A stretch of 64,000 nucleotides of DNA from Auanema rhodensis (taxonomy: Eukaryota > Animalia > Nematoda): contig OZ059899.1 of assembly GCA_964057225.1 (NCBI GenBank), forward strand, positions 10,540,001 through 10,604,000. Reading direction: 5' to 3'. Each line of letters starts with the position of its first letter. The stretch's first letter is position 1. The notes under the pieces are model-generated. The model made no database searches. It had not been told where the DNA came from and saw only the letters and a list, made by a program, of their open reading frames with translations. The position numbers and the translations under genes were made by a program. Shown here piece by piece: positions 1 to 64,000 of the stretch.

Positions 1-412
1 AGCCGTATATATTTTTTTCTGGAATTCGAAAGCATTTGGGATGGATATTAGAAGGAAAAGAACTAGTTTTTCCTACTTTAAAACAAACAATAAGAAATAA
101 AATAAAAAAGATTGTTAGATATCCAATTTAAACTTATACATTTATTTTGATAAAGAGCCTATTAGTTTGAAATTTTATGTCTTACAGTTCTCCAACAGAA
201 CAGACTGATCCTGATTTCTCTATGATTACATAAAACTCTCGTTTGATATAAAAAAAGAAGAGGAATAACGTTTCCAGGATGTCAATGATATCGAATCTAG
301 TGATATTGTAGAAAAATGTAATGTCAGCTCCATAGGTTTTCTCTTAATTTCTCTCATCACAATTGTCTTAGTTTTTTTTCTCATTAGAGTTTCTGAAATC
401 TTAGGTGAACAA

Positions 413-417
413 GGCCG
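413..417 (+). pseudogene. 5-nt remnant (GGCCG) of the tRNA-Arg 5' end at the junction; representative of the short units
   Basis: Short unit reads GAACAA-GGCCG-TATATATTTT. Long unit reads GAACAA-GGCCG-CGTGG...(197 bp)...CATATATATTTT. Confidence 0.7.
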
Positions 418-2882
418 TATATATTTTTTTCTGGAATTCGAAAGCATTTGGGATGGACATTAGAAGAAAAAGAACTAGTTTTTCCTACTTTAAAACAAAC
501 AAAAAAAAATAAAATGAAAAAGATTGTTAGATATCCAATTTAAACTTATACATTTACTTCGATAAAGAGCCTATTAGTTTCAAATTTTATGTCTTACAGT
601 TCTCCAACAGAACAGACTGATCCTGAATTCTCTATGATTATATAAAACTCTCGTTTGATATAAAAAAAGAAGAGGAATAACGTTTCCAGGATGTCAATGA
701 TATCGAATCTAGTGATATTGTAGAAAAATGTAATGTCAGCTCCATAGGTTTTCTCTTAATTTCTCTCATCACAATTGTCTTAGTTTTTTTTCTCATAAGA
801 GTTTCTGAAATCTTAGGTGAACAAAGCCGTATATATTTTTTTCTGGAATTCGAAAGCATTTGGGATGGATATTAGAAGGAAAAGAACTAGTTTTTCCTAC
901 TTTAAAACAAACAATAAGAAATAAAATAAAAAAGATTGTTAGATATCCAATTTAAACTTATACATTTACTTTGATAAAGAGCCTATTAGTTTGAAATTTT
1001 ATGTCTTACAGTTCTCCAACAGAACAGACTGATCCTGATTTCTCTATGATTACATAAAACTCTCGTTTGATATGAAAAAAGAAGAGGAATAACGTTTCCA
1101 GGATGTCAATGATATCGAATCTAGTGATATTGTAGAAAAATGTAATGTCAGCTCCATAGGTTTTCTCTTAATTTCTCTCATCACAATTGTCTTAGTTTTT
1201 TTTCTCATAAGAGTTTCTGAAATCTTAGGTGAACAAGGCCGTATATATTTTTTCCTGGAATTCGAAAGCATTTGGGATGGAAATTAGAAAGAAAAGAACT
1301 AGTTTTTCCTACTTTAAAACAAACAATAAGAAATAAAATAAAAAAGATTGTTAGATATCCAATTTAAACTTATACATTTACTTCGATAAAGAGCCTATTA
1401 GTTTGAAATTTTATGTCTTACAGTTCTCCAACAGAACAGACTGATCCTGATTTCTCTATGATTACATAAAACTCTCGTTTGATATACAAAAAGAAGAGGA
1501 ATAACGTTTCCAGGATGTCAATGATATCGAATCTAGTGATATTGTAGAAAAATGTAATGTCAGCTCCATAGGTTTTCTCTTAATTTCTCTCATCACAATT
1601 GTCTTAGTTTTTTTTCTCATTAGAGTTTCTGAAATCTTAGGTGAACAAGGCCGTATATATTTTTTTCTGGAATTCGAAAGCATTTGGGATGGACATTAGA
1701 AGAAAAAGAACTAGTTTTTCCTACTTTAAAACAAACAAAAAAAAATAAAATGAAAAAGATTGTTAGATATCCAATTTAAACTTATACATTTACTTCGATA
1801 AAGAGCCTATTAGTTTGAAATTTTATGTCTTACAGTTCTCCAACAGAACAGACTGATCCTGATTTCTCTATGATTACATAAAACTCTCGTTTGATATGAA
1901 AAAAGAAGAGGAATAACGTTTCCAGGATGTCAATAATATCGAATCTAGTGATATTGTAGAAAAATGTAATGTCAGCTCCATAGGTTTTCTCTTAATTTCT
2001 CTCATCACAATTGTCTTAGTTTTTTTTCTCATAAGAGTTTCTGAAATCTTAGGTGAACAAGGCCGTATATATTTTTTTCTGGAATTCGAAAGCATTTGGG
2101 ATGGAAATTAGAAAGAAAAGAACTAGTTTTTCCTACTTTAAAACAAACAATAAGAAATAAAATAAAAAAGATTGTTAGATATCCAATTTAAACTTATACA
2201 TTTACTTCGATAAAGAGCCTATTAGTTTGAAATTTTATGTCTTACAGTTCTCCAACAGAACAGACTGATCCTGATTTCTCTATGATTACATAAAACTCTC
2301 GTTTGATATACAAAAAGAAGAGGAATAACGTTTCCAGGATGTCAATGATATCGAATCTAGTGATATTGTAGAAAAATGTAATGTCAGCTCCATAGGTTTT
2401 CTCTTAATTTCTCTCATCACAATTGTCTTAGTTTTTTTTCTCATAAGAGTTTCTGAAATCTTAGGTGAACAAGGCCGTATATATTTTTTTCTGGAATTCG
2501 AAAGCATTTGGGATGGAAATTAGAAAGAAAAGAACTAGTTTTTCCTACTTTAAAACAAACAATAAGAAATAAAATAAAAAAGATTGTTAGATATCCAATT
2601 TAAACTTATACATTTACTTCGATAAAGAGCCTATTAGTTTGAAATTTTATGTCTTACAGTTCTCCAACAGAACAGACTGATCCTGATTTCTCTATGATTA
2701 CATAAAACTCTCGTTTGATATACAAAAAGGAGAGGAATGACGTTTCCAGGATATCAATGATATCGAATCTAGTGATATTGTAGAAAAATGTAATGTCAGC
2801 TCCATAGTTTTTCTCTAAATTTCTCTCATCACAATAGTCTTATTTTTTTTTCATGAGAGTTTCTGAAATCTTAGTTGAACAA

Positions 2883-2955
2883 GGCCGCGTGGCGCAATGG
2901 ATAACGCGTCTGCCTATGGAGCAGAAGATTGTAGGTTCGAATCCTGCCGTGGTCG
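2883..2955 (+). tRNA. tRNA-Arg(ACG)-derived gene with anticodon changed to ATG (nominal His); possibly a pseudogene
   Basis: Identical to the other nine copies except the anticodon loop, CTATGGA instead of CTACGGA (T at 2917). Cloverleaf, A box, B box (GGTTCGAATCC) and T7 terminator are intact. Confidence 0.85.
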
Positions 2956-2959
2956 TAAA

Positions 2960-2966
2960 TTTTTTT
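2960..2966 (+). terminator. Pol III oligo-T terminator (representative; present after all ten tRNA genes)
   Basis: TAAA then T7 directly follows the discriminator base. It is T8 at 3979-3986 in copy 2. Confidence 0.85.
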
Positions 2967-3901
2967 CATTTGACTTGTCATTTACAAAAATCAAATTTAT
3001 CTTCTTCAACGATTATTTTTGCAATGTGTCATAAAAATTTCACAGTTGAACAAAACGTTTTTTAAGAATTTTTTTTGTTGTCAACATATATATTTTCCTG
3101 GAATCCGAAAGCATTTGGGATGGAAATTAGAAAGAAAAGAACTAGTTTTTCCTATTTTAAAACAAACAAAAAAAAATAAAAAGAAAAAGATTGTTAGATA
3201 TCCAATTTAAACTTATACATTTACTTCGATAAAGAGCCTATTAGTTTGAAATTTTATGTCTTACAGTTCTCCAACAGAACAAACTGATCCTGATTTCTCT
3301 ATGATTACATAAAATTCTCGTTTGATATAAAAAAAGAAGAGGAATAACGTTTCCAGGATGTCAATGATATCGAATCTAGTGATATTGTAAAAAAATGTAA
3401 TGTCAGCTCCATATGTTTTCTCTTAATTTCTCTCATCACAATTGTCTTAGTTTTTTTTCTCATAAGAGTTTCTGAAATCTTAGGTGAACAAGGCCGTATA
3501 TATTTTTTTCTGGAATTCGAAAGCATTTGGGATGGAAATTAGAAAGAAAAGAACTAGTTTTTCCTACTTTAAAACGAACAATAAGAAATAAAATAAAAAA
3601 GATTGTTAGATATCCAATTTAAACTTATACATTTACTTCGATAAAGAGCCTATTAGTTTGAAATTTTATGTCTTACAGTTCTCCAACAGAACAAACTGAT
3701 CCTGATTTCTCTATGATTACATAAAATTCTCGTTTGATATAAAAAAAGAAGAGGAATAACGTTTCCAGGATATCAATGATATCGAATCTAGTGATATTGT
3801 AGAAAAATGTAATGTCAGCTCCATAGTTTTTCTCTAAATTTCTCTCATCACAATAGTCTTATTTTTTTTTCATAAGAGTTTCTGAAATCTTAGTTGAACA
3901 A

Positions 3902-3974
3902 GGCCGCGTGGCGCAATGGATAACGCGTCTGCCTACGGAGCAGAAGATTGTAGGTTCGAATCCTGCCGTGGTCG
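3902..3974 (+). tRNA. tRNA-Arg(ACG)
   Basis: GGCCGCGTGGCGCAATGGATAACGCGTCTGCCTACGGAGCAGAAGATTGTAGGTTCGAATCCTGCCGTGGTCG. Acceptor stem GGCCGCG/CGTGGTC, anticodon stem TCTGC/GCAGA with loop CTACGGA, T arm GTAGG-TTCGAAT-CCTGC, A20 present, no encoded CCA, no intron. Confidence 0.97.
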
Positions 3975-4919
3975 TAAATTTTTTTTATTTCACTTGTCAT
4001 TTACAAAAATTAAATTTATCTTCTTCAACGATTATTTTTGCAATGTGTCATAAAAATTTCACAGTTGAACAAAAAGTTTTTTGAGAATTTTTTTTGTTGT
4101 CAACATATATATTTTCCTGGAATTCGAAAGCATTTGGGATGGAAATTAGAAAGAAAAGAACTAGTTTTTCCTATTTTAAAACAAACAAAAAAAAATAAAA
4201 TGAAAAAGATTGTTAGATATCCAATTTAAACTTATACATTTACTTCGATAAAGAGCCTATTAGTTTGAAATTTTATGTCTTACAGTTCTCCAACAGAACA
4301 AACTGATCCTGATTTCTCTATGATTACATAAAATTCTCGTTTGATATAAAAAAAGAAGAGGAATAACGTTTCCAGGATGTCAATGATATCGAATCTAGTG
4401 ATATTGTAAAAAAATGTAATGTCAGCTCCATAGGTTTTCTCTTAATTTCTCTAATCACAATTGTCTTAGTTTTTTTCTCATAAGAGTTTCTGAAATCTTA
4501 GGTGAACAAGGCCGTATATATTTTTTTCTGGAATTCGAAAGCATTTGGGATGGAAATTAGAAAGAAAAGAACTAGTTTTTCCTACTTTAAAACGAACAAT
4601 AAGAAATAAAATAAAAAAGATTGTTAGATATCCAATTTAAACTTATACATTTACTTCGATAAAGAGCCTATTAGTTTGAATTTTTATGTCTTACAGTTCA
4701 CCAACAGAACAGACTGATCCTGATTTCTCTATGATTACATAAAACTCTCGTTTGATATACAAAAAGGAGAGGAATAACGTTTCCAGGATATCAATGATAT
4801 CGAATCTAGTGATATTGTAGAAAAATGTAATGTCAGCTCCATAGTTTTTCTCTAAATTTCTCTCATCACAATAGTCTTATTTTTTTTTCATAAGAGTTTC
4901 TGAAATCTTAGTTGAACAA

Positions 4920-4992
4920 GGCCGCGTGGCGCAATGGATAACGCGTCTGCCTACGGAGCAGAAGATTGTAGGTTCGAATCCTGCCGTGGTCG
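4920..4992 (+). tRNA. tRNA-Arg(ACG)
   Basis: Identical 73-nt sequence to 3902-3974, followed by a T7 terminator. Confidence 0.97.
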
Positions 4993-7169
4993 TAAATTTT
5001 TTTCATTTGACTTGTCATTTACAAAAATCAAATTTATCTTCTTCAACGATTATTTTTGCAATGTGTCATAAAAATTTCACAGTTGAACAAAACGTTTTTT
5101 AAGAATTTTTTTTGTTGTCAACATATATATTTTCCTGGAATTCGAAAGCATTTGGGATGGAAATTAGAAAGAAAAGAACTAGTTTTTCCTATTTTAAAAC
5201 AAACAAAAAAAAAATAAAATGAAAAAGATTGTTAGATATCCAATTTAAACTTATACATTTACTTCGATAAAGAGCCTATTAGTTTGAAATTTTATGTCTT
5301 ACAGTTCTCCAACAGAACAGACTGATCCTGATTTCTCTATGATTACAAAAAACTCTCGTTTGATATAAAAAAAGAAGAGGAATAACGTTTCCAGGATGTC
5401 AATGATATCGAATCTAGTGATATTGTAAAAAAATGTAATGTCAGCTCCATAGGTTTTCTCTTAATTTCTCTCATCACAATTGTCTTAGTTTTTTTTCTCA
5501 TAAGAGTTTCTGAAATCTTAGGTGAACAAGGCCGTATATATTTTTTTCTGGAATTCGAAAGCATTTGGGATGGAAATTAGAAAGAAAAGAACTAGTTTTT
5601 CCTACTTTAAAACAAACAATAAGAAATAAAATAAAAAAGATTGTTAAATATCCAATTTAAACTCATACATTTACTTCGATAAAGAGCCTATTAGTTTGAA
5701 ATTTTATGTCTTACAGTTCTCCAACAGAACAGACTGATCCTGATTTCTCTATGATTATATAAAACTCTCGTTTGATATAAAAAAAGAAGAGGAATAACGT
5801 TTCCAGGATGTCAATGATATCGAATCTAGTGATATTGTAGAAAAATGTAATGTCAGCTCCATAGCTTTTCTCTTAATTTCTCTCATCACAATTGTCTTAG
5901 TTTTTTTCCATAAGAGTTTCTGAAATCTCACTTGACCAAGGCCTTATATATTTTTCTGGAATTCGAAAGTATTTAGGATGGAAATTAAAAAGAAAAGAAC
6001 TAGTTTTTCCTACTTTAAAACAAACAATAAGAAATAAAATAAAAAAGATTGTTAGATATCCAATTTAAACTTATACATTTACTTTGATAAAGAGCCTATT
6101 AGTTTGAAATTTTATGTCTTACAGTTCTCCAACAGAACAGACTGATCCTGATTTCTCTATGATTACATAAAACTCTCGTTTGATATAAAAAAAGAAGAGG
6201 AATAACGTTTCCAGGATGTCAATGATATCGAATCTAGTGATATTGTAGAAAAATGTAATGTCAGCTCCATAGGTTTTCTCTTAATTTCTCTCATCACAAT
6301 TGTCTTAGTTTTTTTTCTCATTAGAGTTTCTGAAATCTTAGGTGAACAAGGCCGTATATATTTTTTTCTGGAATTCGAAAGCATTTGGGATGGACATTAG
6401 AAGAAAAAGAACTTGTTTTTCCTACTTTAAAACAAACAAAAAAAAATAAAATGAAAAAGATTGTTAGATATCCAATTTAAACTTATACATTTACTTCGAT
6501 AAAGAGCCTATTAGTTTGAAATTTTATGTCTTACAGTTCTCCAACAGAACAGACTGATCCTGATTTCTCTATGATTACATAAAACTCTCGTTTGATATAA
6601 AAAAAGAAGAGGAATAACGTTTCCAGGATATCAATGATATCGAATCTAGTGATATTGTAGAAAAATGTAATGTCAGCTCCATAGTTTTTCTCTTAATTTC
6701 TCTCATCACAATAGTCTTATTTTTTTTTCATAAGAGTTTCTGAAATCTTAGTTGAACAAGGCCGTATATATATTTTCCTGGAATTCGAAAGCATTTGGGA
6801 TGGAAATTAGAAAGAAAAGAACTAGTTTTTCCTACTTTAAAACGAACAATAAGAAATAAAATAAAAAAGATTGTTAGATATCCAATTTAAACTTATACAT
6901 TTACTTCGATAAAGAGCCTATTAGTTTGAAATTTTATGTCTTACAGTTCTCCAACAGAACAGACTGATCCTGATTTCTCTATGATTACATAAAACTCTCG
7001 TTTGATATACAAAAAGGAGAGGAATAACGTTTCCAGGATATCAATGATATCGAATCTAGTGATATTGTAGAAAAATGTAATGTCAGCTCCATAGTTTTTC
7101 TCTAAATTTCTCTCATCACAATAGTCTTATTTTTTTTTCATAAGAGTTTCGGAAATCTTAGTTGAACAA

Positions 7170-7242
7170 GGCCGCGTGGCGCAATGGATAACGCGTCTGC
7201 CTACGGAGCAGAAGATTGTAGGTTCGAATCCTGCCGTGGTCG
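7170..7242 (+). tRNA. tRNA-Arg(ACG)
   Basis: Identical 73-nt sequence, followed by a T7 terminator. Confidence 0.97.
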
Positions 7243-7799
7243 TAAATTTTTTTCATTTGACTTGTCATTTACAAAAATCAAACTTATCTTCTTCAACGAT
7301 TATTTTTGCAATGTGTCATAAAAATTTCACAGTTGAACAAAACGTTTTTTGAGAATTTTTTTTGTTGTCAACATATATATTTTCCTGGAATTCGAAAGCA
7401 TTTGGGATGGAAATTAGAAAGAAAAGAACTAGTTTTTCCTATTTTAAAACAAACAAAAAAAAATAAAATGAAAAAGATTGTTAGATATCCAATTTAAACT
7501 TATACATTTACTTCGATAAAGAGCCTATTAGTTTGAAATTTTATGTCTTACAGTTCTCCAACAGAACAGACTGATCCTGATTTCTCTATGATTACATAAA
7601 ACTCTCGTTTGATATAAAAAAAGAAGAGGAATAACGTTTCCAGGATGTCAATGATATCGAATCTAGTGATATTGTAAAAAAATGTAATGTCAGCTCCATA
7701 GGTTTTCTCTTAATTTCTCTCATCACAATTGTCTTAGTTTTTTTTCTCATAAGAGTTTCTGAAATCTTAGGTGAACAAGGCCGTATATATTTTTTTCTG

Positions 7800-10700
7800 G
7801 AATTCGAAAGCATTTGGGAAGGAAATTAGAAAGAAAAGAACTAGTTTTTCCTACTTTAAAACAAATAATAAGAAATAAAATAAAAAAGATTGTTAGATAT
7901 CCAATTTAAACTTATACATTTACTTCGATAAAGAGCCTATTAGTTTGAAATTTTATGTCTTACAGTTCTCCAACAGAACAGACTGATCCTGATTTCTCTA
8001 TGATTATATAAAACTCTCGTTTGATATAAAAAAAGAAGAGGAATAACGTTTCCAGGATGTCAATGATATCGAATCTAGTGATATTGTAGAAAAATGTAAT
8101 GTCAGCTCCATAGGTTTTCTCTTAATTTCTCTCATCACAATTGTCTTAGTTTTTTTTCTCATAAGAGTTTCTGAAATCTTAGGTGAACAAGGCCGTATAT
8201 TTTTTTTTCTGGAAATCGGAAGCTTTTGGGATGGAAATTAGAAAGAAAAGAACTAGTTTTTCCTATTTTAAAACAAACAAAAAAAAATAAAATGAAAAAG
8301 ATTGTTAGATATCCAATTTAAACTTATACATTTACTTCGATAAAGAGCCTATTAGTTTGAAATTTTATGTCTTACAGTTCTCCAACAGAACAGACTGATC
8401 CTGATTTCTCTATGATTATATAAAACTCTCGTTTGATATAAAAAAAGAAGAGGAATAACGTTTCCAGGATGTCAATGATATCGAATCTAGTGATATTGTA
8501 GAAAAATGTAATGTCAGCTCCATAGGTTTTCTCTTAATTTCTCTCATCACAATTGTCTTAGTTTTTTTTCTCATAAGAGTTTCTGAAATCTTAGGTGAAC
8601 AAGGCCGTATATATTTTTTTCTGGAATTCGAAAGCATTTGGGATGGAAATTAGAAAGAAAAGAACTAGTTTTTCCTATTTTAAAACAAACAAAAAAAAAT
8701 AAAATGAAAAAGATTGTTAGATATCCAATTTAAACTTATACATTTACTTCGATAAAGAGCCTATTAGTTTGAAATTTTATGTCTTACAGTTCTCCTACAG
8801 AACAGACTGATCCTGATTTCTCTATGATTACATCAAACTCTCGTTCGATATAAAAAAAAGAAGAGGAATAACGTTTCTAGGATGTCATTGATATCGAATC
8901 TAGTGATATTGTAAAAAAATGTAATGTCAGCTCCATAGGTTTTCTCTTAATTTCTCTCATCACAATTGTCTTAGTTTTTTTTCTCATAAGAGTTTCTGAA
9001 ATCTTAGGTGAACAAGGCCGTATATATTTTTTTCTGGAATTCGAAAGCATTTGGGATGGAAATTAGAAAGAAAAGAACTAGTTTTTCCCATTTTAAAACA
9101 AACAAAAAAAAATAAAATGAAAAAGATTGTTAGATATCCAATTTAAACTTATACATTTACTTCGATAAAGAGCCTATTAGTTTGAAATTTTATGTCTTAC
9201 AGTTCTCCAACAGAACAGACTGATCCTGATTTCTCTATGATTATATAAAACTCTCGTTTGATATAAAAAAAGAAGAGGAATAACGTTTCCAGGATGTCAA
9301 TGATATCGAATCTAGTGATATTGTAGAAAAATGTAATGTCAGCTCCATAGGTTTTCTCTTAATTTCTCTCATCACAATTGTCTTAGTTTTTTTTCTCATA
9401 AGAGTTTCTGAAATCTTAGGTGAACATGGCCGTATATATTTTTTTCTGGAAATCGAAAGCATTTGGGATGGAAATTAGAAAGAAAAGAACTAGTTTTTCC
9501 TATTTTAAAACAAACAAAAAAAAATAAAATGAAAAAGATTGTTAGATATCCAATTTAAACTTATACATTTACTTCGATAAAGAGCCTATTAGTTTGAAAT
9601 TTTATGTCTTACAGTTCTCCAACAGAACAGACTGATCCTGATTTCTCTATGATTATATAAAACTCTCGTTTGATATAAAAAAAGAAGAGGAATAACGTTT
9701 CCAGGATGTCAATGATATCGAATCTAGTGATATTGTAGAAGAATGTAATGTCAGCTCCATAGGTTTTCTCTTAATTTCTCTCATCACAATTGTCTTAGTT
9801 TTTTTTCTCATAAGAGTTTCTGAAATCTTAGGTGAACAAGGCCGTATATATTTTTTTCTGGAATTCGAAAGCATTTGGGATGGAAATTAGAAAGAAAAGA
9901 ACTAGTTTTTCCTATTCTAAAACAAACAAAAAAAAATAAAATGAAAAAGATTGTTAGATATCCAATTTAAACTTATACATTTACTTCGATAAAGAGCCCA
10001 TTAGTTTGAAATTTTATGTCTTACAGTTCTCCAACAGAACAGACTGATCCTGATTTCTCTATGATTACATAAAACTCTCGTTTGATATAAAAAAGAAGAG
10101 GAATAACGTTTCCAGGATGTCAATGATATCGAATCTAGTGATATTGTAGAAAAATGTAATGTCAGCTCCATAGGTTTTCTCTTAATTTCTCTCATCACAA
10201 TTGTCTTAGTTTTTTTTCTCATAAGAGTTTCTGAAATCTTAGGTGAACAAGGCCGTATATATTTTTTTCTGGAATTCGAAAGCATTTGGGAAGGAAATTA
10301 GAAAGAAAAGAACTAGTTTTTCCTACTTTAAAACAAATAATAAGAAATAAAATAAAAAAGATTGTTAGATATCCAATTTAAACTTATACATTTATTTCGA
10401 TAAAGAGCCTATTAGTTTGAAATTTTATGTCTTACAGTTCTCCAACAGAACAGACTGATCCTGATTTCTCTATGATTATATAAAACTCTCGTTTGATATA
10501 AAAAAAGAAGAGGAATAACGTTTCCAGGATGTCAATGATATCGAATCTAGTGATATTGTAGAAAAATGTAATGTCAGCTCCATAGGTTTTCTCTTAATTT
10601 CTCTCATCACAATTGTCTTAGTTTTTTTTCTCATAAGAGTTTCTGAAATCTTAGGTGAACAAGGCCGTATATATTTTTTTCTGGAAATCGAAAGCTTTTG

Positions 10701-12750
10701 GGATGGAAATTAGAAAGAAAAGAACTAGTTTTTCCTATTTTAAAACAAACAAAAAAAAATAAAATGAAAAAGATTGTTAGATATCCAATTTAAACTTATA
10801 CATTTACTTCGATAAAGAGCCTATTAGTTTGAAATTTTATGTCTTACAGTTCTCCAACAGAACAGACTGATCCTGATTTCTCTATGATTATATAAAACTC
10901 TCGTTTGATATAAAAAAAGAAGAGGAATAACGTTTCCAGGATGTCAATGATATCGAATCTAGTGATATTGTAGAAAAATGTAATGTCAGCTCCATAGGTT
11001 TTCTCTTAATTTCTCTCATCACAATTGTCTCAGTTTTTTTTCTCATAAGAGTTTCTGAAATCTTAGGTGAACAAGGCCGTATATATTTTTTTCTGGAATT
11101 CGAAAGCATTTGGGATGGAAATTAGAAAGAAAAGAACTAGTTTTTCCTATTTTAAAACAAACAAAAAAAAATAAAATGAAAAAGATTGTTAGATATCCAA
11201 TTTAAACTTATACATTTACTTCGATAAAGAGCCTATTAGTTTGAAATTTTATGTCTTACAGTTCTCCTACAGAACAGACTGATCCTGATTTCTCTATGAT
11301 TACATCAAACTCTCGTTCGATATAAAAAAAAGAAGAGGAATAACGTTTCCAGGATGTCATTGATATCGAATCTAGTGATATTGTAAAAAAATGTAATGTC
11401 AGCTCCATAGGTTTTCTCTTAATTTCTCTCATCACAATTGTCTTAGTTTTTTTTCTCATAAGAGTTTCTGAAATCTTAGGTGAACAAGGCCGTATATATT
11501 TTTTTCTGGAATTCGAAAGCATTTGGGATGGAAATTAGAAAGAAAAGAACTAGTTTTTCCTATTTTAAAACAAACAAAAAAAAATAAAATGAAAAAGATT
11601 GTTAGATATCCAATTTAAACTTATACATTTACTTCGATAAAGAGCCTATTAGTTTGAAATTTTATGTCTTACAGTTCTCCAACAGAACAGACTGATCCTG
11701 ATTTCTCTATGATTATATAAAACTCTCGTTTGATATAAAAAAAGAAGAAGAATAACGTTTCCAGGATGTCAATGATATCGAATCTAGTGATATTGTAGAA
11801 AAATGTAATGTCAGCTCCATAGGTTTTCTCTTAATTTCTCTCATCACAATTGTCTTAGTTTTTTTTCTCATAAGAGTTTCTGAAATCTTAGGTGAACAAG
11901 GCCGTATATATTTTTTTCTGGAAATCGAAAGCATTTGGGATGGAAATTAGAAAGAAAAGAACTAGTTTTTCCTATTTTAAAACAAACAAAAAAAAATAAA
12001 ATGAAAAAGATTGTTAGATATCCAATTTAAACTTATACATTTACTTCGATAAAGAGCCTATTAGTTTGAAATTTTATGTCTTACAGTTCTCCAACAGAAC
12101 AGACTGATCCTGATTTCTCTATGATTATATAAAACTCTCGTTTGATATAAAAAAAGAAGAGGAATAACGTTTCCAGGATGTCAATGATATCGAATCTAGT
12201 GATATTGTAGAAGAATGTAATGTCAGCTCCATAGGTTTTCTCTTAATTTCTCTCATCACAATTGTCTTAGTTTTTTTTCTCATAAGAGTTTCTGAAATCT
12301 TAGGTGAACAAGGCCGTATATATTTTTTTCTGGAATTCGAAAGCATTTGGGATGGAAATTAGAAAGAAAAGAACTAGTTTTTCCTATTCTAAAACAAACA
12401 AAAAAAAATAAAATGAAAAAGATTGTTAGATATCCAATTTAAACTTATACATTTACTTCGATAAAGAGCCCATTAGTTTGAAATTTTATGTCTTACAGTT
12501 CTCCAACAGAACAGACTGATCCTGATTTCTCTATGATTACATAAAACTCTCGTTTGATATAAAAAAGAAGAGGAATAACGTTTCCAGGATGTCAATGATA
12601 TCGAATCTAGTGATATTGTAGAAAAATGTAATGTCAGCTCCATAGGTTTTCTCTTAATTTCTCTCATCACAATTGTCTTAGTTTTTTTTCTCATAAGAGT
12701 TTCTGAAATCTTACGTGAACAAGGCCGTATATTTTTTTTTCTGGAATTCG
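7800..12750 (+). repeat. Higher-order repeat: 2472-bp hexamer x2, tRNA-less; boundaries approximate
   Basis: Variant units recur at +2472 (ORF track 9241/11713, 9653/12125, 10001/12473), as does the marker GGGAAGG at ~7817/10288. Confidence 0.85.
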
Positions 12751-12899
12751 AAAGCATTTGGGATGGAAATTAGAAAGAAAAGAACTAGTTTTTCCTACTT
12801 TAAAACGAACAATAAGAAATAAAATAAAAAAGATTGTTAGATATCCAATTTAAACTTATACATTTACTTCGATAAAGAGCCTATTAGTTTGAAATTTTA

Positions 12900-15800
12900 T
12901 GTCTTACAGTTCTCCAACAGAACAGACTGATCCTGATTTCTCTATGATTACATAAAACTCTCGTTTGATATAAAAAAAGAAGAGGAATAACGTTTCCAGG
13001 ATGTCAATGATATCGAATCTAGTGATATTGTAGAAAAATGTAATGTCAGCTCCATAGGTTTTCTCTTAATTTCTCTCATCACAATTGTCTTAGTTTTTTT
13101 CCATAAGAGTTTCTGAAATCTTACTTGACCAAGGCCTTATATATTTTTCTGGAATTCGAAAGTATTTAGGATGGAAATTAAAAAGAAAAGAACTAGTTTT
13201 TCCTACTTTAAAACAAACAATAAGAAATAAAATAAAAAAGATTGTTAGATATCCAATTTAAACTTATACATTTACTTTGATAAAGAGCCTATTAGTTTGA
13301 AATTTTATGTCTTACAGTTCTCCAACAGAACAGACTGATCCTGATTTCTCTATGATTACATAAAACTCTCGTTTGATATAAAAAAAGAAGAGGAATAACG
13401 TTTCCAGGATGTCAATGATATCGAATCTAGTGATATTGTAGAAAAATGTAATGTCAGCTCCATAGGTTTTCTCTTAATTTCTCTCATCACAATTGTCTTA
13501 GTTTTTTTTCTCATTAGAGTTTCTGAAATCTTAGGTGAACAAGGCCGTATATATTTTTTTCTGGAATTCGAAAGCATTTGGGATGGACATTAGAAGAAAA
13601 AGAACTAGTTTTTCCTACTTTAAAACAAACAAAAAAAAATAAAATGAAAAAGATTGTTAGATATCCAATTTAAACTTATACATTTACTTTGATAAAGAGC
13701 CTATTAGTTTGAAATTTTATGTCTTACAGTTCTCCAACAGAACAGACTGATCCTGATTTCTCTATGATTACATAAAACTCTCGTTTGATATAAAAAAAGA
13801 AGAGGAATAACGTTTCCAGGATATCAATGATATCGAATCTAGTGATATTGTAGAAAAATGTAATGTCAGCTCCATAGTTTTTCTCTTAATTTCTCTCATC
13901 ACAATAGTCTTATTTTTTTTTCATAAGAGTTTCTGAAATCTTAGTTGAACAAGGCCGTATATATATTTTCCTGGAATTCGAAAGCATTTGGGATGGAAAT
14001 TAGAAAGAAAAGAACTAGTTTTTCCTACTTTAAAACGAACAATAAGAAATAAAATAAAAAAGATTGTTAGATATCCAATTTAAACTTATACATTTACTTC
14101 GATAAAGAGCCTATTAGTTTGAAATTTTATGTCTTACAGTTCTCCAACAGAACAGACTGATCCTGATTTCTCTATGATTACATAAAACTCTTGTTTGATA
14201 TACAAAAAGGAGAGGAATAACGTTTCCAGGATATCAATGATATCGAATCTAGTGATATTGTAGAAAAATGTAATGTCAGCTCCATAGGTTTTCTCTTAAT
14301 TTCTCTCATCACAATTGTCTTAGTTTTTTTTCTCATAAGAGTTTCTGAAATCTTAGGTGAACAAGGCCGTATATATTTTTTTCTGGAATTCGAAAGCATT
14401 TGGGATGGAAATTAGAAAGAAAAGAACTAGTTTTTCCTATTTTAAAACAAACAAAAAAAAATAAAATGAAAAAGATTGTTAGATATCCAATTTAAACATA
14501 TACATTTACTTCGATAAAGAGCCTATTAGTTTGAAATTTTATGTCTTACAGTTCTCCAACAGAACAGACTGATCCTGATTTCTCTATGATTACATAAAAC
14601 TCTCGTTTGATATAAAAAAAGAAGAGGAATAACGTTTCCAGGATGTCAATGATATCGAATCTAGTGATATTGTAGAAAAATGTAATGTCAGCTCCATAGG
14701 TTTTCTCTTAATTTCTCTCATCACAATTGTCTTAGTTTTTTTTCTCATAAGAGTTTCTGAAATCTTAGGTGAACAAGGCCGTATATATTTTTTTCTGGAA
14801 TTCGAAAGCATTTGGGATGGAAATTAGAAAGAAAAGAACTAGTTTTTCCTATTTTAAAACAAACAAAAAAAAATAAAATGAAAAAGATTGTTAGATATCC
14901 AATTTAAACTTATACATTTACTTCGATAAAGAGCCTATTAGTTTGAAATTTTATGTCTTACAGTTCTCCTACAGAACAGACTGATCCTGATTTCTCTATG
15001 ATTACATCAAACTCTCGTTCGATATAAAAAAAAGAAGAGGAATAACGTTTCTAGGATGTCATTGATATCGAATCTAGTGATATTGTAAAAAAATGTAATG
15101 TCAGCTCCATAGGTTTTCTCTTAATTTCTCTCATCACAATTGTCTTAGTTTTTTTTCTCATAAGAGTTTCTGAAATCTTAGGTGAACAAGGCCGTATATA
15201 TTTTTTTCTGGAATTCGAAAGCATTTGGGATGGAAATTAGAAAGAAAAGAACTAGTTTTTCCTATTTTAAAACAAACAAAAAAAAAAAAAATGAAAAAGA
15301 TTGTTAGATATCCAATTTAAACTTATACATTTACTTCGATAAAGAGCCTATTAGTTTGAAATTTTATGTCTTACAGTTCTCCAACAGAACAGACTGATCC
15401 TGATTTCTCTATGATTACATAAAACTCTCGTTTGATATAAAAAAAGAAGAGGAATAACGTTTCCAGGATGTCAATGATATCGAATCTAGTGATATTGTAG
15501 AAAAATGTAATGTCAGCTCCATAGGTTTTCTCTTAATTTCTCTCATCACAATTGTCTTAGTTTTTTTCCATAAGAGTTTCTGAAATCTTACTTGACCAAG
15601 GCCTTATATATTTTTCTGGAATTCGAAAGTATTTAGGATGGAAATTAAAAAGAAAAGAACTAGTTTTTCCTACTTTAAAACAAACAATAAGAAATAAAAT
15701 AAAAAAGATTGTTAGATATCCAATTTAAACTTATACATTTACTTTGATAAAGAGCCTATTAGTTTGAAATTTTATGTCTTACAGTTCTCCAACAGAACAG

Positions 15801-17750
15801 ACTGATCCTGATTTCTCTATGATTACATAAAACTCTCGTTTGATATAAAAAAAGAAGAGGAATAACGTTTCCAGTATGTCAATGATATCGAATCTAGTGA
15901 TATTGTAGAAAAATGTAATGTCAGCTCCATAGGTTTTCTCTTAATTTCTCTCATCACAATTGTCTTAGTTTTTTTTCTCATTAGAGTTTCTGAAATCTTA
16001 GGTGAACAAGGCCGTATATATTTTTTTCTGGAATTCGAAAGCATTTGGGATGGACATTAGAAGAAAAAGAACTAGTTTTTCCTACTTTAAAACAAACAAA
16101 AAAAAATAAAATGAAAAAGATTGTTAGATATCCAATTTAAACTTATACATTTACTTTGATAAAGAGCCTATTAGTTTGAAATTTTATGTCTTACAGTTCT
16201 CCAACAGAACAGACTGATCCTGATTTCTCTATGATTACATAAAACTCTCGTTTGATATAAAAAAAGAAGAGGAATAACGTTTCCAGGATATCAATGATAT
16301 CGAATCTAGTGATATTGTAGAAAAATGTAATGTCAGCTCCATAGTTTTTCTCTTAATTTCTCTCATCACAATAGTCTTATTTTTTTTTCATAAGAGTTTC
16401 TGAAATCTTAGTTGAACAAGGCCGTATATATATTTTCCTGGAATTCGAAAGCATTTGGGATGGAAATTAGAAAGAAAAGAACTAGTTTTTCCTACTTTAA
16501 AACGAACAATAAGAAATAAAATAAAAAAGATTGTTAGATATCCAATTTAAACTTATACATTTACTTCGATAAAGAGCCTATTAGTTTGAAATTTTATGTC
16601 TTACAGTTCTCCAACAGAACAGACTGATCCTGATTTCTCTATGATTACATAAAACTCTTGTTTGATATACAAAAAGGAGAGGAATAACGTTTCCAGGATA
16701 TCAATGATATCGAATCTAGTGATATTGTAGAAAAATGTAATGTCAGCTCCATAGGTTTTCTCTTAATTTCTCTCATCACAATTGTCTTAGTTTTTTTTCT
16801 CATAAGAGTTTCTGAAATCTTAGGTGAACAAGGCCGTATATATTTTTTTCTGGAATTCGAAAGCATTTGGGATGGAAATTAGAAAGAAAAGAACTAGTTT
16901 TTCCTATTTTAAAACAAACAAAAAAAAATAAAATGAAAAAGATTGTTAGATATCCAATTTAAACATATACATTTACTTCGATAAAGAGCCTATTAGTTTG
17001 AAATTTTATGTCTTACAGTTCTCCAACAGAACAGACTGATCCTGATTTCTCTATGATTACATAAAACTCTCGTTTGATATAAAAAAAGAAGAGGAATAAC
17101 GTTTCCAGGATGTCAATGATATCGAATCTAGTGATATTGTAGAAAAATGTAATGTCAGCTCCATAGGTTTTCTCTTAATTTCTCTCATCACAATTGTCTT
17201 AGTTTTTTTTCTCATAAGAGTTTCTGAAATCTTAGGTGAACAAGGCCGTATATATTTTTTTCTGGAATTCGAAAGCATTTGGGATGGAAATTAGAAAGAA
17301 AAGAACTAGTTTTTCCTATTTTAAAACAAACAAAAAAAAATAAAATGAAAAAGATTGTTAGATATCCAATTTAAACTTATACATTTACTTCGATAAAGAG
17401 CCTATTAGTTTGAAATTTTATGTCTTACAGTTCTCCTACAGAACAGACTGATCCTGATTTCTCTATGATTACATCAAACTCTCGTTCGATATCAAAAAAA
17501 GAAGAGGAATAACGTTTCTAGGATGTCATTGATATCGAATCTAGTGATATTGTAAAAAAATGTAATGTCAGCTCCATAGGTTTTCTCTTAATTTCTCTCA
17601 TCACAATTGTCTTAGTTTTTTTTCTCATAAGAGTTTCTGAAATCTTAGGTGAACAAGGCCGTATATATTTTTTTCTGGAATTCGAAAGCATTTGGGATGG
17701 AAATTAGAAAGAAAAGAACTAGTTTTTCCTATTTTAAAACAAACAAAAAA
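12900..17750 (+). repeat. Higher-order repeat: 2467-bp hexamer x2, tRNA-less; boundaries approximate
   Basis: 13356/15823, 14178/16645 and 14590/17057 share private variants (CTCTTGTTTG, AAACATATAC, TTTCTAGG). Confidence 0.85.
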
Positions 17751-20700
17751 AAATAAAATGAAAAAGATTGTTAGATATCCAATTTAAACTTATACATTTA
17801 CTTCGATAAAGAGCCTATTAGTTTGAAATTTTATGTCTTACAGTTCTCCAACAGAACAGACTGATCCTGATTTCTCTATGATTATATAAAACTCTCGTTT
17901 GATATAAAAAAAGAAGAGGAATAACGTTTCCAGGATGTCAATGATATCGAATCTAGTGATATTGTAGAAAAATGTAATGTCAGCTCCATAGGTTTTCTCT
18001 TAATTTCTCTCATCACAATTGTCTTAGTTTTTTTTCTCATAAGAGTTTCTGAAATCTTAGGTGAACAAGGCCGTATATATTTTTTTCTGGAAATCGAAAG
18101 CATTTGGGATGGAAATTAGAAAGAAAAGAACTAGTTTTTCCTATTTTAAAACAAACAAAAAAAAATAAAATGAAAAAGATTGTTAGATATCCAATTTAAA
18201 CTTATACATTTACTTCGATAAAGAGCCTATTAGTTTGAAATTTTATGTCTTACAGTTCTCCAACAGAACAGACTGATCCTGATTTCTCTATGATTATATA
18301 AAACTCTCGTTTGATATAAAAAAAGAAGAGGAATAACGTTTCCAGGATGTCAATGATATCGAATCTAGTGATATTGTAGAAGAATGTAATGTCAGCTCCA
18401 TAGGTTTTCTCTTAATTTCTCTCATCACAATTGTCTTAGTTTTTTTTCTCATAAGAGTTTCTGAAATCTTAGGTGAACAAGGCCGTATATATTTTTTTCT
18501 GGAATTCGAAAGCATTTGGGATGGAAATTAGAAAGAAAAGAACTAGTTTTTCCTATTCTAAAACAAACAAAAAAAAATAAAATGAAAAAGATTGTTAGAT
18601 ATCCAATTTAAACTTATACATTTACTTCGATAAAGAGCCCATTAGTTTGAAATTTTATGTCTTACAGTTCTCCAACAGAACAGACTGATCCTGATTTCTC
18701 TATGATTACATAAAACTCTCGTTTGATATAAAAAAGAAGAGGAATAACGTTTCCAGGATGTCAATGATATCGAATCTAGTGATATTGTAGAAAAATGTAA
18801 TGTCAGCTCCATAGGTTTTCTCTTAATTTCTCTCATCACAATTGTCTTAGTTTTTTTTCTCATAAGAGTTTCTGAAATCTTAGGTGAACAAGGCCGTATA
18901 TATTTTTTTCTGGAATTCGAAAGCATTTGGGATGGAAATTAGAAAGAAAAGAACTAGTTTTTCCTACTTTAAAACGAACAATAAGAAATAAAATGAAAAA
19001 GATTGTTAGATATCCAATTTAAACTTATACATTTACTTCGATAAAGAGCCTATTAGTTTGAAATTTTATGTCTTACAGTTCTCCAACAGAACAGACTGAT
19101 CCTGATTTCTCTATGATTACATAAAACTCTCGTTTGATATAAAAAAAGAAGAGGAATAACGTTTCCAGGATGTCAATGATATCGAATCTAGTGATATTGT
19201 AAAAAAATGTAATGTCAGCTCCATAGGTTTTCTCTTAATTTCTCTCATCACAATTGTCTTAGTTTTTTTTCTCATAAGAGTTTCTGAAATCTTAGGTGAA
19301 CAAGGCCGTATATATTTTTTTCTGGAATTCGAAAGCATTTGGGAAGGAAATTAGAAAGAAAAGAACTAGTTTTTCCTACTTTAAAACAAATAATAAGAAA
19401 TAAAATAAAAAAGATTGTTAGATATCCAATTTAAACTTATACATTTACTTCGATAAAGAGCCTATTAGTTTGAAATTTTATGTCTTACAGTTCTCCAACA
19501 GAACAGACTGATCCTGATTTCTCTATGATTATATAAAACTCTCGTTTGATATAAAAAAAGAAGAGGAATAACGTTTCCAGGATGTCAATGATATCGAATC
19601 TAGTGATATTGTAGAAAAATGTAATGTCAGCTCCATAGGTTTTCTCTTAATTTCTCTCATCACAATTGTCTTAGTTTTTTTTCTCATAAGAGTTTCTGAA
19701 ATCTTAGGTGAACAAGGCCGTATATATTTTTCTCTGGAAATCGAAAGCTTTTGGGATGGAAATTAGAAAGAAAAGAACTAGTTTTTCCTATTTTAAAACA
19801 AACAAAAAAAAATAAAATGAAAAAGATTGTTAGATATCCAATTTAAACTTATACATTTACTTCGATAAAGAGCCTATTAGTTTGAAATTTTATGTCTTAC
19901 AGTTCTCCAACAGAACAGACTGATCCTGATTTCTCTATGATTATATAAAACTCTCGTTTGATATAAAAAAAGAAGAGGAATAACGTTTCCAGGATGTCAA
20001 TGATATCGAATCTAGTGATATTGTAGAAAAATGTAATGTCAGCTCCATAGGTTTTCTCTTAATTTCTCTCATCACAATTGTCTTAGTTTTTTTTCTCATA
20101 AGAGTTTCTGAAATCTTAGGTGAACAAGGCCGTATATATTTTTTTCTGGAATTCGAAAGCATTTGGGATGGAAATTAGAAAGAAAAGAACTAGTTTTTCC
20201 TATTTTAAAACAAACAAAAAAAAATAAAATGAAAAAGATTGTTAGATATCCAATTTAAACTTATACATTTACTTCGATAAAGAGCCTATTAGTTTGAAAT
20301 TTTATGTCTTACAGTTCTCCTACAGAACAGACTGATCCTGATTTCTCTATGATTACATCAAACTCTCGTTCGATATAAAAAAAAGAAGAGGAATAACGTT
20401 TCCAGGATGTCATTGATATCGAATCTAGTGATATTGTAAAAAAATGTAATGTCAGCTCCATAGGTTTTCTCTTAATTTCTCTCATCACAATTGTCTTAGT
20501 TTTTTTTCTCATAAGAGTTTCTGAAATCTTAGGTGAACAAGGCCGTATATATTTTTTTCTGGAATTCGAAAGCATTTGGGATGGAAATTAGAAAGAAAAG
20601 AACTAGTTTTTCCTATTTTAAAACAAACAAAAAAAAATAAAATGAAAAAGATTGTTAGATATCCAATTTAAACTTATACATTTACTTCGATAAAGAGCCT

Positions 20701-23700
20701 ATTAGTTTGAAATTTTATGTCTTACAGTTCTCCAACAGAACAGACTGATCCTGATTTCTCTATGATTATATAAAACTCTCGTTTGATATGAAAAAAGAAG
20801 AGGAATAACGTTTCCAGGATGTCAATGATATCGAATCTAGTGATATTGTAGAAAAATGTAATGTCAGCTCCATAGGTTTTCTCTTAATTTCTCTCATCAC
20901 AATTGTCTTAGTTTTTTTTCTCATAAGAGTTTCTGAAATCTTAGGTGAACAAGGCCGTATATATTTTTTTCTGGAAATCGAAAGCATTTGGGATGGAAAT
21001 TAGAAAGAAAAGAACTAGTTCTTCCTATTTTAAAACAAACAAAAAAAAATAAAATGAAAAAGATTGTTAGATATCCAATTTAAACTTATACATTTACTTC
21101 GATAAAGAGCCTATTAGTTTGAAATTTTATGTCTTACAGTTCTCCAACAGAACAGACTGATCCTGATTTCTCTATGATTACATAAAACTCTCGTTTGATA
21201 TAAAAAAAGAAGAGGAATAACGTTTCCAGGATGTCAATGATATCGAATCTAGTGATATTGTAGAAGAATGTAATGTCAGCTCCATAGGTTTTCTCTTAAT
21301 TTCTCTCATCACAATTGTCTTAGTTTTTTTTCTCATAAGAGTTTCTGAAATCTTAGGTGAACAAGGCCGTATATATTTTTTTCTGGAATTCGAAAGCATT
21401 TGGGATGGAAATTAGAAAGAAAAGAACTAGTTTTTCCTATTCTAAAACAAACAAAAAAAAATAAAATGAAAAAGATTGTTAGATATCCAATTTAAACTTA
21501 TACATTTACTTCGATAAAGAGCCCATTAGTTTGAAATTTTATGTCTTACAGTTCTCCAACAGAACAGACTGATCCTGATTTCTCTATGATTATATAAAAC
21601 TCTCGTTTGATATAAAAAAAGAAGAGGAATAACGTTTCCAGGATGTCAATGATATCGAATCTAGTGATATTGTAGAAAAATGTAATGTCAGCTCCATAGG
21701 TTTTCTCTTAATTTCTCTCATCACAATTGTCTTAGTTTTTTTTCTCATAAGAGTTTCTGAAATCTTAGGTGAACAAGGCCGTATATATTTTTTTCTGGAA
21801 TTCGAAAGCATTTGGGATGGAAATTAGAAAGAAAAGAACTAGTTTTTCCTATTTTAAAACAAACAAAAAAAAATAAAATGAAAAAGATTGTTAGATATCC
21901 AATTTAAACTTATACATTTACTTCGATAAAGAGCCTATTAGTTTGAAATTTTATGTCTTACAGTTCTCCTACAGAACAGACTGATCCTGATTTCTCTATG
22001 ATTACATCAAACTCTCGTTCGATATAAAAAAAAGAAGAGGAATAACGTTTCCAGGATGTCATTGATATCGAATCTAGTGATATTGTAAAAAAATGTAATG
22101 TCAGCTCCATAGGTTTTCTCTTAATTTCTCTCATCACAATTGTCTTAGTTTTTTTTCTCATAAGAGTTTCTGAAATCTTAGGTGAACAAGGCCGTATATA
22201 TTTTTTTCTGGAATTCGAAAGCATTTGGGATGGAAATTAGAAAGAAAAGAACTAGTTTTTCCTATTTTAAAACAAACAAAAAAAAATAAAATGAAAAAGA
22301 TTGTTAGATATCCAATTTAAACTTATACATTTACTTCGATAAAGAGCCTATTAGTTTGAAATTTTATGTCTTACAGTTCTCCAACAGAACAGACTGATCC
22401 TGATTTCTCTATGATTATATAAAACTCTCGTTTGATATAAAAAAAGAAGAGGAATAACGTTTCCAGGATGTCAATGATATCGAATCTAGTGATATTGTAG
22501 AAAAATGTAATGTCAGCTCCATAGGTTTTCTCTTAATTTCTCTCATCACAATTGTCTTAGTTTTTTTTCTCATAAGAGTTTCTGAAATCTTAGGTGAACA
22601 AGGCCGTATATATTTTTTTCTGGAAATCGAAAGCATTTGGGATGGAAATTAGAAAGAAAAGAACTAGTTCTTCCTATTTTAAAACAAACAAAAAAAAATA
22701 AAATGAAAAAGATTGTTAGATATCCAATTTAAACTTATACATTTACTTCGATAAAGAGCCTATTAGTTTGAAATTTTATGTCTTACAGTTCTCCAACAGA
22801 ACAGACTGATCCTGATTTCTCTATGATTACATAAAACTCTCGTTTGATATAAAAAAAGAAGAGGAATAACGTTTCCAGGATGTCAATGATATCGAATCTA
22901 GTGATATTGTAGAAGAATGTAATGTCAGCTCCATAGGTTTTCTCTTAATTTCTCTCATCACAATTGTCTTAGTTTTTTTTCTCATAAGAGTTTCTGAAAT
23001 CTTAGGTGAACAAGGCCGTATATATTTTTTTCTGGAATTCGAAAGCATTTGGGATGGAAATTAGAAAGAAAAGAACTAGTTTTTCCTATTCTAAAACAAA
23101 CAAAAAAAAATAAAATGAAAAAGATTGTTAGATATCCAATTTAAACTTATACATTTACTTCGATAAAGAGCCCATTAGTTTGAAATTTTATGTCTTACAG
23201 TTCTCCAACAGAACAGACTGATCCTGATTTCTCTATGATTATATAAAACTCTCGTTTGATATAAAAAAAGAAGAGGAATAACGTTTCCAGGATGTCAATG
23301 ATATCGAATCTAGTGATATTGTAGAAAAATGTAATGTCAGCTCCATAGGTTTTCTCTTAATTTCTCTCATCACAATTGTCTTAGTTTTTTTTCTCATAAG
23401 AGTTTCTGAAATCTTAGGTGAACAAGGCCGTATATATTTTTTTCTGGAAATCGAAAGCTTTTGGGATGGAAATTAGAAAGAAAAGAACTAGTTTTTCCTA
23501 TTTTAAAACAAACAAAAAAAAATAAAATGAAAAAGATTGTTAGATATCCAATTTAAACTTATACATTTACTTCGATAAAGAGCCTATTAGTTTGAAATTT
23601 TATGTCTTACAGTTCTCCAACAGAACAGACTGATCCTGATTTCTCTATGATTATATAAAACTCTCGTTTGATATAAAAAAAGAAGAGGAATAACGTTTCC

Positions 23701-26700
23701 AGGATGTCAATGATATCGAATCTAGTGATATTGTAGAAAAATGTAATGTCAGCTCCATAGGTTTTCTCTTAATTTCTCTCATCACAATTGTCTTAGTTTT
23801 TTTTCTCATAAGAGTTTCTGAAATCTTAGGTGAACAAGGCCGTATATATTTTTTTCTGGAATTCGAAAGCATTTGGGATGGAAATTAGAAAGAAAAGAAC
23901 TAGTTTTTCCTATTTTAAAACAAACAAAAAAAAATAAAATGAAAAAGATTGTTAGATATCCAATTTAAACTTATACATTTACTTCGATAAAGAGCCCATT
24001 AGTTTGAAATTTTATGTCTTACAGTTCTCCAACAGAACAGACTGATCCTGATTTCTCTATGATTATATAAAACTCTCGTTTGATATAAAAAAAGAAGAGG
24101 AATAACGTTTCCAGGATGTCAATGATATCGAATCTAGTGATATTGTAGAAAAATGTAATGTCAGCTCCATAGGTTTTCTCTTAATTTCTCTCATCACAAT
24201 TGTCTTAGTTTTTTTTCTCATAAGAGTTTCTGAAATCTTAGGTGAACAAGGCCGTATATATTTTTTTCTGGAAATCGAAAGCTTTTGGGATGGAAATTAG
24301 AAAGAAAAGAACTAGTTTTTCCTATTTTAAAACAAACAAAAAAAAATAAAATGAAAAAGATTGTTAGATATCCAATTTAAACTTATACATTTACTTCGAT
24401 AAAGAGCCTATTAGTTTGAAATTTTATGTCTTACAGTTCTCCAACAGAACAGACTGATCCTGATTTCTCTATGATTATATAAAACTCTCGTTTGATATAA
24501 AAAAAGAAGAGGAATAACGTTTCCAGGATGTCAATGATATCGAATCTAGTGATATTGTAGAAAAATGTAATGTCAGCTCCATAGGTTTTCTCTTAATTTC
24601 TCTCATCACAATTGTCTTAGTTTTTTTTCTCATAAGAGTTTCTGAAATCTTAGGTGAACAAGGCCGTATATATTTTTTTCTGGAATTCGAAAGCATTTGG
24701 GATGGAAATTAGAAAGAAAAGAACTAGTTTTTCCTATTTTAAAACAAACAAAAAAAAATAAAATGAAAAAGATTGTTAGATATCCAATTTAAACTTATAC
24801 ATTTACTTCGATAAAGAGCCTATTAGTTTGAAATTTTATGTCTTACAGTTCTCCTACAGAACAGACTGATCCTGATTTCTCTATGATTACATCAAACTCT
24901 CGTTCGATATAAAAAAAAGAAGAGGAATAACGTTTCCAGGATGTCATTGATATCGAATCTAGTGATATTGTAAAAAAATGTAATGTCAGCTCCATAGGTT
25001 TTCTCTTAATTTCTCTCATCACAATTGTCTTAGTTTTTTTTCTCATAAGAGTTTCTGAAATCTTAGGTGAACAAGGCCGTATATATTTTTTTCTGGAATT
25101 CGAAAGCATTTGGGATGGAAATTAGAAAGAAAAGAACTAGTTTTTCCTATTTTAAAACAAACAAAAAAAAATAAAATGAAAAAGATTGTTAGATATCCAA
25201 TTTAAACTTATACATTTACTTCGATAAAGAGCCTATTAGTTTGAAATTTTATGTCTTACAGTTCTCCAACAGAACAGACTGATCCTGATTTCTCTATGAT
25301 TATATAAAACTCTCGTTTGATATAAAAAAAGAAGAGGAATAACGTTTCCAGGATGTCAATGATATCGAATCTAGTGATATTGTAGAAAAATGTAATGTCA
25401 GCTCCATAGGTTTTCTCTTAATTTCTCTCATCACAATTGTCTTAGTTTTTTTTCTCATAAGAGTTTCTGAAATCTTAGGTGAACAAGGCCGTATATATTT
25501 TTTTCTGGAAATCGAAAGCATTTGGGATGGAAATTAGAAAGAAAAGAACTAGTTCTTCCTATTTTAAAACAAACAAAAAAAAATAAAATGAAAAAGATTG
25601 TTAGATATCCAATTTAAACTTATACATTTACTTCGATAAAGAGCCTATTAGTTTGAAATTTTATGTCTTACAGTTCTCCAACAGAACAGACTGATCCTGA
25701 TTTCTCTATGATTACATAAAACTCTCGTTTGATATAAAAAAAGAAGAGGAATAACGTTTCCAGGATGTCAATGATATCGAATCTAGTGATATTGTAGAAG
25801 AATGTAATGTCAGCTCCATAGGTTTTCTCTTAATTTCTCTCATCACAATTGTCTTAGTTTTTTTTCTCATAAGAGTTTCTGAAATCTTAGGTGAACAAGG
25901 CCGTATATATTTTTTTCTGGAATTCGAAAGCATTTGGGATGGAAATTAGAAAGAAAAGAACTAGTTTTTCCTATTCTAAAACAAACAAAAAAAAATAAAA
26001 TGAAAAAGATTGTTAGATATCCAATTTAAACTTATACATTTACTTCGATAAAGAGCCCATTAGTTTGAAATTTTATGTCTTACAGTTCTCCAACAGAACA
26101 GACTGATCCTGATTTCTCTATGATTACATAAAACTCTCGTTTGATATAAAAAAGAAGAGGAATAACGTTTCCAGGATGTCAATGATATCGAATCTAGTGA
26201 TATTGTAGAAAAATGTAATGTCAGCTCCATAGGTTTTCTCTTAATTTCTCTCATCACAATTGTCTTATTTTTTTTTCATAAGAGTTTCTGAAATCTTAGT
26301 TGAACAAGGCCGTATATATATTTTCCTGGAATTCGAAAGCATTTGGGATGGAAATTAGAAAGAAAAGAACTAGTTTTTCCTACTTTAAAACGAACAATAA
26401 GAAATAAAATAAAAAAGATTGTTAGATATCCAATTTAAACTTATACATTTACTTCGATAAAGAGCCTATTAGTTGGAAATTTTATGTCTTACAGTTCTCC
26501 AACAGAACAGACTGATCCTGATTTCTCTATGATTACATAAAACTCTCGTTTGATATAAAAAAAGAAGAGGAATAACGTTTCCAGGATGTCAATGATATCG
26601 AATCTAGTGATATTGTAGAAAAATGTAATGTCAGCTCCATAGGTTTTCTCTTAATTTCTCTCATCACAATTGTCTTAGTTTTTTTCCATAAGAGTTTCTG

Positions 26701-29178
26701 AAATCTTACTTGACCAAGGCCTTATATATTTTTCTGGAATTCGAAAGTATTTAGGATGGAAATTAAAAAGAAAAGAACTAGTTTTTCCTACTTTAAAACA
26801 AACAATAAGAAATAAAATAAAAAAGATTGTTAGATATCCAATTTAAACTTATACATTTACTTTGATAAAGAGCCTATTAGTTTGAAATTTTATGTCTTAC
26901 AGTTCTCCAACAGAACAGACTGATCCTGATTTCTCTATGATTACATAAAACTCTCGTTTGATATGAAAAAAGAAGAGGAATAACGTTTCCAGGATGTCAA
27001 TGATATCGAATCTAGTGATATTGTAGAAAAATGTAATGTCAGCTCCATAGGTTTTCTCTTAATTTCTCTCATCACAATTGTCTTAGTTTTTTTTCTCATT
27101 AGAGTTTCTGAAATCTTAGGTGAACAAGGCCGTATATATTTTTTTCTGGAATTCGAAAGCATTTGGGATGGACATTAGAAGAAAAAGAACTAGTTTTTCC
27201 TACTTTAAAACAAACAAAAAAAAATAAAATGAAAAAGATTGTTAGATATCCAATTTAAACTTATACATTTACTTCGATAAAGAGCCTATTAGTTTGAAAT
27301 TTTATGTCTTACACTTCTCCAACAGAACAGACTGATCCTGATTTCTCTATGATTACATAAAACTCTCGTTTGATATAAAAAAAGAAGAGGAATAACGTTT
27401 CCAGGATATCAATGATATCGAATCTAGTGATATTGTAGAAAAATGTAATGTCAGCTCCATAGTTTTTCTCTTAATTTCTCTCATCACAATAGTCTTATTT
27501 TTTTTTCATAAGAGTTTCTGAAATCTTAGTTGAACAAGGCCGTATATATATTTTCCTGGAATTCGAAAGCATTTGGGATGGAAATTAGAAAGAAAAGAAC
27601 TAGTTTTTCCTACTTTAAAACGAACAATAAGAAATAAAATAAAAAAGATTGTTAGATATCCAATTTAAACTTATACATTTACTTCGATAAAGAGCCTATT
27701 AGTTTGAAATTTTATGTCTTACAGTTCTCCAACAGAACAGACTGATCCTGATTTCTCTATGATTACATAAAACTCTCGTTTGATATAAAAAAAGAAGAGG
27801 AATAACGTTTCCAGGATGTCAATGATATCGAATCTAGTGATATTGTAGAAAAATGTAATGTCAGCTCCATAGGTTTTCTCTTAATTTCTCTCATCACAAT
27901 TGTCTTAGTTTTTTTCCATAAGAGTTTCTGAAATCTTACTTGACCAAGGCCTTATATATTTTTCTGGAATTCGAAAGTATTTAGGATGGAAATTAAAAAG
28001 AAAAGAACTAGTTTTTCCTACTTTAAAACAAACAATAAGAAATAAAATAAAAAAGATTGTTAGATATCCAATTTAAACTTATACATTTACTTTGATAAAG
28101 AGCCTATTAGTTTGAAATTTTATGTCTTACAGTTCTCCAACAGAACAGACTGATCCTGATTTCTCTATGATTACATAAAACTCTCGTTTGATATAAAAAA
28201 AGAAGAGGAATAACGTTTCCAGGATGTCAATGATATCGAATCTAGTGATATTGTAGAAAAATGTAATGTCAGCTCCATAGGTTTTCTCTTAATTTCTCTC
28301 ATCACAATTGTCTTAGTTTTTTTTCTCATTAGAGTTTCTGAAATCTTAGGTGAACAAGGCCGTATATATTTTTTTCTGGAATTCGAAAGCATTTGGGATG
28401 GACATTAGAAGAAAAAGAACTAGTTTTTCCTACTTTAAAACAAACAAAAAAAAAATAAAATGAAAAAGATTGTTAGATATCCAATTTAAACTTATACATT
28501 TACTTCGATAAAGAGCCTATTAGTTTGAAATTTTATGTCTTACAGTTCTCCAACAGAACAGACTGATCCTGATTTCTCTATGATTACATAAAACTCTCGT
28601 TTGATATAAAAAAAGAAGAGGAATAACGTTTCCAGGATATCAATGATATCGAATCTAGTGATATTGTAGAAAAATGTAATGTCAGCTCCATAGTTTTTCT
28701 CTTAATTTCTCTCATCACAATAGTCTTATTTTTTTTTCATAAGAGTTTCTGAAATCTTAGTTGAACAAGGCCGTATATATATTTTCCTGGAATTCGAAAG
28801 CATTTGGGATGGAAATTAGAAAGAAAAGAACTAGTTTTTCCTACTTTAAAACGAACAATAAGAAATAAAATAAAAAAGATTGTTAGATATCCAATTTAAA
28901 CTTATACATTTACTTCGATAAAGAGCCTATTAGTTTGAAATTTTATGTCTTACAGTTCTCCAACAGAACAGACTGATCCTGATTTCTCTATGATTACATA
29001 AAACTCTCGTTTGATATACAAAAAGGAGAGGAATAACGTTTCCAGGATATCAATGATATCGAATCTAGTGATATTGTAGAAAAATGTAATGTCAGCTCCA
29101 TAGTTTTTCTCTAAATTTCTCTCATCACAATAGTCTTATTTTTTTTTCATAAGAGTTTCGGAAATCTTAGTTGAACAA

Positions 29179-29251
29179 GGCCGCGTGGCGCAATGGATAA
29201 CGCGTCTGCCTACGGAGCAGAAGATTGTAGGTTCGAATCCTGCCGTGGTCG
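29179..29251 (+). tRNA. tRNA-Arg(ACG)
   Basis: Identical 73-nt sequence, followed by a T7 terminator; lies in the 3.89-kb higher-order repeat. Confidence 0.97.
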
Positions 29252-32200
29252 TAAATTTTTTTCATTTGATTTGTCATTTACAAAAATCAAACTTATCTTC
29301 TTCAACGATTATTTTTGCAATGTGTCATAAAAATTTCACAGTTGAACAAAACGTTTTTTAAGAATTTTTTTTGTTGTCAACATATATATTTTCCTGGAAT
29401 TCGAAAGCATTTGGGATGGAAATTAGAAAGAAAAGAACTAGTTTTTCCTATTTTAAAACAAACAAAAAAAAATAAAATGAAAAAGATTGTTAGATATCCA
29501 ATTTAAACTTATACATTTACTTCGATAAAGAGCCTATTAGTTTGAAATTTTATGTCTTACAGTTCTCCAACAGAACAGACTGATCCTGATTTCTCTATGA
29601 TTACATAAAACTCTCGTTTGATATAAAAAAAGAAGAGGAATAACGTTTCCAGGATGTCAATGATATCGAATCTAGTGATATTGTAAAAAAATGTAATGTC
29701 AGCTCCATAGGTTTTCTCTTAATTTCTCTCATCACAATTGTCTTAGTTTTTTTTCTCATAAGAGTTTCTGAAATCTTAGGTGAACAAGGCCGTATATATT
29801 TTTTTCTGGAATTCGAAAGCATTTGGGATGGAAATTAGAAAGAAAAGAACTAGTTTTTCCTATTCTAAAACAAACAAAAAAAAATAAAATGAAAAAGATT
29901 GTTAGATATCCAATTTAAACTTATACATTTACTTCGATAAAGAGCCCATTAGTTTGAAATTTTATGTCTTACAGTTCTCCAACAGAACAGACTGATCCTG
30001 ATTTCTCTATGATTACATAAAACTCTCGTTTGATATAAAAAAGAAGAGGAATAACGTTTCCAGGATGTCAATGATATCGAATCTAGTGATATTGTAGAAA
30101 AATGTAATGTCAGCTCCATAGGTTTTCTCTTAATTTCTCTCATCACAATTGTCTTATTTTTTTTTCATAAGAGTTTCTGAAATCTTAGTTGAACAAGGCC
30201 GTATATATATTTTCCTGGAATTCGAAAGCATTTGGGATGGAAATTAGAAAGAAAAGAACTAGTTTTTCCTACTTTAAAACGAACAATAAGAAATAAAATA
30301 AAAAAGATTGTTAGATATCCAATTTAAACTTATACATTTACTTCGATAAAGAGCCTATTAGTTTGAAATTTTATGTCTTACAGTTCTCCAACAGAACAGA
30401 CTGATCCTGATTTCTCTATGATTACATAAAACTCTCGTTTGATATAAAAAAAGAAGAGGAATAACGTTTCCAGGATGTCAATGATATCGAATCTAGTGAT
30501 ATTGTAGAAAAATGTAATGTCAGCTCCATAGGTTTTCTCTTAATTTCTCTCATCACAATTGTCTTAGTTTTTTTCCATAAGAGTTTCTGAAATCTTACTT
30601 GACCAAGGCCTTATATATTTTTCTGGAATTCGAAAGTATTTAGGATGGAAATTAAAAAGAAAAGAACTAGTTTTTCCTACTTTAAAACAAACAATAAGAA
30701 ATAAAATAAAAAAGATTGTTAGATATCCAATTTAAACTTATACATTTACTTTGATAAAGAGCCTATTAGTTTGAAATTTTATGTCTTACAGTTCTCCAAC
30801 AGAACAGACTGATCCTGATTTCTCTATGATTACATAAAACTCTCGTTTGATATAAAAAAAGAAGAGGAATAACGTTTCCAGGATGTCAATGATATCGAAT
30901 CTAGTGATATTGTAGAAAAATGTAATGTCAGCTCCATAGGTTTTCTCTTAATTTCTCTCATCACAATTGTCTTAGTTTTTTTTCTCATTAGAGTTTCTGA
31001 AATCTTAGGTGAACAAGGCCGTATATATTTTTTTCTGGAATTCGAAAGCATTTGGGATGGACATTAGAAGAAAAAGAACTAGTTTTTCCTACTTTAAAAC
31101 AAACAAAAAAAAATAAAATGAAAAAGATTGTTAGATATCCAATTTAAACTTATACATTTACTTCGATAAAGAGCCTATTAGTTTGAAATTTTATGTCTTA
31201 CAGTTCTCCAACAGAACAGACTGATCCTGATTTCTCTATGATTACATAAAACTCTCGTTTGATATAAAAAAAGAAGAGGAATAACGTTTCCAGGATATCA
31301 ATGATATCGAATCTAGTGATATTGTAGAAAAATGTAATGTCAGCTCCATAGTTTTTCTCTTAATTTCTCTCATCACAATAGTCTTATTTTTTTTTCATAA
31401 GAGTTTCTGAAATCTTAGTTGAACAAGGCCGTATATATATTTTCCTGGAATTCGAAAGCATTTGGGATGGAAATTAGAAAGAAAAGAACTAGTTTTTCCT
31501 ACTTTAAAACGAACAATAAGAAATAAAATAAAAAAGATTGTTAGATATCCAATTTAAACTTATACATTTACTTCGATAAAGAGCCTATTAGTTTGAAATT
31601 TTATGTCTTACAGTTCTCCAACAGAACAGACTGATCCTGATTTCTCTATGATTACATAAAACTCTCGTTTGATATAAAAAAAGAAGAGGAATAACGTTTC
31701 CAGGATGTCAATGATATCGAATCTAGTGATATTGTAGAAAAATGTAATGTCAGCTCCATAGGTTTTCTCTTAATTTCTCTCATCACAATTGTCTTAGTTT
31801 TTTTCCATAAGAGTTTCTGAAATCTTACTTGACCAAGGCCTTATATATTTTTCTGGAATTCGAAAGTATTTAGGATGGAAATTAAAAAGAAAAGAACTAG
31901 TTTTTCCTACTTTAAAACAAACAATAAGAAATAAAATAAAAAAGATTGTTAGATATCCAATTTAAACTTATACATTTACTTTGATAAAGAGCCTATTAGT
32001 TTGAAATTTTATGTCTTACAGTTCTCCAACAGAACAGACTGATCCTGATTTCTCTATGATTACATAAAACTCTCGTTTGATATAAAAAAAGAAGAGGAAT
32101 AACGTTTCCAGGATGTCAATGATATCGAATCTAGTGATATTGTAGAAAAATGTAATGTCAGCTCCATAGGTTTTCTCTTAATTTCTCTCATCACAATTGT

Positions 32201-33066
32201 CTTAGTTTTTTTTCTCATTAGAGTTTCTGAAATCTTAGGTGAACAAGGCCGTATATATTTTTTTCTGGAATTCGAAAGCATTTGGGATGGACATTAGAAG
32301 AAAAAGAACTAGTTTTTCCTACTTTAAAACAAACAAAAAAAAATAAAATGAAAAAGATTGTTAGATATCCAATTTAAACTTATACATTTACTTCGATAAA
32401 GAGCCTATTAGTTTGAAATTTTATGTCTTACAGTTCTCCAACAGAACAGACTGATCCTGATTTCTCTATGATTACATAAAACTCTCGTTTGATATAAAAA
32501 AAGAAGAGGAATAACGTTTCCAGGATATCAATGATATCGAATCTAGTGATATTGTAGAAAAATGTAATGTCAGCTCCATAGTTTTTCTCTTAATTTCTCT
32601 CATCACAATAGTCTTATTTTTTTTTCATAAGAGTTTCTGAAATCTTAGTTGAACAAGGCCGTATATATATTTTCCTGGAATTCGAAAGCATTTGGGATGG
32701 AAATTAGAAAGAAAAGAACTAGTTTTTCCTACTTTAAAACGAACAATAAGAAATAAAATAAAAAAGATTGTTAGATATCCAATTTAAACTTATACATTTA
32801 CTTCGATAAAGAGCCTATTAGTTTGAAATTTTATGTCTTACAGTTCTCCAACAGAACAGACTGATCCTGATTTCTCTATGATTACATAAAACTCTCGTTT
32901 GATATACAAAAAGGAGAGGAATAACGTTTCCAGGATATCAATGATATCGAATCTAGTGATATTGTAGAAAAATGTAATGTCAGCTCCATAGTTTTTCTCT
33001 AAATTTCTCTCATCACAATAGTCTTATTTTTTTTTCATAAGAGTTTCGGAAATCTTAGTTGAACAA

Positions 33067-33139
33067 GGCCGCGTGGCGCAATGGATAACGCGTCTGCCTA
33101 CGGAGCAGAAGATTGTAGGTTCGAATCCTGCCGTGGTCG
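33067..33139 (+). tRNA. tRNA-Arg(ACG)
   Basis: Identical 73-nt sequence, 3888 bp after the previous copy. Confidence 0.97.
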
Positions 33140-36100
33140 TAAATTTTTTTCATTTGATTTGTCATTTACAAAAATCAAACTTATCTTCTTCAACGATTAT
33201 TTTTGCAATGTGTCATAAAAATTTCACAGTTGAACAAAACGTTTTTTAAGAATTTTTTTTGTTGTCAACATATATATTTTCCTGGAATTCGAAAGCATTT
33301 GGGATGGAAATTAGAAAGAAAAGAACTAGTTTTTCCTATTTTAAAACAAACAAAAAAAAATAAAATGAAAAAGATTGTTAGATATCCAATTTAAACTTAT
33401 ACATTTACTTCGATAAAGAGCCTATTAGTTTGAAATTTTATGTCTTACAGTTCTCCAACAGAACAGACTGATCCTGATTTCTCTATGATTACATAAAACT
33501 CTCGTTTGATATAAAAAAAGAAGAGGAATAACGTTTCCAGGATGTCAATGATATCGAATCTAGTGATATTGTAAAAAAATGTAATGTCAGCTCCATAGGT
33601 TTTCTCTTAATTTCTCTCATCACAATTGTCTTAGTTTTTTTTCTCATAAGAGTTTCTGAAATCTTAGGTGAACAAGGCCGTATATATTTTTTTCTGGAAT
33701 TCGAAAGCATTTGGGATGGAAATTAGAAAGAAAAAAACTAGTTTTTCCTATTCTAAAACAAACAAAAAAAAATAAAATGAAAAAGATTGTTAGATATCCA
33801 ATTTAAACTTATACATTTACTTCGATAAAGAGCCCATTAGTTTGAAATTTTATGTCTTACAGTTCTCCAACAGAACAGACTGATCCTGATTTCTCTATGA
33901 TTACATAAAACTCTCGTTTGATATAAAAAAGAAGAGGAATAACGTTTCCAGGATGTCAATGATATCGAATCTAGTGATATTGTAGAAAAATGTAATGTCA
34001 GCTCCATAGGTTTTCTCTTAATTTCTCTCATCACAATTGTCTAATTTTTTTTTCATAAGAGTTTCTGAAATCTTAGTTGAACAAGGCCGTATATATATTT
34101 TCCTGGAATTCGAAAGCATTTGGGATGGAAATTAGAAAGAAAAGAACTAGTTTTTCCTACTTTAAAACGAACAATAAGAAATAAAATAAAAAAGATTGTT
34201 AGATATCCAATTTAAACTTATACATTTACTTCGATAAAGAGCCTATTAGTTTGAAATTTTATGTCTTACAGTTCTCCAACAGAACAGACTGATCCTGATT
34301 TCTCTATGATTACATAAAACTCTCGTTTGATATAAAAAAAGAAGAGGAATAACGTTTCCAGGATGTCAATGATATCGAATCTAGTGATATTGTAGAAAAA
34401 TGTAATGTCAGCTCCATAGGTTTTCTCTTAATTTCTCTCATCACAATTGTCTTAGTTTTTTTCCATAAGAGTTTCTGAAATCTTACTTGACCAAGGCCTT
34501 ATATATTTTTCTGGAATTCGAAAGTATTTAGGATGGAAATTAAAAAGAAAAGAACTAGTTTTTCCTACTTTAAAACAAACAATAAGAAATAAAATAAAAA
34601 AGATTGTTAGATATCCAATTTAAACTTATACATTTACTTTGATAAAGAGCCTATTAGTTTGAAATTTTATGTCTTACAGTTCTCCAACAGAACAGACTGA
34701 TCCTGATTTCTCTATGATTACATAAAACTCTCGTTTGATATAAAAAAAGAAGAGGAATAACGTTTCCAGGATGTCAATGATATCGAATCTAGTGATATTG
34801 TAGAAAAATGTAATGTCAGCTCCATAGGTTTTCTCTTAATTTCTCTCATCACAATTGTCTTAGTTTTTTTTCTCATTAGAGTTTCTGAAATCTTAGGTGA
34901 ACAAGGCCGTATATATTTTTTTCTGGAATTCGAAAGCATTTGGGATGGACATTAGAAGAAAAAGAACTAGTTTTTCCTACTTTAAAACAAACAAAAAAAA
35001 ATAAAATGAAAAAGATTGTTAGATATCCAATTTAAACTTATACATTTACTTCGATAAAGAGCCTATTAGTTTGAAATTTTATGTCTTACAGTTCTCCAAC
35101 AGAACAGACTGATCCTGATTTCTCTATGATTACATAAAACTCTCGTTTGATATAAAAAAAGAAGAGGAATAACGTTTCCAGGATATCAATGATATCGAAT
35201 CTAGTGATATTGTAGAAAAATGTAATGTCAGCTCCATAGTTTTTCTCTTAATTTCTCTCATCACAATAGTCTTATTTTTTTTCATAAGAGTTTCTGAAAT
35301 CTTAGTTGAACAAGGCCGTATATATATTTTCCTGGAATTCGAAAGCATTTGGGATGGAAATTAGAAAGAAAAGAACTAGTTTTTCCTACTTTAAAACGAA
35401 CAATAAGAAATAAAATAAAAAAGATTGTTAGATATCCAATTTAAACTTATACATTTACTTCGATAAAGAGCCTATTAGTTTGAAATTTTATGTCTTACAG
35501 TTCTCCAACAGAACAGACTGATCCTGATTTCTCTATGATTACATAAAACTCTCGTTTGATATAAAAAAAGAAGAGGAATAACGTTTCCAGGATGTCAATG
35601 ATATCGAATCTAGTGATATTGTAGAAAAATGTAATGTCAGCTCCATAGGTTTTCTCTTAATTTCTCTCATCACAATTGTCTTAGTTTTTTTCCATAAGAG
35701 TTTCTGAAATCTTACTTGACCAAGGCCTTATATATTTTTCTGGAATTCGAAAGTATTTAGGATGGAAATTAAAAAGAAAAGAACTAGTTTTTCCTACTTT
35801 AAAACAAACAATAAGAAATAAAATAAAAAAGATTGTTAGATATCCAATTTAAACTTATACATTTACTTTGATAAAGAGCCTATTAGTTTGAAATTTTATG
35901 TCTTACAGTTCTCCAACAGAACAGACTGATCCTGATTTCTCTATGATTACATAAAACTCTCGTTTGATATAAAAAAAGAAGAGGAATAACGTTTCCAGGA
36001 TGTCAATGATATCGAATCTAGTGATATTGTAGAAAAATGTAATGTCAGCTCCATAGGTTTTCTCTTAATTTCTCTCATCACAATTGTCTTAGTTTTTTTT

Positions 36101-36953
36101 CTCATTAGAGTTTCTGAAATCTTAGGTGAACAAGGCCGTATATATTTTTTTCTGGAATTCGAAAGCATTTGGGATGGACATTAGAAGAAAAAGAACTAGT
36201 TTTTCCTACTTTAAAACAAACAAAAAAAAATAAAATGAAAAAGATTGTTAGATATCCAATTTAAACTTATACATTTACTTCGATAAAGAGCCTATTAGTT
36301 TGAAATTTTATGTCTTACAGTTCTCCAACAGAACAGACTGATCCTGATTTCTCTATGATTACATAAAACTCTCGTTTGATATAAAAAAAGAAGAGGAATA
36401 ACGTTTCCAGGATATCAATGATATCGAATCTAGTGATATTGTAGAAAAATGTAATGTCAGCTCCATAGTTTTTCTCTTAATTTCTCTCATCACAATAGTC
36501 TTATTTTTTTTTCATAAGAGTTTCTGAAATCTTAGTTGAACAAGGCCGTATATATATTTTCCTGGAATTCGAAAGCATTTGGGATGGAAATTAGAAAGAA
36601 AAGAACTAGTTTTTCCTACTTTAAAACGAACAATAAGAAATAAAATAAAAAAGATTGTTAGATATCCAATTTAAACTTATACATTTACTTCGATAAAGAG
36701 CCTATTAGTTTGAAATTTTATGTCTTACAGTTCTCCAACAGAACAGACTGATCCTGATTTCTCTATGATTACATAAAACTCTCGTTTGATATACAAAAAG
36801 GAGAGGAATAACGTTTCCAGGATATCAATGATATCGAATCTAGTGATATTGTAGAAAAATGTAATGTCAGCTCCATAGTTTTTCTCTAAATTTCTCTCAT
36901 CACAATAGTCTTATTTTTTTTTCATAAGAGTTTCGGAAATCTTAGTTGAACAA

Positions 36954-37026
36954 GGCCGCGTGGCGCAATGGATAACGCGTCTGCCTACGGAGCAGAAGAT
37001 TGTAGGTTCGAATCCTGCCGTGGTCG
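36954..37026 (+). tRNA. tRNA-Arg(ACG)
   Basis: Identical 73-nt sequence, 3887 bp after the previous copy. Confidence 0.97.
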
Positions 37027-40000
37027 TAAATTTTTTTCATTTGATTTGTCATTTACAAAAATCAAACTTATCTTCTTCAACGATTATTTTTGCAATGTGT
37101 CATAAAAATTTCACAGTTGAACAAAACGTTTTTTAAGAATTTTTTTTGTTGTCAACATATATATTTTCCTGGAATTCGAAAGCATTTGGGATGGAAATTA
37201 GAAAGAAAAGAACTAGTTTTTCCTATTTTAAAACAAACAAAAAAAAATAAAATGAAAAAGATTGTTAGATATCCAATTTAAACTTATACATTTACTTCGA
37301 TAAAGAGCCTATTAGTTTGAAATTTTATGTCTTACAGTTCTCCAACAGAACAGACTGATCCTGATTTCTCTATGATTACATAAAACTCTCGTTTGATATA
37401 AAAAAAGAAGAGGAATAACGTTTCCAGGATGTCAATGATATCGAATCTAGTGATATTGTAAAAAAATGTAATGTCAGCTCCATAGGTTTTCTCTTAATTT
37501 CTCTCATCACAATTGTCTTAGTTTTTTTTCTCATAAGAGTTTCTGAAATCTTAGGTGAACAAGGCCGTATATATTTTTTTCTGGAATTCGAAAGCATTTG
37601 GGAAGGAAATTAGAAAGAAAAGAACTAGTTTTTCCTACTTTAAAACAAATAATAAGAAATAAAATAAAAAAGATTGTTAGATATCCAATTTAAACTTATA
37701 CATTTACTTCGATAAAGAGCCTATTAGTTTGAAATTTTATGTCTTACAGTTCTCCAACAGAACAGACTGATCCTGATTTCTCTATGATTATATAAAACTC
37801 TCGTTTGATATAAAAAAAGAAGAGGAATAACGTTTCCAGGATGTCAATGATATCGAATCTAGTGATATTGTAGAAAAATGTAATGTCAGCTCCATAGGTT
37901 TTCTCTTAATTTCTCTCATCACAATTGTCTTAGTTTTTTTTCTCATAAGAGTTTCTGAAATCTTAGGTGAACAAGGCCGTATATATTTTTTTCTGGAAAT
38001 CGAAAGCTTTTGGGATGGAAATTAGAAAGAAAAGAACTAGTTTTTCCTATTTTAAAACAAACAAAAAAAAAATAAAATGAAAAAGATTGTTAGATATCCA
38101 ATTTAAACTTATACATTTACTTCGATAAAGAGCCTATTAGTTTGAAATTTTATGTCTTACAGTTCTCCAACAGAACAGACTGATCCTGATTTCTCTATGA
38201 TTATATAAAACTCTCGTTTGATATAAAAAAAGAAGAGGAATAACGTTTCCAGGATGTCAATGATATCGAATCTAGTGATATTGTAGAAAAATGTAATGTC
38301 AGCTCCATAGGTTTTCTCTTAATTTCTCTCATCACAATTGTCTTAGTTTTTTTTCTCATAAGAGTTTCTGAAATCTTAGGTGAACAAGGCCGTATATATT
38401 TTTTTCTGGAATTCGAAAGCATTTGGGATGGAAATTAGAAAGAAAAGAACTAGTTTTTCCTATTCTAAAACAAACAAAAAAAAATAAAATGAAAAAGATT
38501 GTTAGATATCCAATTTAAACTTATACATTTACTTCGATAAAGAGCCCATTAGTTTGAAATTTTATGTCTTACAGTTCTCCAACAGAACAGACTGATCCTG
38601 ATTTCTCTATGATTACATAAAACTCTCGTTTGATATAAAAAAGAAGAGGAATAACGTTTCCAGGATGTCAATGATATCGAATCTAGTGATATTGTAGAAA
38701 AATGTAATGTCAGCTCCATAGGTTTTCTTTTAATTTCTCTCATCACAATTGTCTTAGTTTTTTTTCTCATAAGAGTTTCTGAAATCTTAGGTGAACAAGG
38801 CCGTATATATTTTTTTCTGGAATTCGAAAGCATTTGGGATGGAAATTAGAAAGAAAAGAACTAGTTTTTCCTATTTTAAAACAAACAAAAAAAAATAAAA
38901 TGAAAAAGATTGTTAGATATCCAATTTAAACTTATACATTTACTTCGATAAAGAGCCTATTAGTTTGAAATTTTATGTCTTACAGTTCTCCTACAGAACA
39001 GACTGATCCTGATTTCTCTATGATTACATCAAACTCTCGTTCGATATAAAAAAAAGAAGAGGAATAACGTTTCCAGGATGTCATTGATATCGAATCTAGT
39101 GATATTGTAAAAAAATGTAATGTCAGCTCCATAGGTTTTCTCTTAATTTCTCTCATCACAATTGTCTTAGTTTTTTTTCTCATAAGAGTTTCTGAAATCT
39201 TAGGTGAACAAGGCCGTATATATTTTTTTCTGGAATTCGAAAGCATTTGGGATGGAAATTAGAAAGAAAAGAACTAGTTTTTCCTATTCTAAAACAAACA
39301 AAAAAAATAAAATGAAAAAGATTGTTAGATATCCAATTTAAACTTATACATTTACTTCGATAAAGAGCCCATTAGTTTGAAATTTTATGTCTTACAGTTC
39401 TCCAACAGAACAGACTGATCCTGATTTCTCTATGATTACATAAAACTCTCGTTTGATATAAAAAAGAAGAGGAATAACGTTTCCAGGATGTCAATGATAT
39501 CGAATCTAGTGATATTGTAGAAAAATGTAATGTCAGCTCCATAGGTTTTCTCTTAATTTCTCTCATCACAATTGTCTTAGTTTTTTTTCTCATAAGAGTT
39601 TCTGAAATCTTAGGTGAACAAGGCCGTATATATTTTTTTCTGGAATTCGAAAGCATTTGGGATGGAAATTACAAAGAAAAGAACTAGTTTTTCCTATTTT
39701 AAAACAAACAAAAAAAAAATAAAATGAAAAAGATTGTTAGATATCCAATTTAAACTTATACATTTACTTCGATAAAGAGCCTATTAGTTTGAAATTTTAT
39801 GTCTTACAGTTCTCCAACAGAACAGACTCATCCTGATTTCTCTATGATTATATAAAACTCTCGTTTGATATAAAAAAAGAAGAGGAATAACGTTTCCAGG
39901 ATGTCAATGATATCGAATCTAGTGATATTGTAGAAAAATGTAATGTCAGCTCCATAGGTTTTCTCTTAATTTCTCTCATCACAATTGTCTTAGTTTTTTT

Positions 40001-40999
40001 TCTCATAAGAGTTTCTGAAATCTTAGGTGAACAAGGCCGTATATATTTTTTTCTGGAATTCGAAAGCATTTGGGATGGAAATTAGAAAGAAAAGAACTAG
40101 TTTTTCCTATTTTAAAACAAACAAAAAAAAATAAAATGAAAAAGATTGTTAGATATCCAATTTAAACTTATACATTTACTTCGATAAAGAGCCCATTAGT
40201 TTGAAATTTTATGTCTTACAGTTCTCCAACAGAACAGACTGATCCTGATTTCTCTATGATTACATAAAACTCTCGTTTGATATAAAAAAAGAAGAGGAAT
40301 AACGTTTCCAGGATGTCATTGATATCGAATCTAGTGATATTGTAAAAAAATGTAATGTCAGCTCCATAGGTTTTCTCTTAATTTCTCTCATCACAATTGT
40401 CTTAGTTTTTTTTCTCATAAGAGTTTCTGAAATCTTAGGTGAACAAGGCCGTATATATTTTTTTCTGGAATTCGAAAGCATTTGGGATGGAAATTAGAAA
40501 GAAAAGAACTAGTTTTTCCTACTTTAAAACAAACAATAAGAAATAAAATAAAAAAGATTGTTAGATATCCAATTTAAACTCATACATTTACTTTGATAAA
40601 GAGCCTATTAGTTTAAAATTTTATGTCTTACAGTTCTCCAACAGAACAGACTGATCCTGATTTCTCTATGATTACATAAAACTCTCGTTTGATATAAAAA
40701 AAGAAGAGGAATAACGTTTCCAGGATGTCATTGATATCGAATCTAGTGATATTGTAAAAAAATGTAATGTCAGCTCCATAGGTTTTCTCTTAATTTCTCT
40801 CATCACAATTGTCTTAGTTTTTTTTCTCATAAGAGTTTCTGAAATCTTAGGTGAACAAGGCCGTATATATTTTTTTCTGGAATTCGAAAGCATTTGGGAT
40901 GGAAATTAGAAAGAAAAGAACTAGTTTTTCCTATTTTAAAACAAACAAAAAAAAAATAAAATGAAAAAGATTGTTAGATATCCAATTTAAACTTATACA

Positions 41000-43900
41000 T
41001 TTACTTCGATAAAGAGCCTATTAGTTTGAAATTTTATGTCTTACAGTTCTCCAACAGAACAGACTGATCCTGATTTCTCTATGATTATATAAAACTCTCG
41101 TTTGGTATAAAAAAAGAAGAGGAATAACGTTTCCAGGATGTCAATGATATCGAATCTAGTGATATTGTAGAAAAATGTAATGTCAGCTCCATAGGTTTTC
41201 TCTTAATTTCTCTCATCACAATTGTCTTAGTTTTTTTTCTCATAAGAGTTTCTGAAATCTTAGGTGAACAAGGCCGTATATATTTTTTTCTGGAATTCGA
41301 AAGCATTTGGGATGGAAATTAGAAAGAAAAGAACTAGTTTTTCCTATTTTAAAACAAACAAAAAAAAATAAAATGAAAAAGATTGTTAGATATCCAATTT
41401 AAACTTATACATTTACTTCGATAAAGAGCCTATTAGTTTGAAATTTTATGTCTTACAGTTCTCCAACAGAACAGACTGATCCTGATTTCTCTATGATTAT
41501 ATAAAACTCTCGTTTGATATAAAAAAGAAGAGGAATAACGTTTCCAGGATGTCAATGATATCGAATCTAGTGATATTGTAGAAAAATGTAATGTCAGCTC
41601 CATAGGTTTTCTCTTAATTTCTCTCATCACAATTGTCTTAGTTTTTTTTTCTCATAAGAGTTTCTGAAATCTTAGGTGAACAAGGCCGTATATATTTTTT
41701 TCTGGAATTCGAAAGCATTTGGGATGGAAATTAGAAAGAAAATAACTAGTTTTTCCTATTTTAAAACAAACAAAAAAAAATAAAATGAAAAAGATTGTTA
41801 GATATCCAATTCAAACTTATACATTTACTTCGATAAAGAGCCCATTAGTTTGAAATTTTATGTCTTACAGTTCTCCAACAGAACAGACTGATCCTGATTT
41901 CTCTATAATTACATCAAACTCTCGTTTGATATAAAAAAAAGAAGAGGAATAACGTTTCCAGGATGTCATTGATATCGAATCTAGTGATATTGTAAAAAAA
42001 TGTAATGTCAGCTCCATAGGTTTTCTCTTAATTTCTCTCATCACAATTGTCTTAGTTTTTTTTCTCATAAGAGTTTCTGAAATCTTAGGTGAACAAGGCC
42101 GTATATATTTTTTTCTGGAATTCGAAAGCATTTGGGATGGAAATTAGAAAGAAAAGAACTAGTTTTTCCTATTTTAAAACAAACAAAAAAAAATAAAATG
42201 AAAAAGATTGTTAGATATCCAATTTAAACTTATACATTTACTTCGATAAAGAGCCTATTAGTTTGAAATTTTATGTCTTACAGTTCTCCAACAGAACAGA
42301 CTGATCCTGATTTCTCTATGATTACATAAAACTCTCGTTTGATATAAAAAAAGAAGAGGAATAACGTTTCCAGGATGTCAATGATATCGAATCTAGTGAT
42401 ATTGTAGAAAAATGTAATGTCAGCTCCATAGGTTTTCTCTTAATTTCTCTCATCACAATTGTCTTAGTTTTTTTTCTCATAAGAGTTTCTGAAATCTTAG
42501 GTGAACAAGGCCGTATATATTTTTTTCTGGAATTCGAAAGCATTTGGGATGGAAATTAGAAAGAAAAGAACTAGTTTTTCCTATTTTAAAACAAACAAAA
42601 AAAAATAAAATGAAAAAGATTGTTAGATATCCAATTTAAACTTATACATTTACTTCGATAAAGAGCCTATTAGTTTGAAATTTTATGTCTTACAGTTCTC
42701 CAACAGAACAGACTGATCCTGATTTCTCTATGATTATATAAAACTCTCGTTTGATATAAAAAAAGAAGAGGAATAACGTTTCCAGGATGTCAATGATATC
42801 GAATCTAGTGATATTGTAGAAAAATGTAATGTCAGCTCCATAGGTTTTCTCTTAATTTCTCTCATCACAATTGTCTTAGTTTTTTTTCTCATAAGAGTTT
42901 CTGAAATCTTAGGTGAACAAGGCCGTATATATTTTTTTCTGGAATTCGAAAGCATTTGGGATGGAAATTAGAAAGAAAAGAACTAGTTTTTCCTATTTTA
43001 AAACAAACAAAAAAAAATAAAATGAAAAAGATTGTTAGATATCCAATTCAAACTTATACATTTACTTCGATAAAGAGCCCATTAGTTTGAAATTTTATGT
43101 CTTACAGTTCTCCAACAGAACAGACTGATCCTGATTTCTCTATGATTACATCAAAATCTCGTTTGATATAAAAAAAAGAAGAGGAATAACGTTTCCAGGA
43201 TGTCATTGATATCGAATCTAGTGATATTGTAAAAAAATGTAATGTCAGCTCCATAGGTTTTCTCTTAATTTCTCTCATCACAATTGTCTTAGTTTTTTTT
43301 CTCATAAGAGTTTCTGAAATCTTAGGTGAACAAGGCCGTATATATTTTTTTCTGGAATTCGAAAGCATTTGGGATGGAAATTAGAAAGAAAAGAACTAGT
43401 TTTTCCTATTTTAAAACAAACAAAAAAAAATAAAATGAAAAAGATTGTTAGATATCCAATTTAAACTTATACATTTACTTCGATAAAGAGCCTATTAGTT
43501 TGAAATTTTATGTCTTACAGTTCTCCAACAGAACAGACTGATCCTGATTTCTCTATGATTATATAAAACTCTCGTTTGGTATAAAAAAAGAAGAGGAATA
43601 ACGTTTCCAGGATGTCAATGATATCGAATCTAGTGATATTGTAGAAAAATGTAATGTCAGCTCCATAGGTTTTCTCTTAATTTCTCTCATCACAATTGTC
43701 TTAGTTTTTTTTCTCATAAGAGTTTCTGAAATCTTAGGTGAACAAGGCCGTATATATTTTTTTCTGGAATTCGAAAGCATTTGGGATGGAAATTAGAAAG
43801 AAAAGAACTAGTTTTTCCTATTTTAAAACAAACAAAAAAAAATAAAATGAAAAAGATTGTTAGATATCCAATTTAAACTTATACATTTACTTCGATAAAG

Positions 43901-46900
43901 AGCCTATTAGTTTGAAATTTTATGTCTTACAGTTCTCCAACAGAACAGACTGATCCTGATTTCTCTATGATTATATAAAACTCTCGTTTGATATAAAAAA
44001 GAAGAGGAATAACGTTTGCAGGATGTCAATGATATCGAATCTAGTGATATTGTAGAAAAATGTAATGTCAGCTCCATAGGTTTTCTCTTAATTTCTCTCA
44101 TCACAATTGTCTTAGTTTTTTTTCTCATAAGAGTTTCTGAAATCTTAGGTGAACAAGGCCGTATATATTTTTTTCTGGAATTCGAAAGCATTTGGGATGG
44201 AAATTAGAAAGAAAAGAACTAGTTTTTCCTATTTTAAAACAAACAAAAAAAAATAAAATGAAAAAGATTGTTAGATATCCAATTCAAACTTATACATTTA
44301 CTTCGATAAAGAGCCCATTAGTTTGAAATTTTATGTCTTACAGTTCTCCAACAGAACAGACTGATCCTGATTTCTCTATGATTACATCAAACTCTCGTTT
44401 GATATAAAAAAAAGAAGAGGAATAACGTTTCCAGGATGTCATTGATATCGAATCTAGTGATATTGTAAAAAAATGTAATGTCAGCTCCATAGGTTTTCTC
44501 TTAATTTCTCTCATCACAATTGTCTTAGTTTTTTTTCTCATAAGAGTTTCTGAAATCTTAGGTGAACAAGGCCGTATATATTTTTTTCTGGAATTCGAAA
44601 GCATTTGGGATGGAAATTAGAAAGAAAAGAACTAGTTTTTCCTATTTTAAAACAAACAAAAAAAAATAAAATGAAAAAGATTGTTAGATATCCAATTCAA
44701 ACTTATACATTTACTTCGATAAAGAGCCTATTAGTTTGAAATTTTATGTCTTACAGTTCTCCAACAGAACAGACTGATCCTGATTTCTCTATGATTACAT
44801 AAAACTCTCGTTTGATATAAAAAAAGAAGAGGAATAACGTTTCCAGGATGTCAATGATATCGAATCTAGTGATATTGTAGAAAAATGTAATGTCAGCTCC
44901 ATAGGTTTTCTCTTAATTTCTCTCATCACAATTGTCTTAGTTTTTTTTCTCATAAGAGTTTCTGAAATCTTAGGTGAACAAGGCCGTATATATTTTTTTC
45001 TGGAATTCGAAAGCATTTGGGATGGAAATTAGAAAGAAAAGAACTAGTTTTTCCTATTTTAAAACAAACAAAAAAAAATAAAATGAAAAAGATTGTTAGA
45101 TATCCAATTTAAACTTATACATTTATTTCGATAAAGAGCCTATTAGTTTGAAATTTTATGTCTTACAGTTCTCCAACAGAACAGACTGATCCTGATTTCT
45201 CTATGATTATATAAAACTCTCGTTTGATATAAAAAAAGAAGAGGAATAACGTTTCCAGGATGTCAATGATATCGAATCTAGTGATATTGTAGAAAAATGT
45301 AATGTCAGCTCCATAGGTTTTCTCTTAATTTCTCTCATCACAATTGTCTTAGTTTTTTTTCTCATAAGAGTTTCTGAAATCTTAGGTGAACAAGGCCGTA
45401 TATATTTTTTTCTGGAATTCGAAAGCATTTGGGATGGAAATTAGAAAGAAAAGAACTAGTTTTTCCTATTTTAAAACAAACAAAAAAAAATAAAATGAAA
45501 AAGATTGTTAGATATCCAATTCAAACTTATACATTTACTTCGATAAAGAGCCCATTAGTTTGAAATTTTATGTCTTACAGTTCTCCAACAGAACAGACTG
45601 ATCCTGATTTCTCTATGATTACATCAAACTCTCGTTTGATATAAAAAAAAGAAGAGGAATAACGTTTCCAGGATGTCATTGATATCGAATCTAGTGATAT
45701 TGTAAAAAAATGTAATGTCAGCTCCATAGGTTTTCTCTTAATTTCTCTCATCACAATTGTCTTAGTTTTTTTTCTCATAAGAGTTTCTGAAATCTTAGGT
45801 GAACAAGGCCGTATATATTTTTTTCTGGAATTCGAAAGCATTTGGGATGGAAATTAGAAAGAAAAGAACTAGTTTTTCCTATTTTAAAACAAACAAAAAA
45901 AAATAAAATGAAAAAGATTGTTAGATATCCAATTTAAACTTATACATTTACTTCGATAAAGAGCCTATTAGTTTGAAATTTTATGTCTTACAGTTCTCCA
46001 ACAGAACAGACTGATCCTGATTTCTCTATGATTACATAAAACTCTCGTTTGATATAAAAAAAGAAGAGGAATAACGTTTCCAGGAAGTCAATGATATCGA
46101 ATCTAGTGATATTGTAGAAAAATGTAATGTCAGCTCCATAGGTTTTCTCTTAATTTCTCTCATCACAATTGTCTTAGTTTTTTTTCTCATAAGAGTTTCT
46201 GAAATCTTAGGTGAACAAGGCCGTATATATTTTTTTCTGGAATTCGAAAGCATTTGGGATGGAAATTAGAAAGAAAAGAACTAGTTTTTCCTATTTTAAA
46301 ACAAACAAAAAAAAATAAAATGAAAAAGATTGTTAGATATCCAATTCAAACTTATACATTTACTTCGATAAAGAGCCCATTAGTTTGAAATTTTATGTCT
46401 TACAGTTCTCCAACAGAACAGACTGATCCTGATTTCTCTATGATTACATCAAACTCTCGTTTGATATAAAAAAAAGAAGAGGAATAACGTTTCCAGGATG
46501 TCATTGATATCGAATCTAGTGATATTGTAAAAAAATGTAATGTCAGCTCCATAGGTTTTCTCTTAATTTCTCTCATCACAATTGTCTTAGTTTTTTTTCT
46601 CATAAGAGTTTCTGAAATCTTAGGTGAACAAGGCCGTATATATTTTTTTCTGGAATTCGAAAGCATTTGGGATGGAAATTAGAAAGAAAAGAACTAGTTT
46701 TTCCTATTTTAAAACAAACAAAAAAAAATAAAATGAAAAAGATTGTTAGATATCCAATTTAAACTTATACATTTACTTCGATAAAGAGCCTATTAGTTTG
46801 AAATTTTATGTCTTACAGTTCTCCAACAGAACAGACTGATCCTGATTTCTCTATGATTACATAAAACTCTCGTTTGATATAAAAAAAGAAGAGGAATAAC

Positions 46901-47900
46901 GTTTCCAGGATGTCAATGATATCGAATCTAGTGATATTGTAGAAAAATGTAATGTCAGCTCCATAGGTTTTCTCTTAATTTCTCTCATCACAATTGTCTT
47001 AGTTTTTTTTCTCATAAGAGTTTCTGAAATCTTAGGTGAACAAGGCCGTATATATTTTTTTCTGGAATTCGAAAGCATTTGGGATGGAAATTAGAAAGAA
47101 AAGAACTAGTTTTTCCTATTTTAAAACAAACAAAAAAAAATAAAATGAAAAAGATTGTTAGATATCCAATTCAAACTTATACATTTACTTCGATAAAGAG
47201 CCCATTAGTTTGAAATTTTATGTCTTACAGTTCTCCAACAGAACAGACTGATCCTGATTTCTCTATGATTACATCAAACTCTCGTTTGATATAAAAAAAA
47301 GAAGAGGAATAACGTTTCCAGGATGTCATTGATATCGAATCTAGTGATATTGTAAAAAAATGTAATGTCAGCTCCATAGGTTTTCTCTTAATTTCTCTCA
47401 TCACAATTGTCTTAGTTTTTTTTCTCATAAGAGTTTCTGAAATCTTAGGTGAACAAGGCCGTATATATTTTTTTCTGGAATTCGAAAGCATTTGGGATGG
47501 AAATTAGAAAGAAAAGAACTAGTTTTTCCTATTTTAAAACAAACAAAAAAAAATAAAATGAAAAAGATTGTTAGATATCCAATTTAAACTTATACATTTA
47601 CTTCGATAAAGAGCCTATTAGTTTGAAATTTTATGTCTTACAGTTCTCCAACAGAACAGACTGATCCTGATTTCTCTATGATTACATAAAACTCTCGTTT
47701 GATATAAAAAAAGAAGAGGAATAACGTTTCCAGGATGTCAATGATATCGAATCTAGTGATATTGTAGAAAAATGTAATGTCAGCTCCATAGGTTTTCTCT
47801 TAATTTCTCTCATCACAATTGTCTTAGTTTTTTTTCTCATAAGAGTTTCTGAAATCTTAGGTGAACAAGGCCGTATATATTTTTTTCTGGAATTCGAAAG
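41000..47900 (+). repeat. tRNA-less block with ~1237/2474-bp periodicity grading into an 825-bp dimer; boundaries approximate
   Basis: A 413-bp variant (CATCAAACTC, A8) occurs at 41865, 43102, 44338, 45575, then 46400 and 47225. Marker TTTGGTATA occurs at ~41101 and ~43575. Confidence 0.8.
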
Positions 47901-50334
47901 CATTTGGGATGGAAATTGGAAAGAAAAGAACTAGTTTTTCCTACTTTAAAACAAACAATAAGAAATAAAATAAAAAAGATTGTTAGATATCCAATTTAAA
48001 CTCATACATTTACTTTGATAAAGAGCCTATTAGTTTAAAATTTTATGTCTTACAGTTCTCCAACAGAACAGACTGATCCTGATTTCTCTATGATTACATA
48101 AAACTCTCGTTTGATATAAAAAAAGAAGAGGAATAACGTTTCCAGGATGTCAATGATATCGAATCTAGTGATATTGTAAAAAAATGTAATGTCAGCTCCA
48201 TAGGTTTTCTCTTAATTTCTCTCATCACAATTGTCTTAGTTTTTTTTCTCATAAGAGTTTCTGAAATCTTAGGTGAACAAGGCCGTATATATTTTTTTCT
48301 GGAATTCGAAAGCATTTGGGATGGATATTAGAAGGAAAAGAACTAGTTTTTCCTACTTTAAAACAAACAATAAGAAATAAAATAAAAAAGATTGTTAGAT
48401 ATCCAATTTAAACTTATACATTTACTTTGATAAAGAGCCTATTAGTTTGAAATTTTATGTCTTACAGTTCTCCAACAGAACAGACTGATCCTGATTTCTC
48501 TATGATTACATAAAACTCTCGTTTGATATAAAAAAAGAAGAGGAATAACGTTTCCAGGATGTCAATGATATCGAATCTAGTGATATTGTAGAAAAATGTA
48601 ATGTCAGCTCCATAGGTTTTCTCTTAATTTCTCTCATCACAATTGTCTTAGTTTTTTTTCTCATTAGAGTTTCTGAAATCTTAGGTGAACAAGGCCGTAT
48701 ATATTTTTTTCTGGAATTCGAAAGCATTTGGGATGGACATTAGAAGGAAAAGAACTAGTTTTTCCTACTTTAAAACAAACAATAAGAAATAAAATAAAAA
48801 AGATTGTTAGATATCCAATTTAAACTTATACATTTACTTCGATAAAGAGCCTATTAGTTTGAAATTTTATGTCTTACAGTTCTCCAACAGAACAGACTGA
48901 TCCTGATTTCTCTATGATTACACAAAACTCTCGTTTGATATACAAAAAGGAGAGGAATAACGTTTCCAGGATATCAATGATATCGAATCTAGTGATATTG
49001 TAGAAAAATATAATGTCAGCTCCATAGTTTTTCTCTTAATTTGTCTCATCACAATAGTCTTATTTTTTTTTCATAAGAGTTTCTGAAATCTTAGTTGAAC
49101 AAGGCCGTATATATTTTTTTCTGGAATTCGAAAGCATTTGGGATGGATATTAGAAGGAAAAGAACTAGTTTTCCCTACTTTAAAACAAACAATAAGAAAT
49201 AAAATAAAAAAGATTGTTAGATATCCAATTTAAACTTATACATTTACTTCGATAAAGAGCCTATTAGTTTGAAATTTTATGTCTTACAGTTCTCCAACAG
49301 AACAGACTGATCCTGATTTCTCAATGATTACATAAAACTCTCGTTTGATATACAAAAAGGAGAGGAATAACGTTTCCAGGATATCAATGATATCGAATCT
49401 AGTGATATTGTAGAAAAATGTAATGTCAGCTCCATAGTTTTTCTCTAAATTTCTCTCATCACAATAGTCTTATTTTTTTTTCATAAGAGTTTCTGAAATC
49501 TTAGGTGAACAAGGCCGTATATATTTTTTTCTGAAATTCGAAAGCATTTGGGATGGAAATTGGAAAGAAAAGAACTAGTTTTTCCTACTTTAAAACAAAC
49601 AATAAGAAATAAAATAAAAAAGATTGTTAGATATCCAATTTAAACTCATACATTTACTTTGATAAAGAGCCTATTAGTTTAAAATTTTATGTCTTACAGT
49701 TCTCCAACAGAACAGACTGATCCTTATTTCTCTATGATTACATAAAACTCTCGTTTGATATAAAAAAAGAAGAGGAATAACGTTTCCAGGATGTCAATGA
49801 TATCGAATCTAGTGATATTGTAAAAAAATGTAATGTCAGCTCCATAGGTTTTCTCTTAATTTCTCTCATCACAATTGTCTTAGTTTTTTTTCTCATAAGA
49901 GTTTCTGAAATCTTAGGTGAACAAGGCCGTATATATTTTTTTCTGGAATTCGAAAGCATTTGGGATGGAAATTAGAAAGAAAAGAACTAGTTTTTCCTAT
50001 TTTAAAACAAACAAAAAAAAATAAAATGAAAAAGATTGTTAGATATTCAATTTAAACTTATACATTTACTTCGATAAAGAGCCTATTAGTTTGAAATTTT
50101 ATGTCTTACAGTTCTCCAACAGAACAGACTGATCCTGATTTCTCAATGATTACATAAAACTCTCGTTTGATATACAAAAAGGAGAGGAATAACGTTTCCA
50201 GGATATCAATGATATCGAATCTAGTGATATTGTAGAAAAATGTAATGTCAGCTCCATAGTTTTTCTCTAAATTTCTCTCATCACAATAGTCTTATTTTTT
50301 TTTCATAAGAGTTTCTGAAATCTTAGTTGAACAA

Positions 50335-50407
50335 GGCCGCGTGGCGCAATGGATAACGCGTCTGCCTACGGAGCAGAAGATTGTAGGTTCGAATCCTGCC
50401 GTGGTCG
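50335..50407 (+). tRNA. tRNA-Arg(ACG)
   Basis: Identical 73-nt sequence; 3' trailer of the second subfamily (TCATGAAAATTTCTTAATTGAAC). Confidence 0.97.
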
Positions 50408-53400
50408 TAAATTTTTTTCATTTCACTTGTCATTTACAAAAATCAAATTTATCTTCTTCAACGATTATTTTTGCAATGTGTCATGAAAATTTCTTAATTG
50501 AACAAAACGTTTTTTGAGAAGTTTTTTTGTTGTCAACATATATATTTTCCTGGAATTCGAAAGCATTTGGGATGGAAATTAGAAAGAAAAGAACTAGTTT
50601 TTCCTACTTTAAAACAAACAATAAGAAATAAAATGAAAAAGATTGTTAGATATCCAATTTAAACTTATACATTTACTTCGATAAAGAGCCTATTAGTTTG
50701 AAATTTTATGTCTTACAGTTCTCCAACAGAACAGACTGATCCTGATTTCTCTATGATTACATAAAACTCTCGTTTGATATAAAAAAAGAAGAGGAATAAC
50801 GTTTCCAGGATGTCAATGATATCGAATCTAGTGATATTGTAGAAAAATGTAATGTCAGCTCCATAGGTTTTCTCTTAATTTCTCTCATCACAATTGTCTT
50901 AGTTTTTTTTCTCATAAGAGTTTCTGAAATCTTACGTGAACAAGGCCGTATATATTTTTTTCTGGAATTCGAAAGCATTTGGGATGGAAATTAGAAAGAA
51001 AAGAACTAGTTTTTCCTACTTTAAAACAAACAATAAGAAATAAAATAAAAAAGATTGTTAGATATCCAATTTAAACTTATACATTTACTTCGATAAAGAG
51101 CCTATTAGTTTGAAATTTTATGTCTTACAGTTCTCCAACAGAACAGACTGATCCTGATTTCTCTATGATCACATAAAACTCTCGTTTGATATGAAAAAAG
51201 AAGAGGAATAACGTTTCCAGGATGTCAATGATATCGAATCTAGTGATATTGTAGAAAAATGTAATGTCAGCTCCATAGGTTTTCTCTCAATTTCTCTCAT
51301 CACAATTGTCTTAGTTTTTTTTCTCATAAGAGTTTCTGAAATCTTAGGTGAACAAGGCCGTATATATTTTTTTCTGGAATTCGAAAGCATTTGGGATGGA
51401 AATTAGAAGGAAAAGAACTAGTTTTTCCTACTTTAAAACAAACAATAAGAAATAAAATAAAAAAGATTGTTAGATATCCAATTTAAACTTATACATTTAC
51501 TTTGATAAAGAGCCTATTAGTTTGAAATTTTATGTCTTACAGTTCTCTAACAGAACAGACTGATTCTGATTTCTCTATGATTACATAAAACTCTCGTTTG
51601 ATATACACAAAGGAGAGGAATAACGTTTCCAGGATATCAATGATATCGAATCTAGTGATATCGTAGAAAAATGTAATGTCAGCTCCATAGGTTTTCTCTT
51701 AATTTCTCTCATCACAATTGTCTTAGTTTTTTTTCATAAGAGTTTCTGAAATCTTAGGTGAACAAGGCCGTATATATTTTTTTCTGGAATTCGAAAGCAT
51801 TTGGGATGGAAATTAGAAGGAAAAGAACTAGTTTTTCCTACTTTAAAACAAACAATAAGAAATAAAATAAAAAAGATTGTTAGATATCCAATTTAAACTT
51901 ATACATTTACTTTGATAAAGAGCCTATTAGTTTGAAATTTTATGTCTTACAGTTCTCTAACAGAACAGACTGATTCTGATTTCTCTATGATTACATAAAA
52001 CTCTCGTTTGATATAAAAAAAGAAGAGGAATAACGTTTCCAGGATGTCAATGATATCGAATCTAGTGATATCGTAGAAAAATGTAATGTCAGCTCCATAG
52101 GTTTTCTCTTAATTTCTCTCATCACAATTGTCTTAGTTTTTTTTCTCATAAGAGTTTCTGAAATCTTACGTGAACAAGGCCGTATATATTTTTTTCTGGA
52201 ATTCGAAAGCATTTGGGATGGAAATTAGAAAGAAAAGAACTAGTTTTTCCTACTTTAAAACAAACAATAAGAAATAAAATAAAAAAGATTGTTAGATATC
52301 CAATTTAAACTTATACATTTACTTCGATAAAGAGCCTATTAGTTTGAAATTTTATGTCTTACAGTTCTCCAACAGAACAGACTGATCCTGATTTCTCTAT
52401 GATCACATAAAACTCTCGTTTGATATGAAAAAAAAAGAGGAATAACGTTTCCAGGATGTCAATGATATCGAATCTAGTGATATTGTAGAAAAATGTAATG
52501 TCAGCTCCATAGGTTTTCTCTCAATTTCTCTCATCACAATTGTCTTAGTTTTTTTTCTCATAAGAGTTTCTGAAATCTTAGGTGAACAAGGCCGTATATA
52601 TTTTTTTCTGGAATTCGAAAGCATTTGGGATGGAAATTAGAAGGAAAAGAACTAGTTTTTCCTACTTTAAAACAAACAATAAGAAATAAAATAAAAAAGA
52701 TTGTTAGATATCCAATTTAAACTTATACATTTACTTTGATAAAGAGCCTATTAGTTTGAAATTTTATGTCTTACAGTTCTCTAACAGAACAGACTGATTC
52801 TGATTTCTCTATGATTACATAAAACTCTCGTTTGATATACACAAAGGAGAGGAATAACGTTTCCAGGATATCAATGATATCGAATCTAGTGATATTGTAG
52901 AAAAATGTAATGTCAGCTCCATAGTTTTTCTCTTAATTTCTCTCATCACAATAGTCTTATTTTTTTTCATAAGAGTTTCTGAAATCTTAGGTGAACAAGG
53001 CCGTATATATTTTTTTCTGGAATTCGAAAGCATTTGGGATGGAAATTAGAAAGAAAAGAACTAGTTTTTCCTATTTTAAAACAAACAAAAAAAAATAAAA
53101 TGAAAAAGATTGTTAGATATCCAATTTAAACTTATACATTTACTTCGATAAAGAGCCTATTAGTTTGAAATTTTATGTCTTACAGTTCTCCAACAGAACA
53201 GACTGATCCTGATTTCTCTATGATTATATAAAACTCTCGTTTGATATAAAAAAATAAGAGGAATAACGTTTCCAGGATATCAATGATATCGAATCTAGTG
53301 ATATTGTAGAAAAATGTAATGTCAGCTCCATAGGTTTTCTCTTAATTTCTCTCATCACAATTGTCTTAGTTTTTTTTCTCATAAGAGTTTCTGAAATCTT

Positions 53401-53820
53401 ATGTGAACAAGGCCGTATATATTTTTTTCTGGAATTCGAAAGCATTTGGGATGGAAATTAGAAAGAAAAGAACTAGTTTTTCCTATTTTAAAACAAACAA
53501 AAAAAAATAAAATGAAAAAGATTGTTAGATATTCAATTTAAACTTATACATTTACTTCGATAAAGAGCCTATTAGTTTGAAATTTTATGTCTTACAGTTC
53601 TCCAACAGAACAGACTGATCCTGATTTCTCAATGATTACATAAAACTCTCGTTTGATATACAAAAAGGAGAGGAATAACGTTTCCAGGATATCAATGATA
53701 TCGAATCTAGTGATATTGTAGAAAAATGTAATGTCAGCTCCATAGTTTTTCTCTAAATTTCTCTCATCACAATAGTCTTATTTTTTTTTCATAAGAGTTT
53801 CTGAAATCTTAGTTGAACAA

Positions 53821-53893
53821 GGCCGCGTGGCGCAATGGATAACGCGTCTGCCTACGGAGCAGAAGATTGTAGGTTCGAATCCTGCCGTGGTCG
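53821..53893 (+). tRNA. tRNA-Arg(ACG)
   Basis: Identical 73-nt sequence; second trailer subfamily. Confidence 0.97.
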
Positions 53894-56071
53894 TAAATTT
53901 TTTTCATTTCACTTGTCATTTACAAAAATCAAATTTATCTTCTTCAACGATTATTTTTGCAATGTGTCATGAAAATTTCTTAATTGAACAAAACGTTTTT
54001 TGAGAAGTTTTTTTGTTGTCAACATATATTTTTTTCTGGAATTCGAAAGCATTTGGGATGGAAATTAGAAGGAAAAGAACTAGTTTTTCCTACTTTAAAA
54101 CAAACAATAAGAAATAAAATAAAAAAGATTGTTAGATATCCAATTTAAACTTATACATTTACTTTGATAAAGAGCCTATTAGTTTGAAATTTTATGTCTT
54201 ACAGTTCTCTAACAGAACAGACTGATTCTGATTTCTCTATGATTACATAAAACTCTCGTTTGATATAAAAAAAGAAGAGGAATAACGTTTCCAGGATGTC
54301 AATGATATCGAATCTAGTGATATCGTAGAAAAATGTAATGTCAGCTCCATAGGTTTTCTCTTAATTTCTCTCATCACAATTGTCTTAGTTTTTTTTCTCA
54401 TAAGAGTTTCTGAAATCTTACGTGAACAAGGCCGTATATATTTTTTTCTGGAATTCGAAAGCATTTGGGATGGAAATTAGAAAGAAAAGAACTAGTTTTT
54501 CCTACTTTAAAACAAACAATAAGAAATAAAATAAAAAAGATTGTTAGATATCCAATTTAAACTTATACATTTACTTCGATAAAGAGCCTATTAGTTTGAA
54601 ATTTTATGTCTTACAGTTCTCCAACAGAACAGACTGATCCTGATTTCTCTATGATCACATAAAACTCTCGTTTGATATGAAAAAAAAGAGGAATAACGTT
54701 TCCAGGATGTCAATGATATCGAATCTAGTGATATTGTAGAAAAATGTAATGTCAGCTCCATAGGTTTTCTCTCAATTTCTCTCATCACAATTGTCTTAGT
54801 TTTTTTTCTCATAAGAGTTTCTGAAATCTTAGGTGAACAAGGCCGTATATATTTTTTTCTGGAATTCGAAAGCATTTGGGATGGAAATTAGAAGGAAAAG
54901 AACTAGTTTTTCCTACTTTAAAACAAACAATAAGAAATAAAATAAAAAAGATTGTTAGATATCCAATTTAAACTTATACATTTACTTTGATAAAGAGCCT
55001 ATTAGTTTGAAATTTTATGTCTTACAGTTCTCTAACAGAACAGACTGATTCTGATTTCTCTATGATTACATAAAACTCTCGTTTGATATACACAAAGGAG
55101 AGGAATAACGTTTCCAGGATATCAATGATATCGAATCTAGTGATATTGTAGAAAAATGTAATGTCAGCTCCATAGTTTTTCTCTTAATTTCTCTCATCAC
55201 AATAGTCTTATTTTTTTTCATAAGAGTTTCTGAAATCTTAGGTGAACAAGGCCGTATATATTTTTTTCTGGAATTCGAAAGCATTTGGGATGGAAATTAG
55301 AAAGAAAAGAACTAGTTTTTCCTATTTTAAAACAAACAAAAAAAAATAAAATGAAAAAGATTGTTAGATATCCAATTTAAACTTATACATTTACTTCGAT
55401 AAAGAGCCTATTAGTTTGAAATTTTATGTCTTACAGTTCTCCAACAGAACAGACTGATCCTGATTTCTCTATGATTATATAAAACTCTCGTTTGATATAA
55501 AAAAATAAGAGGAATAACGTTTCCAGGATATCAATGATATCGAATCTAGTGATATTGTAGAAAAATGTAATGTCAGCTCCATAGGTTTTCTCTTAATTTC
55601 TCTCATCACAATTGTCTTAGTTTTTTTTCTCATAAGAGTTTCTGAAATCTTATGTGAACAAGGCCGTATATATTTTTTTCTGGAATTCGAAAGCATTTGG
55701 GATGGAAATTAGAAAGAAAAGAACTAGTTTTTCCTATTTTAAAACAAACAAAAAAAAATAAAATGAAAAAGATTGTTAGATATTCAATTTAAACTTATAC
55801 ATTTACTTCGATAAAGAGCCTATTAGTTTGAAATTTTATGTCTTACAGTTCTCCAACAGAACAGACTGATCCTGATTTCTCAATGATTACATAAAACTCT
55901 CGTTTGATATACAAAAAGGAGAGGAATAACGTTTCCAGGATATCAATGATATCGAATCTAGTGATATTGTAGAAAAATGTAATGTCAGCTCCATAGTTTT
56001 TCTCTAAATTTCTCTCATCACAATAGTCTTATTTTTTTTTCATAAGAGTTTCTGAAATCTTAGTTGAACAA

Positions 56072-56144
56072 GGCCGCGTGGCGCAATGGATAACGCGTCT
56101 GCCTACGGAGCAGAAGATTGTAGGTTCGAATCCTGCCGTGGTCG
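56072..56144 (+). tRNA. tRNA-Arg(ACG)
   Basis: Identical 73-nt sequence, 2251 bp after the previous copy; second trailer subfamily. Confidence 0.97.
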
Positions 56145-59100
56145 TAAATTTTTTTCATTTCACTTGTCATTTACAAAAATCAAATTTATCTTCTTCAACG
56201 ATTATTTTTGCAATGTGTCATGAAAATTTCTTAATTGAACAAAACGTTTTTTGAGAAGTTTTTTTGTTGTCAACATATATATTTTCCTGGAATTCGAAAG
56301 CATTTGGGATGGAAATTAGAAAGAAAAGAACTAGTTTTTCCTACTTTAAAACAAACAATAAGAAATAAAATGAAAAAGATTGTTAGATATCCAATTTAAA
56401 CTTATACATTTACTTCGATAAAGAGCCTATTAGTTTGAAATTTTATGTCTTACAGTTCTCCAACAGAACAGACTGATCCTGATTTCTCTATGATTACATA
56501 AAACTCTCGTTTGATATAAAAAAAGAAGAGGAATAACGTTTCCAGGATGTCAATGATATCGAATCTAGTGATATCGTAGAAAAATGTAATGTCAGCTCCA
56601 TAGGTTTTCTCTTAATTTCTCTCATCACAATTGTCTTAGTTTTTTTTCTCATAAGAGTTTCTGAAATCTTACGTGAACAAGGCCGTATATATTTTTTTCT
56701 GGAATTCGAAAGCATTTGGGATGGAAATTAGAAAGAAAAGAACTAGTTTTTCCTACTTTAAAACAAACAATAAGAAATAAAATAAAAAAGATTGTTAGAT
56801 ATCCAATTTACACTTATACATTTACTTCGATAAAGAGCCTATTAGTTTGAAATTTTATGTCTTACAGTTCTCCAACAGAACAGACTGATCCTGATTTCTC
56901 TATGATCACATAAAACTCTCGTTTGATATGAAAAAAGAAGAGGAATAACGTTTCCAGGATGTCAATGATATCGAATCTAGTGATATTGTAGAAAAATGTA
57001 ATGTCAGCTCCATAGGTTTTCTCTCAATTTCTCTCATCACAATTGTCTTAGTTTTTTTTCTCATAAGAGTTTCTGAAATCTTAGGTGAACAAGGCCGTAT
57101 ATATTTTTTTCTGGAATTCGAAAGCATTTGGGATGGAAATTAGAAGGAAAAGAACTAGTTTTTCCTACTTTAAAACAAACAATAAGAAATAAAATAAAAA
57201 AGATTGTTAGATATCCAATTTAAACTTATACATTTACTTTGATAAAGAGCCTATTAGTTTGAAATTTTATGTCTTACAGTTCTCTAACAGAACAGACTGA
57301 TTCTGATTTCTCTATGATTACATAAAACTCTCGTTTGATATACACAAAGGAGAGGAATAACGTTTCCAGGATATCAATGATATCGAATCTAGTGATATTG
57401 TAGAAAAATGTAATGTCAGCTCCATAGGTTTTCTCTTAATTTCTCTCATCACAATTGTCTTAGTTTTTTTTTTTCATAAGAGTTTCTGAAATCTTAGGTG
57501 AACAAGGCCGTATATATTTTTTTCTGGAATTCGAAAGCATTTGGGATGGAAATTAGAAAGAAAAGAACTAGTTTTTCCTATTTTAAAACAAACAAAAAAA
57601 AATAAAATGAAAAAGATTGTTAGATATCCAATTTAAACTTATACATTTACTTCGATAAAGAGCCTATTAGTTTGAAATTTTATGTCTTACAGTTCTCCAA
57701 CAGAACAGACTGATCCTGATTTCTCTATGATTATATAAAACTCTCGTTTGATATAAAAAAAGAAGAGGAATAACGTTTCCAGGATGTCAATGATATCGAA
57801 TCTAGTGATATTGTAGAAGAATGTAATGTCAGCTCCATAGGTTTTCTCTTAATTTCTCTCATCACAATTGTCTTAGTTTTTTTTCTCATAAGAGTTTCTG
57901 AAATCTTAGGTGAACAAGGCCGTATATATTTTTTTCTGGAATTCGAAAGCATTTGGGATGGAAATTAGAAAGAAAAGAACTAGTTTTTCCTATTCTAAAA
58001 CAAACAAAAAAAAATAAAATGAAAAAGATTGTTAGATATCCAATTCAAACTTATACATTTACTTCGATAAAGAGCCCATTAGTTTGAAATTTTATGTCTT
58101 ACAGTTCTCCAACAGAACAGACTGATCCTGATTTCTCTATGATTACATAAAACTCTCGTTTGATATAAAAAAGAAGAGGAATAACGTTTCCAGGATGTCA
58201 ATGATATCGAATCTAGTGATATTGTAGAAAAATGTAATGTCAGCTCCATAGGTTTTCTCTTAATTTCTCTCATCACAATTGTCTTAGTTTTTTTTCTCAT
58301 AAGAGTTTCTGAAATCTTAGGTGAACAAGGCCGTATATATTTTTTTCTGGAATTCGAAAGCATTTGGGATGGAAATTACAAAGAAAAGAACTAGTTTTTC
58401 CTATTTTAAAACAGACAAAAAAAAATAAAATGAAAAAGATTGTTAGATATCCAATTTAAACTTATACATTTACTTCGATAAAGAGCCTATTAGTTTGAAA
58501 TTTTATGTCTTACAGTTCTCCAACAGAACAGACTGATCCTGATTTCTCTATGATTATATAAAACTCTCGTTTGATATAAAAAAAGAAGAGGAATAACGTT
58601 TCCAGGATGTCAATGATATCGAATCTAGTGATATTGTAGAAAAATGTAATGTCAGCTCCATAGGTTTTCTCTTAATTTCTCTCATCACAATTGTCTTAGT
58701 TTTTTTTCTCATAAGAGTTTCTGAAATCTTAGGTGAACAAGGCCGTATATATTTTTTTCTGGAATTCGAAAGCATTTGGGATGGAAATTAGAAAGAAAAG
58801 AACTAGTTTTTCCTATTTTAAAACAAACAAAAAAAAATAAAATGAAAAAGATTGTTAGATATCCAATTTAAACTTATACATTTACTTCGATAAAGAGCCC
58901 ATTAGTTTGAAATTTTATGTCTTACAGTTCTCCAACAGAACAGACTGATCCTGATTTCTCTATGATTACATAAAACTCTCGTTTGATATAAAAAAAGAAG
59001 AGGAATAACGTTTCCAGGATGTCATTGATATCGAATCTAGTGATATTGTAAAAAAATGTAATGTCAGCTCCATAGGTTTTCTCTTAATTTCTCTCATCAC

Positions 59101-62100
59101 AATTGTCTTAGTTTTTTTTCTCATAAGAGTTTCTGAAATCTTAGGTGAACAAGGCCGTATATATTTTTTTCTGGAATTCGAAAGCATTTGGGATGGAAAT
59201 TAGAAAGAAAAGAACTAGTTTTTCCTATTTTAAAACAAACAAAAAAAAAATAAAATGAAAAAGATTGTTAGATATCCAATTTAAACTTATACATTTACTT
59301 CGATAAAGAGCCTATTAGTTTGAAATTTTATGTCTTACAGTTCTCCAACAGAACAGACTGATCCTGATTTCTCTATGATTACATAAAACTCTCGTTTGAT
59401 ATAAAAAAAGAAGAGGAATAACGTTTCCAGGATGTCAATGATATCGAATCTAGTGATATTGTAGAAAAATGTAATGTCAGCTCCATAGGTTTTCTCTTAA
59501 TTTCTCTCATCACAATTGTCTTAGTTTTTTTTCTCATAAGAGTTTCTGAAATCTTAGGTGAACAAGGCCGTATATATTTTTTTCTGGAATTCGAAAGCAT
59601 TTGGGATGGAAATTGGAAAGAAAAGAACTAGTTTTTCCTACTTTAAAACAAACAATAAGAAATAAAATAAAAAAGATTGTTAGATATCCAATTTAAACTC
59701 ATACATTTACTTTGATAAAGAGCCTATTAGTTTAAAATTTTATGTCTTACAGTTCTCCAACAGAACAGACTGATCCTGATTTCTCTATGATTACATAAAA
59801 CTCTCGTTTGATATAAAAAAAGAAGAGGAATAACGTTTCCAGGATGTCAATGATATCGAATCTAGTGATATTGTAAAAAAAAGTAATGTCAGCTCCATAG
59901 GTTTTCTCTTAATTTCTCTCATCACAATTGTCTTAGTTTTTTTTCTCATAAGAGTTTCTGAAATCTTAGGTGAACAAGGCCGTATATATTTTTTTCTGGA
60001 ATTCGAAAGCATTTGGGATGGAAATTAGAAAGAAAAGAACTAGTTTTTCCTATTTTAAAACAAACAAAAAAAAATAAAATGAAAAAGATTGTTAGATATT
60101 CAATTTAAACTTATACATTTACTTCGATAAAGAGCCTATTAGTTTGAAATTTTATGTCTTACAGTTCTCCAACAGAACAGACTGATCCTGATTTCTCTAT
60201 GATTACATCAAACTCTCGTTTGATATAAAAAAAAGAAGAGGAATAACGTTTCCAGGATGTCATTGATATCGCATCTAGTGATATTGTAGAAAAATGTAAT
60301 GTCAGCTCCATAGGTTTTCTCTTAATTTCTCTCATCACAATTGTCTTAGTTTTTTTTCTCATAAGAGTTTCTGAAATCTTAGGTGAACAAGGCCGTATAT
60401 ATTTTTTTCTGGAATTCGAAAGCATTTGGGATGGAAATTGGAAAGAAAAGAACTAGTTTTTCCTACTTTAAAACAAACAATAAGAAATAAAATAAAAAAG
60501 ATTGTTAGATATCCAATTTAAACTCATACATTTACTTTGATAAAGAGCCTATTAGTTTAAAATTTTATGTCTTACAGTTCTCCAACAGAACAGACTGATC
60601 CTGATTTCTCTATGATTACATAAAACTCTCGTTTGATATAAAAAAAGAAGAGGAATAACGTTTCCAGGATGTCAATGATATCGAATCTAGTGATATTGTA
60701 AAAAAATGTAATGTCAGCTCCATAGGTTTTCTCTTAATTTCTCTCATCACAATTGTCTTAGTTTTTTTTCTCATAAGAGTTTCTGAAATCTTAGGTGAAC
60801 AAGGCCGTATATATTTTTTTCTGGAATTCGAAAGCATTTGGGATGGAAATTGGAAAGAAAAGAACTAGTTTTTCCTATTTTAAAACAAACAAAAAAAAAT
60901 AAAATGAAAAAGATTGTTAGATATTCAATTTAAACTTATACATTTACTTCGATAAAGAGCCTATTAGTTTGAAATTTTATGTCTTACAGTTCTCCAACAG
61001 AACAGACTGATCCTGATTTCTCTATGATTACATCAAACTCTCGTTTGATATAAAAAAAAGAAGAGGAATAACGTTTCCAGGATGTCATTGATATCGAATC
61101 TAGTGATATTGTAGAAAAATGTAATGTCAGCTCCATAGGTTTTCTCTTAATTTCTCTCATCACAATTGTCTTAGTTTTTTTTCTTATAAGAGTTTCTGAA
61201 ATCTTAGGTGAACAAGGCCGTATATATTTTTTTCTGGAATTCGAAAGCATTTGGGATGGAAATTGGAAAGAAAAGAACTAGTTTTTCCTACTTTAAAACA
61301 AACAATAAGAAATAAAATAAAAAAGATTGTTAGATATCCAATTTAAACTCATACATTTACTTTGATAAAGAGCCTATTAGTTTAAAATTTTATGTCTTAC
61401 AGTTCTCCAACAGAACAGACTGATCCTTATTTCTCTATGATTACATAAAACTCTCGTTTGATATAAAAAAAGAAGAGGAATAACGTTTCCAGGATGTCAA
61501 TGATATCGAATCTAGTGATATTGTAAAAAAATGTAATGTCAGCTCCATAGGTTTTCTCTTAATTTCTCTCATCACAATTGTCTTAGTTTTTTTTCTCATA
61601 AGAGTTTCTGAAATCTTAGGTGAACAAGGCCGTATATATTTTTTTCTGGAATTCGAAAGCATTTGGGATGGAAATTAGAAAGAAAAGAACTAGTTTTTCC
61701 TATTTTAAAACAAACAAAAAAAAAATAAAATGAAAAAGATTGTTAGATATTCAATTTAAACTTATACATTTACTTCGATAAAGAGCCTATTAGTTTGAAA
61801 TTTTATGTCTTACAGTTCTCCAACAGAACAGACTGATCCTGATTTCTCTATGATTATATAAAACTCTCGTTTGATATAAAAAAAGAAGAGGAATAACGTT
61901 TCCAGGATGTCAATGATATCGAATCTAGTGATATTGTAGAAAAATGTAATGTCAGCTCCATAGGTTTTCTCTTAATTTCTCTCATCACAATTGTCTTAGT
62001 TTTTTTTCTCATAAGAGTTTCTGAAATTTTAGGTGATCAAGGCCGTATATATTTTTTTCTGGAATTCGAAAGCATTTGGGATGGAATTTATAAAGAAAAG

Positions 62101-64000
62101 AACTAGTTTTTCCTATTTTAAAACAAACAAAAAAAAATAAAATGAAAAAGATTGTTAGATATCCATCTTAAACTTATACATTTACTTCGATAAAGAGCCT
62201 ATTAGTTTGAAATTTTATGTCTTACAGTTCTCCAACAGAACAGACTGATCCTGATTTCTCTATGATTACATCAAACTCTCGTTTGATATAAAAAAGAAGA
62301 GGAATAACGTTTCCAGGATGTCATTGATATCGAATCTAGTGATATTGTAAAAAAATGTAATGTCAGCTCCATAGGTTTTCTCTTAATTTCTCTCATCACA
62401 ATTGTCTTAGTTTTTTTTCTCATAAGAGTTTCTGAAATCTTAGGTGAACAAGGCCGTATATATTTTTTTCTGGAATTCGAAAGCATTTGGGATGGAAATT
62501 AGAAAGAAAAGAACTAGTTTTTCCTATTTTAAAACAAACAAAAAAAAATAAAATGAAAAAGATTGTTAGATATCCAATTTAAACTTATACATTTACTTCG
62601 ATAAAGAGCCTATTAGTTTGAAATTTTATGTCTTACAGTTCTCCAACAGAACAGACTGATCCTGATTTCTCTATGATTATATAAAACTCTCGTTTGATAT
62701 AAAAAAAGAAGAGGAATAACGTTTCCAGGATGTCAATGATATCGAATCTAGTGATATTGTAGAAAAATGTAATGTCAGCTCCATAGGTTTTCTCTTAATT
62801 TCTCTCATCACAATTGTCTTAGTTTTTTTTCTCATAAGAGTTTCTGAAATCTTAGGTGAACAAGGCCGTATATATTTTTTTCTGGAATTCGAAAGCATTT
62901 GGGATGGAAATTAGAAAGAAAAGAACTAGTTTTTCCTATTCTAAAACAAACAAAAAAAAATAAAATGAAAAAGATTGTTAGATATCCATCTTAAACTTAT
63001 ACATTTACTTCGATAAAGAGCCTATTAGTTTGAAATTTTATGTCTTACAGTTCTCCAACAGAACAGACTGATCCTGATTTCTCTATGATTACATCAAACT
63101 CTCGTTTGATATAAAAAAGAAGAGGAATAACGTTTCCAGGATGTCATTGATATCGAATCTAGTGATATTGTAAAAAAATGTAATGTCAGCTCCATAGGTT
63201 TTCTCTTAATTTCTCTCATCACAATTGTCTTAGTTTTTTTTCTCATAAGAGTTTCTGAAATCTTAGGTGAACAAGGCCGTATATATTTTTTTCTGGAATT
63301 CGAAAGCATTTGGGATGGAAATTAGAAAGAAAAGAACTAGTTTTTCCTATTTTAAAACAAACAAAAAAAAATAAAATGAAAAAGATTGTTAGATATCCAA
63401 TTTAAACTTATACATTTACTTCGATAAAGAGCCTATTAGTTTGAAATTTTATGTCTTACAGTTCTCCAACAGAACAGACTGATCCTGATTTCTCTATGAT
63501 TATATAAAACTCTCGTTTGATATAAAAAAAGAAGAGGAATAACGTTTCCAGGATGTCAATGATATCGAATCTAGTGATATTGTAGAAAAATGTAATGTCA
63601 GCTCCATAGGTTTTCTCTTAATTTCTCTCATCACAATTGTCTTAGTTTTTTTTCTCATAAGAGTTTCTGAAATCTTAGGTGAACAAGGCCGTATATATTT
63701 TTTTCTGGAAATCGAAAGCATTTGGGATGGAAATTAGAAAGAAAAGAACTAGTTTTTCCTATTTTAAAACAAACAAAAAAAAATAAAATGAAAAAGATTG
63801 TTAGATATCCAATTTAAACTTATACATTTACTTCGATAAAGAGCCTATTAGTTTGAAATTTTATGTCTTACAGTTCTCCAACAGAACAGACTGATCCTGA
63901 TTTCTCTATGATTATATAAAACTCTCGTTTGATATAAAAAAAGAAGAGGAATAACGTTTCCAGGATGTCAATGATATCGAATCTAGTGATATTGTAGAAG

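What the first reader, a model, noticed from the sequence alone, without database searches (positions are those of the whole stretch)
1..64000. A satellite that appears to be a tRNA gene array with most of the tRNAs deleted
Seen: ~140 short units and 10 long units are the same sequence apart from one ~197-bp block (tRNA from position ~6, terminator, 3' trailer). The short units normally retain GGCCG, the first five bases of the mature tRNA, exactly at the junction. Known: tandem tRNA gene arrays exist in eukaryotes (Entamoeba is the extreme case), and satellites can derive from spacers of rDNA/5S arrays. Inference: a 607-bp tRNA-Arg(ACG) repeat suffered one internal deletion, and the empty unit then expanded to >90% of the array here. 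This would be a snapshot of satellite birth from a Pol III gene array, with live genes still embedded. Whether it has been described for this organism cannot be judged here.
Basis: partly seen in the sequence, partly recalled or inferred. Interest (0 to 1): 0.8.

Follow-up and report, generated by a model that had tools for sequence, protein, structure and literature searches.

The report
tRNA-Arg gene array decaying into satellite
This 64-kb tandem repeat is a tRNA-Arg gene array in which one old ~198-bp deletion removed the gene from most units, so it shows a gene array turning into non-coding satellite DNA; the scan has already seen the same system elsewhere on this chromosome piece.

Summary
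The window holds 150 complete head-to-tail units: 140 short (408-413 bp) and 10 long (607 bp). The two kinds differ by one 197-199-bp block: tRNA nt 6-73, a T7-T8 run, and a ~125-bp trailer. All 140 short units share one junction, and 130 keep GGCCG (tRNA nt 1-5).

The deletion reading is the best supported, at about 0.8.
- GGCCG is the only G/C run of 4 or more in the 71% A+T unit. Its chance at a fixed site is about 6e-5.
- The block runs about 125 bp past the Pol III terminator and has no inverted ends or target duplication, so it is not a retrocopy or transposon.
- The trailer is more diverse among long units (3.9%) than the shared flanks are (1.3-2.7%), so the block is old.
- Two related organisms carry very high-copy tRNA-Arg(ACG) with other flanks.

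Direction is inferred, not proven. The flank tree is unrooted, and the long units nest beside one short subtype.

Both unit kinds are co-amplified in 2-14-unit blocks at 99.8-100% identity, with exchange on both sides of the block. Nine of ten tRNAs are identical; expression is untested.

The scan reached the same reading on other windows of this genome. Its species label, Auanema rhodense, is unverified here. I found no paper describing this route for tRNA arrays.

The parts
1..64000 (+). Tandem array of 150 complete units plus two partial end units: 140 short (408-413 bp) and 10 long (607 bp). G+C is 28.8%.
2883..2955 (+). tRNA gene with an Arg body and anticodon ATG (ACG>ATG, a CpG>TpG change), in long unit u006
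3902..3974 (+). tRNA-Arg(ACG) gene, long unit u008
4920..4992 (+). tRNA-Arg(ACG) gene, long unit u010
7170..7242 (+). tRNA-Arg(ACG) gene, long unit u015. A box TGGCGCAATGG, B box GGTTCGAATCC, and a T7 run starting 4 nt after the 3' end.
7175..7373 (+). The 197-199-bp block that is absent from short units: tRNA nt 6-73, terminator T-run and ~125-bp 3' trailer
   Evidence: (joint 7174->7374)
29179..29251 (+). tRNA-Arg(ACG) gene, first copy of a 9-unit (3887-3889 bp) higher-order repeat
33067..33139 (+). tRNA-Arg(ACG) gene, second copy of the 9-unit higher-order repeat
36954..37026 (+). tRNA-Arg(ACG) gene, third copy at the 3887-bp period
50335..50407 (+). tRNA-Arg(ACG) gene. Its trailer belongs to a subfamily that differs at 7 trailer sites from the 7170/29179/33067/36954 group.
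53821..53893 (+). tRNA-Arg(ACG) gene. This long unit has a short-type 3' flank, so it is a product of exchange.
56072..56144 (+). tRNA-Arg(ACG) gene
6530..6939 (+). Example of a 'type 1' short unit (410 bp; 12 in the window). It carries long-type variants on both sides of the junction GGCCG|TATATATATTTTCC. This is the empty form closest to the long units, and it often lies directly 5' of one.

Best explanation
The array began as head-to-tail 607-bp units. Each unit held a Pol III-transcribed tRNA-Arg(ACG) gene (internal A and B boxes, T-run terminator) and a ~534-bp A+T-rich spacer. One blunt deletion of ~198 bp, with no microhomology and perhaps one added T, removed tRNA nt 6-73, the terminator and ~125 bp of trailer. 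That left a 410-412-bp unit with no promoter that still starts with tRNA nt 1-5 (GGCCG). Unequal exchange then duplicated blocks of 2-14 units of both kinds. Crossing-over or gene conversion moved flank variants between filled and empty units. In this window the empty units reached 93%. Shown here: the binary structure, the single junction, the co-amplification, the exchange and the intact gene sequence. Inferred: the direction (deletion rather than insertion), a single event, and that the remaining genes are active.
For: Structure: there are 140 short and 10 long units and no intermediate lengths. All 140 short units share the same junction, and 130 read GGCCG there.

Chance: GGCCG is the only G/C run of 4 or more in the 412-bp consensus. 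Its probability is 6e-5 at a fixed site and 0.008-0.026 anywhere in a unit.

Not a mobile element: the block continues ~125 bp beyond a T7-T8 run that starts 4 nt after the tRNA 3' end. It has no poly-A, no inverted ends and no flanking duplication.

Age of the block: among the 10 long units, pairwise diversity is 0.039 in the trailer and 0.013 in their flanks. It is 0.025 in short-unit flanks. The trailer falls into three subgroups. A recent insert would be more uniform than this.

Constraint on the gene: the tRNA has 1 variable site in 73 nt against 12 in 130 nt of trailer (Fisher p = 0.035), although it is 60% G+C in a 29% G+C array. In organism A's contigs no variant reaches 5% inside the tRNA.

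Relatives: in organisms B and C the tRNA part has depth 5e4-5e5 with other flanks, while this spacer has depth 70-900. High-copy tRNA-Arg(ACG) is therefore wider than this satellite.

Amplification and exchange: blocks repeat at lags of 825, 1237, 2472, 2885, 3887-3889 and 5737 bp at 99.8-100% identity, some of them including a tRNA. All four gametes occur between block presence and sites 156-163 bp upstream and 7-12 bp downstream.

Untested context: the scan's notes list arrays on the same piece with ~50% filled units, and many other tRNA-gene arrays in this genome.
Against: The flank-only tree is unrooted. The long units plus 2 short units form one 95%-supported split inside a larger set that holds the type-1 short units. 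This is equally what an insertion into a type-1 short unit would give.

In this window no long unit carries the majority short-type alleles at sites 8-133 bp upstream. Short units here are more numerous and have more flank haplotypes.

I could not read an orthologous array in a related species. The low-depth signal in B and C could be cross-sample carry-over, since X8 is from the same study as X1.

No transcription evidence was obtained. The only RNA-run contig has depth 3.4 and may be DNA.
Confidence: 0.8

Rival explanations
1. Insertion. A 412-bp satellite existed first. A piece of a tRNA-Arg locus (gene plus trailer) was copied into one unit during break repair or template switching, primed on a pre-existing GGCCG. 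The filled unit then spread by unequal exchange.
For: Long units nest next to one short subtype in the flank tree. Long units are few here and their flanks are uniform, with diversity 0.013 against 0.025 for short units. In organism A the tRNA part is deeper than the trailer (3.7-5.5e5 against 1.2-2.7e5), so other tRNA-Arg loci or trailer types may exist as donors.
Against: It needs the satellite to have held GGCCG by chance (0.008-0.026 per unit), and that microhomology to coincide exactly with tRNA nt 1-5. Trailer diversity is three times that of the long units' own flanks, which a younger insert does not predict. No donor locus was seen. Tandem tRNA arrays are reported to be the rule in this genome (preprint 10.64898/2026.08.27.747507).
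Confidence: 0.1
2. Recurrent deletion. The same ~198 bp is lost repeatedly from filled units by a site-directed or structure-driven process, so empty units arise many times rather than once.
For: Type-1 short units carry long-type flanks on both sides and often lie directly 5' of a long unit. The flank tree needs 2 changes of state.
Against: The breakpoints have no direct repeat or microhomology that could guide recurrence. There are no intermediate lengths or alternative junctions in 140 units. The mixed flank combinations follow from exchange, which the four-gamete result shows on both sides of the block.
Confidence: 0.06
3. Assembly artefact. The order or mixture of long and short units comes from collapsing or mis-joining near-identical repeats.
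For: Multi-kilobase stretches are 99.8-100% identical, which is hard for any assembler. No laid record spans a whole unit.
Against: Both junction types occur in independent short-read contig sets of organism A. Unit variants form consistent higher-order patterns rather than random mixtures. The scan's notes report the same two unit kinds in several other windows. An artefact could change the order and counts but not the existence of the two forms.
Confidence: 0.03

Closest known systems
Satellites derived from 5S rDNA or rDNA intergenic spacers (5SHindIII of Hoplias, PcP190 of Physalaemus, the Plantago B-chromosome repeat, IGS-derived plant satellites; listed in the references of PMC12692304)
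   Same: A tandem RNA-gene array gives rise to a non-coding satellite whose monomer is homologous to part of the gene repeat and is then amplified on its own.
   Different: Here the source is a tRNA array and the satellite is the spacer with the gene cleanly cut out by one deletion. Filled and empty units are still interleaved in the same array at 96-99% flank identity, so both states are seen side by side. That review does not contain the word tRNA.
tRNA-like tandem repeats of amphibians (Xenopus OAX, Rana/PolIII, newt PolIII/TAN from retroposed tRNA-Glu; cited in PMC12054243)
   Same: Tandem repeats with a tRNA ancestry and Pol III elements.
   Different: In those repeats every monomer keeps the tRNA-like part, and a SINE or retroposition origin is proposed. 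Here the abundant monomer has lost the tRNA apart from 5 nt, and the block shows no retroposition marks.
Tandem tRNA gene arrays (Entamoeba, Xenopus, zebrafish chromosome 4 and Arabidopsis from my own knowledge; A. rhodense germline-restricted tRNA arrays in preprint 10.64898/2026.08.27.747507)
   Same: Head-to-tail units each hold an intact tRNA gene with internal promoter and terminator. The 10 long units here are of this kind.
   Different: 93% of the units in this window have no gene. The preprint treats tRNA arrays and satellite-type repeats as separate classes and does not link them.

Membership tests
Tandem tRNA gene array | Units carry a full-length tRNA that folds as a cloverleaf and scores as a tRNA | tested here: met
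   This holds for the 10 long units. ARAGORN and Rfam RF00005 give 58.3-58.9 bits against a gathering score of 29. The acceptor, D and T stems appear in the fold.
Tandem tRNA gene array | Internal A and B boxes and a downstream T-run terminator | tested here: met
   A box TGGCGCAATGG, B box GGTTCGAATCC, and a T7-T8 run 4 nt after the 3' end in all 10 copies. The consensus motifs are from my own knowledge.
Tandem tRNA gene array | Every unit, or nearly every unit, holds the gene | tested here: not met
   Only 10 of 150 units hold it.
Tandem tRNA gene array | The genes are transcribed | tested here: inconclusive
   The one RNA run laid gave a single contig at depth 3.4 on the 5' flank, which may be DNA.
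Satellite DNA | Long head-to-tail arrays of a non-coding monomer at high copy number | tested here: met
   The array fills 64 kb without interruption. Summed contig depth is ~1e6 in organism A. No RNA family reaches its gathering score outside the tRNAs. ORFs in the sampled stretch 6500-8300 are at most 73 aa.
Satellite DNA | Higher-order repeat structure and local homogenisation | tested here: met
   Blocks of 2-14 units repeat at 99.8-100% identity.
Satellite derived from an RNA-gene array | The monomer is homologous to the spacer of the gene repeat | tested here: met
   Short units align over their full length to the flanks of the long units. Mean divergence is 4.0% and the minimum is 1.5%.
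Satellite derived from an RNA-gene array | A remnant of the gene at the expected place shows the direction | tested here: met
   tRNA nt 1-5 (GGCCG) lie at the junction in 130 of 140 units. This is the only G/C run of 4 or more in the monomer, with a chance of 6e-5 at a fixed site.
Satellite derived from an RNA-gene array | The ancestral gene-only array is seen in an outgroup | not testable with these tools
   Only coded short-read contigs of relatives were available. They show high-copy tRNA-Arg(ACG) with other flanks.
tRNA-derived SINE or retroposed tandem repeat | The tRNA-like promoter part is kept in the monomer, with retroposition marks (transcript-length copy, A-rich tail, target duplication) | tested here: not met
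   Short units lack the A and B boxes. The block extends ~125 bp past the terminator and has no tail or duplication.
Named germline-restricted repeat families of Auanema rhodense (AT-1, XR-1, XT-1, XT-2) | Matches the published FISH probe of the family | tested here: not met
   None of the four probes matches the window on either strand with up to 6 mismatches. The families AT-2, AC-I to AC-VI, XC and XR-2 have no published sequence that I could read.

The most novel reading that the evidence does not exclude
The array lies in DNA kept only in the germline of a nematode that discards most of its genome from body cells. The embedded tRNA-Arg genes would then be held intact by selection as a germline or early-embryo tRNA supply, or as chromatin or pairing landmarks, while the gene-less units expand freely beside them. 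This would be a Pol III gene array under split selection inside eliminated DNA.
Probability: 0.12. Interest if true: 0.8.

Novelty: new variant of a known kind. Interest (0 to 1): 0.5.

Why it matters
Satellites are known to arise from rDNA spacers and 5S repeats, but the founding step is usually long gone. Here the filled and empty states coexist in one array and are separated by a single identifiable deletion. That makes the founding mutation, the spread by unequal exchange and the fate of the remaining genes all measurable in one genome. If the genome is Auanema rhodense, as another agent of this scan inferred, this would tie part of its huge load of tandem repeats to its 19,554 tRNA genes, two features the 2026 preprint reports separately. 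It would also open the question of whether Pol III genes in eliminated DNA are used.

Tried and rejected
1. A second small-RNA gene in the spacer. Each unit gives a weak Y_RNA match (21-23 bits against a gathering score of 38, E 0.07-0.1). The terminal stem has many non-pairs and the fold z-score is +0.74, so I rejected it as chance in A+T-rich sequence ending in a T-run.

2. The trailer as a decayed copy of the tRNA 5' flank. The 10-mer AGTTGAACAA occurs both right before the tRNA and in the trailer. The best local alignment of trailer against spacer scores 17 (23 on the opposite strand), against a mean of 20.4 for shuffles, so I rejected it.

3. Microhomology, inverted ends or target duplication at the block ends. 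None is visible in the sequence.

4. Polarising the flank variants with a tree. The tree is unrooted and there is exchange, so it cannot give direction.

5. Relatives in metagenomes. The junction-flank pattern found nothing. A conserved 18-mer found 46 contigs, each with one match of 20-41 nt and no further similarity, so these are chance.

6. Naming the repeat family from the preprint. Its four FISH probes do not match, and its tables are images.

7. Literature on a spacer-only satellite from a tRNA array. Seven text searches found none.

8. Bacterial promoter and terminator scans do not apply to this organism and gave nothing above shuffles.
Full report
OBSERVATION

TRF reports a 411-412-bp period across all 64 kb, split only at nine gaps of about 199 bp. 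Anchoring on a conserved 18-mer gives 151 anchors and 150 complete units. Of these, 140 are 408-413 bp and 10 are exactly 607 bp, with nothing in between.

ARAGORN and Rfam each find ten 73-nt tRNAs on the + strand, one in each long unit, at 58.3-58.9 bits against a gathering score of 29. Nine are identical tRNA-Arg(ACG). The copy at 2883-2955 has anticodon ATG, a CpG-to-TpG change.

After the shared ...TGAACAA, the long units read GGCCG|CGTGGCG.... The short units read GGCCG|TATATAT... in 130 cases, GGCCT in 9 and AGCCG in 1.

The block missing from short units is 197-199 bp, depending on the TA/T-run register. It holds tRNA nt 6-73, a T7-T8 run that starts 4 nt after the gene, and about 125 bp of trailer.

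INDEPENDENT READS

I laid Logan contigs of four coded runs on one long unit, window:6940-7546.
- In organism A (run X1), summed depth is about 1.0-1.4 million on the shared flanks, 0.12-0.27 million on the trailer and 0.37-0.55 million on the tRNA.
- A contig joins 7174 to 7374 ('skips 199'), and loose ends before 7374 read ...GAACAAGGCCG. Both forms therefore exist outside this assembly.
- Roughly a quarter of units genome-wide carry the trailer, against 6.7% in this window. Summed contig depth is only a rough guide to copy number.
- In organisms B (X6) and C (X8), the tRNA part has depth 5e4-5e5. Its neighbours there are other sequences, seen as loose ends at 7165-7176 and 7241-7258.
- In B and C this spacer has depth only 70-900 and the trailer 22-70. 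High-copy tRNA-Arg(ACG) is therefore shared by the relatives, while this spacer is abundant only in A.
- The weak spacer signal in B and C may be real low-copy sequence or carry-over. X8 is from the same study as X1.

DIRECTION OF THE CHANGE

Four lines favour deletion.
1. GGCCG is the only run of four or more G/C in the 412-bp consensus, which is 71% A+T. Its chance is about 6e-5 at a fixed site and 0.008-0.026 anywhere in a unit. It is exactly nt 1-5 of the gene.
2. The block is not a Pol III transcript copy or a transposon. It runs about 125 bp past the terminator and has no A-tail, no inverted ends and no flanking duplication.
3. The block is old. Among the ten long units, pairwise diversity is 0.039 in the trailer. 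It is 0.013 in their own flanks and 0.025 in the flanks of the short units. The trailers fall into three subgroups that differ at up to nine sites.
4. By the scan's notes and a 2026 preprint, this genome is full of tandem tRNA arrays.

Against this, the flank-only tree cannot be rooted. All ten long units sit with two short units in one supported split, inside a set that also holds the 'type 1' short units. Type 1 units are 410 bp with junction GGCCG|TATATATATTTTCC and carry long-type variants on both sides. That pattern fits deletion from such a long unit and insertion into such a short unit equally well.

I put deletion at about 0.8, insertion at 0.1, recurrent deletion at 0.06 and an assembly artefact at 0.03.

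ONE EVENT AND ITS MECHANISM

All 140 short units share one junction, and there are no intermediate lengths. The breakpoints share no microhomology. Type 1 reads as 'long minus 198 bp plus one T', which is the look of blunt end joining. One event spread by exchange is therefore the economical reading.

Exchange is directly visible. All four combinations of block presence with neighbouring variants occur at 156-163 bp upstream and at 7-12 bp and 48 bp or more downstream. Long unit u126 (53591-54197) has a short-type 3' flank, and several short units have long-type 5' flanks.

AMPLIFICATION

Unit haplotypes recur in fixed orders. One example is a nine-unit block that starts with a long unit, at 28949-32836 and 32837-36723. 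Others are six-, three- and two-unit blocks.

Ungapped self-comparison gives 99.8-100% identity at lags of 825, 1237, 2472, 2885, 3887-3889 and 5737 bp. Genes and empty units are thus copied together by recent multi-unit duplication.

ARE THE GENES LIVE?

The sequence is intact, with a seven-pair acceptor stem, A box TGGCGCAATGG, B box GGTTCGAATCC and a terminator.

There is a modest signal of constraint.
- The tRNA has 1 variable site in 73 nt, against 12 in 130 nt of trailer (Fisher p = 0.035).
- No variant reaches 5% inside the tRNA in organism A's contigs.
- This holds although the gene is 60% G+C in a 29% G+C array.

Gene conversion from other copies could give the same picture. Transcription was not shown: the RNA run gave one contig at depth 3.4 on the 5' flank.

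WHAT ELSE WAS LOOKED FOR

- A weak Y_RNA-like match in every unit (21-23 bits, E 0.07-0.1) has a poor terminal stem and no folding signal (z = +0.74). I reject it.
- A 10-mer shared by the tRNA's 5' flank and the trailer is within chance.
- Metagenome scans gave only chance 18-mer hits.

CONTEXT AND PRIOR WORK

Earlier notes of this scan describe the same 607/410-412-bp system at several places up to about 1.4 Mb before this window. Some stretches there are about half filled. Two follow-up agents reached the same deletion reading on other windows.

Another agent named the genome Auanema rhodense. I could not test this, because the window holds no gene other than the tRNA.

The preprint 10.64898/2026.08.27.747507 reports that this species discards about 61% of its germline genome. 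That DNA is mostly tandem repeats of 167-504 bp. The preprint annotates 19,554 tRNA loci, with tRNA arrays in the eliminated DNA. It treats satellites and tRNA arrays as separate classes. Its four FISH probes do not match this window.

Satellites from 5S or rDNA spacers are well known (references in PMC12692304). tRNA-like tandem repeats are known in amphibians (PMC12054243). My seven text searches found no description of a spacer-only satellite cut out of a tRNA array.

VERDICT

It is a new variant of a known route (RNA-gene array to satellite), and the scan has already found it on neighbouring DNA of the same genome. Interest is moderate.

Noticed in passing
window 2883-2955: One array copy has an Arg body with anticodon ATG (His) through a C>T change at the CpG of ACG. 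It is otherwise identical to the other nine. It is either a dead copy or a potential mis-decoder. The scan also noted it (s1-384199).
   Followed up: partly
window 7170-7250 as laid in runs X6 and X8: Two related organisms hold tRNA-Arg(ACG) at very high contig depth (5e4-5e5) with flanks unlike this spacer. Organism C has T>C at 7219 in essentially all copies. Massive tRNA-Arg arrays therefore seem to be shared by the group while the spacers turn over.
   Followed up: partly
window, e.g. 5710-6117, 12903-13310, 26488-26895: Nine units form a 408-bp subfamily. They have junction GGCCT, a shorter T-run and about ten linked changes. They almost always sit in the same three-unit order (408, 412, 410 bp), a nested higher-order repeat.
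   Followed up: partly
window 8062-8155 and the same place in other units: A weak Y_RNA-like covariance match ends in the T-run about 35 bp upstream of the tRNA start. It is below threshold, has no fold signal, and I judged it to be chance.
   Followed up: yes
run X1 loose ends at 7373: Organism A also holds empty-unit junctions that read ...AGTTGAACAAGGCAGT (GGCAG instead of GGCCG) on a long-type 5' flank. This variant is not present in this window.
   Followed up: no
window 32001-37000: Stretches of 1.2 kb are 100% identical at a lag of 3887 bp. This points to very recent duplication of a nine-unit block that includes a tRNA gene, and it is also a place where assembly order should be checked on raw long reads.
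   Followed up: partly
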